Of a stretch of DNA of 64,000 bases, positions 1 through 64,000 are shown piece after piece. Positions within the stretch are counted from its first letter, which is position 1, and every line of letters begins with the position of its first letter. This DNA comes from Amoebophrya sp. A120 (Eukaryota; Protista; Dinoflagellata), in NCBI GenBank assembly GCA_905178155.1, contig CAJINV010000012.1, forward strand, positions 988,004 to 1,052,003. Direction: 5' to 3'. The notes under the pieces were generated by a model. It ran no database searches. It was not told the DNA's origin and was given only the letters and a program-made list of their open reading frames with translations. The translations under genes were made by a program, and so were the position numbers.

Positions 1-528
1 TCAGATTCTTGTTCACCATCTTTATCATCATCAACTGCAGCCCGCCCAAAATGATTCTCGTAACTTGAACTTCTCTTGTTTGTGCTGACGCCAAGACAAC
101 TCTGGCCGTGTGCCGACGTAGTTGAGGTTAAGGTTTCAACGTCAGAGTCTTCATCTTTCTCCGATAATTGCCACGACGGGTGTTCTTGAGAGCAGTATCC
201 AAGAAAAGCACTGTGCTCGTGTAAGAACTCCCTTAGACTTAGAGTGAATCCTACAGCATGACAGCTTTGATCTGAGTAGGACATAGAAAGCCTATCAAGG
301 ACGGCTAGTTGTAGGTGAAAACGCATCTCATGAAAAGGGAGCTTCTTGGCTGTCTGACATGACAAGTGTAAACTTCTGCGTTACAAGTTTTTGCAGCACA
401 GAGACAGACTTACGCTGACACAGTTTCTTTTTTTCTTGAATAGAGAGTAGCCTGCGAGCAGCGGCGTCGTGCTTGCATCTTCCTCCCCAACACCGTCCCT
501 CTGCTCCCACGCCTGCGGTTCTTCTTCG

Positions 529-797
529 TATGCATTGCAAATCTGTCTTGGTCTGGGTTTGTGATGCGAGATTTGGATTAAGGTCTGTGATCTTCTTCCG
601 TGAGTGCGCGTTTCATCTTTCATGATCATGCTGGATGGTCAAAGTTTGTATAGTGCGTTTTACAACGAATGAATCTGTAATAGGCCTCGCGAAACTACTG
701 ATGCTGTTGACCCGTGCAGGCAGCCATTCTGCAGTGCTGGTATATACTTATCAGCAACACAAATTTTTCGACCCGGACACATTTGCTGCAATGGATA
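529..797. mobile_element. Introner-like TIR element, family A, degenerate
   Basis: tatgcattgcaaatctgtcttggtctggg ... acccggacacatttgctgcaatggata; flanking direct repeat decayed. Confidence 0.7.
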
Positions 798-900
798 TCT
801 CTACGTCGATGACGATCTCCTGTAGGACAACCGCGCGGTGGCGGTCGTGGTCCAGCATTATTTCCTCCTCCCCGCGACGAAGAAGATGCTAGTAGGCCGC

Positions 901-1206
901 TATGCATGGCAAATACTCAGGTCTGGGTCTGGGTTTGTGATGCAAAATTGAAAGGACATGGACAGGATCTGCAGGGCATGAAAAATGCGACTGGCCAGCG
1001 GTTTTGTGATTGCCGTGTAGTTGATGAGTGGTCGCGGTTTCTTGTCATGCTAAACGCGAATAATAATAAACTCGTCGCAAGATTATAAGCCGAGGAAAAT
1101 TCCTTCACATGTTGTTATCCCGTACATCACCAAGAGGTGGCCCTGCATTGCAAGTACCAGCAACACAAACTTCCAGAGGAACCAGAGTAAACATTTGCAA
1201 TGCATA
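901..1206. mobile_element. Introner-like TIR element, family A, degenerate
   Basis: tatgcatggcaaatactcaggtctgggtctggg ... ttccagaggaaccagagtaaacatttgcaatgcata. Confidence 0.7.
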
Positions 1207-2857
1207 AGCCCACAAGAGCCTGTACGATGCACAACAGTACCACGTGCGCGCGGTAGTGATCTCGATCTAGATCTAGGCAGCTAGTACAGTTGTCGAAAAC
1301 ATGGCATCACTGCACGAGGGTTGCAAAGTACTTAAATGAAAGATGAAGATGAAGTGAAGTGAAATTATAGTAAGTGCGAATACGAAATTATTATGGGGAA
1401 AAAAATTGTTGGGAACTGCTGGGCTCGCAAAAAAATGCGCCATGGAAGCAAGCTAACCACATCGATTCGGGCAAAAAATCGATCATGCTAGTGCGGAGGT
1501 GACGGCACGAAACTACATCCACGAAGTAATACTGAAACATCAAGAAAGTCAAATTCGTACGACGGTAGAAGTTGTACCAAACCGACCGTGGAAATAGACG
1601 CTCTACACCGATTCTCATACACGCGTTTTTTACACAAGATGAAAATCTAACCCGGTAAAGACGAAGCAAATCTTAACCGAGAAGTTACAGTTGTACAGAG
1701 GCAGACACAGAAACAGAGGTGAAAGAATAATAAACGAGGACAGATGTAGGTCGGGATTTGTACTTTCACGAAAAATAAGAGTGCAAGCACACGACACAGA
1801 CAGCAGCGGGGGACGAGATCACACCGATATGGTAGAAGACAGGATGGAGACACAGAATGAGAATCTAAATGCCAAAAATCCCAATAATATTCAACATCAT
1901 CTTGTTCGCCGCGCAAGATAGCGTCGATTGCAATAAGTGCAAGAACTTGCTCTTAGCAAGAAAAACTGAAATAGGCATGAAGATGTTCTTGAAGGTACCC
2001 AGCACCACCAGCAGCGGTTTGCCATAAGAAGTACGCACCAGGCTATCAGCGCTGCTTTGGTGAATCATGGCGTTTTTTATCATCACAGAAAGGCTACAAC
2101 TAGCGGTCTCGGTGATTAGACTCTTGGGAGTTCAAGAGTCTCTTACGCGCTCGGCTTCCACAGGATCGGTCGCTATCTGTTGCAGCCTTCTTGTAAATGA
2201 GAAATCAGCAGGTACTACTGGGGCGAGATGGATTGATACGCAGGTGAACGATCATGCCGAAACACAAGAAATAAATGAATAATGATAATCAATCATGTTA
2301 AAAACACAAAACTCCGGTTGTCCTTTACAGCGGACGCATTCAAGAATTTCCTTAGATGTAATAAGAAGTCAAAATGTAGTTCTGTTCTATGTGCGAACAA
2401 AAGATTCAAAGCAGATCCTGATCAGAATGTGTTCTACATAATTATGCTTGCTAGTATAATGTACAGAAAAAAACAAAATTTTACTTCGCACAACTTTCGA
2501 TTTATTCTTGAGCAGCAAGAATAGGAACCGAACTTGATCGTCAAACTGTAAATGATAAAGAAAGAGAAACAAGATTGATAAAGAGCATACTTTTCGAGTT
2601 ACAAATACGATTGATTCGTGCCTTCATGAAGAAGAGGTTACAGTACGGTGACGGAGTGGATATACAGAAGATATGTGCAAAAGTAGAAATAGAAAATAAG
2701 TAGCTATGATTGAATTTCATGGTTGCTCAGCAAGAGCAACACCCGCTGTAGTCGGGCATTACAAAAATCAGCATACCTTCCGAGTTCGGCCACACAGCGG
2801 TAGAAGACCAGACACTGGGCCCCTAGGCTCGTTGACCTTGACTCTGCAGTAGAGTTT

Positions 2858-5800
2858 TCACTTCTCGCCGCAATTGCACCCCCCGCCTTGTTCACCAGCG
2901 TCCTTCGGGGGCGGGGCCACCGCGGCGTTCTCGTCCGGCGGAACTGCGGGCCGTGCCGCCAGCGCCTGTTCTCCCTGTCCCTGCCCTGGGCCGCCGGCAT
3001 TGGCGTTCGGCTGTCAATATGCGTGCGTCAAATGAAGAGGACGGGCGCACTACAAGTTTGTTTCACATCCGGAACAGCTTGCGCTTGGGGAGTCGTCGTA
3101 TTACGAACACCAACACGACCATATATTTCATCTAGTCCCCGGGATGTTGAAAAAGGCTCTGCTACTGCGAACAGCATCAAGTAGGCAGATACACACTTCT
3201 CGAGAAGCGAGAATGGGCAGTGTGCCTAATCGGACAGCGAAGACGTCGCAGCCATGCTGCACTGGGCAAACGCAAAACAATTTGCTCAGTAGCGCGGTTC
3301 TTCTTGTGTGCAAACAATGCTGTTCCCCCAGCCACTTTCAAATACATAAAAACTGTGATCATGATCGACATTTCACGGTGTACTGCGACTCTCCAAGATG
3401 CCTATTGTCGATGCAAAAACATAGCACAGCGCGAAGCTGTTCTGAAGATGTGAAACTCTACTTCAAACCCGACCTAAATAAAAGTAGGCGCCTTCATAGG
3501 GGTTGCGGCGGGTGGTTTGCGGCAATCCGCTGGGCTTCTTGCGGCCCAAGCACGACGGGGGCTGCCGCCGCCGCCCCGACGGCTCCTGGACGACGCGGCC
3601 GCGCATGTGCTGGCGGAACTACACCAGGAGAGGCGGTCGAAGGTACGGAAGGGGAAGTAAGTCCGCTGCTAGCTGCAGCTCCGGCTCCTCCGCCTGCCGG
3701 AGCTGCACCCGGGGATCCGCGCGCCAGAGGTGTAGTACCCGATCTTCCGTGCACGGCAGCACCTGCCGCTCCGGCTGCCGGAACAGGAGGTGGTCCAGCA
3801 ACCGCCATGGGAGGCAGGCCGGCTGCAGTCGTGGTAGTCATTCCTGGTCGTGCTGCTGGTACGACGGGGGCTGCCGCAGCCGCTGCCGCCCCGACGGCTT
3901 CTGCATCACCACGCGGCCGCGGATAAAGGGCCGGCGTAGCCGGTGATACGGGTGAAGCTAGCCCAGGAGAGGCGGTCGAAGGTACGGGAGAGGAAGCTCC
4001 AGCGGCTGCAGCTTGACTTCCAGCTCCAGCCCCTCCGCCTGCCAGAGTTGTAGTACCCAATGATCCACCGCCCCGCGCGGCCAGAGTTGTAGTACCCAAT
4101 CCGCGCGCCAGAGGTGTGGTACCCGACGACCCGCGCGCGGCAGCACCTGCCGCTCCGGCTGCCGCAACAGGAGGTGGCCCAGCAACCGCCACGGGAGGCG
4201 GGCCGGCTGGTCGAGCTGCAGGAGGCACAGCAGCTGCGGGTCTTCCGACTGGCGCTGCAAAATCGTTCCTGGGTGCCGGCGTAGTAGATGCCACTGCTGG
4301 CGCTGCGTCGCCTATCCAAGAAAAAAACTGGAACTGCGTTAGTGTATTTCTTTTGGAAATACAACAGCGGCACAAGTTCGTCTGCCATGACAGGAAAAAC
4401 TTGTTATGCACAGATAGTATGTGAGGGATGAAAACACATAGGAAGCGAGCCGATCATGCATGTCGAGCATGACAAGTATAACTGTTTTGCATTTTCCGCA
4501 TCACAGATTTACACTTAAACAGTTTTTTTCTTGCATACCGCCGGATGCAGGTCCACCCGTTCTGCTGGCTGCTTGTGTTCGTGCACCCGGCGTGCCAGGA
4601 GCGAATGATCGCGGGGTGCGGGTGGTCGCGACTGCCGATCCCGAGCCGGCCGGCGCTTGTAAAGATGGAACAGGACCGGCTGCTGGTGACCGAGAGGGAG
4701 CGGCGGGAGTCGTCGCCAGAGACCCAGCGGCGCGAGCGGCAGGTGGTGGCGGAGCCGGTAGAGCAGACCGTGGCTATGCTGTGCAAAACCGTACCCGCGA
4801 CCCGCCACATCGTCAAGTAGATCGATGGGCATTTTTTTGCTACACACATCAGGCGCTTTACTAGCAGTGTTGTCGTGTGTGCGTGGTGTGCTAGTCGCAT
4901 CTCAGACATCGATCATCATGTCGATCATGCCTGGACTCATATAATAGCATGATGCGATTTGTTTTTGTTCCAAAACTCTTAACAGAGAGAGTACAACATC
5001 AAGCATGGGCATTTAGAAATAAACACTTCTGCACTTCTCAACACACGGCTCCTGGCTGCGCATGAGAGACAATCCGGGGTGGCGGAGGTGGGAGGTACGT
5101 TTTCACACAGGATAGCGGCTGCGGCGTGCCCACGCCGACTTCGCGCAGGAAATTCTGGACCTGCTCCTTGCAGAGATCGCTTGGTTTTGTCTTCTTTTCT
5201 TGTGCTTCCACCTTGAACTGCTGCAAAGCCGCGTACGTCAGCTGCGAGACCTTCCTCCGACGTTTCGGTTTCCCCTCCGGCCCCCCAAAGACATGCACGC
5301 CTGGTAGTTTGTCCCCTTGTTTGTCTTTTGTCCACATCAACGGCTCAAATACAAACGGGTAAAGAAGCAAAAACATCTTCTCCTGCCGTTTCTTATGCAT
5401 TGCAAATATGTCTGGCGGGTCTGGAAAGATGTAAACTTCCGATGCTGATTCCACAGGCGACAAAAATGAAAATTTGTCTTGCATAGCAAGCAAAAAACGT
5501 TGCTTTATTTTGCCTCAGGAAGTACTTAGCAGTAGTTCAAGTTCTAGTTGTAGTACTAGTAATACTAGTAGTCGCCATTTGACTCCCAAATGGGCGGGCA
5601 TTGCTCATGCAGACTCGGAATAGAGCAGCTTGTCATGCTCTGTGTGCGTGATTTCGGGACCGGACCTTTTTGTTCTTTCAGGTCCAAAAAAATGCTCCAT
5701 GAAAAGTGTTTGCATTCTTCCATACCCAGACATATTTGCAGGGGGTATTTCGCTTGTGTTGCCGGCGGTAGCTGAAACGCGTCGGCCAGCCAGTTGAGGC

Positions 5801-6845
5801 CTGCGGTCTGCCCCTTCAAGAGTCTTGCAAAGACGGCCCTGACCACACGAAGAAGTGCAAGCACTTGCGGGCCCGGCGGCGGCAAGTGAACCGGGCACGA
5901 AGAAGTGGAAGCCGCATCGTACAACTCGCAATTACCACCATGGTCGGAACTCACCCAGCCACCCAAGACTTTGGCGACAAACATCTTCCCATCTTGGTGA
6001 TGTTGAAGTACGGACGTGAGAAAGTTTGTGCCTGCTGAAGATTCTTGTTGGACCTGCTTCGTGATCGCGTCTTCCACCTTGAGAAAGATTTGGCTCAGTT
6101 CTCCTGAGTCCTTCTTCAGTCCACTTCCGATAGTGCTGTGAACCTTTTCGTCCTCCAGTTGCTCGTCGCTGGCGCCATCACGGACCGCGCTTGCCCAGAC
6201 GAAAATCTGCTCGGTATCCTCTTGCAGGAGAAAGGAGAACGCTTCCGGGAAAAAGCTTTGCAGGCTGCGATCCTGTTCATTTTGGTTAGAAGCGACAGGC
6301 AAACCGGGCAGCATCTCCGCAACAACCCGAACCGGCATGCTTCCAATGTCTTGGATGGCCTGTCCGTACGTTTCGAAATAACTGACGTCTTGTGATTTGT
6401 CATTCCCTGGAACATTTGTACCCCAACGACGATGGGCAAAATAGGCCCCCGCCGCGCCCGCGCCTACAACTGCAGTGGCTTGCATCACCTGCTCGATTTG
6501 GTTTTGCAACTGCCGTGCCTGTTCCACCTGTTCGCCTCCGCCAGCATGCAGTAGGCCGCCCCAATTGTTCAACCCGTTCATGGTCCACCAGTTGTTGATG
6601 CCGTCTCCTCCTGCATCACCTGTGCCGGCGCCGTCCGCTGAGAACCATCCACCCACAGCATCGCCGGCACCGTGGAGAGCATCGCCGACACCGTGGAAAG
6701 CATCGCCGACACCATCCGCGCCGGCTTCGAAAAGCCCACAAAGGATTTGAGTACCAGCACCCTCGAAGCCCACCCAATCGACTATCAACAGCGGAATACT
6801 AACGGTCGCCACCGCACCAAGGGCCACCTTCGCGGCAACGCCCAT
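2858..6845 (-). CDS. Hypothetical protein with N-terminal hydrophobic segment and long Ala/Pro/Gly-rich C-terminus; 5 exons
   Basis: ORFs 5565-6845, 5038-5493, an exon at 4538-4774 and 3494-4411 join in frame on removing elements 5394-5747, 4775-5114 and 4313-4537 plus 5 nt each (QAK|RQEK, PQP|RSAL, ASG|GAAP). The last exon (~2858-3013, QPNANAGG...CNCGEK*) is tentative. Confidence 0.7.
3018..3498. mobile_element. Old, degenerate TIR element / probable intron
   Basis: gtttcacatccggaacagcttgcgct near 3060 is an inverted match to agcgcgaagctgttctgaagatgtgaaac near 3430-3457; TAT/ATA ends; no clear direct repeat. Confidence 0.5.
3552..4210. repeat. Imperfect ~310-bp tandem duplication within coding exon
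   Basis: acgacgggggctgccgc...ggagaggcggtcgaaggtacgg...gcagcacctgccgctccggctgccg...aacaggaggtgg occurs from 3552 and again from 3861. Confidence 0.85.
4313..4537. mobile_element. Introner, family E
   Basis: tatccaagaaaaaaactg ... cagtttttttcttgcata; DR tcgcc/ccgcc. Confidence 0.85.
4775..5114. mobile_element. Introner, family C, degenerate
   Basis: tatgctgtgcaaaaccgtacc ... ggtacgttttcacacaggata; DR gtggc/gcggc. Confidence 0.8.
5394..5747. mobile_element. Introner, family A
   Basis: tatgcattgcaaatatgtctggcgggtctggaa ... ttccatacccagacatatttgcagggggta; DR tttct/tttcg. Confidence 0.85.
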
Positions 6846-7865
6846 TTCCCTTTGGTTACGAGAATATATGGGCGTGAAAAGTCTTAGAATTTCGGCTGTG
6901 CTCGACGCGGAAACTTTGGCGGTGCTTGGCTACTTAACACCACAGGGCACGTCACCAAGCACGGGCCGCAGCTAAGCTGTGACACCAATCTCTAAGCAAA
7001 ACGAAAACGACACTCACGGCCATGCCCTTGCCCCACGGTTGTATCATTTGAAAGTATTGGAGTATTTCTCTTTGAATAATACTGTCATTCAAAGTAAGGA
7101 AGCGCTCTGAGTGGCTAGTCCGCGTGGGAAGAGTCGCGACTTCCTTCCGAAATATGGCCAGCCAGGAGGCACTGGGCCGCCCACAGAGCCAACTTCGCGA
7201 ATAGAGCGCTCTGCTGACCCGCAGCTTCAGAAATGCCGGTCGTTCTCGCTTTGTTTTGTACGCAACAGACTAAGACGCCCTAACACCGGAGGACGCTTGT
7301 GCCGCTTTGCCCGACAAGAGCAGTCCCACTGAGGCGGTTTCAAAAATAACAATCGCGCCGGCGAAGCAATAGTCGCGGGGCGCGGGGGAAAGTGAGGCCC
7401 TGAAGCAAGCTGCCAGAAACCACACCTCCGCGGTGCGACAAACAAGACCACGCAACGCTGCGCAGGCCGTTACCTCAGCACCTCCATAAGTTCTAGGGCT
7501 GACAGGATTGGGCTCGGCTGCGAGCAGCGCTGGCCCTGGCCCTGGGGCAAACACGACTTACACATACGAAGAGAAGACGTGACGCGCTGGTCCACGGAAA
7601 GCAAAATCTGAATTCTCACATCACTCTTCACGCCCTTAGCGTTACTAGCCTCGTTTTCGTTAGCCTTCGTTTTCGTCAGAAGGAAGCTGACGCAGCATGA
7701 TCAAAAACACCGCAAGACCCCTGGTTCTTGGAATAAAGTAGGCGCTGACACACTATCCCTGCCTTAAAAACCTTTTTCACGTCCTTATACGAATGAATGC
7801 ATACACAGCCCGATGCAGCGAGCGCAATATATTAAGTACATTTTCTGATCTTCTGCAAATCCTCG

Positions 7866-9462
7866 TTATATATACACAAGAACGGGCTCTCGGGGTGGTT
7901 TTGCAAATGATATTCGAGCTGTCGGAGGCTGAACCGCTATTACTGGAAATTCATTTATGCATTGCAAAGGCATGTATCTTCGTACGTAGTCGTAATCGTA
8001 TTAGAATTAGTTACAAATTTTGTTTAAAACAAATCAATACAGAATAAACATTAAATTAGAACTTTGCATAGCTGATTTCCCATGGGAAGTGGGTTTTTCA
8101 TGCGACTACTAGTACGAGCACGATACTTTTGCACAGCATACTACTTTCCTCGCGTTGGAACGACCTGTCGTGCCCTACACAATCATCGTGACCGTCCGCG
8201 CAATCGAGACTCGACGCTGCATCCACCCCGACAGGGTCGGCTGGCGTTGCCAGGGTGGCTGCGGTATTTGTCGTCGTCTCCAACTCGAAGCCCGTCGTGT
8301 GACGTAGGTGATCATGTTGAGATAAATTCATTATCAAGTGCAAACATGTCTAGGTCATCTGCACGAAAGTTCTAATGCGAGTTCCATCTCCGTCAGAAGT
8401 GGCGGATTTCATCAATAGGTATTACCACGCCAGGGACACGAAACTTTAACTTTTTAAAGAAGGGCTGTAGCACATAGCGTGCAACGCGCTCGCGCATGAG
8501 AGATGATGGCATTTGTGCATGACAAACGGCGTTGCCATGGGAGGTGGTCAGGGTCACTCGCTCCATGCATCACATATTCTCGCTTTCCTCGAATAAATAA
8601 TAAATTGCGCAATTCACAGGTTCATTCGTATTTTTTGTTCAGATCCAGACACATTTGCACACCATATGACTCATACTTTCGCTGAAGCCGCCGCCGATCC
8701 CCATTTTCTGTTTGACACAGTCCTCCTGACCGGCGCAAAATCCCAAGTGGGACAGCACGCCACCGCTTCCTAGCAGAAGAAATGAGAGTGAACACAGAAT
8801 CGCGACAGTTGTTATAATGATCACGAGTAAAAACAAACACACACCGCTCTGTGAGCAGGCGGACCGGCGCTTCATTGCTCCTACGCGACTTTTGGTGGTG
8901 CTGCTGCTCGATGAATAGAAGGCAGCAGCGGGTGGTTTGTCATCATCTGCTGGACGTCGTGCATCCAGATCATCGCATGATCTTGAAGTAGATCTTGTCT
9001 CAGCTGCGCTGCTGGGGTCAAGATCTTCACGATGATGCTGGCCTTCCGCTACTGGCAGCACATCAACATGGTCGATTTGCAGCGCAGCTGCATCTTCACC
9101 CGACCCTAGGAGGAGTTGAAGTTCACTTTCACATTCACAGCATTCTTATGCATTGCAAAACTATCGCACAGCTAGTACTACGAAATGCTTTTTTACAAAT
9201 CTTGGCAAGAACAGAAGTGGAATTTTGAATTTTGATTCAGGTTGCTGGCAAAGATGATATTTGTTGCGCGGCATGACTGCAATTTTAAGAATAAGAAATT
9301 TTACTTTTATATCTATGAGTGCGATACTTTTGCACAGGGTAACAACTCTGCTTCGCCTTCGTCGACAACCAATACTTGCTGCAACACACCAACATCAAGG
9401 ACCTCCTCGACGGAATCTTCCATGGTGATATCCTCGTCCCTCGTGGCGGTTACTACTTTCAT
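7866..9462 (-). CDS. Hypothetical single-pass membrane protein; 4 exons
   Basis: MKVVTATRDED... joins ORFs 8639-9061 and 8098-8343 in frame on removing three elements plus 5 nt; TM segment LFLLVIIITTVAILCSLSFLLLG; frame of last exon less certain. Confidence 0.6.
7956..8140. mobile_element. Introner, family B, degenerate
   Basis: tatgcattgcaaaggcatgtatc ... cgatacttttgcacagcata; DR decayed. Confidence 0.75.
8332..8666. mobile_element. Introner, family A, degenerate
   Basis: tatcaagtgcaaacatgtctagg ... tccagacacatttgcacaccata; DR decayed but +5 removal keeps frame. Confidence 0.75.
9147..9341. mobile_element. Introner, family B, degenerate
   Basis: tatgcattgcaaaactatcgcac ... gtgcgatacttttgcacagggta; +5 removal keeps frame. 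Confidence 0.75.
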
Positions 9463-11350
9463 TCTTGCGGTCGAAAAGATGGTAGGGAAGCTCGTTTATT
9501 TTTCCGCTTCTAGTCCCTTTGCAGGAACTTGTCGTGCAACATTTGGCAATCAGGACAACAAAATTGCTGCAGAAATTGAAATTCTTGAGATATGTATGTA
9601 ACGCGCGAAAAAATATTTTTCATACTGGAATAATTCACAACACAATCCTCGCGCATTAGGAACATCAAAACAAGCTATGATCCTGCCCTGTTTGTGCTTG
9701 CTTTCCGATAAAACGAAGAAATTGTGCACATGACATCAAACGGAAATGCTCGAAGAATCAAAAATGCTAATGCAATGCGCAAAACATGATAACATCAAAC
9801 TGTTCTCAAATTTGTTTTTGTGCGTAGAATTACATAGAGATAAATCAATGATAAAGAATGTTGATGGGACAGACCCAGATGAGAAAGTGAAAGAGATGAA
9901 TGGCAAATTGTAAAAAGTAAAACGAATTGTTAGAGGGGAAACGCTTCACGATTCCTGGGGAAGGAAGGAGGAAACACACCTGCGAAAGAATAAGAAAGAA
10001 AATTCTACATGTTCCACATTCCATTCAGAACTAGCTTCTAGTACCTCCCAAGAGGTGTCGCGCGCTTGCCAGAAAGAGAGCTAGGACTGCAACACGAGTT
10101 CGTTATTTTGCACTAATGAAACAAGCTTCGCACTCGTCCCCGAGGGAAGAGATACTGAAACTGATGATGATGAAAATAGCAAGCAACCTTTCGACCAGAG
10201 CACGATAAAAGTTGTAGGAAACACAGCTGTACCGAAAGTAAGAAACGCTCTCCACAAAAAAACCGCCACAAATAACCGAGTCCAAGTTTTTACCAAATCG
10301 ATGAAACGACAGCACACAGAAGTTTGCAGCAGATTGATGCAGTCAGTGGTTTCTCGTTTGTACCGATTTCGCAATCCGAAATTACAACAGACCACCACGA
10401 TAACATGCAATGTTGACACTGGGTAAGAAATGCACGATTCGAAAAGTACATCAGGAGAACGCGCACCGATCGGGTTTAATAGTGATTGTGATGTTCTATG
10501 AGAATGACGACCGCAGACCGATGTTGGCTTATCTGAAGGGACAACCGACACAGAAGTGAGACGGCAAGAAGAAGTGGTCATCTTCGATGCAGCATGTAAA
10601 GGAGACTTCTTGAGCGCACACAAGCTTAAAGAAGTACTTACGTACACGCTGCGCAATTTACCAGAGTAATTATCCAATTCTGACTGACCAACATTTCTTG
10701 TTCCAACGGACATATTACGTAGTGGAGTGTCAGATGCTACACGCTAGTGGATAAGTCACGCTCAGTTTTTTCTCATCAATGTTCCTGTTCGCTTGTTCCT
10801 CCCGAAAATCACCGTCCTCGCCGTCGCCCCCGATCATGTCCGCGATCCATACTCTTCTTGCAGCTGCAGATGAAGTAGGTGCAGCAGCGGTTTCTTCATC
10901 GCCTGGGCAAGCCGTCGTGACTATTCCCCGCAACCGAGCAAAGGCCGCTGTGATGCGCTGCAATATGGAAATGGAAAAAGTCCATCACTGTACTGTTTCA
11001 TTTCGCGTTTTGCATGTTTATTATCTCGCCTCGAAAATAGGTATTTTGATTTTCTTTCTTAAACTGCACCATTGCTTTTTTTTCCGTGCCTTTACAGAAA
11101 CGTGGACGCGCGGCTCTGTTTTGCGTAAAATTGAATTTCATTGTGATTGGTTTTTTCTCTTCCCATATTCAAATGCTTCTCGTCGATAGGAAAGTGCTGT
11201 TCCACCGGCAACCGTTTTCGCGTAAGAAACTCTCGTCCTTCTCCTGCTGGTGTAGTTACTTCTTTTCTACGTCCTCCTTCCGGCGAGGACGGCGATGCCG
11301 ATGAAGATGATGTTGGTCGATGTTGATGTATATGTATTTCTTTTTCATGT

Positions 11351-14300
11351 TCATGTACTATGCTTGATGTTGGCTCTACTTCCTCCTCTTGCTCGGGAAA
11401 ATTGAAGACGCTCTTCTTCTTCCGGGGACGTGGTTTGTTCTTTGCGCTAGTGTTCGCGCCAGTGCTTTATGCATTGCAAAAGTATCGTATTCGTACTCGT
11501 ATAAATGCATTACAAATTTCCTCAGCATGAGAAATGACGTTTGTAATGCGGATTTACCTTAAGGACAAGATTTGTAATGCAAGTCTTGCATTTATACGAA
11601 TACGAGGCTTTTGCACAGGATATGCTCTCTTCTCCAGCGATATTCGCATCGGACTCTTGTCCAGTTGTTGTGGATGAAACTCCTGCTCCGTCAGAAGGGA
11701 AAGAAACAGAAACTCGCCCGGCTGGCTCGATCGATAAACCTATTTTTTGGTTCCTCTTCACGACTCCTTCGCTGGGCAGCAACCTCGCCACCGCAAGAGC
11801 AAAACTTTTTGCGGCTCGCTGAGAATAATTTGTGATCTCGTTGGAGGGAAGAAATTTATCCCCTGTGGACAGCGGCGGGAGAGGAGAAGGTGTCGTCGCT
11901 GTGCTGTCGTGAAGCTCTGTTTCAGCACTAGTACTTTTGAATGTAGCGGAAAATGTGACACTAGCTGCGCTGTCTCCTCCCTCTACCGCCGGCACCATAT
12001 TGCTGGTAGTAGAAGAATTTGAAATTCTCCGCTTTTCTTCAGCCGCGCCAGAAACTAGTACATTTTCATCAGCCCCGACGATTCGAGACAGGCCCTCCAA
12101 CAGAAGGCTGGCGTCGCGAATGATTTTCCTCTTCCGATCCATATCTACTACCTCATCTTTCTTGCAAGCACCGAATGAAGGACGCGGCTTTGTTCCAACA
12201 TTAGAAGCAGGAATAGCTGCTCTAGCTGTTGAAGGTGTTGCAACATCGTCGGCTTCATGTGCTCTGTTCAACGTTGTTCTGGTCCCCGTTATGCTAGCGC
12301 CTTCTTGATTTGTATTTCCGGTTGTTCCTCCTGAAGCCGCTTGTTCCGTGGCATCACTTTTTGTAGGTTCTGGCTCACGCTCGGGGTCAACAACAACACC
12401 CGTGGAGCTACGAGCTCTACTTGCGAACAACCCGCACGACCCCAGACGTGCACACAGGCGGTCCTCCCACCAGCGATCATGATATCACGAGAAAAAAGTG
12501 TTACAGTTACACATTTGTTGGAGTAGTTTCTGCATCACAAATTTTCTCTGTGTGGCAGGGAAAACTTGTAATGCGAAAATCACAAGGGAAAACAGGAAGA
12601 AAATGAGGATCCCAAGCATTTCCTGCATGAGAGAGGTTATCTGTGTTGCCGGTCTTGCAACACAATGTGTAACTGTAACACTTTTTTCTTGCGATACATG
12701 AGAACAGTATTCCAGTACGGCTTCCGCGGTACTTCGCGCTGTCTCCGAGGGCGCACAGGTGCCGAGAAACCAGAACAACTTCCCCAGCATTTGCAGGTCG
12801 GTTTGCAGGATATGGTTGTAGTGCGGATCGTAGTTAATATCGTGGTGGTCCGGTCGTGGTGCAAAGCTGGAACTAGTATCCTGTGGTAGATGCTCGTGTT
12901 CAGGTGGCTCCCCATCCTCATCTTCCGCAGCAGCTCGTCTTGCATCTTCTGGATTACCAGCGTCTGGCCCTCTTCTAAGCGGCCTTTTCGTCACGAAACC
13001 TAATTCTTTCCCAGCAGGAGCAGCAAGCTCGTGCTCGTCTCCCTGCCGTAGTCGGGTCAGAACGAAAATTTTCTGCCGGATAAGACTGCATAAGGCCTCC
13101 GCGATTGGAGTCGGGGAAGTGGAGGTGTACGTGTAGTAGTTGCAGACGATGCTAGAAGAACGAATGGTAGCAATATCATCTTTTCCAGCTTGTTTTTCGA
13201 ATGCTGCTTGTTCTTCGTCACCTCGGCAGCTTGGTCGTTCTATGCTTAAAAGAAGCTCATGTTCATCTTCTTGCATCGTTCCTCCAACTCGTCTTCCTTC
13301 AGCGCTGGAGATTGTGCGGGCGGTGGTCGATGATTGTACCGTGGTAGAGGAGGCCGCAGATAATTGCGTGCGCATCGATGTCGGTTTTGCAGTACTGTCA
13401 TGACCAGCAGATGACACTAGTGCAGTTATAACAGAGCTCGTCGTCGGCTTGTGCGCAGTGACAGTCTCTCTCCGCCCAGTCGCCGTTATGCTTGTCCTCC
13501 CGGCCCGGGCCAGCAAGAAACACATCTCGATGAGATTCCTCCACCGTGGGTCGTGGGTGACAGTTATTATGACGTCGTTTTTGTCATAGTAATCTCTGGA
13601 AGTCGTGCCTTCCGAAGTGGAGGTGCTGAGCCTTGAAGATGTTCTTGACGGTAGAGAATAAAGAAGTTGGCCTAGTTCTAGTTGTCCAGCACCAAGGGGC
13701 ATCGCTTTATTCCCAGCATACTGAAAATCCCTTCGAATTAACCGCAAACCGACGCGCTCCAGGTCCTGCCATACAATCGATGAACGCTTTGGTTTGACAT
13801 CACTGTTACTTTTCATCTTCGACCAACGACTAGGACTACTGCTCTCCGCGGCGAGCGCCATTGCTTTCTCGCTTCCGGCGATACAGAACCAGTCTTCGAT
13901 CTTCTTCAAGTCAAGAATCGCCTTTCGGCTCAAGCCAAATTCGAGGTTTTCCTTCTGCAAAACTTGATCCTTTATGCATTGCAAAAATGTCTGGGTCTGG
14001 AAACTTGTAATGCTGAATAGCCACGATGGACTGTGCCTTGAAGTTTAACTGCAGTGCAGCATGACAAATCTTTCAAACGCTCATCTGTCATGCGCAGGAC
14101 GCATTACAAACCGAGTTTTTGCATGACGAAAGTGTAGCGCTTTATTTGCTGCTTTAAGCGATACAGGTTTTTTAGGAATGCGAAACACGCAATACAGGTT
14201 CAACCTTTCCAGACTCAGACATATTTGCATTTGATATCCTTCACCTCGTCCACGGTTTCCTTCCGGGTCGCCAACGCCTTTTCCACGTGTTGAAAGGTTG

Positions 14301-15486
14301 ATTTCCGGTAGTCAAACAACAGGCTGGACCGCTTCTCGTTGCGGACTTGTTTGGAGCAGAACTCGTTTTCCTTCATGATTTCGATCTGCTTCTTCTTCAG
14401 CAGTTTGTACTCCTGTTTGCGCACGTTCGCAAGGGGTGGGCGGGAGGGGGAGGAGGCGGAAGAAGTTTTGATACTAGCAAGTACACCAGAATGTTGAGTT
14501 CCAGCAGCGCCAGTCTGCTCTAGAGGACGACCGTCGAAGGATCTGCTCGGGGAAAAATCGTGGGCAACGAGATCCCCATCTTCCACTCCTTCTGCGCGCA
14601 AAGCCAGAGCCGTGCGGCTGGGGCGAAGGATGAGATCGGTACTATTGGAGGTATAATTTTTGACCCTTCGTTTGTCATGATCTGCGGTAAATGACGATAT
14701 CGCGTCTGTAGAAGAAGGTGTTGACTCGAGGAGCTGTTGTGGTGCCCCCTTTGCTATTGCATCAAATGGTTGCGCATGACTAGTAAAATCCTTGTCGGCC
14801 AATGCATCTTCACCTGCTGTTGCTTCTCCGCTTCTACTTCTCCCACCACGACCCCACCTCGATTGTTGAGCTTTTTCCCTCGCCAACACAGCATGCCGCT
14901 GCTTTAGCTGGTGGGCCTCTTCGCGTATCGACAGGTGCTGGCGGCGGAGATTCTGGTAGGTGCCAGAGCCAGACGCACCTGAACTTTGTGCAGAAGTCTC
15001 TGTACAACTACTAAATTGCCCACCATGCAGCTGCGTTTCATCCGGTGGGAATGTCCTGAACGTCGGTTGCACGACCGCAGCTGCTCCAGAGTCAGAGGAA
15101 CAAGGAGACCTCCTCCTGCTGAATTCGGTTGTCTTTGGACCGTGACCGCCTACGCCTTTAACGTAGTTCATCCTTGTCGACAAATCGTCCCGTCGAAAAT
15201 GATCTTCTTCTTGTCCCCCGTACTCCGCGAGCGGCGAGGACATAGAGGCGATTGCCCTTGATGCGCCGCCTGTTGAGCAAGCCGGGGCTCTTTTGGTGGC
15301 GTGGTGATTTCCTCCAGGAACTAGTACCAGCCTGCCGCTTTTGGCGCACGCTGGAGACGCAGCTGGGCAAGGAGAACCAGAGCCTGCTCCTCTTGAAGTA
15401 CCCCCATAAAAATTCGTTCCCCGTGCGGCCCCGGGGACGAGGTTTCTGCAGCTCGCTGCCTGGTGACAAGGTGCTGGGTAAAACAT
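11351..15486 (-). CDS. Large hypothetical Ser/Thr-rich protein; 4 exons
   Basis: ORFs 14215-15486, 12485-13984 and 11522-12430 join in frame (EVKD|QVLQ, YCSH|DRWW, EES|TGAN) after removing three elements plus one DR copy. Confidence 0.75.
11468..11622. mobile_element. Introner, family B
   Basis: tatgcattgcaaaagtatcgtattcgta ... tacgaatacgaggcttttgcacaggata; DR tgctt/tgctc. Confidence 0.9.
12483..12696. mobile_element. Introner, family E
   Basis: tatcacgagaaaaaagtgttacagttacaca ... tgtgtaactgtaacacttttttcttgcgata; perfect DR catga. Confidence 0.95.
13973..14236. mobile_element. Introner, family A
   Basis: tatgcattgcaaaaatgtctgggtctggaaa ... tttccagactcagacatatttgcatttgata; perfect DR tcctt. 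Confidence 0.95.
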
Positions 15487-16516
15487 TATTGCGACCGGTG
15501 CTGGGAAGGATGTTCTTGATGCGTCGTTTTTATATATTAATTTTTCGTGGTCAGTGAGAAGTCATTCGGGAAAAACGAACGGATTTCATATTCATTGCAG
15601 AAATTGGCGCTTGTTCTTTCCGGTAGTAAAAAGAGATAATCAAGAAAAAATTCACAGTACTACACAATCTAAATGCGAAAACAGAGGGACTACGGATACG
15701 ACACGTCGAAGCTCGCCTCGCTTCGGTGAATGCAGTGTTGGGACCGAAAGTATGATCTATCAAATGTGAGATCAAGAACACGTAGAAGATGCAGAAGCCG
15801 AGTTTTCATCATAATAGATCAACGACGAACACGAGCGCGAGCCAAAGCGAAACAAAATACCGCTCAACTTCTTGGTTTAGTTAAAAACTTTCATTCATAA
15901 AAGCGATCAGGGGAAGGACAAGACCTAGATAGTCAACAGGCAGGAACAGGGCGCAATCTTCTTCAACAGTCAGGATCACAACACACAGGCACCTTCTGCA
16001 AAAACCAGAACAGTTTTTCTTGATCACTTTTTCTTACCGACAGTAACGGAACTCCGAACTCCATGCTGAAGATCTGTTCCACGAAGATCATCTTCCGAGC
16101 ATCATACTGATTCATACGCAAGTACCTTTCACGAACTCCAACAGCGTCTAGAGGAAGCCTGTACAACTAGGGCGATTTCATGCCTCTCTTGTACTACAGG
16201 CAAGTTGTTCAACCACCAATACCAGCGGTCTTTTTCATTTTCCTGTATTAAATTTGGCAGAAAATCACGACACAGTTAAGCAAGGGGAACAAACCATTTT
16301 TCCGAATCGAGTCGCTTCTTTAAGAACTGTACGTCGGTCGATTTATTGCAGATTCATCCAATCCTTCACATTAGTAAGAAGTTCGCGCTTACCGTGGACA
16401 TCGAAGTAGAAGAAGAAGTACTAGACACATGATAGCACATTTGATTTACATTTCGCTTCCACAGCTGCTCCTCAACTTGTGTTGCTCCATGTAGTTTCCA
16501 TCGGAACTACACTATG

Positions 16517-19500
16517 TCACCAGTACTTCCCATCCAATTCCGAGTGGTAGAAATCACTCACTGTGACAAACGCCCGTCGTCCGAAGTTCTGATCCACCCA
16601 ACTTTTGCTCGCAGAAGATGATGAGCTGCTACTTGATCCGCCTGCAGAAGAACTGCTATTTGACATTTCAGCGCAAGAACCTTGACCACCACCACCACTA
16701 CTGCTACTACACACCTGCGTGAGCTGATGGGGCGCGAGGACCAGCACCAGGTCGGTAAAATCGACCAGCACGAACACCACGTTCTGGCGCCAGGTGTGGT
16801 TCTGGAACCTGCCCACAGGGATGAAAGTGGTATTCAGCTGGATTTCGCACTGAAACAGCACCTTGCCGAGCAGTTTGGGATCCACGGTGGACGTCTCCGC
16901 GTCGAAAATTCTTTCGTAAAACTTCCGCGCTTCCGCCTCCTCCGCGTCGTAGGAAGTGGTGGGTTTTGTTGTTTGGTTGGGGGCGCAGAGAGGGAAAGAG
17001 GTAGAAGTAGCTCTAGAATCCGCCAAAATTTCCTGCTGCGCGTGAGGTTCTTGGTCCTTGACGAGGTTGTACTCCACCTGTAGTTCATCTTTGCTCTGGG
17101 ATGTTGACGGTCGTGTGAAGAATGCCGAGGCGTCAGCATGTTGATCTCCATGACGTTGTGCGAATGATGCCGTCACGGGGATCTTCTCGACGCCGATTTT
17201 GCCCGCACTACTTCTGTCGCTCACGTCGACCACACAACTACTGCATCCAGAACTATTGCCGCAGCCGCTGGGAAAAGCTATTGGATTTTTGTTGTTCTTT
17301 GAAACAAAGTCTTCCTCTTCGTAAAAACTGGAAGACGCTCTCCTCCGTCTTTTCCGGAGCAAATCCCTACTGAAGCAGCTAGTGAAAGAACTACAACCCG
17401 TGGTCGATGAACTACTACTATTCAACGCAGCTGCTAGGTATATCCTCTTCTGTTTTTCCCAGATTTTTCTCCCCTCCTCTTCCGGGATTTTCTTCACCAA
17501 CCGTGCGTTTTTCCCGATCATTTTCGCATACTTCGATTTCTCCCACACGTCTCGCAGATTGTTCAAGTTTCTATCCGAAACGAAGAACCCGGTGCGGTCC
17601 ATGGTGAAAATGCAGTTTTTCGCTGGCATCTTCCCCCGGATTAGCAAATTCGCGTAGTGCTGGAAGGACTTGGAGACCTTCGACAGCCGGATAAAGCTGG
17701 TGGGGAGTAAGAGAAATTCCAAGATCAGCGCCAGCAAGTCGGACTCAAAAATCTGCTTCTCAATGCTCTCGATCTCGATCCATTTTTGCACCGTCGGCGA
17801 ATTCTCCAGCTCATCGAGGTTTGACCCGAAGCTATTCGTCCGCATGGAGCAGGTGCGCTTGGACCGCGGGGAGGAGGTGCGGGACGACACGGACAACGTC
17901 GCTGTCGTTGCTCGGCTTCCGCTTGATGTTCCGGAGGACCAAGTCGTGGCTGCATAAGTAGAACTGCTGCTCATGCAGTGGTTGTGCTTGTCGATACAGA
18001 CGCCGACCGCTGCACTAGAGGTTCCTGGTCCGCCTAGTATTGCGTTGTTGTACAGCCGGGGCGTACTAGTGCCCGGCGCAGTAGTTGCACTACTAGTACC
18101 CCAACCATAACCCTTCGGTGAGAGGAGAAAGAAATGATCCTGCTGAGGATCCGCGGTAGTCGCTGGTAAGTTGTGCATTGCGTTTGTTCTACTGCTCGAA
18201 GATGCAGCCGTTGTCACTAGCTTGCCCGGTATACTCGCGAGCGATCCCTCGTCCGCGAAAAATTCTTGGTGGTATATTTCGTCCAACCTGGGCAAGAGCT
18301 CCACCGGGTGATGCTGATGCGCCGTCGATAAGGGAACAATTCCTGCACCAGCTCCTGTTGTTGGAGGTGTTGTAGAGTTCGTGGCTGTTCCTGTCGCTGC
18401 ACCCCCACCCGTCGTGTTTTCGCAAAAATTTTTCCCAATATGGAGTAGTTCGGCGGGCAATGCACCGAGTCGTGGCGGAGAAGTAGAAGAAGAAGAACTC
18501 CTCGCATTTAGCGTTGACAAAGTAGCACCACAAGAAGAACCACTCGCGGATGATGATGATGATGAAGCAGTTGCGCCTGCTGTGTTTGGTGTTCCCGTTC
18601 CGAGAAAAACGTTACACTCCTCTTGCAGCTCTTGTCCTCCATGTTGACCAAAATGCTGTGGCCCGCCTAGTACAACTCCTAGCGAAGAAGAAGATCCACC
18701 TTCTTCGCAATCGAAAAACAGCCGGTGCTGCAAGCTCCGCACCTGCAACAGGAACCGGACCCGTGCGCGGACTAGATCGGGATTCTTCCACTTCGGGCGA
18801 CTCGAGAATAATCCCCCGGCGTCGAAGGCGGACTATGAAAGGGAAAAATCCCCCCTCCCCATATCAAAAAGGAAATCTGTGATGCTGGATTTGCGTACAC
18901 AAATCCGATTTGTATTGCAGGAAGGCATACCGAGCAGATCCCCAGGCTAGGTAGGGGCGTATGGGCCTAGTTGTTCAGCATTGCAAACGGCTGACCTTTA
19001 GGCCCAACAACATGGCAAATCGCTTCCATAATGGGGCGGAAGCTTCTGCCCTTGCCTTCTTGCAAGAGAAATGTGATTTGTGACCTCAAATCAGCAACAC
19101 AAATCTTCGGAAAGATACCTTTTCGATATGGGGAGGGGGGATTTTTCCTCTCAATACGGACTGCCGGCGGTTCATGATGGGAGAGGAGGGGATTTTCGCG
19201 AGAATTGCGTCGGGTAGCGCACTCAGAAACGGCTGGCAGCATTCGATCGGGGTGGAGTCCACGCAGGAGGGAGGAGGACGGCGGAGTAGAGCAGTGGACG
19301 AGGTGGAAGTTGTAGTGCAGCTGGTCGTATCTTCGGACTTTTTTATGTGGGTTACAACCACGTTGTTCAAATGGTGTTGTTGTAGGACCTCCGACCGCGT
19401 TTGAGCTTCGGCCTTTATCTAGAGCTTTAACACCCGTTAGCATGAGAAGTGGTGAATTTGTAGTGAATTTTGCATGACAAATTGCAGATGAGTCCGCCGG

Positions 19501-20537
19501 GACATTGTCCCTCTTGGCCTTCTGGGAAGTAGTGGGCTCTGCACACCGCAAAAGTCAAGGCTTATGCGGCGGGCAACTTCTAGACATGGCCTGGGTGCCG
19601 TTCTTTGGCCATGTCTATTCGTCATCTCCCTGTGCCCGTATAAGAGCACTGCAGCAGCCGCGGCAAAGACGCCAAAAGGACAGTGCTGCGAAGCACATGC
19701 AATCAGGCAAGAAGGCGCGAAAGCAAGGGCAAAAGGACCAGGCCAAGAGCTCTGACGCGTCTATCCGGCAGGCGCGTGAGCTCTCCCGGCCTTTTCGGCA
19801 GAATATAAAAGGGCTGAGGGGGGCAGCAGAGGGCGCTTGCCTTTTCCCCTCGGCCCCACTTCCCAGGGCCTATTTGCGGACTTCCTTGAGCACTTTTCTG
19901 CGCTAAAGTTTGCCCTCGGCCCCCTCCCTCTCGACCCACTATGAACTCCGCAGAGGCAGTGTTGTATTGTGAGACCGCCAGAGGCCGCCTTTACTTCTTG
20001 GCAACGTCGCACCAGGCAGCTGCAAAGACGTGCGTCTCTACTTTAGGCTCTGACAGTGAGCGTCACCATCCAAGTGGCACCAGGCAAGTGACAGCCTTTC
20101 AACTACTTACACGGAACGCTGACTGCCTGGTGTCCTTCTCGCGCTCTTCATATGCCCTCTAATTCATGCATCATGCCACGCAATACAAATTCACTGCAAA
20201 TTCACCCTTCTGTATGTTAACGACCGTCCAAGACATAAGACTTTATCTGGGTTACAACCACGTTGTTCAAATCGTGCTGTTGTAGAGGTCCCGATTGCCT
20301 GGTTTGAGCTACGGGGAAGCGTGGAGAAAAAGAGCAGCTCGAAGTAGGTGGTGAACAATCTATTCTGGTTGTCTCCACGTCCTGTTGTTCACAACATTCA
20401 TCGAGCGGGCCTGACATATGTAGCCCACCTGCTCCAGAAGTTCTACCAGTAGACTCTTCTCCTGCTGCGCTGCTGACTCCGTTGGCATCGTCAACTACCG
20501 GAGTCGTCGTGTAGAGAGACGGGAAAATTGCCGACAT
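16517..20537 (-). CDS. Low-complexity protein with putative F-box-like motif(s); 3 exons
   Basis: 743-aa ORF with SDLLALILEFLLLPTSFIRLSKVSKSFQHYA (F-box-like); joined in frame to exon 19157-19415 (LSALPDAILAKI) across element 18834-19156; first exon 20238-20537 needs element +6 nt removal. Confidence 0.6.
18834..19156. mobile_element. Introner, family G
   Basis: tatgaaagggaaaaatcccccctccccatatc ... gatatggggaggggggatttttcctctcaata; perfect DR cggac. Confidence 0.95.
19416..20237. mobile_element. Long (822 bp) TIR element / intron
   Basis: cgttagcatgagaagtggtgaatttgtagtgaattt inverted against aaattcactgcaaattcacccttctgtatgttaacg; TAT/ATA ends; GC-rich core. Confidence 0.7.
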
Positions 20538-21917
20538 AGTACTGGTTCACCAGGTGGTGAATTGTGGTAAAGGGCGGTGAGATAATTATGACAAAAACAG
20601 CGAAGATAGAAATTGAAATTGTAGAAAGAAACAACAGCAGGTATAGCGAAAAACAAAAACAAAACACGAAACGGAAACTCAAAAAATACAAAAAATCAAA
20701 AATGCATGTCACGTGGTCCCATTCAAAACTCCAAAGATGAAACGGTTGCGCTTCGTACGTGACAATGCTGGTACACTCGGTTTGTACATACAGATTTAAT
20801 TTCGGGAAAAAAAAAACGTGCTAATGTGGATTTTTTTACAGGAGCGACATTTTCAAGAATACTACTCAGGGTTTACGATTGCGATGAATGTTGTGTATGC
20901 TTACTCAATATGGGAAGTAATATGTTGGGCTATCTTCTTCATCAAAATGGAAGCTTATGGGTAGGGGAGTCTCAACACCAAATACTAACACGACGTTTGC
21001 TTGAATATGGGGACAAATGTACCTGGCGGCCACGATGTATATGTTGCTCTCTCGTTCAACGCTCCTGTTTCTTCAGTTTTCGAAGTTACTTAGAAAGCCG
21101 CTCGACTAGAGAAAGGGGGCCCGTAAAGATGACACACATCAAAGCTACGATATCATAAAAGTGCTCCTGTGCATAGAAAAAGCTACAATACGACGACCTC
21201 TGCAACGAAAAAAACTCTGTCTCTCTCGAACCGAACCGACGAAAAAAACCTGTAGTGCCTCTGACCGAAGATCATAATCGGTGCCATACGGAAGCAATAT
21301 CAGCTGCGCCGCGGTACAAAGCTGCACCTAGTGCAACTGAAACAAAATAGAAAATTCAACCGATGGTGACTCAACTCAGCGCACCGACCATAGTTAGTGT
21401 TAATCTGTAAACATACTGCATATGAATCTGCCCCGAAAGAAAAGCGAAACAACAAAGAAGCCGATTTGTATGGTCATGTTGAGTGTCTGTGGTTCTCGCA
21501 AATGCAAAATCGTAATCGACCGAGAGAAGGAGCACTTATTTGCTCGATACAGAGGAGTCAAGAAAAGGCCCAATCATATAATTGCGCATCCAGGCTGGGG
21601 AACCGCCTCGTTTGATTCGCATCGCTTCTTTTTTCTTGGAAGGTAGTAGCAAATCAAGAATTTTACTGGTCAAAGTCAAATCGTACAAGCTCGTATAGGT
21701 TCATCGGATATTTTTGCAACGTTCAGAGTTCGTCGCGTTTCTTCTTTCTTTTCTGACATCTTTTTCCATTGTACAGGTGGGTGGCCTTCCAAGTTATCTT
21801 AGAGCTAGAGGCTGGAATAGTTACAAGAAAAGTTGCTGCTGAAGGGGTCTTCAGAGCTCGTTACAAGCGAGGTGAATTTGATTTCTAGGTAGAATTATTT
21901 CTTCGTTCATGTTGTTC

Positions 21918-22178
21918 TATCAACTGTAAAAATGTCTGGGTCTGGAAGAATGCAAGAATTTGTCATGCTTGTCTGGCATGACTCTGAACTCTGTGTTGCA
22001 TGGCCGCGAAGAACTTCTCCTCCCTGTCAAGCAAAAGCAAAAACGCAGTTTCCCATGCGGAGTGCGCAACTCAGGGCCATGGAAAAAACTTGTCATGCTT
22101 GGCAGCGCATTATAGTGAGTTCACTATTCCCTTTCTTGCATCACAAGTTTCCAGACCCAGACATTTTTACATTTGATA
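21918..22178. mobile_element. Introner-type element, family A, host transcript unclear
   Basis: tatcaactgtaaaaatgtctgggtctggaa ... ttccagacccagacatttttacatttgata; perfect DR tgttc. Confidence 0.95.
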
Positions 22179-22917
22179 TGTTCATCAATAATTGCACAGT
22201 GGTATTCGTCAATTTTGTGAAGTCACCAGTTGAAGCTAATTTCTTTCGAAGAATGTCATTACAGGCAACGGCGCGCTTGCAGGAGGCGCTGCGGTGTCGT
22301 GACGTTCTATTGAAAGCAGCTATGCAACCGAGTACTACACGACTGCTGCATGCAAGAACAACTTTCTCACCGACAAGACAACCGTTGTAGTAGAAGAAAA
22401 GTTGAGCTGATTGTTCAGGTTTGAAATTCTGAGAGGTACTAGAATTGGTTTTCGTTTTCCTTCTATCTTGCGTAAAACTGGTTTGAAACAAGTAAAAGAG
22501 CTCGTTATATCGTGCCCAAGAGAGATAGCTTTAAAACAGAAACTAGATTTTCGTGCCTACTCTCTTTCATCATTTTTCTCTTTTTTCGTCCTGAAAGAAA
22601 GGCGTTGAACTTAAAGGACAAAATTCGGACATTTGCATTTCGAAACATCAAATAAAAGCTCTGTAGATGAGTAGTTGCGTCGTCAGTGTGCCGGCGGTCA
22701 CAACCCTTCTATCGACAACACGACTACATAGCAAATTTCTCGTCTGTTCATGTGCTGGCTGCACCAGTCAACTCGAACATCTTCCCACGCCTCGGGAATA
22801 CAAAGTAGGTGTAGGGACGAAGGAATCAGAAAGCGAATACTTACCTAGCTCACAGTGAAAAAGAAACTTGTTTCGTATAGAACAATGGTGCTCATCAAAA
22901 TCCCCTTTCACAAGAAC

Positions 22918-25900
22918 TTACACGTTGATCGACCCTCCTCCGCCGCTTTCCGGCCCTACACCCCCTCCCGCGGGCAGCAACGGCACATACCCATCTGCTC
23001 GACTGCTTCTCGTTTCCGCCGTGACAGGGCCTCCACCTGGGCCGCTGCTACCCGAGGCAACCATCATTGCCCCGTCCCCCGTTGCAACAGTCGAGCCATT
23101 CGGCATTACCTGGTCCCCACTCTTCTTTTCATTTTCCTCGCCATTCCCGCCGAACAGTACACCCCCAGCACCGGAGTACAACCCGCGCAAATGCGACTTC
23201 CGCATCTCTTCGATGGCCAAAATCGGCAGAAACACGATCACAAAGGGCAACAGCAACTGCGGCAGTCCCAGTTTCCAGGTGCCGAGCAATTTCTGAAGCG
23301 GGGACCAGTAGACCACGGCCAGCCCGGTGAGATATGAATTGCAAAAGCATTGCATCGTACTAGAACTAGTATAAATTGCATTACAAACTGGCCCAGCATT
23401 ACAAATTGAATTTGTAATGCTGATTTGCCTTGAGAAAGAGATTTGTAATGCATAAATGCAATTAGTACGAGTACGATACTTTTGCACAGGATATGAGAAT
23501 CTCGAACACGATGAAGAAGTTGAGCCAGAAATTCGGTATCCCATGTAAAAACGTCCCCACACCATAGTCAAGATGGGAAATCTGCAACACAAATCTTCAC
23601 GTTTTGGGAGTTCTGCATGACAAGTTTCCATCTGCAGTGTAGTCCTGGCTAGCAAGGAAAGCCGCATGAGAAAGCCGTTTTCTCATCCTGTGTACAGCAT
23701 TACAAATGCCAAAACACAACTGGAAATGCCTCTCATGGAGATGCGCATTACAAGTGTTCCTGTCATTGCACAGGTGCATGACAACTATGGGGTGGGGATG
23801 TTTTTACACAGGATATTCGGGATCCCGTACTCAAACAGCGACTGACGGTAGGTGGTAGAGGCATACGCCGCGGCGAGTTGGCCGACCAGGAGGGACCAAT
23901 AGTAGCAGGTGGTCATTTCGCCGTAGATCTGATGTTGAGCAGGGGTATTGAGATTTATTTCGAGCAGTGCACGACTAGCATAGGCTGCTCATGTTCTGTT
24001 TTCAATGTTGCGCGTTTCAACATCATGAAACTGAAATCCGTCGAGCACACACACACACAGAGTAAGAGTTTGGCTCCAACACTGATGACACCAACACTTT
24101 TATCTATACCCGAAACTCATCGTCCGTGTATTCCTTGTAGCTTTTTCCGCTCAGGAACAAATCCTGGCTCTCCGGGAAAAACACCGTGATCATCAAGAAA
24201 CACCCTAACGATATGAACTGCAAAAGCATCGTACTAGTAGATATCGCATTACAAATTTGCTCAGCATTAGAAATGGAATTTGTAATGCGGTTTTACTTTG
24301 ATAGAAAGATTTGTAATCCATGACTGCAATTACTACGAGTACAATACTTTTGCACAGGATAAACGACTGCAGCGCCCCGATGTACGCGTAGGAGTAGGCC
24401 AACAAATCGTTATCCACCAACGGCTCCCGTTATAACAGTGCACAACTCCCCCTCGTTCTCATTTCTCATGCAAAATCCACAATTCCAGTTGCTCCCTTGC
24501 GTCACTATCATGCATGACAAATTCCGCAGGCCCAAACAGTACTACTGCGCTGGGCACTGAAATTTGCCATGCATAGGCTCCACGTGTGCTGGTGTTTGTA
24601 TTGCAAACAATTGCTGTTCATGCAATACAAATGAGGGGGAGGGGGGGTTCGGGTTGTGCACTTTCATACCCGTCTCGGGTGTCGCGGCTTCCGGTTCATC
24701 AGATTCGACTCCGCCGGCTGCGTTGCGTAGGCGATGGAGGTCCAAATGTCCGTCCCGATGTCGATGGTCAAAATTTGCGTGATCGTGAGGGTCTGCGGTA
24801 AACTGAAAATCCCGAGGAAAATCGGTAACGACTGCGGGAGTTTGGAGCACAGCGTGTACATGATGGACTTGCGCAAGTTGTCGGACGATAACCGGCCCTG
24901 CTCGACCCCGTCGACGATGGAGGAAAAATTGTCGTCCAACAGAATAATGCCCGCCGCGTCCTTCGCCACCTCCGTCCCCCGGATGCCCATGGCAATCCCC
25001 ACCTCCGCCTGCTTCAGCGCCGGCGCGTCGTTCACCCCGTCGCCCGTCATCGCGACGATAGAGTGGGCGAAAGTTTGGTACGCTTGCACGATGATCTGCT
25101 TGTGGAGGGGCGACACCCGGGCGAAAACGCAGCAGTACTGACACGCGTTGACCCAGAATTCCTTCACGGCCTGCGGATCGTGCTCCCCAAACTCGTCGTA
25201 GGTCGGTGCGTATTGCTCCACGAGCTTTCCCTCTATCACCTCGAAATCCTGCTGAATCTGCGACGTTGCCGTGGTGGCCGGAAGGGCCTGCAGGATGCCC
25301 AATTTCCTCGCAATCGCCCGGGCCGTGTCCATGTGGTCTCCCGTGACCATCACCACCTTCACACTCGCATACTGCGCGCGGCGCACCGCGTTTTTCACCC
25401 CTGGCTTCGGCGGGTCCTCGATCCCATACAACCCGGACAGCACAAAATCGTCGACCAACAGCGACCGCATGTCCTCCAATCGCTCCGCCTTGGCCAGCAG
25501 TTTCTCGTATTTTGTCACGAAATTCAACTGCATTTCCTTCGTGTCAAGTGCAAAAATGTCTGGGTCTGGAAAAGTGAAGACTTGTCATGCAGATTTTCCA
25601 TGACCCGTGAGGTCTGGAATGCGGGACTTAGCATGACAGACTCTGCGAGGTCTCCGCCATGCCTGTCCTGCATGAGAAATTCCCTTTCAACTTGGTCAAA
25701 AGTGGACGGCTTTTGGCACTCACGCAACACAGATTTTTGCATGCTTCAGATTTACCATGACAAGCTGCAATCTTCCAGACCCAGACATTTTTGCAATCCA
25801 TACTTCGTGTCCGCGAACGAAAATTTTTTCATCCCCACCGCGATCACCCGCTTCCCCTCCGACATCAGCGCTCGCCACTCCGACTCGATTTGCAGCTGCT

Positions 25901-28900
25901 GTTGCGGTATCGAATGCAAATATGTCTGGGTCTGGAAACCTGTGATGCTGGTTGGCGAATCTTGAGGACGCCACAATTGGGGCTCCAGCATGAGAAGTTT
26001 CTGAGGTGCTAGGTATTGTCTATTCTGCATCAGAAACTGCGTTTTTGCATGAAGACAGAAAAGCGAGGCTTTTGGGTGATGTGCATGACAAACTTGAGGG
26101 TCATGCTAGCCGAGCATGACAAATCGCGCATTCTTTCCAGACCCAGACATATTTGCAGTGCATATGCGGGTTCTGTTTCCGGTTGCTCGCGGACAAGTGC
26201 TGAAAAACCCGGTCCGGGGCGCCCTTGACGATCAATTTGGCTTCTGGTTTGGTCGTGTTCGTGTGGATCGTCACCATGTACTTGTTCGCACTGTTAAACG
26301 GGATTTCGAAAATCTTTGTCCAGTCTGCATGTTGAAACGAATCGGAGGAGGTCGTGGTGTTAAGATTAACGTTGCACGCAGACGCAAAGTAAATCGCCTT
26401 TTCGGTCGGAGAACCGCTGATCTCTTCCTATGGCGCTCTCAATCGTTACACTCTCAACTGTTACATGGATTTGCAATGCAAGAACAGCAACAGTGAAAGT
26501 GGCAATATTGCAGCTTTCGCATCACAAATTTACCACAGATTGTCATGCTGTTTAGCCCTTCGAAAATTTGTCATGCGAAGCACCTTGATCAAGTGGAGGC
26601 CGATGGCAATTTTCCATGACAAATCCGTGGCACAGTTGAGAATGTCACAGTTGAGAACGCCATACTTCTTTCGTGATGGCTGTAGTAGTTCTTGATGACC
26701 CGTTTGAAGATGATGTTGACGCGATTGGTGGGACGGGCCCGGAAGAAGACGAGGAAGACGAATTGGTCGTGTTCTTACCCGTTCTTGAAACCAAAACCGT
26801 CGTATTCAGCATCCCCGCGGCGAAAAGGTCCTGCTGCGAATTTTTAAGTGTACTAGTGTTGCTGGTAGTAGTTCCCGCCGCGTCAGCTGGAACTGCACCG
26901 CCGGTGCCAGAAGAGGGTCTACTTGCCGCTGCGGGGTAGATTTTCCCGCTCAGCGGGTCGAGCTTCACTCTCGCCGTCGCTTTACTGTTGGATGTGTTCT
27001 TGGTTTCCCCACCAGCACCAGCTCCTGATAAATCATTCACCACTACCACGTCGGTGACCGTCATTTCCCCGGTCGTCAACGTGCCCGTTTTGTCACTGCA
27101 GATCACTTCGACACACCCTAACGTTTCCACCGCGTCCAATTTGCGCACCAACACGTTCTTCACGGACATCTTGGAGCTGGCAATCATCAGCGAGATTGTT
27201 GCCGTCGGGAGCAACCTATGAATTGCAAAAGCATCGTACTAGTATATAAAAAATTTGTAATGCAATTTATACTATAAATTGCATTACAAATTTTTTCAAA
27301 GAGAAAACTGCAATTTGTAATGCTGATTTGCCTAAGATGGGCAATTTGTCATGCATGATTGCAATTACTACGAGTACGATACTTTTGCACAGGATACAAC
27401 CCCTCCGGAATCTGCCCAAACATCGCCGCGGAACTGGTTTCCAGGATCTGCCGGGGTGATTTTCCTACTTGAAATATCCTGTGCAAAAACATCCCCATCC
27501 CAGAGTTGTCATGCAGATCTGCAAGCACAAGAGCATTTGTAATGCGCATCCCCATGAGAGGCATTTCCCATCGTGTTTTGGAACTTGTAATGCTGTGAAC
27601 AGGATAAGGAGCTGGATTTCTTATGCGGCTTCTCTTGCTAAGCTGCATTATATCACAGCCTGCAACTTGTCATGCGTGGCTCCCAAAACTTTCAGGTTTG
27701 TGTTGCAAAATCCCCATCTTGACTCTGGGGTGGGGACGTTTTTACAAATGATATGAAACTCGGCAATCGCGGTGAGCAGCCCGACGGAGATGGCGATAAC
27801 CGCGATTAAGTGGACGAAATATGGATTGCAAAAATGTCTGGGTCTGGAACATTGGAACTTGTGATGCTAACTTTGGACTCTAGTAAAGTCTGTATTGCAT
27901 GACCAGCAAGAGGAGTCCGGTTGGGTGTGTCCTACGCGTGTAGGGCATTTGTCATGCGGAATAGGCACCAGGAAGGCTTCTAAAATCTGTGATGCTAGGG
28001 CTTCCATGAGCGACATTCTGTGTCATGCAAAAACAGCATAACAAATTTCGGATTCTTCCAGACCCAGACATTTTTACAGTTGATACAAAATGCTCCAGCG
28101 CAATTTCCAAACTGGACTTCGGCCGCTTCTTCTTCACGCCCGAAGCGATTTTCCCCAGCAGGGTATTGTCCCCGGTCGCGTAGACCAACACCGTGCAATT
28201 CCCCTTTAAGAGCAACGTGCCGTAAAAGACCAAATTGCTGCTCTGCATGGGTTATGAACTGCAAAAGCATCGCACTCGTATAAATGCATGACAAATTCAC
28301 TCAGCATGGGAAATAAAATTTGTAATGCGGATTTACCTTGAGAAAAAAATTTGTAATGCATGATTGCAATACGAGTGCGATACTTTTGCGCAGGATATGG
28401 GTTCGATTTCCCGGTTGGGGTCTTCGATTTTCTCCACCGTCCTCTGCTCCGGCAAACTCTCCCCGGTCAGCTATCAAATGCAAAAGTATCTGGGTCTGGA
28501 AAGTTGCAAGATTTGTCATGCATCTCGCGGACCACACTCATGGTCTGTAATGCAGACAGAAGCATCACAGATTTTTTGAGACCTTCCTCATGCCTTGTCC
28601 GCATGAGAAATTCCCGTTTTACCTAGCGAGAATTGGGTAACTGTTGGCGTTCAGGCAACACAGACTTTCTCGTGATCCAGCTTTCGCATGACAGGCTTCA
28701 TTCTTACAGACCCAGACATATTTGCAATGCATATCAGCGCCGCCTGGTCCACTTCCGTCCCCTCCGTACAGTAGACCACGCGACAATCCGCCGGGATGCG
28801 CGCCCCGGGTTCCAGGAAGCAAATGTCGCCGGGCACCAGCTCGGAGGGGGGCAGTTGCAGGTCTTCGCGCTGGTAGGCGGAGTTGGACGTGTCCAGGTCG

Positions 28901-31461
28901 CCGTCTTGATCGTTACCGAGAAGACCAGAAGCGGACTGGGAACTGGTTTGGATTTGTAAAGTTGACATGATCATTTGTAGTTGAGTATAATAATTGTATT
29001 TTTCTTTATATCACGGTTGTAATCTGTGACGCAGTTAGTTTGAGCAAGCGAGAACGGATTTTTCGTGCGTGAAGCCATCTTGGTGCCACAATGTGAATGT
29101 ACACATTTTCAACATCAATCCAACTGTAAGTACCTTTTCCTTCTGACCACGCGGACCAACTCATTACCCCCCTGCATCGCTTGCAGTGCGTCCATCATGG
29201 ACTCTGCCTTCTGCTCCGCCCACCACTGCAGCAGACTGGCCATCAGGATCACGACCGACAAAATCACCGGCGTGACGTAGTCTTCCCGACCCGTCTCGCG
29301 CTGCAGACTCGTCTCTTCCGCCAGGAGACTGGCAAGCACCACTTCGGCGACAACGCAACTCCACAAAAGAATGTTGAAGCCGGAGAGAAACGTGATTTTC
29401 AGCAGCGAAACCCACTTGTTTTCCTTCACGGGGGGCGAAATTCGGTTGAACCCGTAGAACTTCCGGCGAAAGTCCACCTCGTCTTTGGTCAGCCCGATAG
29501 TCGCCTGCGCATTCGTGACGTCCTCTTTTTTCTCCAAGGTTGTGTGCAGAAACTTCGCGGCTTCTTCCACCCCCATGCGGTGCAGGTCCGTGGTGTAGCT
29601 GCTGGACTGCTGCAGATTGTCGTCTTTCGAGGTCTGCCGCTTCTTCTCTTCCTTCGTTTCCAAAAATTCGCGGTAGTAGAGAAACCCTAGGCCGAGAATC
29701 AAGGTGAGAATACTCGCGGACGCGATCCAGAGAATGTGTTTTCTGGAAAACGTTGCGTTTTCCACCGTGGTGGTCGCCACGTCGGTCCTTTCCGCGTTGA
29801 TCAGGTCCCGCTCGGTTTGTGCCGCGCTGCTGGACCCCATGTCCAGATCGAGCCAGGAGGAGGACTCGAACAGCGGCGACTGCTGGTGGAGATGGAGGCT
29901 TGATGATCCAGTAGGTAAACCGCCTTCGACGTCTAAAGTACCATGCAGGTCGTCGTGCTGGGAGGACTGGGAGGAATCAATAATCTCCGCCGGCTCGGAT
30001 TTGTCATGCAGTTGCAGCAAGGAGTATCCGTACCTGGCCGCCTGACTGGGGGTCATGTACTCAGCCCGGAGGCCGCGACGGGAGGAGGAAGCAGATCCAA
30101 CGTATCCTGTGCAAAAGTAATATCGCTGCACTCGTGTTGAGTACGCATCTTCGCAGCCAGGCATGACAAATCCGCTTTCCAATGACTAAATCAGCATGAC
30201 AACTTCCATTTTTTGTCATCATGCTGAGCTGCTGATTTGTCATGCAGTTTTACTACTGGCACGATACATCAAGAACTTTTGCACCAGTGCATAGGGTGGT
30301 TTTGGCCGTCAATTTCTTCGTCCGCGCGCGCGCCAGAGAAGAGGAAGACTCTTCGCCAGCGGCGTCGATGGTCGTTGCAAAGTACTTGTTGTCCAGAGTG
30401 TCCTCCAGTCTGCGAGCGTTGATGTTGGTGACAGAGGAGGCAGTTACCAGCTGCGACACAACAGCTGCTGGTTGGACATCAGCAGCAGCCTTTGTAGTAC
30501 GGAGGCCAGTAGATGCAGCTGCCGCGGGATTCATTCCATAATTTTTCGTTCCTTCGCTTCGCACCATCTTGATACTTTTCTGCTCTCCCGAGCCAGGGGC
30601 ATCTTCATCGGGGTAGGTTGCGAAATTGACGTTGTACCCAATAATTTGACCTTCGTCAGCTGCCCCAGTCCTACTCCCGCCAAGTACAACTCCCGGCTCG
30701 AGGCTGGAACTGACTTCCTCGACCGCCCATGGTGGCAGGGGCACACTGTACGGGCTCCTGTCGCTAGTCCTCGCTTCAACACTGTTTTTGCGCTGTCTGG
30801 TGGACCACGACGGGGAAGCTGCAGCTGTCGTGGCTGTGCTCGTTTCATCCCCGTTGTAATTTCTCGTCGCCCCCGGCCCCGGCTGCTTCTGCAACTGACT
30901 CTTTACGAGTTCGTACAATTCCTGATTGATCAAAGCGTCTTGAAGCGCGTCGCGGTCGGTTTCCGGAGTAGAACTCCTTGCACTACCCGCAGTTCTTCCA
31001 ACACCAGCGTCCGCTCGTTGTAGTTGTTCCAGCAACGTCGGTTCCTCTACCACTGCAGTGCTACTTCCGGCTGCGGCGATTTTCGCAATCGAATCTCCGA
31101 CGAACAGAAGCTGGTGCACGAGATGCAGGTGTATGATGCGGAGGCTCGGGAGGATGTTGAAAGAGAGCAGAGGAGAACTGCGCCGCTCTTTCTGAATTTT
31201 TCCGCGATTTCTCATCGTGGGTTCGTTTTTGTAGGAAACTACCAAGTATGCGTATGCCAAGATGAAGGAGCCGAGAAATACAACTACTTCTTGTTGGGCG
31301 ATGTTGACAAGCTTGCAAAAGGAACTGCAATGCCACAGCTCCTCCGTAGCATTTCCTATAAAGATGGAGAGATAATGAGTCGCTGAATCGGCAGGAGCAG
31401 CCTCTACTCCAGCTACAACTGTTTCAGCGTGGCCTAAAAATGTTTGAAACAGCTTTGTCAT
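22918..31461 (-). CDS. P-type ATPase, type IIC (Na+/K+, H+/K+)-like alpha subunit; 13 introner introns + 2 GT-AG introns (23929-24109, 28943-29133)
   Basis: Reassembled motifs: VDQAAL|TGES, IPEGL|[71 protein letters not shown]; start codon approximate. Confidence 0.92.
23333..23493. mobile_element. Introner, family B
   Basis: tatgaattgcaaaagc ... gatacttttgcacaggata; perfect DR tgaga. Confidence 0.95.
23537..23815. mobile_element. Introner, family C
   Basis: tatcccatgtaaaaacgtccccac ... gtggggatgtttttacacaggata; perfect DR ttcgg. Confidence 0.95.
24212..24361. mobile_element. Introner, family B
   Basis: tatgaactgcaaaagcatcgtact ... agtacaatacttttgcacaggata; perfect DR aacga. Confidence 0.95.
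24431..24668. mobile_element. Introner, family H
   Basis: tataacagtgcacaactccccctc ... gagggggggttcgggttgtgcactttcata; perfect DR cccgt. Confidence 0.92.
25542..25802. mobile_element. Introner, family A (left end TGT)
   Basis: tgtcaagtgcaaaaatgtctgggtctggaa ... ttccagacccagacatttttgcaatccata; perfect DR cttcg. Confidence 0.95.
25908..26164. mobile_element. Introner, family A
   Basis: Family A TIRs; perfect DR tgcgg. Confidence 0.95.
26429..26664. mobile_element. Introner, family D
   Basis: tatggcgctctcaatcgttacactctcaactg ... cagttgagaatgtcacagttgagaacgccata; DR cttcc/cttct. Confidence 0.93.
27217..27396. mobile_element. Introner, family B
   Basis: Family B TIRs; perfect DR caacc; splits PEGL|LP. 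Confidence 0.95.
27475..27753. mobile_element. Introner, family C
   Basis: tatcctgtgcaaaaacatcccca ... tggggacgtttttacaaatgata; perfect DR tgaaa. Confidence 0.95.
27820..28085. mobile_element. Introner, family A
   Basis: Family A TIRs; DR cgaaa/caaaa. Confidence 0.93.
28253..28397. mobile_element. Introner, family B
   Basis: Family B TIRs; perfect DR tgggt. Confidence 0.95.
28472..28733. mobile_element. Introner, family A
   Basis: Family A TIRs; perfect DR tcagc; splits L|TGES. Confidence 0.95.
30103..30293. mobile_element. Introner, family B, degenerate, reverse orientation
   Basis: tatcctgtgcaaaagt ... acttttgcaccagtgcata; DR decayed (caacg/gggtg) but +5 removal keeps frame. Confidence 0.8.
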
Positions 31462-32739
31462 CAATATCGTATTCGTACGCAAACCGTACTACAAACCACG
31501 TCGAACGGAAAAAATCTGTATCTCGAGTCAGTCGGGCGAGCAGTTCAACATCACTTCTCTCATATTTCTTTTTCGAACTCGAATACACGACGAAGCCACC
31601 AAATGCAAGAAGAAATACATCCTAGAATATTCATTATTGAAGGTCCTTCATCGAAGATGTGTGCGGTAGCGGTACAAAAGTAAAGAAACAATCTATCTTT
31701 CGAAGGAGGTCGTTCTTCCAGACGATGGCTTCTCATTTGTAGCGCTCTAAACTTCACTCGCTCTTTTATCAACGCCAGTGGCATCACGATTGTTGATAAC
31801 GCGATTTTTTTGACAAGACTGCTCATGACGAATACGAATTTGGTACCCTGAATGATTTTAGCAGAACCAGTAGAACAACGCAAAATATTGATTCCAGCGA
31901 AGAATGCAGCAGGCCAACTTGAGTTGTAACGATCTTTTCGAGGACCGCGGTGCAATCTGATTTGGGAAAGAAGCAAGAGTCTGAAGGAGCCGGGAGGAGA
32001 AAGACAAACAACATTTCTTAGCCGAGTCTGAGAATCATGGGGTGTTCCGCAGGGTGGTAAGTAGTTCATCATCTCCTGAAGGATTTCTGAGTTAGAAATC
32101 TATCAGGTCGCTTGTTGCGTTGCCTACACTTCCACTTGTTGCGAAAGTTACAAATACAAGATGAGGGAAATTATGGCCTTGGAAATGATGTGAATGTGAA
32201 ATGTTAAAAAGAGCTCGGAAGGACAACAAAAAATGCAGACTCAGATTGTTTTTGTTTTGTCTGTTATTGTTTGTTTACTTTAATGCGATGAGGCGTTTAA
32301 TGGCACTTCTAGTCCTACTCGCTATCAAAGTGGAACCTCCTCACAACTGTCGTGCTGCACTAAAAAAGTGCCGGATTTGATAATTCGTTGGTCTTGTAAA
32401 GCCGGAGCTGTGAACTGCGAGAATTAGTATGCTTAGCCTGTCGCATTGGGTTGAAGAGAAGAAAGCGAAGCGAAAATAGACAGTGCACTTTTTTTTTAGG
32501 CAGTGGTTGACATTGTAAAAACAAAAAGAAAAACTTTGTACTTTACTTACTTTGATTTTGATTGGCAGTCATGTTCTGGCTGAATAAAAAGGAAAAATGT
32601 AATGCTGTGTAATCGTGAAAAAACGATTGATAATTTGGTACAGTAACACACATGTGCCTGTTACTTGATAGCATTGGTACTCCGGCGAGAAAAGTTTGCG
32701 CTGGATATCTATCATGCACATGCACGATCCGCCGCAAAT

Positions 32740-35700
32740 TCAAACAACTAAACTGCCGCCGCCGCCGTTTGCAACAACATCGGACGGACCTCCGCCAGCG
32801 ACATCAGCACTCGAGTAATCAACGACCGCACCAGAAGCTGCTGCTGGTGGTTGTACATCCTTGCCTGGTGCTTGCACGTCATCGGTGCGCATGAATCCAC
32901 CAATCAGGTTTGTGGCCGTGTCGAATACATTCTTTCCCATATCAAGTGCAAACATGTCCGGGTCTGGAAGGATGCAACTTGTGATGCTAACTTTGGATAC
33001 AATCTGTACGTGTATTGCATGAACAGTAAAAGACGTCCAGTTTTTGCTACGCGAAGAGGGCGTTTTTCATGCGAGATGGGCATCAGAAAACCCTCGCAGA
33101 ATCTTTAACGCATACATAGGTCATGCAAATGGTGCATGACACACGTTGCACCCTTCCAGACCCAGGGGGCATAAATATTTGCGTTTCATATCCAACCTCC
33201 GCCGCCGCTTCCATCAAACCTCCGCCGTTTGGATTCGAATTTTTTTGGTTCGGCGACGACACGCTTGGATTCGGATTTGGGTTCGGGTTCGGCGACAGTA
33301 TCAAATGTAGAAATGTCTGGGTCTGGAAGAGTGCGCGATTTGTCATGCAGCTTTTCCATGACCCGTGAGGTCTGGAATGCAGGACCCGACATGACAGATT
33401 CTGTGCGATTTTTCTCATGCCTATCCTGCATGAGCAATTGCCTCCCGACTTGGTCAAAACTGGACGACTTTTGGTAATCATGCAACACAGATTTTTGCAT
33501 GCTGCAAATTTAGCATGACAAGTTGCATTTTTCCAGACCCAGACATTTTTACATTTGATAGACAGAAGGTCGCGCTCGGTCTCCTTCTCCTCCAGCTCCA
33601 ACACGCGCAGCACCTTCGCCAAGTAGTTGGACGTCTTGTGGGCGGGCAGCATATGGATTGCAAAAGTGTCTGGGTCTGGAAGATTGCAACTTGTAATGCT
33701 GTCTTTTTTTTTTTTTGCCTGCGGGAGCGGATCGCGTTTCTTTCTTTCTTTCTGGAATTGTGTTACGGCGAGAACGGTACCCGCCCGCTGCGCTTACATT
33801 GCGTGCTCCCGTCACGCGTCATGCGGTATAAATTCTTTCGAAACCCTAAACCCATCAAAGCATGCCTCTCGGGAGATACAAACCGGGGGAACCCTAAACC
33901 CGCGCAACGCACTCGTTTTAGTTAACGTCTAATGCCGAAAGCCGCGGCAGACGTCCACGTTGGGACGTAGATGGAGACGTAGTAAAATATGTAATGTTTT
34001 TTTTGGGGGGGCGGGGCTAAAGGTCGAGACTAAAGTTATGTGCAGAAGCCGCTGCACGAAGAGTAGTAAAGATTTTTTCATTTTTTATCTATTAGTTTTC
34101 TAATTCGTCTTCCATCACCCCGGTACTCGAGCACGCCATGCAAAGAAAAGAATCGGCGACCAAGATCATGCATGACAAATGGGAAATAAATTCCCCATGA
34201 CCAACCTATGAAATAGGTCAACCGAGCGCACCCGCTTCCTCTAAGGGGAGGTCCACGAATACTATAGGCCGAGACTGGATCAGGTGATACTAGTAACTTA
34301 GGAACGGTCAAACGAACATTTAGCAGCCGCGCGCCCTGAATACGATACTATGACCCTTAAGCCGAGGGACTTTCGAAATTTACACCGGGCACATAGTGCG
34401 ACTGCCGCCGATGTCATAAGACCGAGCGTAAAGATGCAATCTACCAAAAAAAATAAGTATTTGTAATGCTGAGTGCGAGTTTACGAATTTGATTTTGAAA
34501 AGTATTTTCTATGAGGGTGGGACGGGACGGTTGGACCCCGGGCACCGGCGGTCGCGCCCCTTGTCCCCCGTATGTGCTGCTTCCCGTGCGTACCATGCGC
34601 AAAGCGAAATGTGGGAAAATTCCCCTTTGCATCCATGGCGCTCCGCGAAGACAGCAGGTGAAGAACAAGATTCTTGACCACCAGCACCATCATCTAATCA
34701 TTTCTGGAAATCGGCATCGGCAAGCTCGAGGTAGAGCGGCGGGGGGGAAGTAGAGAAACAAGGGCAGGGCGCCGCAGCATCGTGCTGAGGACGGATGGGA
34801 AGCTTTCACCGGTGGGCATGTGAATTCGACACGCCGGAGCTATCGGTAGCTGTCGGATCTGCAGTAACATCGGCCTAACCGGAAATGTCGGCCCGGGGTG
34901 GAAGGGAGTGAGCAGGTTCGGAAGCAGGACGATAGGCCGGAAAACGGGTGCTGAAGCCGTGAAACCGCTCAAACCGGCTACTTGCCGGGGGACGCGATGT
35001 GGGAAAAGGGAACGGGAATGTCGTCCCGGGGTGGAACAGAGTGGGCGGCTTGGGAAACAGGACGGTGTGGTAAAGGGAGCTTGTTGGCGCCGCGTAACCG
35101 TCTCGACCGGTTCCGGGTCGTGGAAGTCGACATCAAAATGGACAGCAGGGGCAAAACAATATCATCATCATTCTATAAAAAAAGAAATAACGAATCAAAA
35201 TCGAACATGCAAAAGGGTAGGCACCCCCCTAAAAGATGTCACTTGCACTACATGGGCGAAGGCAGTGCTTGTAGAAATCCAGCCGCTTGGAAATGCTACA
35301 GCTAGAGTCAATATCCCCCTTCATACAAACTGGGACTGGGACACATGACTGGAGGTTCATGACAAAATCTAGCTTATGTAGCAGAGCCTTCCACCCAGTA
35401 GGGCACCCAAATGCTATGCGCATGCTGACGGAGGAGAATTACTCCTATTCGGGTCGCATTTGGGTATAGAAAAACGAACTCCATACATATCCTGTAATGC
35501 AAAACGAACTTGTAATGCTTATGCTGTCTCTGGATTCTAAAAAAATGTGTATTGCATGCCCAGCAAGAGCACTCCAGTTTGTGATATGCGGACAGGTCAT
35601 TTCTCATGCGGTAGAGGCATCGCAAAGTCCTCTAAAAATATGTGACGCTAGGGCATGCATCACAGACATCATACGTCATGCAAAATATGCATCACAAACC

Positions 35701-38161
35701 TGGCAATCTTCCAGACCCAGACATTTTTGCAGTTGATACAGCATTTGGAAGGACAGAATCAGCTCATCAAACGCCACGGGTGAGGTCAAAGAATAGTGCG
35801 CAGCCCGCCCGGTGAGGGCGTGGTCCCCGTGGCAGTCCCGCTTCTCTTTTTCTTCGGAGTTAGGCAGATACAATACCGCCTGCCCCGCCGGGCGCCAGGT
35901 GGTGGCGTGAAAAAAGTCAATGTCCGCTTGTTCCTCTTGGATGTGTTTCCACATTTCGTCTTGGTAGGCTTGCAATGCAGAGGAAGAATCGTCGCTCGGG
36001 GGGGGATTTTGCTGTTTGTACCGCATCAGCAGCGCAATCTGCTCGGCCAGCACGGTGACGACCCGGCCAGGCGTGTTCAGCCGCGGCACTGCGTCGTCGT
36101 TGGCCACCGTGCCCAGGAAGGTCGCGAAGGGGAAGGTCGGCAAGGAGTCCACCACGCTCGGGAGGGCGTGCGGGTAGCCCCAGATCGTCACGTCAGCGCC
36201 GAATTGGTGTTGACCACTTGCCTTTTCCGCCTGCTCCGTATGCAAGAAAAAAAGTGTGTAAGTGTAACTCTGTCATGCAGAACATGCAACAGAATTACAC
36301 CTGTCATGCCAGGCAACCATGCAGTCCTCTTTTCACTTGTGTTTTCCCTCGTTACAAACCACGCATGACCATGAGAGGAGGTTTTCTCTGTCATGCAGAG
36401 CAAATTTGTGATGCTGTTCCTCCAAGAAAGTTACACTTTTTACACACTTTTTTTCCTGGATACTCCGTCCACAGGCTGTAAACCCAGGAGGCGGTCGCCG
36501 CGCCCAGCGAGTGGCCGGTAATGATCAGGTCCTTGTAGGTGCCCGCATGAGCAGCATCTGCAAAAAAATCCGTGATCGCTTGCTCCGTTTCCGCCGCCGT
36601 GTCTTTCGCCGCCAAATAAATTGCGGGGTGCGCGTTGTGCCCGTCCAGTTGCTCTTTCGTTTGTAGAGATCCCTCGTCAAAGTAGCTCGCCATTTCCTCG
36701 GACACGGTCTTGTAGCGGAGATCCGTGATGGCGTCGTCAATGGCTTTGGTCCCGCGAATCGCCAGCACCACAGCCTTCCGCTGCTTGTCGCCGAAGAGAA
36801 CATAGGCCGGCATTTTCACATCGGCCTCATACCGGGCTTTCAGGATGTCGATCCACTCCGCTTTCGTCGCGTCGAAACCCTCACCGAACGCCCAGCGGTC
36901 CTGTAAAACCGTAATAGAACTAAGTACTTTGGACCTAAGCAAAAACCCTGTTCCCTGCTGTCGAGCGGCGCATCATCCTCGAATTTAGGTAGAAAGTACT
37001 ATTTCTGTGCGTGCGCAGTGATACGCATAATGAAGTTGTAAACAGCGCAACATCGAGCAAACAGCGCCCAAAACAACAAGGTGTCAACATCTACCTCACC
37101 CGTACGAACGGCCGACAACATAGGTGAGTATGAAATCACAAGCCATCATTTTGCGCGAAAGTCTCACAACTCGTGGTGTCAAGAATATTTTACATAAAAC
37201 AAATTCGTTTCATTTACAAATCCTAGACCTAGTACAACTAGTTTATCTTTACCTTGCTCAGAGCGAGCTTGGAACCCGCCTCCGCATTCTCCTGGAGTTT
37301 CTTGCGGAACTCCTCCTCCGACCCTTTGTAACACGCGTCTGCGTAGGCGATGCTGCGGTAGAGGTCCTTTTTCCGGTCCAGCGTCAGCGTTTCCACCGTC
37401 TCCTCTACTCCCGCATTTGTAATGTTCGCGGACGGCAACGTGTTTTCGTACAGCCGGCACTGGAGCTTGCGGTACTCAAAAAAAGCGCCGGGGAGTTTCA
37501 CCGCGTTCAGCCCAAATTCCTTGACCAACAACAGACTCGCCTCGGCAAAGCCGGCCATTTCCCCGGCAATGTCGTACATCTGCTTCATTTCGTCCGTCAA
37601 CCCCAGGTCGTCCATCGCCGGCAGTAACACCGCGGCGGCAAATTCGTTTGCTTCCTCGCGCATTTCGCCCAGCGTAGACTCCGCCATTTTTTCCAGCTCT
37701 TGAACCTTCGCGTGAAACTTCTCCTTCGATTCGGTGAGCTTATCCACCGCGGGATCGTAGATGTAATTCGCCCATTTCTCCTTGAAAGCACTCCAGGCAG
37801 CGGCAGTTTTGTTCTTCATTTCGGCCATCCTGGCGTTCATTTCGTCAACCGTTTCGGAGTCAACGCAAAAAGAGGTGGGCAGTTCCTCTGTAGTGGTCCT
37901 GTGGTCGTCCAGCTGGAGGAGCTCGTCCTGCTCCGTGGGAGGAGTCCTGGATGCAGCTACGTTGTCGTTCTTCTGGTCGTTCTCACGCACCACTTCCACA
38001 TGCCTTTGTTTCTTCTTCGCCTGCCCGACGGCGGTGACTGAAATGGCGGACACGAAGATCGTGGTCTGCTCTATCGCGGCGCCGAGGAGGGCAATTGTGG
38101 CCAAAAGCCTCTTTGCGGAAGCGGGGGCTTTCGAGCGAGGATCCATTGTTCGTCCACCCAT
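32740..38161 (-). CDS. Class-3 lipase (diacylglycerol-lipase-like); 4 introner introns + GT-AG intron 36901-37252
   Basis: VVLAIRGT, LIITGHSLGAATA (GxSxG), NDDAVPRL, ELILSFQML|PAHKTSNY (putative catalytic His); N-terminal hydrophobic segment. Confidence 0.88.
32940..33190. mobile_element. Introner, family A
   Basis: Family A TIRs, right one with small insertion; DR tccca/tccaa. Confidence 0.88.
33299..33560. mobile_element. Introner, family A (close relative of 25542-25802)
   Basis: Perfect DR gacag; shared core ttttccatgacccgtgaggtctggaatgc. Confidence 0.95.
33652..35738. mobile_element. Introner, family A, expanded to 2.1 kb by a nested insertion
   Basis: tatggattgcaaaagtgtctgggtctggaagattgc ... 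gcaatcttccagacccagacatttttgcagttgata; perfect DR cagca; in-frame join QML|PAH. Confidence 0.92.
33704..35520 (-). mobile_element. Nested ~1.8-kb insertion with poly(T) end, possibly retroposed
   Basis: atgctgtc(t) duplicated at 33696-33703 and 35521-35528; T13 tract at left end; no recognisable RT or transposase ORF. Confidence 0.55.
36239..36462. mobile_element. Introner, family E
   Basis: tatgcaagaaaaaaagtgtgtaa ... ttacacactttttttcctggata; perfect DR ctccg. Confidence 0.95.
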
Positions 38162-38991
38162 AATCGACGCGAAAATCAGCGAGATTGATTGAGTGTTGAA
38201 ACTACAACAAAAAAGCTGACAGAGATAAAAGCTGAAGCCTATCTGAAGATTGAAATCTGGGAACCTTTTTACCTTAGACTGAGGCTACGGAGCAGCCAGT
38301 CGTTGGGGAAGAAAGCCAAAGCCTGTGGTGGTTTGCAGCAGCTTGATTTGAATTTAAAAACCAAACATCAATACACGCGGTCTACTGTGGCGACAAGAGG
38401 CCGCTGTACGCACGACTGAGTCAAAAAATAAACCACGTTTGACAGCACAAAGACGTACGAGCACGATAAGCATCGAAGGAACGAAAAACGGACGACGATG
38501 AAAACGAAAAGGGAGGACCACGACATCTTCAGTGCGGCCTTCTTCTCGTGTAATGTGAAACAGCCACGATTTCCGTCTTAGATTTTTTGACGAGCCAGCG
38601 TATTGCACGAGTAAACCGATGGATGGTCGCAAACAGATGAAACTCGGACGATTCCAAAACAAGCACTGGTGTACAACTACAAGCATACCGAAAGAAGTAT
38701 ACCTGGAGCATGCTCATGCAGCAGCTCAAGCGAATAAATCGGGAAACAGAACGGACAGGAACATTATAGCATGGCCGTTAAAATATGTTCGCGCGGCTGC
38801 GCCGCATGGAAGTCTAAAGCCGGCGGACGAGGGGGAAATCTAAAGCCGGCGGTTGCGCCGCATGGAAATTAATGTTTTTTCAAGAGTGAAATGCTATGCT
38901 GGACTTACGCGTACTCGTCATTTGGTTCCGTGAAAATGGGTAAAAATAACTAAGGGAACAACTACTACACAAATTGAGACTCTTCGTCTCC

Positions 38992-41900
38992 TCACGCCGA
39001 AGATGGCCTTTTCCACGCGAAGTATCCCCGGTCGGTATCGCGACTGCTGCGGTTCCCATCGAACGCATAGGCGATCATCATGCGCGCCCAGAAGTGTCGC
39101 CCCAGGTCTATGGCGGAGTTCTCAACCGTTACACTCTCAACTGTTACAGGAGTCTGCAATGCAAGCACAGCAACAGTCAAAGGGGCAAGCTTGCTGCTTT
39201 CGCATGACAGATAATTTGGCACAGATTTATACGCTGTCTAGCCCTTCGGAAATTTGTCATCATGCGAAGCAGCTTGATTATCTTTATCCGGCGGTTTAAA
39301 CAAGTAGTTTATTTTGCACGACAAAAAATCTATGCAGCAGTTGAATGAGAGTGTAACCACGTTTGAGAACCCGTCCATAAGGTCCCGTCCGCTGTTCCAG
39401 TATAGCCGGTCTTGGCTGCCCGCCACGAGCCACTGATTCGTGTCGATGGTGTTCGGTCCCGTGAAAAAGTAGGCATTTGGCTTCAATACACAGAAGATCA
39501 AGGACGCGGTCTGCACATCCGCGAAGGGATTGAGCTGGTCGCCGTACCGCCCGAGCCCCGCATGTTCCAGGGAGGAGTAGGTGAACGCGAGATCGAACAG
39601 TTCGTGAAAAGCTGCATCTTCCTGATCCTGTTGATCTTGATCTGGTGGCTCAGCATGATTTGCTCTTATTTCCTCATCATCGCTTTCTCCATGTAGTTCC
39701 TTTCGTTGAAAAAACCCGAACTTTTTTCCCAGGTCCAAGAAGTGCAGAAACCGGAGTTTCGGGTTTCGACTGCAAAAATGTCTGGGTCTGGAAACTTGTG
39801 ACGCTAAAATGTGGATAATGGAAACACATCCGAATGCAGTCCAGCATGACAACTATCCAGGACGCTTTCTCATAGGTAGTCCGCATGAGAAACTGCGTTC
39901 TTCTTCTTGCATGACAAAGCTGGCTGCGACTTTTGCTGGTTATGCAACACAGATATCCCAGGAATGTAAAGCAAGCATTACATGTTCCAACCTTCCAGAC
40001 CCAGGCATATTTGCAATTCATATCGGGTGGCGGCGAACGACTTTCGGCTCGCGGTAGTCCACGGTGGTGACCTTTCTGGCGTTCATGCTATGCTATGTAA
40101 ATTTCCCGTACATGTACAAAATGCATGACAAATTTCGCTAACTTGCAGTGTCCAACTTGTCATGCTAGACTAGGATTGAAGGCAAGTTTTGTCATGCAGA
40201 GACTGCATTTGTTTTTGTACGTGTACCGGAAATTTACTGTGAATACATGCGGAGCAGGAACACCTCGATCCAGGGAATTTCGGACCCCAACACCAGGACG
40301 TGCTTGTCTTCGATCAGGTCTCTGTGCTTTTGGAAAAAATCGCGATGGAGTGCCGTGTATCAAATGCAAATATGTCTGGGTCTGGAAACTTGTAATGCTA
40401 AAAGTGAATGATAGACCTAGACGCACTGCAATACGCAGCTATGCATGACAAATTTTCTGGCTGCAATGTCTTACGTATTCCGCATGGCAAACTGCGTTTT
40501 TGCATGACAGGTAAGAGGGCCCTTTCGTGCCTATGCAACACAGATTCTCGAGTCATGCCAGACAAGCATGACAAACTTGCATTCTTCCAGACCCAGACAT
40601 TTTTGCATTTGATACCGTGTCTCCGTAGCTCGTGTAGATGCCAGTTTCCACGTCTTCTGCCCTCACGCTCACTTCCTTTTCGATGTGTTCCCTCTCCCAG
40701 CGAAAGTCATGCCGCTCGTTCCAACCCTTTTCGAATGATTTTTGCAATATCATACGGAAATAATGCGAGAACATATTCACATAAAAATCTCTTTTGCATA
40801 ATGCATATCACAAACAGCATGTTCATGGCTTTTCGCCAATGGCAGAGTTTGTCGTTGTTCCCTCTTAACCAATAATTTTGAATTCACTTTTGCATTGCAT
40901 ATGTGAAGATGACATGCTAGCTTTTTTCTACTGTATGATATGCGCGAAATAGACCGGCGGTGTGTGGATGACGGCGCGGCCGTTGATGGTGTACTCCTTT
41001 TCAAACACGAGAGGCACAAAGTCCACCGGTGGCCACAAAATGGGGGAAAAATCCAGCACGCCGGGGGACCTCGCCAGGGCCGGGCAATTGGGCCGGACCG
41101 TGCTCAACTTCTGCGCAAACACCAGGTCCGCAACTTCCGGCTCGGGAAGGGAGTGCTGGACGTTGTTGAAAGGGTGCAGCTTATTGGAGACAGATGGTTC
41201 AAGTTCATCTCCCTCGTTAGCAGGAGGAGTTGCTTCCACCTCAAGTAGGCTGGCAAGGGTGGTTGTGAGCTCCTCTGATGTCCTGGGTGTTGACATGATA
41301 GGTGTAGTACCAGCAGGACTACCCTCCTCCCCATACCGGATGGAGACCAAGTGTTGCATGCTGTCAATCCGTCTCGCGTTCTCCTCGACAATGCCATCGT
41401 TGCAGACGTCCTCTGTGTGTGCAATGCAAAGGTATCGCACTTCGCACCGCTACAACTAGTACGTTTGCGTAGTACCCGACTGCGGCCATCCTGCATGCCA
41501 GATCTCTACTTTATTCCGAAGCATTCCAATAATTCCACTTTTCAATTCGAGATGATTTGATCTTGATGGTGCATTTTTTCATTTATAGCTACAGTAAGTG
41601 CGATACTTTAATACTTCTGATGCATACTTCGCACCCTGTAGTCAAGTGCGGCTTCAATCTTGTGTAAAACAGATCCGCAACCTTCTGCATGAACAGCGTC
41701 GTGCGGTGCATCGCCTGCTTGAAAAACTGCGCCAACTGCTGGAGCTGAAGGTCGGTGGAGAGCAGCAGCTCGTCCCGCTTTTCGCGGAGGGAAACAAGAT
41801 CTTCTACTGTAAGAGCACCTTGTTGTAGTTCCGCAGTCCTGCTGCTCGTGAGATTCGAAAAAGTTTGTTCTCCATGATCTGAGAGAGATTTTTCTGCGTT

Positions 41901-44437
41901 GACGATCTGCCGGTTCACTTTTTCCAGTTCCACCACGCTCTTCCGGTGCTGCTTCCCGTACAGGTCAAAGAACTCCAAATACAGGTGTGTTTCCGGAATT
42001 CCGGCCGCAAGACCGCCGATCGGCTCGAGAAGCATCAGTTCCTTGTCCATCGTAGTGGACAGGTCTTGCTTGGTTAGCAGCTTCAATACCTTTTTCTTCC
42101 TGTTGTGTGTAGAAGAAGCAGTGCCTTTTACTACTATTTCTGCTTCTAGCTCTTCCGCGAGATGATGCAAGCCGCCTCCTTCTTCTGCCCGGTCGTCATC
42201 CACTTCGAGAAAGATATCCTGTGCAAAAACGTCTCCACCACAGGTTTGTCATGCAAATGCGCAATGATAGGAACATTTGTATTGCGCAGTTCCATCAGAG
42301 GCATTTCCAGTCGTGTTTTGGAACTTGTGGTGCTGCAAACAGGATGAGAGAGAAAGTGTCTTTCTTATACGGCTTCCCTTGCCAACCAGCACTACACTCC
42401 AGAGGAAAACTCGTCATGCACAGCTCCCAAAACTTGCAGATTTGTCTTTGTGTTGCTAGATTCCCAACTTGACTCCTGGGTGCGGACGTTTTTGCAGAGG
42501 ATAAAGGATCCGCTTGATTTTCTCGTACCAGACCCCCACTTGAGAGTGAAAGTCGCTTTTCAAGTGGAAAAAGGTTTGAGGATTATCTTTTTCAATACCA
42601 GTGGTCGACGAGGACGACACATCTACACCTTCTAGCTTCAGCAACTCCTCCTGCTTCGCGACGAGCGTCTGCCCGACGAAGAGCGCCGCGTTGGACAGGT
42701 AGTCGGAAACTTTGTGGCAAAAAAATCGCGCCAAGAGCCACAAGTTCCTGCGAGGGTTGCTGACGTGGTTTGATGAGGAAAACGGAAAATGATGTTGTTG
42801 TTGGGCATCTTCAACATCTGTTTTTGCTTGTTCTAGCCGCGCCTTGGAGCTGCCTCCAGCACCATCTTCTGCTCCTATAGAAGCGGACGAGGACGGTACC
42901 ACGAAGGTACTAGAGTTGTTACTCGTTCTCGTTCCGTCGCCTGATGTGGTGCTATCCGACATAAAAACGTCAATCGGAATGGCGTATGGATTGCAAATAT
43001 GTCTGGGTCTGGAATATTGTAATGCTAAAAGTGAATGATAGACGCACTGCAATACGCAGCTATGCATGGCAAATTTTTTTGGCTGCCATGTCTATCTTAC
43101 GTATTACGCATGGCAAACTGCGTTTTTGCATGACAGGTAAGAGGGCCTTTTCGTGCCTATGCAACACAGATTCTCGAGTCATGTCAGACAAGCATGACAA
43201 ACTTGCATTCTTCCAGACCCAGTCACTTTTGCACTTGATATGGGGTTCACCCCGTTCAAGTTCTTCCGATCTGCTTCGGCCAAACAGCCCCGAAATATGG
43301 CGTTCTCAACTGTTACATGGATTTGTGATGCAAGAATGGCAAAAGTCAAAGCAGGGAGGTTGCACCTGTAGCATTACAAATTCCGCACAGATTTAGGTGC
43401 TGTTTAGCCTTTCCAAAAGTTGTCATGCGAAGTAGCTTCACCTTGTGGTTGTGAGCTGAGTGTTGATGTTCGTTTTGCATTACAAAACACGCAACAGCTG
43501 AGAATGTAACAGTTGAGAACGCCATACGAAACCGCATCTTGCTGTGGACTTCGGACAGCTGTAGTAGATGGAGACAGTAGGTCATCGCACGAGGACAAAA
43601 GTGTTATTTCACTGTAAGGATCTTCGCAAAATTTTGATTTTTGCATCACAAATTTGCTCTACATGAACGAAGAAAAAAAAAAAAAGCGACGGTCCTAAGG
43701 GAAAAGAAACTACACGCCTGAAATCATTCACTGTCTTGCATGTGATCTTGCAGGACAAACACTTCACTTCTGTGTCAGGTTCTCTGCATGACAAGTTTAA
43801 TACTACAGTGAAACAGCTTTTTCGTGCGATATAGGTCGCGGACTCCCCGGTGCAGGACAGTTGCTGCTTTTTTTCCCATATGAACTGCAAAAGTGTAGTT
43901 GTACTCGAATGCAATTTGTCATGCGGATTTACCTGTACGAAAAAGATTTGTAGTGTGCATGACTGCAATAATTAGTACTACAAGTACGTCGATACTTTTG
44001 CAATGCGTATCCCAGTCTTTGGATTGATAGCAGCACACCTCCGCGGAGGGATACCGGGAATCCCAGCACTCGGCGTTCCCCGTCTCCCCGTAGACCTCGT
44101 GACAGCAGTCTTCATGCCGCGCATCTACGCGGTCGAAGCACAGTTTCCTTCCCCGGTAAAAGATCACCGACTCCTGCTCTCGGGGCGGTAGGGAGGGGAA
44201 GACGGTCCCTGTCGCGGCGTTTTGGCACAACGTAGTTCTGTAAACAAGTACTAAACTGACGCCGACCACGCGGCACGACAAGCGCACGGCGACACTGCGT
44301 GACGTCGAGGAGCACTTGTTTTTGTTTATTCTTGCGGCCCGCCCGCTTAGGAGACGACCGATCGCGTGCACGGTGTCGTGCCTGGTGTTCCAGCGCTCCT
44401 TCCGCGACCACAAGCTCTTCGCCACCTCGTCCGCCAT
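38992..44437 (-). CDS. Protein with C-terminal DUF268-like (SAM-methyltransferase-fold) domain and N-terminal Cys-rich region; 11 introner introns
   Basis: HVLVLGSEIPWIEVFLLRM|NARKVTTVDY and FDLAFTYSSLEHAGLGRYGDQLNPFAD...CVLKP resemble DUF268 motifs; all 11 junctions stay in frame with element +5 removal. Confidence 0.8.
39109..39379. mobile_element. Introner, family D
   Basis: Family D TIRs; perfect DR aggtc. Confidence 0.93.
39764..40022. mobile_element. Introner, family A (left end TTT)
   Basis: Family A TIRs; perfect DR tcggg. Confidence 0.92.
40089..40245. mobile_element. Introner, family I
   Basis: tatgctatgtaaatttcccgtacatgtacaaaa ... ttttgtacgtgtaccggaaatttactgtgaata; perfect DR catgc. 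Confidence 0.93.
40358..40614. mobile_element. Introner, family A (young subfamily)
   Basis: Perfect DR ccgtg; near-identical to 42985-43240 and 49631-49887. Confidence 0.95.
40748..40940. mobile_element. Introner, family J (short TIR)
   Basis: tatcatac ... gtatgata; DR tgcaa/tgcgc; in-frame join FAQ|KSF. Confidence 0.8.
41418..41626. mobile_element. Introner, family B, degenerate
   Basis: tgtgcaatgcaaaggtatcgcact ... agtgcgatacttta...tgcata; in-frame join GCE|EDV. Confidence 0.75.
42215..42503. mobile_element. Introner, family C
   Basis: Family C TIRs; DR aaaga/aagga. Confidence 0.9.
42985..43240. mobile_element. Introner, family A (young subfamily)
   Basis: Family A TIRs; DR tggcg/tgggg. 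Confidence 0.93.
43296..43526. mobile_element. Introner, family D
   Basis: tatggcgttctcaactgttacat ... atgtaacagttgagaacgccata; perfect DR cgaaa. Confidence 0.95.
43583..43831. mobile_element. Introner, family E-like (left end CAT)
   Basis: catcgcacga...tttcactgta ... tacagtgaaa...tcgtgcgata; perfect DR taggt. Confidence 0.88.
43879..44009. mobile_element. Introner, family B
   Basis: tatgaactgcaaaagt ... acttttgcaatgcgta; perfect DR tccca. Confidence 0.92.
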
Positions 44438-45089
44438 GCTCTACTGAAGAACTACCAGCAGTTCTATTTAGCAGGAGGGACGAAGTAGAACAAGCGGTTC
44501 CCGTGTAAAGCGAAAACGTCGCGGTGCAAAAAGAAAACGCTCTAAGTGACCCGGGACCAAGTTTTTCATGCGAGGAGGACATCTTCTGGTGCGCGACTCT
44601 TCGACTTGGAGAAAAAACAACAATGAGAACAAAGAATCATGCAGCGCAGAGAAAGAGATGTGGTAGGGGGTGCGTGGGGCGCAAGAACCAGTAGAATTTT
44701 CTATTTCTTCCTTTGTACTACACCAGATCACATTCACACTTGATCAAGAATCGATCATATGATCATTTTGTCTTTGCGAACAAGGTAGTTCATCAAAAAA
44801 ATAACAAATGACGCATTGTAGCAGATTTTCACCGTGCGCAAGTCAGGTACTTATGCAAAGAGATAGACGGCCGCAAGACCTCCACACGGGAGGAACACAC
44901 GGAGGGAGAAGGAAGCATAAGAAGGGACAAGAACGACCCTGCGCTGGAGCCACTTGTTTTTTTTTCTCGGACGCACATTACAAAGCAGGGGACCAACACG
45001 AATATGCTCAGCATTGATCATCCCAACAAATCTTCGATCTTCAGTGAAGACACCAGGACATTTGGATTTGCATCTTATCATCTTCATCG

Positions 45090-47937
45090 TCATCCCCCCA
45101 AAGACAACCCCGGTAAATGGCTCGCCAGCGCGTGATTCCTCGGCAGTTCTGGTTTTAAACTTCCCATTGCCGCCCGGGCCGCGTCCGATGTCAACAGATT
45201 TTTGCTGTTCCCGTTGGTTTTGCTCAACGCGGCGGAGAGTCTGTATCGCGGATCTTTCGCCAACCGTTCCTCGAAGTAGCCGTGGACGTCCGCGACTTGA
45301 TTCCGGCAAATCGTGGACTTCGGATCGAAGTATTTGAATTCTGCGATCCTGTTCCGGGTCAACCGTTCCGGATCGACAGGCGCCTCGACCTTCAGCTTGT
45401 CCAGCAGCCTCAGCCGGTTCTGCTCCGCTTTTTCTTTCTCCGCGAGAAGTTGCTGCTCCACTCTTTGTTTCTCGTCGAACTTCAGCCTCTCCTTCGTATC
45501 CCTCAACTTCTTCCGCTCCGCATTCATCTGGTCCTGTTTCAAGTAGGAAACGTAGTCATCCAGCTCCCTTCTCTGCGCAGCTTCTCTCTGCTCCTCGCGG
45601 AGCTGTCTTTTCCGGTCCTGGATTTCGAAAAGCTTTTCCTTTTGCTGCAACTTTTCGTGGAGCGATTTCTCCGACTGCTCCGCTAGCGCTTGCGTTTCGT
45701 CGGTCAAAAAATCAAGCTTCAGCATGCTGTCGTTGTTTTTGTAATCGGAGGACGGTCTCTTTCCATTTATTCCTGTCGTACAAGTAGAACTAAAGGTCGT
45801 CGCGTTTTTTTTCAGTTTCGCCGACACCTCTTGATTTTTTTTCGAGATGATCTGCTGTCGTTGTTTCATTATTCGCTGCTGTTTTTTCAGTGTAGAAAAG
45901 TCCGTTTCGAAGCGCTGCTCCTCTTTGGTTTCCAAACTTCTGAATTCCTTCTGACACTCCAGCAAAACTTGCTTCCGCTTCTTTCGGTAATTCTTGTAAG
46001 CGATACTTATTTGCTCTTTACTGAACTTTTTCTGCTCGAGTAGTCGCCGCAGTTGCAAGGCTGGATCGACGGTCGTCGTGATGTTGAGGGGCGGCTGGTG
46101 CTGGAGGGTCGCTTTATTTATCTTAGACTGCTGCGAACAAGACGACCACGCGGTCGCGTTAGCCCGCGGGCGGGAGGACACCGGTTTGGCGTGCGTCGGG
46201 GTAGTCGTGCTGGTGGTCATATTTTCGTTATTTCTATGTTGCGCGCTGACGGGGCGGCTGCGAGATGAAACAGCAGTGCTCGAGGTCGTGGTCGTGCCCG
46301 CTGTATTGCTACCGACAGGTAGCTTGGCATTTATTTTGCAGTTCTGGTTATTGGGTAAGTAGAACATCGCATGACGAGCATCCTCGTGGTTCTCTACTCC
46401 CACTGCGACTGCCTCGGGACGAGGTGTCGTTCTTACGAGCTGCTCCTGTAGCAAGTTGATCTCTAGTTCAACTTGGTTCAACTGGCTGCGTTTCTTCTCC
46501 ACCTCCGCTTCGTATTCCTTTTGCAACGCGTCCGTCTTCTGCAGGTATCTCCGCTGCAACTTGTAGAAATCTGGTGGTAAAAATGGTACCAGATCGGCTC
46601 GCTCGCGGTGCTGAAGATGTTGTTCTTGAAGATGCGCGGCCGGCCTGTGGTCGCCCGAAGATGTTGACGTAGCCATTTCCACGTCAGGGTCCCCAGCGGG
46701 AGTGGTGTGACTGGTCCTCGTGTCAACGGCATCACCTCCAACTCCTGCGCAACACGAAGAAAGAACTTGTTCTGCTTGCGATGACAGTGGTCCCTCTGCA
46801 GCAGCTTCGTTCTCGTTCTTGCTGTCATCAGCGTGATTTACTTTGTTCCCGCTCCTGCTGGCGCTGTCAAACTGATTCAGAAACTCCTCTTCGTCGAAGC
46901 TCAAATCTTCCAGCGAACCGCCCGCCTGGTTATTGTTGCTGTTCATCATTCCGTCCGCACAGCAAGTCCCGGCGGTCTCAAACCCGAATTGTTGGATCAC
47001 CCACTGCCTCACTTTTTTCACCAAATTTTCCCGATCCGCAGTGATAGTTTCACACTGGCTTTCGCACAACCGCATGCCCACCTCGTTCTTCGCTTGCAGC
47101 TCCCGGCAAAATTCGAGGAGGAGCGACAGGTGGGAGGAAGCTGCATTATGTTCTACTTGTTGATCCGTCATTGTGTTGTAATTCATGCTGTTCCGCTTTA
47201 GCAAAGTGATGTCGCTCCAGATAGTACTACTAGCTGCGGTCGTCGTGGAACTCGATGATATTGCTATTGGGCTCCTGCCATTTGTCGGCGTAGTGCTCGT
47301 GCTAGTGCTCATCTTCTCGTTCTCCAATTCCACCCCTGCTGCTGCTCCTGCATAGTAGTTGTTCTCAGGCCCAGCTCCACGTCCACCCTCGGTGGTCGGC
47401 ATAATCACCAGTCTATCTTGCAGTTCGAGTTCCTCGAGAGGAGGAGCTGCGGAGTTAGTACTCAGCAGAAGCTCCTGCTCCTGCAACGCAAACTCGTCCA
47501 GTTCTTGCGATAACTCGCGCTCTTGTTTCCTCCACTCCTGCCAGTTCCGAAGCCACTCTTCACGGTTCTGCTATGGCGTTCTCAGCGGTTGCATTCTCAA
47601 CTGTTGCGTGAATTTGTGATGCAAGAATGGCAAAAGTGAAAGGAGGAAGATTGCGCCTTTTGCATTACAGATTTCGGACGGATTGTGGTGCTATTTAGCG
47701 CGCCAAGAGGTTGTCATGCGAAGAAGGCTTGATCGTGTGAAGAGTGATAGTGTTTTTGCATGACAAACAATGTAACAGTTGAGAATGTCACGTTTGAGAG
47801 TCCCATATCTGCCGCACCGAGGTTTTCAGAATCTGCTCCTTTGCCTGTTTCGTAATCTTCAAGACCTTCTCCTCCGCGGCGGCGCTACGCTGCTTGCACG
47901 CCTCCAGAGAAAAACGGTTCTTCATGCGAGCGGACAT
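45090..47937 (-). CDS. Coiled-coil protein, CCDC148-like; 2 exons
   Basis: 798-aa ORF extended in frame to ATG 47937 across element 47572-47807; C-terminal VEAPVDPERL...GYFEERLAKDPRYRLSAAL recalls the CCDC148 C-terminus (recognised from memory, not searched). Confidence 0.6.
47572..47807. mobile_element. Introner, family D
   Basis: Family D TIRs; perfect DR tctgc. Confidence 0.93.
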
Positions 47938-48576
47938 GATTTATTAGTGTGAAGAAGCAGCTTTTCTTTCTTCTGTCACTGAAACTGTCAGTACCGAAAG
48001 AAGAATTTGCTTATGAAAGGAACAAGATGAGGAGTCGCTATTACGACACTGCAAGAAGTAGTGCCTGGCAGCTTCAAAAGCGCATTCTTACCCACTCACG
48101 AAAGCAACTCGAACGAGGAGACACGGACGAAAAAAGGTGCCGAAAAAATGGGGTCCGGGTCGCTCAATTTGAAACCACTACACGAGCAAAATTTGTTTTT
48201 GGCCCTCAGCAACAGCAGGAACTACTCTCAACAACTTTGTCGACTTCTTGTCGAGGACTTCAAAAAGAAAAAAGTAGGCTCCACTACCAAGAATATGGGT
48301 GCTGCATCAAGCGCTGTTTTGGACGAAAAAGTGCTGACCTCTTAGTCCAGCGGGCTCTTGCTGCTCCCCAGGATGATGAACAAAAGGGGCCACAGTGTTT
48401 TCCACCAGCTTGTAGAAGTCCCTTCCTGCGGTGAAAAAATCATTCAGAGTGATAGAGATAAGTAACAGTGAAAATCCTTTGCGTGGTTGTAAAGGGTGGT
48501 GCAGTGCAGGTGCATGTTCTTTACTTGACTGAGTTATAGATACGAAATAAAAATCCTCGTGCTAGTAGTATAAAAA

Positions 48577-51500
48577 TCATCTCGATAGCGGATTCAGCCT
48601 GGATTTCATGGCTTCCCAACCCCCTTTCATCAATGCTTTGTGAATCGCCTCGTCCCGCAAAGTGTCCCTCAATAACTGCCGGAAATTGTCGTTGATCTTT
48701 TCATCCTGCCAAATGTCCAGTGCAAAAGCATCGCACTCGTAGTAATTCTCGCAGTCATGCATCACAAATCTGGTTATCACGGTAAATCCGCATTACAAAT
48801 CGAATTTGTTGTAATGTTGCTGAGCCAATTTGTATTGCAAGCTGTACTAGTACGATACTTATTTTTGCAATGCATACCGTATTTCCTTAATCAGTTGCTT
48901 CACCTCTTCAAACGATCCTGCCAACGCTATCATATGTAAAAACGTCCCCACCCAGAGCTGTCTTCATGCAAATGTACAATGACAGGAACATTTGTAATGC
49001 GCTTCTCCATGAGAGGCACTTCCATTCGTGTTTTTGCATTTGTAATGCTTTAAACAGCATGAGAGAGTGGCTTTCTAATGCGGCTTTCCTTGCTAGCCAG
49101 AACTACACTGCAGATCGAAACTTCTCATGCAGAACTCCCGAAACTTCGGGATTTGTGTTGCAGACTTCCCATCTTGACCATGCTGTGGGGACGTTTTACC
49201 ATAGGATAAATGCTGCCGCCGCGAAATCCCCGTCGCCAAGTAAGTTTAAAACGTACGTGAAAAACTCGTCGAGCACAATACTGGACTGCTTGTTCTGTGG
49301 GTCTTGCGCAGCTAATGTTTGAGATATGCACTGCAAAAGTATCGCACTCGTACTAATCGCACTCATGCAATACAAATTTTTTTCTCAAACCAAATCCGCA
49401 TCACAAATTTCATTTCTCATGGAGCAAATTTGTCATGCGATTTATACTGTCTATACTAGAAGTACGACGCCTTTGCATTGCATATGAGAAGTTGTACCAC
49501 TACCATCCGGATTTCTTTCCCCCGCGATCGGTGTGACCGCCGGCGTGGTCGCCGATGCACGCAGGTTGAAACCCTGCCGCAAACCCTCCACGATCGCGAT
49601 TACCATCCCGCGGGACATCTTGCTGCGCATTATCAACTGTAAAAATGTCTGGGTCTGGAAACTTGTAATGCTGAAAGTGAAAAATGATAGACGCACTGCA
49701 ATACGCAGCGATGCATGACAAATTTTTTGGCTGCTATGTCTTACGTATTCCGCATGGCAAACTGCGTTTTTGCATGACAGGTAAGAGGTGGGCCTTTTCG
49801 TGCCTATGCAACACAGATTCTCGAGTCATGCCAGACAAGCATGACAAACTTGCATTCTTCCAGACCCAGACATTTTTACAATCCATACGCATCTCCGTAC
49901 TGTTAAATGCCTGCACGAAAACGGACGAAACCTCGCCCGCCAGTGTGAACTCCTTCGGGGGCTTTATCCCAAGGAAAAACGTCCCCAGCCGCCCTATAGC
50001 TGTCATGCAAATCTGAATCCTTAAAATGTGGCTTCTCATGCGAAGCGGCGGCCCCATAGAAGCAATTTTTAGTTCCGTTTTGGAATTTGTGATGCTCGAT
50101 TTAGCACGGCTATATGCTAGATCTGTGACGCTGCTGAACTGCTTTTGCACAGGATTACACTACGAGGCCAGCCTTCATGTCATGCGTAGCTACAACCAAA
50201 GCCGGTTGATTTGTCTCGCAGACTTTCCAGCTTCGCTTTGGGGTGGGGACATTTCTGATACACAGGATATCCTTATTGCGGTCATCATTTATCTTCCTGT
50301 CTTGCGCTTGCTGCGACGCGGAACCCGAGCCGACTGACGACGAAGATCTCAGCACTTTGTCCGCCCTTTTCGCGAACTCTTTACCTCTTTGTTCATCTTC
50401 TTCGCGTCGCGGTAGTGGAGCTGCTGTATCGTCTTTATCAGTGTCAAAGTCTTCGTAGAGAAGTTCGGTCGACGGCAAGGGGGAAAGCGCCCTCGTTCCT
50501 TGTTGCTCGTGCATGATTTTGCTCGTCGAAGCGCCGCTGCTATTCGTCTTGTACCCTGTTATCCTGTCCTTCACTGACGGACTGGCCGGGATGCTTTTGG
50601 ACCCCGGGCGCGACCACTCCTCTGCAACCTCGTCGTCATTCGCCGAGCTGTCCGAGGAGCGTGTGGGGTAGTTCTGCAGCTGGTTAGAAGTATTAGACTG
50701 GTCGGGCGGAAGATTTTCATTTTCACCGCCGGCCTGTTCATCCACCTCGTCCGCAAGTAGTGCCGCCCCAAGGCCAGACGAGGAGGAAGACGACGTGCGT
50801 AGCAAGCACTTTCCCTTCCACTCATCTGTTTCCATATACCGCAATTTCGCCTCCAGCACCACGCCGACGAAGTAATTCTTCACTCTCTTATGAACTGCAA
50901 AAGTATCGTACTCGTTGTATAATAAATGCAATACAAATTTCCTCAGCATGAGGAATAAAATTTGTAAAGCTGATCTACCTCAAGAAAAAGATTTGTAACG
51001 CATGATTGCAATACGAGTTTACGATACTTTTGCACAGGATATCTCTCTTCTATCAGCAAGTTCTCCTCCTTGCTGGGCTCTTGGATTTCGCTCCGGATCA
51101 TCCCAACTAATTCTTTGATAAACTCCTCCGTGCCAAACATGTTTGTGATTGTCGTCGCGAGTCTTCCCTCCGCCGCTTGGGGAAGAATCAAATTCCCCAC
51201 AGACCGCTGTCTTATCCTGAGTAAAAACGTCCCCACACCAGAGTTGTCATGCAGATTTGCCATGACAGGAACATTTGTGATGCGCAACCCCATAACAGGC
51301 ATTTTCAATTGTGTTCGGGAACTTGTAATGCTGTAAACAGGATCAGCAGATGGATTTGTGATGCGGCTTTCCTTGCTAACTTGCACTACCTTACGGACCG
51401 AAATTTGTCATGCGTGACTCCCAAAACTCCTAGGTTTGTGTTGCAAAGTCCCCATCTTGACTCTGGTGTGGGGACGTTTTTAATCAGGATATGTCTGTCC

Positions 51501-52397
51501 CCTGATTCTCTCACGTGGTCGTTGGCCTTTTGTATCGCCGTCGGAAAGGCTTTTATCATATCCTGCGCAAAAGCATCGTACTCGTAGTAATCGCAGTCAT
51601 GCATTACAAATTTCCATCCCAAGGTAAAACAGCATGACAAATTCCATTGTTCATGCTGAGCTAATTTGTATTGCAATAACTACTAGTAGTACCAGTACGA
51701 TACTTTTGCAGTTCATATATCAAAGCGGACTGCAGCATTGGATTCACTATCAAATGTAAAAGTGTCTGGGTCTGGAAACTTGTGAAGCTGGGTGGCGTCT
51801 CATGATGAGGCTACAGATGCTGGCTCAGCATGACAAGTTTCTGACCTCCTAGGTATTGCCTATTCTGCATGACAAACTGCGCTTCCGTATCACAGAAAAG
51901 CGGAGCTCTTGGGTAACGTGCGTGACAGATTTAAGAGTCATGCCAGACAAGCATGACAAACATGAATTCTTCCAGACCCAGACATTTTTACAGTTGATAT
52001 TCACCACCGGGTCGATCATTCTGGAGAAGACCGGGAGGGTAAACTTCGAGAGAAACGGAAATTTGTCAAAGAAAAGTAAGGTGGCGACCGTCAGGAGAAA
52101 AAGGGTTAATGTGAAGGTAAACTGCTGAAAAACCGCGCCGAGTTCTATCCAGGAAAAAACACCCACTCCCATCCAATTTGTCATGCAAAGCATGCATAAG
52201 TTGCAGTGTTTGTCATGCAAAAAATGGATGGGGATGGGGGTCTTTCCCTGGATAAGTTCCAGTGTAGTACTATCTGCGCCATAATCTCCTGCAGTAGACC
52301 TCGTCCCGGAGAGGAGTTCTGCTTGAGATGAAAACAACATCCCGTGGTTTTCACCAGGTGTGCCTGCAGAAGAGGCAAGACTCACGTCGGAGGCCAT
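48577..52397 (-). CDS. Hypothetical membrane-anchored protein; 10 introner introns
   Basis: Exons join with element +5 removal (TLEL|GAVF, PVVN|PMLQSALI|KAFP, EER|VKNY, NKD|PKEF, EMR|SKMS); TM segment FTFTLTLFLLTVATLLFF. Confidence 0.75.
48714..48876. mobile_element. Introner, family B (left end TGT)
   Basis: tgtccagtgcaaaagcatcgcact ... tttttgcaatgcata; DR ccaaa/ccgta. Confidence 0.85.
48928..49208. mobile_element. Introner, family C
   Basis: Family C TIRs; DR aacgc/aatgc. Confidence 0.92.
49325..49484. mobile_element. Introner, family B
   Basis: Family B TIRs; perfect DR tgaga. Confidence 0.93.
49631..49887. mobile_element. Introner, family A (young subfamily)
   Basis: Family A TIRs; perfect DR cgcat. 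Confidence 0.95.
49965..50269. mobile_element. Introner, family C
   Basis: tatcccaaggaaaaacgtcccca ... tggggacatttctgatacacaggata; DR ggctt/tcctt. Confidence 0.85.
50889..51041. mobile_element. Introner, family B
   Basis: Family B TIRs; perfect DR tctct. Confidence 0.95.
51213..51491. mobile_element. Introner, family C
   Basis: tatcctgagtaaaaacgtccccacaccagagt ... actctggtgtggggacgtttttaatcaggata; perfect DR tgtct. Confidence 0.96.
51559..51717. mobile_element. Introner, family B, reverse orientation
   Basis: tatcctgcgcaaaagcatcgtact ... agtacgatacttttgcagttcata; perfect DR tatca. Confidence 0.95.
51748..51999. mobile_element. Introner, family A (relative of 25908-26164)
   Basis: Family A TIRs; perfect DR ttcac. 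Confidence 0.95.
52146..52254. mobile_element. Introner, family F (109 bp, smallest)
   Basis: tatccaggaaaaaacacccactcccatcca ... tggatggggatgggggtctttccctggata; perfect DR agttc. Confidence 0.92.
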
Positions 52398-52416
52398 GAT
52401 TGTGGACCTGCTTGTA

Positions 52417-52679
52417 TATCAAATGCAAAAGTGTCTGGGTCTGGTTAGAATGCAACTTGTGATGCTGCGTTTGGATTCCAAAAAAATCTGTACTGCATGA
52501 GCAGCAAAGGGAATGCGATTTGTGCTACGCGGGGAGTGCATTTGTCATGCGGAGTAGACATCAAGATGCCCTTAAAACGTCTGCGATGCTACGGCATGCA
52601 TCACAGACGTCATGGCTCACGCAAAACGTGCATCACAAGTCTCAGAATCTTCCAGACCCAGACACTTTTGCAATTCATA
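52417..52679. mobile_element. Introner-type element, family A, probably in 5' UTR
   Basis: Family A TIRs; 4-bp DR tgta; ~20 nt upstream of ATG 52397. Confidence 0.9.
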
Positions 52680-53839
52680 TGTAGTCAGAAGCTGTGGTCT
52701 CTCTACTTCGGCATCGTGGTGTCCATCCTCAGACAGGAGTTAAATTTTACGGTAGTTTAAGTTTTGAAAGATGATACTCCCTATAAAAAGCGAGGGAAAA
52801 GAATAGCATTTGCAAGCTGTCGCTTTGAATATATCTGCCAAGCTACCACTGAGCAGGAAGAAACAAAACAAAATAAGTAGGTGGGTCGCCGTCGCGAGTG
52901 GTTTAATAGAGAAAACAAGGAAACTTCTGTGCTGACACCGAGACTGCCAACACCGGAATAAACGGGAGATATTTATTCGAAATCATGACGGACTGATAGA
53001 CTTCTGTTTAATATATAATATCTACGCGCAGGAGGAGGCGGGAACGAATATAGTAAATCTAGCATTGCTTTGCATCGAACTATGTTGTACTGAATAGTTA
53101 AGTGCGAAGTACTTCAAGCGGCTTTATTCGAGCAACAAGATCAATAAAATTCTCATGGGAGTGGTCCTGCGAGCCAAAAACTGCAGAGCTTGATACAATG
53201 GAAAACATAGGATCAGAATCCGACGGCAGGAAATCCAAATGATCCTGGCGCCTCCTCAACTATCACACGAATCGGATCTCAGTCGCTGTTCAGGAACTCA
53301 GGAACGTTTAGAAAAGGAGAAAAATTGAACCGACTGAATGTTGCTGTTGGTATAGTACTCTTCTTGACCTAGGAACACGAACACGGCTCGTCCCCGCAGG
53401 CTTTCGCTTTGACTTTGTCGCTACAATAGCGACCCTGAAATTGGCGGACGGCACCATGGCGGGCTTTTCTAAAGTGCCTGCCACTGCCAGGAGGTCCGAA
53501 TATAATTACACCAGCTTTACTTCGTCACATCACTTTTGAAGAGGCTTCTGCTCTTTGAAATCAAGTTCAAGAGGAAAGACGTGATCAGGCAGGTTTTCAT
53601 TTTTCTCTGAGAAGGTAGTAGAGAAAGAGATTCAACAATCGGCGGAAAAATTTCTTCCTCCACTGGTCGTGTTTCGTTACCGAAGGACTCATCAAAGTGT
53701 TGCCTTCAGCGAGGAAAATGTAGTAAGTACTTACAACTACCCTGTAGCTGCACTATTACGCCGATGAAAGAGGTCCTGCAGGAGCACGTTGTGATCTACT
53801 ACTGGTCGGGTCGAAGAAGTAGATCAAGCACATTGTGAT

Positions 53840-56800
53840 CTACTCTAGCACATCCGGCACCTTCCCTGATTTCCCCATCTTTTGCTCTGCTTTCTTGGGC
53901 GGGAGCTCGAGGCTTTCTTCCATGGATTTCTTGAAATCAAAATCCTCCTCCTCTTCCTCGCCTATTTCCACTTCCACGGACTGAAAATCCTCCCCAACCC
54001 CGATCTGCTGCCCCGACATCTGTATCCCGCCGGACTTGTCTCCCGTGTCTTGCGACTCGAGCTGCTGGGAATAGGCCATCTGCACCGATCGCTCGCTCGG
54101 ACGCCAGAGGTACATGATGACGGTGAGGAGGAAAGCGAAGCAAACGTGGGACAAAACGTCGGTGAAAATGTACCTTTTAACATTAAAGAAGGTTATTTTC
54201 GATTTGTCCTGCGGCTCCTCAACAAGAACGGCTAAGTATAAATACGGGGAGAATGATTTTTACTCTTCTCGTGCCCTCCCCGTGGAGGAACACTGAAAGA
54301 CTACCTAAGACATTCGTAGTCAGCTCCACACAACACAAAGACAAACTTATTCGCTTCTATTTCTAGTACAGTAAGTCGGCTGTACCTGGTCCGCCAATTC
54401 TGCGCCAATTCCGTCCGCCTGACCACAATTGTCTCGTACCCAACGAGCGCCATCGCGATGCCGACCACCAGCACCAGTGCGAGCCGCAGATTTTGGTACA
54501 CTTCTGCCTTCACCATCTGCCGACTGTTTATGCATTGCAAAAATGTCTGGGTCTGGAAGAATGCAGGACTTGTCATGCTTGTTTGGCATGACTCTTAGAT
54601 CTGTGATGCGTAAGCAGGACCGGGGCCTCTTGCCTGTCATCTTTCTTCTTCTTCTTGGAAACTGTCATGCTATGGCTGCGTATAGTATTGCGCCCACTAA
54701 GTATTCACAGACTTGCATCACAAGTTTCCAGACCCAGACATATTTGCAGTTGATACTGTTGTTCAGATACCCAATCGTTTCCTGCAAGGCGTGCAGAATC
54801 CACACGTAGATCAGGGAGACGAAAAAGGAACCCGGTGTCTATGCATTGCAAAAACATGGTCTGGGTCTGGAAGACGAGTCCAAGGCTTGTCATGCTAGTC
54901 TGGCAGGGCACTGAGCTCTGTATTGCGCGGCCACGAAGAGCTCCGCTTTTCTGTCATGCAAAAATAACTCAGTTTCTCATGCGAAATACGCAACACAAAG
55001 CTGCGGAAAAGTCTGTCATGCTTGGCGGTGCACTACAGTCGTGTTCTTACTATTCACTGAGACGCATCACAAGTTTCCAGAACCAGACATATTTGCATGG
55101 GGTAGGGTCACGAGTAAAATGATTTTCCACGTATCCTGCACTCCGACAACTCTGTTATCCTGTGCAAAAGTATCGCACTCGTAGTTGTAATCGCAGTCAT
55201 GCATTACAAATCTCTTTCTTAAACCTAAATCCGCATTACATATTTCGTTTCTCATGCTGAGAGAATTTGTCATGCGATTTCTACTTAGTGCGATGCTTTT
55301 GCCATTTATATCTGTCCTGCATCAACAGTGCCATCTGCCGGATCCCGTCGGCGAAAATGAATGCACCGACTAGAAGGAGGACCTGGGTCAAGGTTTAATT
55401 TATTTCCTTTCTCTCATTATACAGCTGAAATGTCACTCTATACAAATCTGCTCTGATGCAGGGTTGATGTACCGGAGCACTTCCTGCACTTTATTCAAAG
55501 TGGTATCTTCCTAATCCTATATGGCCGAAAGATTGGTTATGCATCACAAACAGTATATATACCTTTGCCGTGATTTTGCCGTCCAATCTTGGCGCCGTTA
55601 CTCCCAATCCCAAGCAGGCCAGTAACAAAACCCCGTAGCTCAGCCCCTGTTTGGTCACTGTTCCAAAGGAGGCGAGGGCCATCATGGACCACCATCGGTG
55701 ACCAAGGTAATTCCAGTGGAAGAGCGAGATGTACCTGATAAAATTTGTTGCGTTTTCACGAGGAGAGAAGCTTGTTCTCCACACCATGCATGAAGCGATT
55801 GCACGAACGCAAAAGAAGAAATTAATTTGTCCATGCATTTTTACGATTGTTCGAAATCAAAAGTCACTGTTTTCATGCAAACAACTGTCTCAAAAAACCA
55901 GTTTATTACCAGCACGCCGCTTCTATCAGACCGGCGATAATGGCCACGGTGATGAAGTGGTGAATTTTGAAGAGCACATCCGACCACTTGTGGCACCAGA
56001 CGCCCTTATGCACTGCAAAAGTATCGCACTTGTACTACAAGTGCGATACGAAGGGCGAAATGCGGATTTACCTTTAGAAATGAATTTGTAATGCATGATT
56101 GCAATCACTACAAGTTGTAGTGATTGCAATCATGCATTACAAATTCATTTCTAAAGGTAAATCCGCATTACAAATTTGGTTTCTCATGCTGAGGGAGTTT
56201 GTCATGCATTTATACGAGTACGATACTTTTGCAGTTCATAGCCCCAGACGACCAGCAACCCAAGGTAGAGGAACATCAGGTAGAGGTTATCCCGTGTAAA
56301 AATGTCCCCACCCCATGGTCATCAAGCTGGGAATTCTGCTAGACAAATCGACAAGCCTTGGCTGTTGCGCATGACAAGTTTGGGCCCGCAAGGTGCTAGT
56401 CGTGTTTAGCTAGCGCAGCAGCTACTTCACAGATCGGGCACATTATGCTGATTGGAGCATCACAAAACTCAAAACACCACTAGAAAATGCTTCTCATGGG
56501 TCTCCGCATGAGAAACATTTTGAACATGCAGATTTGCATTACAACTCTGGTGGAAAGAGACGTTTTTACACGGGATAGAGGTAGAAACTCAGTTTCGGCA
56601 GTTCCTCCCCGGGCAGATACCCCTTCGACGATATCGTCGAAAGTTCCCCGGAAACAAAAGCCGGCATGGTACTCCCATCCTTCTCGTTGCAGTTAGTCTG
56701 CAAAATATAGTACAGCCCCCCGGTGGGCGGTTTGAAGACGGTAAAATCTCGCTGATAGGTCTATAACCCGCTCAGGTGTTACAATCTCAAACGCTGCAAT

Positions 56801-59262
56801 AGACGAGTCTGCGCCTTGTCTTGCATAATGAGCGTGACAGACTCGCAGAGCGTTCCACTTTCTGCAATACAAATTTCGCCAGATAATTGTAGTGCGGGTT
56901 GGGACCACTCCAGAACTTGTCATGCGCAATCCTATAGGAGTAGAAACTGGATCATGCACTTCTTGCATCACAGATTTCCATATTCTGTTCCTGTTGTAAC
57001 GTTTGAAATTGTAACATCTGAGCAAGCCATAAGGTCGAAGCCGTGGACATGTCCCAAACGTGCACATCCTTATCCTGTGCAAAAGTATCGCACTCGTAGT
57101 ATTAATTGCAATCATGCATTACAAATCTCCTTCCCAAGGTAAAACAGCATGACAATTTTCATTTCTCATGCTGAGTAAATTTGTCATGCGATTTATATAA
57201 TAGAACTATAGAATTTTTACTCGGATTTTTCGCCCTTATAGATTAGAGGGGCGCCCTTAGAAAATGAATTCTAGAAAAGAAGGCATCTAGAGCGCATTCC
57301 CCTGAGCTATTCCTTAGGGGATAGCCCTAGGAGATAGCCCTAGGGGATGGCCTTAGGAAGGTTGACTAGACGGCACACATAGAAACGCTGCAAGCGCAGC
57401 CGGTCGGTAAGCAGTTTATTTGCAACATGAGATGTTTCACTCTGCAACGCAGGCCGCAAGGATTTGCGAGGGCAGGCGGCACCCTGCAGCGCAGGTCGCA
57501 ACTTGCAACGGTAGCCGGACAGGTGTTGCCGACAGCCCTTGCGGCCTGCGCGGCAAGTGGCTGCCCGCGCGGGCGGCGGTGCTTGCGGGTTCCGGCAGCT
57601 TGGTTGCCTGGCAAAGACAGGCGAAGTAACGCGCGTCGCAAAAAGAACAAGACCCCGCAGAGTTTCCTACGGGCCCCGAGGCCCAAGGAAATCGAAAAAA
57701 GCGGAAAAAACGCCAGGCCGGCTTTTAGCAGGCCTATTCTGGCTTGCTACCCCCAAACACCGGCCCCGTTTTGGGGGGGGTAGGGGGGGGGCGCCAGAAC
57801 GTAGCAAAACGAAACGGGGGCGGGAGCGCCCCCCGGGCCTCAGGCAAATTAACACCATCCAAAAATCTCTGGGGGTATATCTGGGGATATATCTGGGGAA
57901 ATATCTGGGGAAATATCTCGGGATATATCTGGGGATATATAAATCTGGGGATATATCTGGGGGTATGTCTGACTGGGGATATGTCTGGGGATATGTCTGG
58001 GGATATATCTGGGGAGATATCTGGGGAGATATCTGGGGAGATCTCTGGGGAGATCTCTGGGGACATATCTGGGGAGATAGTATCTGGGGACATATCTGGG
58101 GAGAAAAGAAAAGGAGGGCGCCTGCATTCTGAAGAAAGCGAGCGGCACTGGGGGGGACAAAAATCCTGCATGTGGTTGGCCTTCTCGCAGGCGGGAAATA
58201 GCACAACAATAGCGCTTCTCTGCTCCGATTTCCCGCCCTTATAGATTCGGCGGCTGGGCTTTCGATAGAAGTTATAGTAAGAGTGGAGGGCGTGACGCTG
58301 CGAATTTCTTTGCCTTCTAGAGGCCTCGCTTGGAGGGCTTTGCTAGATCACGGCCTCGGTCGCTGGCTTAGAAAGCGCTGCGGGTGATTCTTTGTAGAAG
58401 TCAGACAGCCCAAGAAAGGGGAAGCAGGCCAAGGCCAGCGGCCGGGCTGGGACGGGGCAGAAGCCCAGGAAACGAAGGCGGGCGCGTCCGTTTCTAATGC
58501 GGGCCGCTACTAGTGAAGGGCGTCACTAGCAAGCGCGGGCCCGTTTTGTCATGCTACTCGAAACCGCCTAGAGGGCTCCTGCTAGTGGCCGCGTCTCCGC
58601 TAGCAGATAAGATCCACAATCGGGCGACTCTGTCGCCGAATTTGTTCCGCTAGCGTTTCGCGATAGTTTTTTGATTTTAGATTTACTAGGCGACCTATCG
58701 CCGGCGTCCTGGACGCCGGCGTAGTAGTCTAGTACTAGTACGATACTTTTGCAATTCATAATCCTTGCCCAGATTCAATTTGCCGCCCTCGCAAAACTGC
58801 TCGCCCTGGGACAGCTGTGATGGGACGATGAATTTTGGCATGCTAAAACGATAAGGAATCAGTAGTACGACCGCAACGACAGTGAAACAAAATCAAAAAT
58901 CATTGGTGCATGTCAAGATCAAAATCAAGATACACATAGACAAACGAGGACCCAGACAAGTTTATAAGAAGTACCTTCGCCAACCGCGCATGTGGGACCA
59001 CCGCTAGCCCCAAGCCCGGCGGTGGGGTTCCCCCGGAGAGTCTTACCGGGCCGACGAGCGAAATTTCCGTCGGGTATTTCGTATTCACGGTGACAAAGTG
59101 AACCACTTCCAAGGTTTTCGAGGGTGGAAAGGAGGAAAACCTGTCCAGCCAGGTGCGCTCTGCGTTGGCGACGTCTATTCCCGAGAAAAGTAGGCAAGCA
59201 AGCAAAAAGAACGGTGGGACGAATAAGGACGTCGACATCATCTTTTTCGTGGGCGAAACCAT
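53840..59262 (-). CDS. TMEM87/GPR107-like (GOST, Lung_7-TM_R) seven-TM protein; 7 introner introns + 4 GT-AG introns (54174-54385, 55383-55562, 55735-55909, 58815-58974)
   Basis: Signal peptide; GYLPGEELPKLSFYL, LFKIHHFIT, LLLACLGLGVTAPRL, VWILHALQETI...RQMVKAEVY, VIMYLWRPSERS motifs. Confidence 0.85.
54529..54755. mobile_element. Introner, family A
   Basis: Family A TIRs; perfect DR ctgtt. Confidence 0.95.
54840..55104. mobile_element. Introner, family A
   Basis: Family A TIRs, right end GTA; DR gtgtc/gggtc. Confidence 0.9.
55156..55310. mobile_element. Introner, family B, reverse orientation
   Basis: Family B TIRs; perfect DR tctgt. Confidence 0.93.
56007..56240. mobile_element. Introner, family B, fold-back derivative
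   Basis: DR gccct/gcccc; internal perfect palindrome 56059-56169. Confidence 0.92.
56059..56169. repeat. Perfect inverted repeat, 55-bp arms, 1-nt spacer
   Basis: aatgcggatttacc...caatcactacaa g ttgtagtgattg...ggtaaatccgcatt, centre 56114. Confidence 0.95.
56288..56577. mobile_element. Introner, family C
   Basis: tatcccgtgtaaaaatgtc ... gacgtttttacacgggata; perfect DR gaggt. Confidence 0.95.
56762..57031. mobile_element. Introner, family D-like
   Basis: tataacccgctcaggtgttacaatctcaaacg ... cgtttgaaattgtaacatctgagcaagccata; perfect DR aggtc. Confidence 0.93.
57196..58732 (+). mobile_element. Non-autonomous Helitron-like element
   Basis: GC hairpin cgccggcgtcc-t-ggacgccggcg (58699-58721) just upstream of terminal CTAG (58729-58732); inserted at A|T without TSD (empty site gcgattta|tactagtacgatac matches family B); 5' end TA rather than canonical TC. 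Confidence 0.65.
57865..58103. repeat. 12-bp minisatellite (~20 x GATATATCTGGG variants)
   Basis: Tandem atatctgggg units directly visible. Confidence 0.95.
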
Positions 59263-61766
59263 GATGATTTATTTCCTTTCGCTTTCTGTTTATTACTGGT
59301 CGTGAGCCGCTAAAAATACGCCACTCCACGACTCGTCCTTGTTACAATGGACTGCAAGAAAAATCGGTAGAACAATTGTAGCATCGAGCTCATGGCAATG
59401 GTTTGATAAAAGCATGCAGCCGTGTCAGATGGTAATGGTTTGATAAAGATGCCATCGTGTTTAATAATTAAACAGCAGAAAACGGCTGCTGATGCAGGGC
59501 GGCGCAGGCCAATTAGGCCACACATCACTTGTGTTGACCGCAAAAGGACGATCAGCAAACCCGCCAAACAGAAGATGAAAACGACGACATCCGAAGACCT
59601 CAGGGCAGCTACACCGATTGTGCGAAAAGCTGCCGCACAAGCACTTAACGATCGAGCTCACAGAAGTTCGTGGCAATGAAGAAAACCAAAACGAAAACAC
59701 GAAAAATGTCTTCAGCGCGACAGTTCTTGCACCTGTTGGAACAAATACCATGATGAAGGATCTACTGCACTGAACAGAAACAACTGCCACATCAGAGTGA
59801 TGAAATACGGGGAAGAAGAACATCGTCCGCTGTTGTACATTCTGCAAACAACTCACCTATCCGTTCGAAAAAGGACCGAATGATCACACACCCCGGCTTC
59901 TAGGTGGCTTACTTACTTAATTGATCGCGTTGTTTATAATCTTGCGTACCTTTGTACTCGACGTCGTGATATTGTTCACAATTCTGTCGCTGTTTCGCAT
60001 GATCACATGGTTCATTTTTAAAAGTTCAACACGGTCGAGATTTACAGGAACTACTCGATTCGGTATTTCCGGTGTCCTATCCTTTGAAATTTGTATGTAA
60101 ATCGTATACAAATTGAAATTATCCGGTGTTGCTCTTCCTAGTACCGGCTAGGAACACTTGCTCGCATATCTTTCGACCGCGTCATTTGTAAGCCGTGGAC
60201 AAATCAGGTTTCGAAAGCCCCCAAGAATCCGACTTATTATGTTCTTGTCGTCGTACGTATCCGTATTATGCATCGCATGAAGTTGTACCACTCTGCCACG
60301 TCCTGGCTCAGCTGAAAATTATGCGCTGAAAATTTTGCTAGCGACTACTGGTGCTGTTCCTGTTTGTCCGTCGTAAAGATTAAGTAAAAAAAACCCCTGA
60401 AATTATCGCGAGCAGCTTTGCTCGGATCATTTTTTCGTATCGTATGAATCATTGAATGAAATGTAGCATGATAGCCTGTAAGTAGGCTTGTTGATGTAGT
60501 TTGTGGTGCTAAGTATACCAAAGCACTATTCAGAGCTAGAGCTTACTACTTGGTGATGTCAAAATGGATTGGGTTTCTTGCAAGCCGACGTCAGTTGTAT
60601 TTTCGTTTCCCTTTTATTCCTTCCAAGCCGTAGCATATCGCAGGATAGCAGCTCCTTCCAAAAGTCAAGCCAGCTATATTCTAGCGCAAGTACCAGGCTC
60701 AAATATCCTCAACAAGAGACGTTTACCATACGCGGACGCGCTTCTTAAGAAAAGTCTCGCGATAACAAAAAACCTGGCTAAACTTCTACTGATGCTAGAA
60801 AATGAACTGCAAATGTATGAGAAAGACATAACTAGGTAGAAGTAGGTTAAACCTGCTGCAGTTCCAAGGTGGTTTTGTGGAAAAAAAAGGTTCTTGCTTG
60901 GTAGGTTCTTCCATGCCAGATGAACTACCGGAAAAATCACCAGACGTGCGGTTGCTTCTCTCTTGTCTTCTGGAGTGGAGGAAAAAAGGGCTCTAGTACA
61001 GCAGCTTGTGCTGCAAAAGGTATAAATCTAAGGAATTAGATAGAATTTTTCGTTGAGGCGAAGGAAAGCCGAGGATCTTCTTACCTTGTCAGCGACTAAG
61101 GCTAGTATCCTAACTTTTCCCAAGTACTACTACTAGATGATGTTGATGGGGCAAAAAATACGTCAATGTAAAGAAGAGAAAAAAGGCGGGCGCTTCTAGA
61201 TTTCTAGCCTAAAAGAAGGGTTGTAAGTACTGAGAACCATCTTCAAGGAGGTAGATATGCTAGCTATGTCGATCTGAATTCAGCTTATTTGGTCGCACTC
61301 GTAAAGGATTCCCAAAACAGTGGAGGTTCACCAAGCAGTAGCTTGCGATGCTGTGTAGTAAGATAGGCAAACTGCTTTGATGAAACCCGCTCTACATTAC
61401 TCGATGACCAAAAAAGGCTAAGGCTCAGCGTCCTTCAATCAATGTATGAAATTGAAATAGTAAGCATGCTGCACGCATGCTCATTTCTGCTTGTAAGACC
61501 GCCCAAAGAGCTGCGTTGTTTTGAAACGAAGTATATGAACAATCGCTTCAAGAACAACTTCAAGTCATCGTCTCCAAGGAGCGGTTTAGGTTTTGCATCA
61601 GCGGGAGAATGCCATTCAGATTCGAGTCCCGCCCGAGAAAAAGTCGTTCGTTGTATCACGTTTACTTGAATAAATTTGAATAATTCTAGTCGTGTGCGTG
61701 TGGTCGAGGACATAATTTCTACTCTACTTATTTTAGACGAAGATCATATATTGCTGCTGCTGCTTA

Positions 61767-63800
61767 TCACATTCCCATCATGCTTCCCAGCATCGGGTTT
61801 GCGAACCGCATGGCCCGGACCTCCGGATGAGGGACGTGTTCGAATATGGCGCTCTCAACTGTTACATTCTCAACTGTTACATATATTTGTCATGCAAAAA
61901 CGCTACTACTCTGAACACTGTCCAGCCTTTTCCGCATGACAACTTCTCGACGCGCTAGATAGTATTACAATCTGCTCCAAACCTGTCATGCAAAAGGCGC
62001 AGCGTTTCCCTTTCACTTTTGCCATTCTTGCATTACAAATTTCATGTAACAGTTGAGAATGTAACGTTTGAGAACGCTATATCGAAGGAGACGACTTTGT
62101 AGCTCAAATCCCGCAAGTACTCGTTTGATTTCTTGACTTGCTCCGTCTCCTTCTCGATCCACTTCGACCTGTTTTCCTTCCCCACCTTGTACCGGATAAA
62201 CGCGCCCTTGTTTTTCATTTGGTCGCAGTAGTTCGGCGCGGAAAAGATGGTGCACAGCTTTCCGTTGTGCTCGAGCTCGTACCTGGGGTTGCATTTGTTT
62301 ATTTCCCAATAAAAAAAAACAGTTATGCATCCATTTTCTTTGTGCGACAACATGAGGCATTAAAAGTCAACATCTTAAATTTCTTATCTATATACCCCTC
62401 ATCCTTCATTTCGTGACTTCTGACCACCATGCTGAGGTCATTCGTCTTCAGAAAATTGTCCGTTACGTCGTGGCCGAATGCCACTCCTACCCCGCGTTTA
62501 CTGGGATATCTACCGGGAAGCGGGCCGGGATCCGACCAGAGCATTTCCACTATTCTGCCACTGTCTGGGGGCTCGCCGATTCTGATATAGAAAAGCGTTT
62601 TGTCGACTACATGCGGAATTTATTATATATCAGGATCATAACCATAAGCGCGTGCGGTTACAAGTAACTACTTTGAAGATGAAGATGCAGAACCTGTGAC
62701 GATGGTTGTCTACGATTCAAATTCGTGGCTACTACCATGCGCACACCTTAAGTCCTCGTCAGCAACAGCATAGTCTTCACCTTCAGAGAGTATTCTTATA
62801 CCTGTCCTCTTTCTCCAGATCTTCGATAGTGACGTTGTCTGCGGAGAACAAGCCGCCATGAACGATGAAGATTTCCTTGTTCAGGACGTGGCAGAGCGGC
62901 AAGTAGCAAAACGTCTCGCAGAACAGGTTGTAGAGCTGCACGTCAAATTTGTTTCTGGTTTCCCCCTCAAACCCGTACAGCTTGTTCATGTTCCGCGTCT
63001 CGTGGTTGCCGCGGGCCAGGTGAACCTGTGATAATACACATCGCAATATTAGTATGAATTGCATTGCAAATTTCCTCATCATGACGAGAAATGGAATCTG
63101 TAATGCTGATTTTAGGAAAAAGATTTGTAATGCACAATTGCAAAAAAAAACAGCTGCTACGCACAAATCTCTTTTACCTTATCCGGGTAGCACAGTTTCC
63201 AGGCGAAGAGGGCGAGTATGACTTCTATCGAAAAGGACCCTCGATCCACGAAGTCACCGTTGAAGAGGTACGGGTTGGTTTCTGACGGGAATCCGTTCAG
63301 GGAGAAGATGTTCAGCAGATCATAATACTGCCCGTGCACATCCCCACACACCGTGAACTCGTCTTCCGCTTCCAGTTTCTGCACGGTCGTGTGCGTTTTT
63401 AGTAATTTCAGCACGTCCAGGACCATTTGGTAGGCGGATTTTTTGTGGATCACCTTCTGTTCCTTCATGTAATCCAGGAACGTTACGACCCAGTCGGAGG
63501 TAATTTGGTCCTTGCCCGGGTAGTATCAAATGCAAATATGTTTGGGTCTGGAAGATTGTCATGCTAGTCCGACATGACTCTGCGATCTGTATTGCCTGGC
63601 CACAAGCAGCCCCTCTTGTCTGTCATGCAAAAACGCAGTTTCTCATGCGTAATACGCAGCACAGAAGCACGATAATACTTGTCATGCTTGGCGGCGCATT
63701 ACAGTGCACTTGCTGTTCACTGACTTGCATCACAACTCTCCAGACCCAGACATATTTGCAATGCATAGGTAGATGGGCCCCTTGTAGGTATCCTCGATCT
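61767..63800 (-). CDS. PPP5: Serine/threonine protein phosphatase 5, catalytic domain (5' part continues beyond window)
   Basis: [41 protein letters not shown] and PP5-type tail [13 protein letters not shown]; GT-AG introns 62283-62395, 62582-62801, 63026-63177 plus two introners. Confidence 0.92.
61845..62081. mobile_element. Introner, family D
   Basis: Family D TIRs; perfect DR tcgaa. Confidence 0.95.
63026..63177 (-). other. Canonical GT-AG intron derived from a family B element
   Basis: AAG|GTAAAA...TCACAG|GTT joins YPDK|VHLARGNHE; core caaatttcctcatcatgac...tgtaatgctgattt...aaaagatttgtaatgca matches family B. Confidence 0.8.
63524..63767. mobile_element. Introner, family A
   Basis: Family A TIRs; perfect DR ggtag; join YKGPIY|PGKD. 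Confidence 0.95.
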
Positions 63801-64000
63801 CGAGGTCTGAAGGTAGAAATTTTTGGGTGAGGGTGTGCGTAGAAGCGCACGATTACATTCACATCGTGTACTTACTTATCAGAAGACGAAACGGTAAAAT
63901 TTATCATTCAGGGTAGCTACTCGCAACCAACTGAGATGTAGCAAAAATCGAGCAATAGCTCTAATGTAAAAAATACTTTGCACGAATTTCTCGCAGAGTT

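Follow-up and report, generated by a model that had tools for sequence, protein, structure and literature searches.

How are the many inverted-repeat elements that lie inside the genes of this locus removed from RNA, and what in their sequence directs the cut? The published text of Farhat 2021, as excerpted, leaves open how Amoebophrya removes tens of thousands of introns that lack GT-AG, given that no U1 was detected (PMC7789003). An earlier note on the 64,000-nucleotide stretch analysed here (the window) had proposed that selection acts at the RNA level on a donor-like signal at the transcript-5' end, with a relaxed 3' end. Our preferred reading, to which we give a probability of about 0.7, is that the elements are transposon-derived introns removed together with five flanking bases, and that the end transcribed first likely acts as a spliceosomal donor of relaxed form, N-U-A-Y, in which selection keeps the U at +2.

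We found 62 paired TAT...ATA elements in the window, from 529 to 63767 on the minus strand (109-2087 bp, median 251; 17.9 kb in total). Their transcript-5' ends are 58 TAT and 4 TAC; the 3' ends are 57 ATA, 3 ACA, 1 AAA and 1 ATG, with no other variants. The target-site duplication (TSD) is 5 bp long and perfect in 39 of the 62, with 0 perfect matches at lengths of 6-10 bp and 1-3 at 2-4 bp. Insertion occurred in both orientations (48:42, 28:24 and others). With terminal inverted repeats (TIRs), a TSD of fixed length, both orientations and no coding capacity, the elements have the features of MITEs, that is, of TIR DNA transposons that are non-autonomous. For comparison we used an outside set from another assembly, in which 253 of 301 elements, pre-selected for a TSD match of at least 4/5, have a perfect duplication; 251 of 299 were oriented by a codon model rather than by RNA, and 48 were uncalled. 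Ascertainment of this set was blind to the terminal triplet; that of the window was not fully so, because families D and E and the singletons were picked by eye from their TAT ends. The inner repeats of family D give false ends, which were filtered out, and a loose fuzzy scan and a family-blind TIR scan were noisy and served as leads only.

By anatomy the elements match the already known introners of A120 type. The excerpted description (Farhat 2021, PMC7789003) gives these an inverted repeat of TAT, seven looser bases and AAA, a size of about 240 nt, bordering direct repeats, repeated families, splicing without GT-AG and co-oriented genes, and the elements share these features, the ends of our families A, B and C agreeing with the inverted repeat. 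According to the same excerpts the direct repeats measure 3-5 nt, the position of the splice sites with respect to the hairpin is "variable", and there is "no clear splicing signature". In the present elements, by difference, the TSD is 5 bp, the cutting register is -1/+4, U+2 is invariant and the ends decay asymmetrically. Because no transposase was found, no superfamily can be assigned. The TA..TA termini are shared with IS3EU/GingerRoot, whose TSD is usually 6 bp (here 5, with 0/62 at length 6), and a TSD of 4-5 bp is shared with Ginger2 (both from excerpts of PMC10045372). A 2-bp TA duplication of the Tc1/mariner or IES type was rejected, the duplication being 5 bp and outside the TAT. Searches of 21 ORFs in two long elements against Pfam, of viral contigs for the elements, and of Rfam returned no match, and long TSD-flanked pairs in 542 kb included no autonomous partner with the same termini.

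The host genes had been placed on the minus strand, and we agree: the longest spliced frame across an element is on that strand for 60 of the 62, the Pfam matches (10 of the 28 ORFs given) are all on it, and three canonical joints read CT..AC on the plus strand. One gene shows Pfam PF00690, PF00122, PF13246, PF00702 and PF00689 in order on the minus strand.

22921..31488, minus strand: host gene for a P-type cation ATPase, predicted from spliced frames, with more than a dozen elements
54174..54385, minus strand: canonical GT-AG intron, donor GTACAG, RNA joint
55383-55562, minus strand: canonical GT-AG intron, donor GTATAT, RNA joint
55735-55909, minus strand: canonical GT-AG intron, donor GTAATA, RNA joint

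Among the joints listed, which in one of the comparisons were 15 of 24, the element plus 5 nt is removed at 16 of 16 RNA joints, and -1 is the sole 5' offset compatible with all 16. The register is ambiguous over 2-8 positions at 14 of them and unique at two, both at elements with decayed TSDs.

30099..30294, minus strand: intron, its register unique in an RNA contig; C + element 30103-30293 + CGTT, cut -1/+4, TSD match 1/5
49961..50270, minus strand: intron, its register unique in RNA contigs from two samples; A + element 49965-50269 + AAGC, cut -1/+4

At these two joints the 5' cut precedes TAT by one base and the 3' cut follows ATA by four; the same register is likely to hold across the elements in general. 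It places the 5' UA at intron +2/+3 (N-U-A-Y, like GUA) and the 3' ATA 5-7 nt inside the intron, at -7..-5. Exon-length sums match element plus 5 in four of five further stretches; in the fifth, 27212-29133, the sum differs by 191 nt, probably because of a canonical intron that escaped mapping. The RNA contigs come from one study, their RNA status is presumed, and canonical introns are absent from them. Contigs of a DNA-type run (X5; 28710-32475 and 40590-42275) keep the elements with 0 differences, and two raw-read runs (X8, X9) contained related elements only and no exons of the locus.

Under the -1/+4 register, U stands at +2 in 313 of 313 elements, window and oriented outside set combined, and G at +1 in 97. 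The acceptor carries neither an AG excess (25 observed versus 26.3 expected) nor another signature. Of the features of U2-type introns, then, U+2 is found and G+1 and the 3' AG are not, so that U at +2 is probably all that remains of the usual GU...AG signal. The likeness of these 5' ends to the canonical donors of the same genes (GTAC, GTAT, GTAA) suggests that the spliceosome does the chemistry. The same cut and the same demand for U could instead be the work of a protein endonuclease and ligase guided by the hairpin, a proposal made on the analogy of the nonconventional introns of euglenids, although we consider this unlikely. Such an enzyme would account for the lack of AG, of a fixed G at +1 and of a clear pairing bias between first and last bases, such as a spliceosome should produce (p=0.088; G-G 1.23x, A-C 1.17x), would agree with the folding of TIR positions 8-13, which in 53 of 60 MFE folds are paired with their mirror, and would sit well with the report, in the excerpts of Farhat 2021 (PMC7789003), that U1 snRNA was undetected in A120. 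It would leave unexplained why the sole invariant base lies at the canonical +2 and has A after it, as the three canonical donors here do, and why A25, whose inverted repeat differs (TTA), also has T at +2; moreover, the portions of the literature consulted describe U2, U4 and U6 as present, along with 83 of the 89 proteins of the spliceosome. In Table S4 of Farhat 2021 (PMC7789003), as excerpted, nine of nine predominant A120 site pairs start with NT and nine of nine A25 pairs with TT.

The nine terminal variants listed in the earlier note are all real and at the coordinates given, and all lie within minus frames of 299-963 aa.

5394..5747, minus strand: introner, 5' end TAC; TSD CGAAA/AGAAA; within an 833-aa predicted spliced minus frame
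9147..9341, minus strand: introner, 5' end TAC; TSD degenerate (1/5); within a 299-aa predicted spliced minus frame
25542..25802, minus strand: introner in the P-type ATPase gene, 3' end ACA; perfect TSD CGAAG; RNA exon-length sum fits removal of element plus 5
39764..40022, minus strand: introner, 3' end AAA; perfect TSD CCCGA; exon-length sum of 296 as observed
41418..41626, minus strand: introner, 3' end ACA; RNA skip 41413-41626, 5' cut within -2..0
43583..43831, minus strand: introner, 3' end ATG; perfect TSD ACCTA; exon-length sum of 140 as observed
43879..44009, minus strand: introner, 5' end TAC; perfect TSD TGGGA; exon-length sum
48714..48876, minus strand: introner, 3' end ACA; TSD TACGG/TTTGG; RNA contig pieces stop at 48708 (X1, X3)
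54840..55104, minus strand: introner with TAC at its 5' end; an RNA joint shows splicing, the 5' cut being at -1 or 0

Within the window the 5' variants do change base 3 only (4 of 62 ends), and the 3' variants bases 1 and 2 only (5 of 62). An origin of the 3' variants as copies of the upstream exon fits those at 25542 and 43583, not most outside variants, and was set aside.

The window statistics are marginal: the type-by-end table gives p=0.008 but is post hoc, and TA is broken 0 times at the 5' end versus 5 at the 3' end (two-sided p=0.057), with similar total variants, 4 versus 5. Neutral decay of both ends, small numbers and a split chosen after the fact might therefore be the whole explanation, and the surplus of base-3 changes that the 5' ends show in the window fails to reach significance outside it (5 versus 2). 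The earlier claim that the 5' end always keeps TA was in addition wrong, since TGT and TTT occur among the 251 oriented outside 5' ends; both breaks of A(+3) are in strongly oriented elements, and the first T alone is invariant. We nevertheless regard chance as improbable, because position 1 behaves alike in the independent, triplet-blind outside set (changed 0 times at the 5' end versus 6 at the 3' end, p=0.03, n=251; 0 versus 8 under sign-only orientation of all 299), a replication that rests on 6-8 events, and because the RNA independently places this base at +2. TA as a whole is broken there 2 versus 10 times (p=0.039, n=251). Pooled 5' versus 3' changes (n=313) are 0 versus 7 at position 1, 2 versus 8 at position 2 and 9 versus 2 at position 3. 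A control using the same base on the same strand agrees: for sense T there are 0 changes at +2, compared with 9 at +4 and 8 within the 3' ATA (p=0.001 pooled, 0.026 in the outside set). The TIR interior changes at 1.6-3.8% per site, and the probability of 0/313 changes at 2% is 0.002, while changes in the 3' triplet come at roughly this background rate of 2%. One unoriented outside element, L003:1359-1507, has ATG at its right end and, should its gene lie on the minus strand, would count as a 5' end with CAT and hence as a counterexample; a Pfam check of orientation near the outside variants gave one match in 102 ORFs, which agrees with the codon model. The proposal that selection acts in the RNA on a donor-like signal, the 3' end being relaxed, is thus partly supported, the first T being at +2 and unchanged against background; the signal itself needs redrawing, as it starts one base upstream, within the 5-bp duplication, and U alone is invariant.

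Two further accounts of the asymmetry, which dispense with a donor, are both very improbable. A transcription-linked T>C bias of the sense strand would yield 5' TAC and 3' ACA unaided by selection, and 7 of the 9 window variants are of this kind; yet TIR interiors show none (T>C 18/1978, A>G 22/1978, p=0.63), CAT should be as frequent as TAC at 5' ends (observed 0 versus 7), and the 3' changes at position 1 are A>G and A>C. Selection on hairpin pairing only, with G-U wobble tolerating transitions at one end, accommodates pair 1, where the wobble-forming 3' ATG was seen 5 times and the pair-breaking 5' CAT 0 times, but not pairs 2 and 3, where pair-breaking changes dominate (6 versus 1 and 7 versus 1), nor the 3' ATC, which breaks pair 1 and was seen twice. 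DNA-level excision with TA as the signal, as for ciliate TA-bounded IESs, has TA at both ends in its favour and can practically be dismissed, as the duplication is 5 bp outside TAT rather than TA, RNA lacks element plus 5, removal leaving one TA (element-2, the frame class of +1) leaves 13 of 62 elements in long frames as against 52, the elements are still present in DNA-type contigs, and contigs without elements also lack canonical introns.

If the elements are spliced from a relaxed donor, as we prefer, the transposon's symmetry would supply much of what is needed. TAT at both ends would let either orientation offer U-A-Y at +2..+4, and the five duplicated bases would restore the exon exactly, four from the upstream copy and one from the downstream copy. 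The ATA at the downstream end, placed at -7..-5, would play no part as a donor and would therefore drift near background. What sets the acceptor is probably how far it lies from the paired inverted repeats, and neither sequence nor the identity of the TSD copies, since the element with a 1/5 TSD is still cut at +4. A stronger version, on which we stand evenly divided, is that the Amoebophrya spliceosome has evolved to need only U+2 and that, with no signal in the sequence, a ruler starting at the paired ends of the transposon places the 3' cut four bases beyond the hairpin. If true, any symmetric TAT...ATA insertion would be a perfect intron from the start, whichever 5-bp target it enters and whichever way round it lies.

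Other introner systems resemble this one in part, as far as the excerpts of the cited sources go. Those of Micromonas, Aureococcus, Symbiodinium and Florenciella (Gozashti 2022, PMC9860276; PMC11282704) are likewise TIR elements of MITE-like kind, with one or both splice sites drawn from the TSD and the mRNA length left unchanged. They use GT/GC and AG and need suitable targets, whereas here the TSD in which both cuts fall is arbitrary, AG is not enriched and either orientation works. The non-canonical, MITE-derived introns of Fritillaria borealis (PMC11282704, PMC13326754) also combine mass insertion with TIRs and TSDs, and are removed by the spliceosome with relaxed ends; they carry their own dinucleotide signatures, AG-AC and AG-AT, unlike the elements here, in which only U+2 is fixed. 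Euglenid nonconventional introns (PMC11282704) share hairpin-forming ends, TSD-like repeats and the lack of GT-AG, but their CAG/CTG motif at +4..6/-8..-6 is absent here, and the consulted text describes no fixed U+2.

In the excerpted literature on such introners, which reports no clear signature, we found neither the -1/+4 register nor the single-base requirement. A fixed register with one invariant base would put a precise rule in place of "no signature", could be tested on existing genome and RNA data, and would correct gene models. It would also indicate which spliceosome contacts are dispensable, U+2 being kept and G+1 and AG lost.

Two long elements carry the ends of families A and B.

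33652..35738, minus strand: element with family-A ends, 2087 bp, perfect TSD CAGCA, no Pfam match inside; candidate intron
57071..58760, minus strand: element with family-B ends, 1690 bp, TSD ATCCT, internal 12-bp tandem repeat

At the second of these, an RNA contig passes from the left flank of the element into its right flank, with a loose end at 57071.

Profile scans blind to the terminal three bases, combined with manual reading, identified 62 paired elements in the window, each a TAT...ATA transposon-derived intron (introner) with terminal inverted repeats (TIRs).

Paired elements in the window
529-797, 901-1206, 4313-4537, 4775-5114, 5394-5747, 7956-8140, 8332-8666, 9147-9341, 11468-11622, 12483-12696
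13973-14236, 18834-19156, 21918-22178, 23333-23493, 23537-23815, 24212-24361, 24431-24668, 25542-25802, 25908-26164, 26429-26664
27217-27396, 27475-27753, 27820-28085, 28253-28397, 28472-28733, 30103-30293, 32940-33190, 33299-33560, 33652-35738, 36239-36462
39109-39379, 39764-40022, 40089-40245, 40358-40614, 40748-40940, 41418-41626, 42215-42503, 42985-43240, 43296-43526, 43583-43831
43879-44009, 47572-47807, 48714-48876, 48928-49208, 49325-49484, 49631-49887, 49965-50269, 50889-51041, 51213-51491, 51559-51717
51748-51999, 52146-52254, 52417-52679, 54529-54755, 54840-55104, 55156-55310, 56007-56240, 56288-56577, 56762-57031, 57071-58760
61845-62081, 63524-63767

The element ends agree with the A120 introner description in the accessible part of Farhat et al. 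2021 (PMC7789003), which gives TAT, then seven looser bases, then AAA. The target duplication (TSD) is 5 bp, perfect in 39/62 elements compared with 1-3 at lengths 2-4 and none of the 62 at lengths 6-10, and TA therefore belongs to the inverted repeat rather than to the duplication. When each element is removed with 5 nt, 52/62 fall within frames of 300 aa or more on the minus strand; the frame-equivalent removals of +2 and +8 do equally well (55/62 and 52/62) and other lengths place only 13-23 of 62. The minus-strand hosts described by the earlier note are borne out, as at 60/62 elements the minus strand holds the longest frame, the two exceptions (23333 and 23537) are located where the ATPase gene ends, and all Pfam matches (P-type ATPase, PP5, lipase 3, DUF268 and GOST) are minus-strand.

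On the minus strand, transcript-5′ ends read TAT in 58/62 and TAC in 4/62, and transcript-3′ ends read ATA in 57/62, with three ACA, one AAA and one ATG; all nine terminal variants reported by the earlier note are present. That note had proposed that the 5′ end always keeps TA. Within the window the 5′/3′ split is marginal (post hoc 2x2 table, p=0.008; TA broken at 0 5′ vs 5 3′ ends, p=0.057). The ACA variant at 25542 lengthens a direct repeat to 9 bp (25793-25811 and 25537-25545) and the ATG variant at 43583 lengthens one to 6 bp, as if both had been copied from the upstream exon, a pattern that is not general in the elements outside the window. The TAC ends at 5747, 9341, 55104, L023:5506 and L121:1030 (the latter two in outside segments) are followed by CC, unusual in families A and E; these five may form a subfamily, in which case the independence of the events would drop.

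Outside the window, a pattern lacking the terminal bases matched at least 178 stretches of a single accession series; among the matches listed, 163 loci gave 152 non-redundant segments (541,655 bp), which share only elements with the window (77-89% identity in the best BLAST rows). Triplet-blind profiles yielded 342 pairs, reduced to 301 on re-pairing at a TSD match of at least 4/5 and to 299 after removal of two duplicates. A codon model applied to the spliced flanks oriented 251/299; in leave-one-out analysis of the window it was right in 54/54 cases at the threshold used, with 8 uncalled. Counting inward from the outermost base, changes in these 251 numbered 0 at the 5′ end vs 6 at the 3′ end at position 1 (p=0.03), 2 vs 4 at position 2 and 5 vs 2 at position 3, and TA was broken in 2 vs 10 (p=0.039). 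Sign-only orientation of all 299 gave 0 vs 8, 2 vs 5 and 6 vs 3, and pooling window and outside elements (n=313) gave 0 vs 7, 2 vs 8 and 9 vs 2. The asymmetry is thus replicated in a narrower form in which the 5′ T is invariant: two strongly oriented elements, L023:3401-3667 (TGT preceded by G, a GTG donor) and L043:5233-5477 (TTT), break the 5′ TA, so "always TA" fails and "always T" stands. One of the uncalled outside elements, L003:1359-1507, would contradict this if it belonged to a minus-strand gene. Its neighbours are scored as plus and its plus-strand frame looks membrane-like; between it and a minus-strand ABC Walker A motif lies an element whose flanks do not match. We read it as plus-strand, though this is unproven.

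At conserved positions inside the TIRs the rate of change is 1.6-3.8% per site, a figure that the search biases low. Given a 2% rate, 0/313 changes has p=0.002 and 2/313 (seen both for A+3 and for the leading A of the 3′ ATA) p=0.05, while 7-9 per 313 is ordinary. TIR interiors have no strand bias (T>C 18/1978, A>G 22/1978), and sense-strand T changes number zero at +2, nine at +4 and eight in the 3′ ATA. G-U wobble as the cause fits pair 1 and fails at pairs 2 and 3. Elements occur in both orientations (48:42, 28:24, 28:16, 12:8 and 7:8) and in families A, B and C the variable TIR positions look alike at either end, so the asymmetry tracks transcription and not element polarity.

Contigs from two runs of one study (X1 and X3), presumed to be RNA, lack both the elements and three canonical GT-AG introns (donors GTACAG, GTATAT and GTAATA), whereas those from a DNA-type run (X5) retain the elements. 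We assessed 16 element joints, 12 from a joint table (15 of 24 rows listed, three of those canonical) and four from contig pieces (one from the comparison that gave the table and three from another), and the element plus 5 nt is removed at 16/16. Where TSD copies are identical the cut position is ambiguous, but it is unique at 30103-30293 and 49965-50269, where it falls one base upstream of TAT and four bases downstream of ATA. The 54840 joint allows -1 or 0 and those at 41418 and 42215 allow -2 to 0; -1 is the sole offset compatible with all 16, so the intron reads N + TAT...ATA + NNNN, which places U, A and Y at +2, +3 and +4 and ATA at -7 to -5. Exon-length sums agree exactly in 4/5 further stretches; the fifth misses by 191 nt, which a canonical intron (donor GTACTT at 29133) would probably explain. 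In the accessible part of PMC7789003, the text finds no clear splicing signature, and in Table S4 9/9 predominant A120 site pairs start with NT and 9/9 A25 pairs with TT, pairs that may have been shaped by the placement of ambiguous joints. An RNA contig spans the 1690-bp element at 57071-58760, which encloses a 12-bp tandem repeat, so element ends work at long distance. Inner family-B-like ends lie at 50156 (within 49965-50269) and 40901 (within 40748-40940); in the RNA, splicing takes place at the outer ends.

No acceptor signal is seen among these introns: AG occurs 25 times against 26.3 expected, and the last four bases carry 0.01-0.04 bits. C is depleted at +1 (55/313, p=0.002). Coupling of first with last base is not significant (p=0.088); such pairing is described as required for splicing in the accessible part of PMC13326754.

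The RNA-level selection on a 5′ UA(Y) donor-like signal suggested by the earlier note is supported in that U+2 is unchanged in 313/313 and no acceptor signal is seen; of the 5′ UA, only the U is invariant. We propose that a TIR transposase would leave the 5-bp duplication, that whichever TAT lies first in the transcript would supply +2 to +4 of a donor resembling GUA, with +1 unconstrained, that the acceptor may be set at a constant spacing from the paired repeats, and that alleles losing U+2 would be eliminated by selection. TIR cores are paired in 53/60 predicted folds. The putative catalyst is likely the spliceosome; a hairpin-guided protein route is a possible alternative.

The elements themselves are already published (PMC7789003, accessible part). 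Literature searches and the accessible parts of PMC7789003, PMC12130899, PMC9860276, PMC11282704, PMC11453091 and PMC12005148 do not state the 5-bp TSD, the -1/+4 register, the invariant U+2 or the asymmetric decay; the Fig. 3 logos and Figs S19-S25 of Farhat et al., Roy et al. 2023 and the Gozashti datasets may hold part of this.

The 2087-bp element at 33652-35738 is flanked by a perfect TSD and gave no Pfam match; it also contains an inner TAT end (35488) and, around 33840-33900, short AAACCCT-like repeats. A decayed family-B element at 63053-63150, its partner end not evident, sits within an apparent canonical GT-AG intron in the gene for PP5. In outside segment L003, a family-D element at 1030 retains its TSD but no longer has the right TAT end, and an element at about 1599-1795 with unmatched flanks seems to connect segments of an ABC transporter gene that lie on opposite strands. 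Two RNA runs labelled as the same species (X8 and X9) carry related elements at 90-95% without the exons of the window locus; a related strain therefore has the same families.

Follow-up and report, generated by a model that had tools for sequence, protein, structure and literature searches.

A single 1+4 register fits the removal of introner elements in a 64-kb window of Amoebophrya sp. A120

Genes and introner elements of the window

The window, which is the whole 64-kb stretch of DNA analysed from the marine parasitic dinoflagellate Amoebophrya sp. A120, carries some 65 introner elements of the form TAT..ATA, flanked by 5-nt target-site repeats, together with the genes collected in Table 1. 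Two exons of the window show 100% identity to deposited A120 proteins. All element counts refer to 65 of 66 candidates. Candidate 38407-38602 was left out for a repeat matching at 0/5 positions and weak arms, and the ends of elements 41418 and 49965 were re-set from sequence. A further candidate, 23946-24108, was dropped since the deposited model has a GT-AG intron there.

TAT opens the 5′ arm in 60 of the 65 elements, and a position matrix built from 92 arms gives the pattern of TAT, seven freer bases and then at least three A. The 5-nt repeat is exact in 37/65 elements and matches at four or more positions in 50/65, while exact repeats of lengths 2–4 and 6–8 occur in 0–3 of 65. Mismatches at repeat positions 1 to 5 number 10, 13, 12, 16 and 8. 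In another assembly, whose loci share no match longer than 330 nt with the window, perfect 5-mer repeats flank 158 of 209 elements and exact 6-mers none (0/209). Five element families are present in the window, each with 4–17 copies. Copies of the sub-terminal motif GCAT[GCT]ACA number 160 within the 19.5 kb of elements versus 14 in the 44.5 kb outside. A Pfam scan of four frames from the two longest elements gave no match. The terminal inverted repeats (TIRs), the duplication of constant length and the absence of coding capacity found are features of MITEs, that is, non-autonomous TIR DNA transposons. The TAT inverted repeat, direct repeat, non-canonical splicing, division into families and A120 host are those of the Amoebophrya A120 introner elements. 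We therefore read the elements as copies of non-coding transposons that end in hairpins and are flanked by 5-nt target-site repeats.

The deposited proteins agree with removal of element plus 5 nt at every element inside their models (13/13 in P0001 and 7/7 in P0010), and the GT-AG introns that the two models imply begin with GTA in 6/6 cases. Homologues run without gaps across 8 of 12 junction windows, among the windows listed. A sequence-only reading of the locus had pointed to three elements whose flanking 5-mers barely match. This is borne out on the + strand, with TTCAT/TGACT (2/5) at 8332-8666, ATTCT/ACAAC (1/5) at 9147-9341 and CAACG/GGGTG (1/5) at 30103-30293. Removal of element plus 5 nt there was also said to be in frame, and on the - strand 1162 codons indeed stay open across 8332 and 9147, as do 725 codons across 30103. 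Restoration of frame was discarded as proof of the length, since removal of +2 or +8 is equally open and the frame therefore fixes the removed length only modulo 3; exactly +5 is set at 8332 and 9147 by contig junctions of runs X1 and X2. At 30103-30293, P0001 reads KTTGSASS, which is compatible only with a division of the five nucleotides into 1+4 or 2+3 (before TAT + after ATA, in transcript sense). At 56007-56240, which is flanked by GCCCT/GCCCC on the + strand (4/5 match) and lies in a gene whose exons are not covered by the contigs of X1 and X3, all divisions from 0+5 to 4+1 are compatible with P0010, and 5+0, by which the whole downstream copy is retained, gives the TAG in the P0010 frame that had been foreseen.

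Table 1. Host genes, and introns placed in the 1+4 register, in the window
Feature	Positions	Strand	Basis and remarks
Intron = element 196-442	192..443	-	Joint 191-444, unambiguous; ends CT..GC
Intron = element 529-797	525..798	-	Joint 524-799, unambiguous; repeat 2/5; ends AT..AA
Intron = element 901-1206	897..1207	-	Joint 896-1208, unambiguous; repeat 2/5; ends TT..GG; probably 5′ UTR
Host gene	2861..9495	-	1162-codon frame once spliced; one exon scanned, no clear Pfam family
Intron = element 3018-3498 (ends set after joint known)	3014..3499	-	Joint 3012-3499, allows 0+5, 1+4; repeat 1/5
Intron = element 4313-4537	4309..4538	-	Joint 4308-4539; mismatch at repeat position 5 rules out 0+5
Intron = element 4775-5114	4771..5115	-	Joint 4769-5115, allows 0+5, 1+4; mismatch at position 4
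Intron = element 5394-5747	5390..5748	-	Joint 5388-5748; repeat 4/5
Intron = 772-nt element 6867-7638 (right end set after joint known)	6863..7639	-	Joint 6860-7638; repeat 2/5
Intron = element 7696-7912 (left end set after joint known)	7692..7913	-	Joint 7691-7914, unambiguous; repeat 1/5; AT..GC
Intron = element 7956-8140	7952..8141	-	Joint 7951-8142, unambiguous, X1 and X2; repeat 2/5; ends GT..TG
Intron = element 8332-8666	8328..8667	-	Joint 8325-8666, skip 340; allows -1+6, 0+5, 1+4; repeat 2/5
Intron = element 9147-9341	9143..9342	-	Joint 9141-9342, skip 200; allows 0+5, 1+4; repeat 1/5
Intron = element 18834-19156	18830..19157	-	Joint 18828-19157; repeat perfect, register masked
Host gene, P-type ATPase P0001, 1651 aa	22921..31215	-	13 elements and 2 GT-AG introns
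Predicted intron = element 30103-30293	30099..30294	-	Deposited protein P0001 and 725-codon frame; repeat 1/5
Intron = element 48714-48876	48710..48877	-	Joint 48708-48877, allows 0+5, 1+4, 2+3; family orientation opposite 7956
Intron = element 48928-49208	48924..49209	-	Joint 48922-49209; repeat 4/5
Introns = seven more elements (49325, 49631, 50889, 51213, 51559, 51748, 52146)	49321..52255	-	Joints, each +5; perfect 5-nt repeats
Intron = element 49965-50269 (ends set before reads)	49961..50270	-	Joint 49960-50271, unambiguous, X1 and X3; AT..GC
Intron = element 52417-52679	52413..52680	-	Joint 52411-52680, skip 268 = 263+5; adjacent perfect 4-nt repeat unused
Host gene, PF06814 seven-transmembrane protein P0010, 509 aa	53843..59262	-	7 elements and 4 GT-AG introns
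Predicted intron = element 56007-56240	56003..56241	-	Deposited protein P0010; repeat 4/5

Junctions and the 1+4 register

Junctions were read from contigs of runs X1, X2 and X3, which derive from one sample, are likely but not certainly RNA, and drop minor splice forms. The joints listed include 24 that skip an element, and at 24/24 of these likely-RNA joints the skipped length is the element plus 5 nt. The contig coordinates sum without extra letters at 20/24. The sole register compatible with all 24 places the 5′ cut 1 nt before TAT and the 3′ cut 4 nt after ATA in transcript sense, so that the exons keep bases 1–4 of the upstream repeat copy and base 5 of the downstream one. Register 0+5 fits at 17/24 joints and is excluded at 7, and every other register fits at 12 or fewer. 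Of the informative elements, 13 had been defined before the reads; for these the naive chance of agreement with 1+4 is 1.7e-6. Six joints without ambiguity (elements 196, 529, 901, 7696, 7956 and 49965) all give exactly 1+4, three of them (196, 529 and 901) carrying the remark "letters between not known". At 49965-50269 the repeat is mismatched at positions 4 and 5. The genes tested all share one strand; for the gene at 1-1300 this assignment is based on a frame of 120 codons. A + strand GC..AG intron at joint 191-444 was ruled out, the neighbours and frames being on the - strand.

Hairpins with short flanking repeats are a classic substrate for template-switch artefacts of reverse transcriptase. 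This speaks for skipping driven by homology, whether through such switching or excision between the repeats at the DNA level, or else through cryptic GT-AG sites, as does the fact that 37/65 repeats are perfect. Nevertheless, the element+5 skip persists at 10 joints where the repeat matches at only 1–2 of 5 positions, and closer matches at other lengths are bypassed: the perfect 4-nt repeat at 52417 is not used, nor is the 7/8 repeat at 196, which would allow in-frame removal of +8. In-frame GT-AG pairs are available at 10/24 sites and none is used. Moreover, the joints restore long frames, and the DNA-like runs X7/X8, which cover introns and intergenic DNA, contain 0/11 of the joints. Homology-driven skipping is already largely refuted and we regard it as highly improbable. 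The proposal of the sequence-only reading, a ruler rather than homology, is supported by the +5 skip at 24/24 joints, among those listed, decayed repeats included; neither the variable offsets nor the cryptic GT-AG sites that it had named as contrary outcomes at mismatched repeats appear at these joints from likely-RNA contigs.

Alternatively, the register may vary, with contigs displaying the major form only and selection retaining whichever form is in frame. Contigs do lose rare variants, a further 59 rows of joints beyond those listed could include off-register cases, and variable splice sites have been described in A120 (PMC7789003). However, the frame-keeping lengths +2 and +8 are absent from the 24 joints listed, the six unambiguous joints are identical to the base, and the +5 skip is also found at 901 and 52417, both upstream of the first in-frame ATG. 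This explanation is very unlikely. At the 24 joints, removal always fits one register, independent of the match of the repeat, of better repeats of other lengths and of nearby GT-AG.

The register follows the transcript rather than the element in the one family pair where this can be tested, 7956 (exactly 1+4) and 48714 (4+1 excluded), which lie in opposite family orientations. The 3′ cut had been placed about 5 nt beyond the hairpin base. The fixed offset holds, but it amounts to 4 nt past ATA, with the remaining nucleotide before TAT. As the reference for the cut, the terminal TAT/ATA motif is a better reading than the hairpin base, whose first pairs are not predicted in 8/23 verified elements.

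Splice signals, hairpin and the proposed mechanism

A dinucleotide signal is absent from the 3′ end. In the 1+4 register, 15 different dinucleotides close the 65 introns and GT-AG is found at 0/65. At the 24 joints the canonical U2 ends GT/GC..AG are not seen; no register allowed by any joint yields GT..AG, and GC..AG arises only at 4313 under a 4+1 reading. Donors of U12 introns follow an RTATCC-type consensus, against which NTATCC stands at 16/65 donors; an AC/AG acceptor of U12 type does not characterise the 65 elements, AC closing 4/65 and AG 2/65. Minor snRNAs are reported absent in A120, whereas the spliceosomal proteins are present except for 6 of 89, together with U2, U4, U5 and U6, U1 not being found (PMC7789003). 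The top non-canonical motifs begin with N-T in 9/9 cases in A120 and with TT in 9/9 in A25 (Table S4, PMC7789003).

Two positions are asymmetrically conserved in 228 stranded elements, where strand in the other assembly was assigned by a codon model that had the window as its training set and whose self-check is not independent. The +2 T is unchanged in 228/228 and its mirror position changed 7 times (p 0.015), although most of this asymmetry is also explicable by G-U pairing. Similarly, the -7 A is unchanged in 228/228 and its mirror position changed 6 times (p 0.03), 5 of the 6 changes coming from the window alone. The asymmetry at +3 A (2 vs 5 changes, p 0.45) is lost with looser detection, and a +1 purine bias in the window (29/37, p 0.003) is not replicated in the other assembly (62/108). 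The candidate branch A at -7 has no good consensus upstream, with T at -9 in 24/65, and would fall within the predicted stem.

We assign a probability of roughly 0.6 to the reading that the elements are excised by a relaxed, U1-less major spliceosome, with an N-U-A donor and an AG-free acceptor at a set distance. The fixed cuts likely mean that a loosened spliceosome measures distance rather than reads GT-AG. The 5-nt repeat would be left over from insertion and play no part in splicing, the T-A of the element would supply intron +2/+3, and the long hairpin would join the ends in place of U1. The A at -7, which never varies, may serve as branch point and as the origin for measuring the 3′ cut. 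Since 1+4 adds up to the length of the duplication and the element has two like ends, removal would leave no scar whatever the orientation and phase of the insertion. A more specific form is tentative and falls short of even odds: a spliceosome without U1, +1 G or terminal AG would be a transposon-tuned ruler, with TAT as donor core, the first A of ATA as branch point and the acceptor 7 nt on, and any TAT..ATA element would be removed scarlessly.

The same 1+4 register could instead come from an endonuclease that reads structure at the foot of the hairpin, followed by a ligase, as proposed for euglenid nonconventional introns. The missing 3′ dinucleotide signal and the missing U1 suit this pathway, as do arms pairing at a mean probability above 0.5 in 42/62 elements and the fixed asymmetric offset that euglenid introns share (PMC3935182). 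In folding models, however, the first two terminal pairs have a probability of 0.2 or less in 8/23 verified elements, three of which are exact 1+4 joints. Chance extension of the stem at 9/24 sites leaves the cut unmoved; at 4775-5114, for instance, the stem can extend by 2 pairs and the cut stays put. These predictions suggest that strict stem pairing is not needed for the position of the cut. Canonical introns that share genes with the elements have GTA donors, with which the +2 T also agrees. We consider cleavage and ligation improbable, though still worth weighing.

A protein binding the ends, e.g. one derived from a transposase, might also read terminal and sub-terminal motifs on RNA or chromatin and so position the cuts, whether or not the spliceosome takes part; the hairpin would then be incidental. 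The register does follow TAT/ATA better than predicted pairing, and the enrichment of GCAT[GCT]ACA would offer a sub-terminal site. Against it, the elements gave no Pfam match in the four frames scanned, no candidate protein was identified, a transposase was not found in A120 (PMC7789003), and the register goes with the transcript in the testable family pair. Such a protein is quite unlikely.

Relation to known introns and meaning

The elements share TAT-start inverted repeats, direct repeats of 3–5 nt, non-canonical borders and a multiplicity of families with the published Amoebophrya A120 introner elements (Farhat et al. 2021, PMC7789003). In that description splice sites are variable relative to the hairpin, the border is left open and repeats lie 1–5 nt from the sites (Fig. 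3 and Fig. S23 legends, PMC7789003), whereas the joints of the window all fit 1+4 without need of the repeat. The single register and the dispensable repeat are new relative to the published family.

MITE-derived introners of Micromonas, Aureococcus, Symbiodinium and Polarella likewise have TIRs, a target-site duplication and scarless removal of the element plus one duplication length (PMC9860276; bioRxiv 2020.10.14.339549). Their G(T/C/A) and AG are brought in by the element or supplied by the target site, which limits insertion sites, while A120 elements need neither G at +1 nor AG. Introns of Fritillaria borealis are also transposon-derived with TIR and TSD and are removed by a modified major spliceosome, but preferred ends (AG-AC, AG-AT) and U1 are kept there, whereas the last four intron bases are free in A120 (PMC11282704; bioRxiv 2025.08.15.670264). 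IS3EU/GingerRoot DNA transposons share TA..TA termini but usually make 6-bp duplications (PMC10045372); A120 elements make 5, with exact 6-mers at 0/65 and no transposase seen.

Euglenid nonconventional introns (PMC3935182) share a hairpin, in A120 a predicted one, joining the ends, non-GT-AG borders, a fixed asymmetric offset (derived there from repeat-free introns) and a proposed MITE origin. They belong to an unrelated lineage and pair +4/+5 with -7/-6 through CA/TG, whereas TAT/ATA is the motif in A120 and, in the 1+4 register, +2 is the partner of -5; A120 has T-[C/G] and A-T in place of CA at +4/+5 and TG at -7/-6. The offset is 1/4 in A120 versus 3/5 in euglenids, and terminal pairing is predicted only in part. 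Giardia and Trichomonas introns with a fused branch point and acceptor (PMC6679479) resemble the elements in a constant branch–acceptor distance and long-range pairing of the intron halves, and the Giardia donor has a relaxed +1 followed by TATG (VTATGTT). Those introns keep AG and a strong branch motif, while A120 elements lack AG and their branch point is a guess.

Non-canonical introns make up over 60% of the total in A120, and both where their borders lie and how they are removed have been stated as open (PMC7789003). A fixed 1+4 register would be one rule behind the apparent disorder of borders and would explain the missing dinucleotide signature. It would let tens of thousands of A120 borders be re-annotated, singles out bases +2 U and -7 A, and would provide a natural example of acceptor choice without AG. 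Scarless removal would explain the spread of many unrelated TAT..ATA families into exons, and the rule would account for transposons flooding exons without cost to the protein. If true, a transposon-tuned ruler would amount to a general licence for transposons in exons.

Length and register of the removed segment

Junctions were taken from contigs of the runs X1, X2 and X3, which represent one sample and are RNA only by an automated guess. These contigs reach no depth at all in several bins that fall outside the spliced frames; exons are covered, and the elements (TAT..ATA hairpin-ended introners, named here by their start in the window) are skipped. Within 1-20000, 13 of the 15 joints listed among 25 rows skip a single element, one links two elements and one steps back 72 nt. 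Within 48560-57060, 11 of the 15 listed among 64 rows skip a single element in X1 and X3; the other four join different elements and occur in X7 and X8 only. X7 and X8 behave as DNA, since they cover introns and intergenic DNA and contain none of the 11 single-element joints.

The sequence-only reading had proposed that the cut is measured by a ruler about 5 nt beyond the hairpin base rather than by homology. The removed length equals the element plus 5 nt in all 24 listed single-element skips, decayed repeats included, with no variable offsets. By our arithmetic, the record coordinates leave zero extra letters at 20 of these joints; at the remaining four (191, 524, 896 and 18828) the letters between are flagged as not known. 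The ruler is supported, but its proposed placement is off by one base. Let u be the number of nt removed ahead of TAT, reading along the transcript, so that 5-u are removed beyond ATA: u=1 (the 1+4 register) is compatible with 24/24 joints, u=0 with 17 and u=2 with 12, and all six unambiguous joints (196, 529, 901, 7696, 7956 and 49965) are 1+4. Elements 3018, 6867 and 7696 had at least one end fixed after the joints had been seen; without these three, 13 informative elements give a naive chance of a common register of 1.7e-6. Elements 7956 and 48714, of one family in opposite orientations (7956 having the weakest link within that family), are both compatible with 1+4 in transcript sense.

The reading frame had been offered as support for the exact length. 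Removal of the element plus 5 nt does give in-frame joins (1162 codons through 8332 and 9147; 725 through 30103), but +2 and +8 are equally open, and frame determines the length only to within multiples of 3. For element 56007, retention of the fully downstream copy creates TAG in the frame of P0010 (the deposited PF06814 protein, gene 53843-59262), as claimed; what follows is limited to base 1 of the upstream copy being exonic.

Selected sites in the window
Position	Flanking match	Observation
2984-3528, 48895-49177, 49983-50300		low-depth X1/X2 contigs read through elements unspliced; alternatives are pre-mRNA, retention or DNA carry-over
8332	2/5	joint permits u = -1, 0, 1
9147	1/5	joint permits u = 0, 1
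19342-19413		X1 and X2 contigs step back 72 nt with 3 extra letters; perhaps a tandem copy collapsed in assembly
23929-24109 (-)		P0001 model intron with GT-AG ends, opening G-TATAG; 17 nt ahead of its AG lies a faint ATA motif resembling an arm; may be a former element that became canonical
30103	1/5	P0001 (deposited annotation, not reads) compatible only with u=1 or 2
33652-35738 (2.1 kb)	5/5	normal arms; no Pfam match in 4 frames
56007	4/5	internal near-perfect 72-nt palindrome (56042-56186), resembling head-to-head fusion of two half-elements
57071-58760 (1.7 kb)	5/5	normal arms; no Pfam match in 4 frames (total for this and the 2.1-kb element); +5 removal fits P0010; tandem ATATCCCCAG-like repeats

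Independence from repeat and GT-AG, and the anchor

Length and register depend neither on the flanking repeat nor on GT-AG. Removal takes 5 extra bases at 52417-52679 even though a perfect 4-nt repeat sits directly against each end; because the first in-frame ATG is farther downstream, +5 is not under frame selection there. At 196-442 a 7/8 repeat would allow in-frame +8 removal, and +5 is used instead. In-frame GT-AG pairs lie within 15 nt of the ends at 10/24 sites and none is used. Introns in the 1+4 register carry 15 different terminal dinucleotides, with GT..AG in 0/65. Homologues of P0001 (the deposited P-type ATPase, gene 22921-31215), an A25 protein included, align gap-free across 8 of the 12 junction windows printed, which is what a return to the pre-insertion sequence by +5 removal would produce.

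The fixed offset is supported, but the physical foot of the stem is probably not its anchor; folding models, imperfect as they are, favour the terminal motif. Mean arm pairing probability exceeds 0.5 in 42/62 folded elements. The terminal motif is favoured because the first two terminal pairs reach at most 0.2 in 8/23 verified elements, including the exact joints 529, 7696 and 49965, and because the stem is extendable by chance by 1-2 pairs at 9/24 sites with the cut unmoved.

Possible mechanism and a second assembly

It is likely that a major spliceosome without U1, its components being as reported in PMC7789003, takes N-U-A as donor, and that distance likely sets the acceptor. Giardia, where +1 is relaxed and the branch-to-acceptor distance invariant (PMC6679479), offers an analogy that makes the A at -7 a candidate branch point. 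P0001 and P0010 imply six GT-AG introns, each beginning with GTA. In Table S4 of PMC7789003 all 9 top A120 motifs start N-T and all 9 A25 motifs TT, starts that aligner placement may have shaped. The main rival is endonuclease-ligase removal, as proposed for euglenids (PMC3935182). In both genes canonical GT-AG introns alternate with hairpin introns.

A motif scan of a metagenome collection found at least 163 loci of another assembly; the 80 listed have one contig prefix in common and hold 209 distinct elements. The families are those of the window, and perfect 5-nt repeats are more frequent (158/209), a share subject to bias from exact-motif searching. The window has a +1 purine bias (29/37); it was not replicated in the other assembly (62/108) when strands were assigned by a codon model. 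Pooled with the window, +2 T and -7 A are each unchanged in 228/228, their mirror positions having changed 7 (p 0.015) and 6 times (p 0.03); +3 A has no asymmetry (p 0.45). These asymmetries are weak hints, and G-U pairing accounts for most of that at +2 T.

The element family

Inverted-repeat scans and an arm matrix yielded 66 candidates starting TAT and ending ATA, of which 65 were kept after removal of a weak one. An exact 5-nt flanking repeat occurs in 37/65 and a match of at least 4/5 in 50/65; exact repeats of 2, 3, 4, 6, 7 and 8 nt occur 3, 1, 1, 0, 0 and 0 times. Five families, present in both orientations, take in 46/63 elements below 800 nt. By anatomy the elements belong to the A120 introner family described in PMC7789003, and two window exons are 100% identical to Amoebophrya sp. 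A120 proteins. IS3EU/GingerRoot, as described in PMC10045372, has similar termini, but its 6-bp duplication is not found at the window elements. The 19.5 kb of elements contain 160 copies of the sub-terminal motif GCAT[GCT]ACA (both strands) and the 44.5 kb outside them 14; common to unrelated families, the motif is a candidate protein-binding site. Long frames after splicing are all on the minus strand, resembling the unidirectional gene clusters reported for the genus.

Other introners differ: either the element or its target site supplies them with a starting G and a terminal AG (PMC9860276; bioRxiv 2020.10.14.339549; PMC11282704). The accessible text of PMC12130899, PMC12005148, PMC11453091, PMC12787238 and bioRxiv 2025.08.15.670264 gives no fixed register for A120, and no statement of a 1+4 register was found in the literature searched, which lay mostly outside subscription journals. 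This register may be part of what lies behind the passage on 4-nt repeats in A120 in PMC7789003. The 24 junctions, all from one sample, support a new and sharply defined splicing rule for an element family that was already known.
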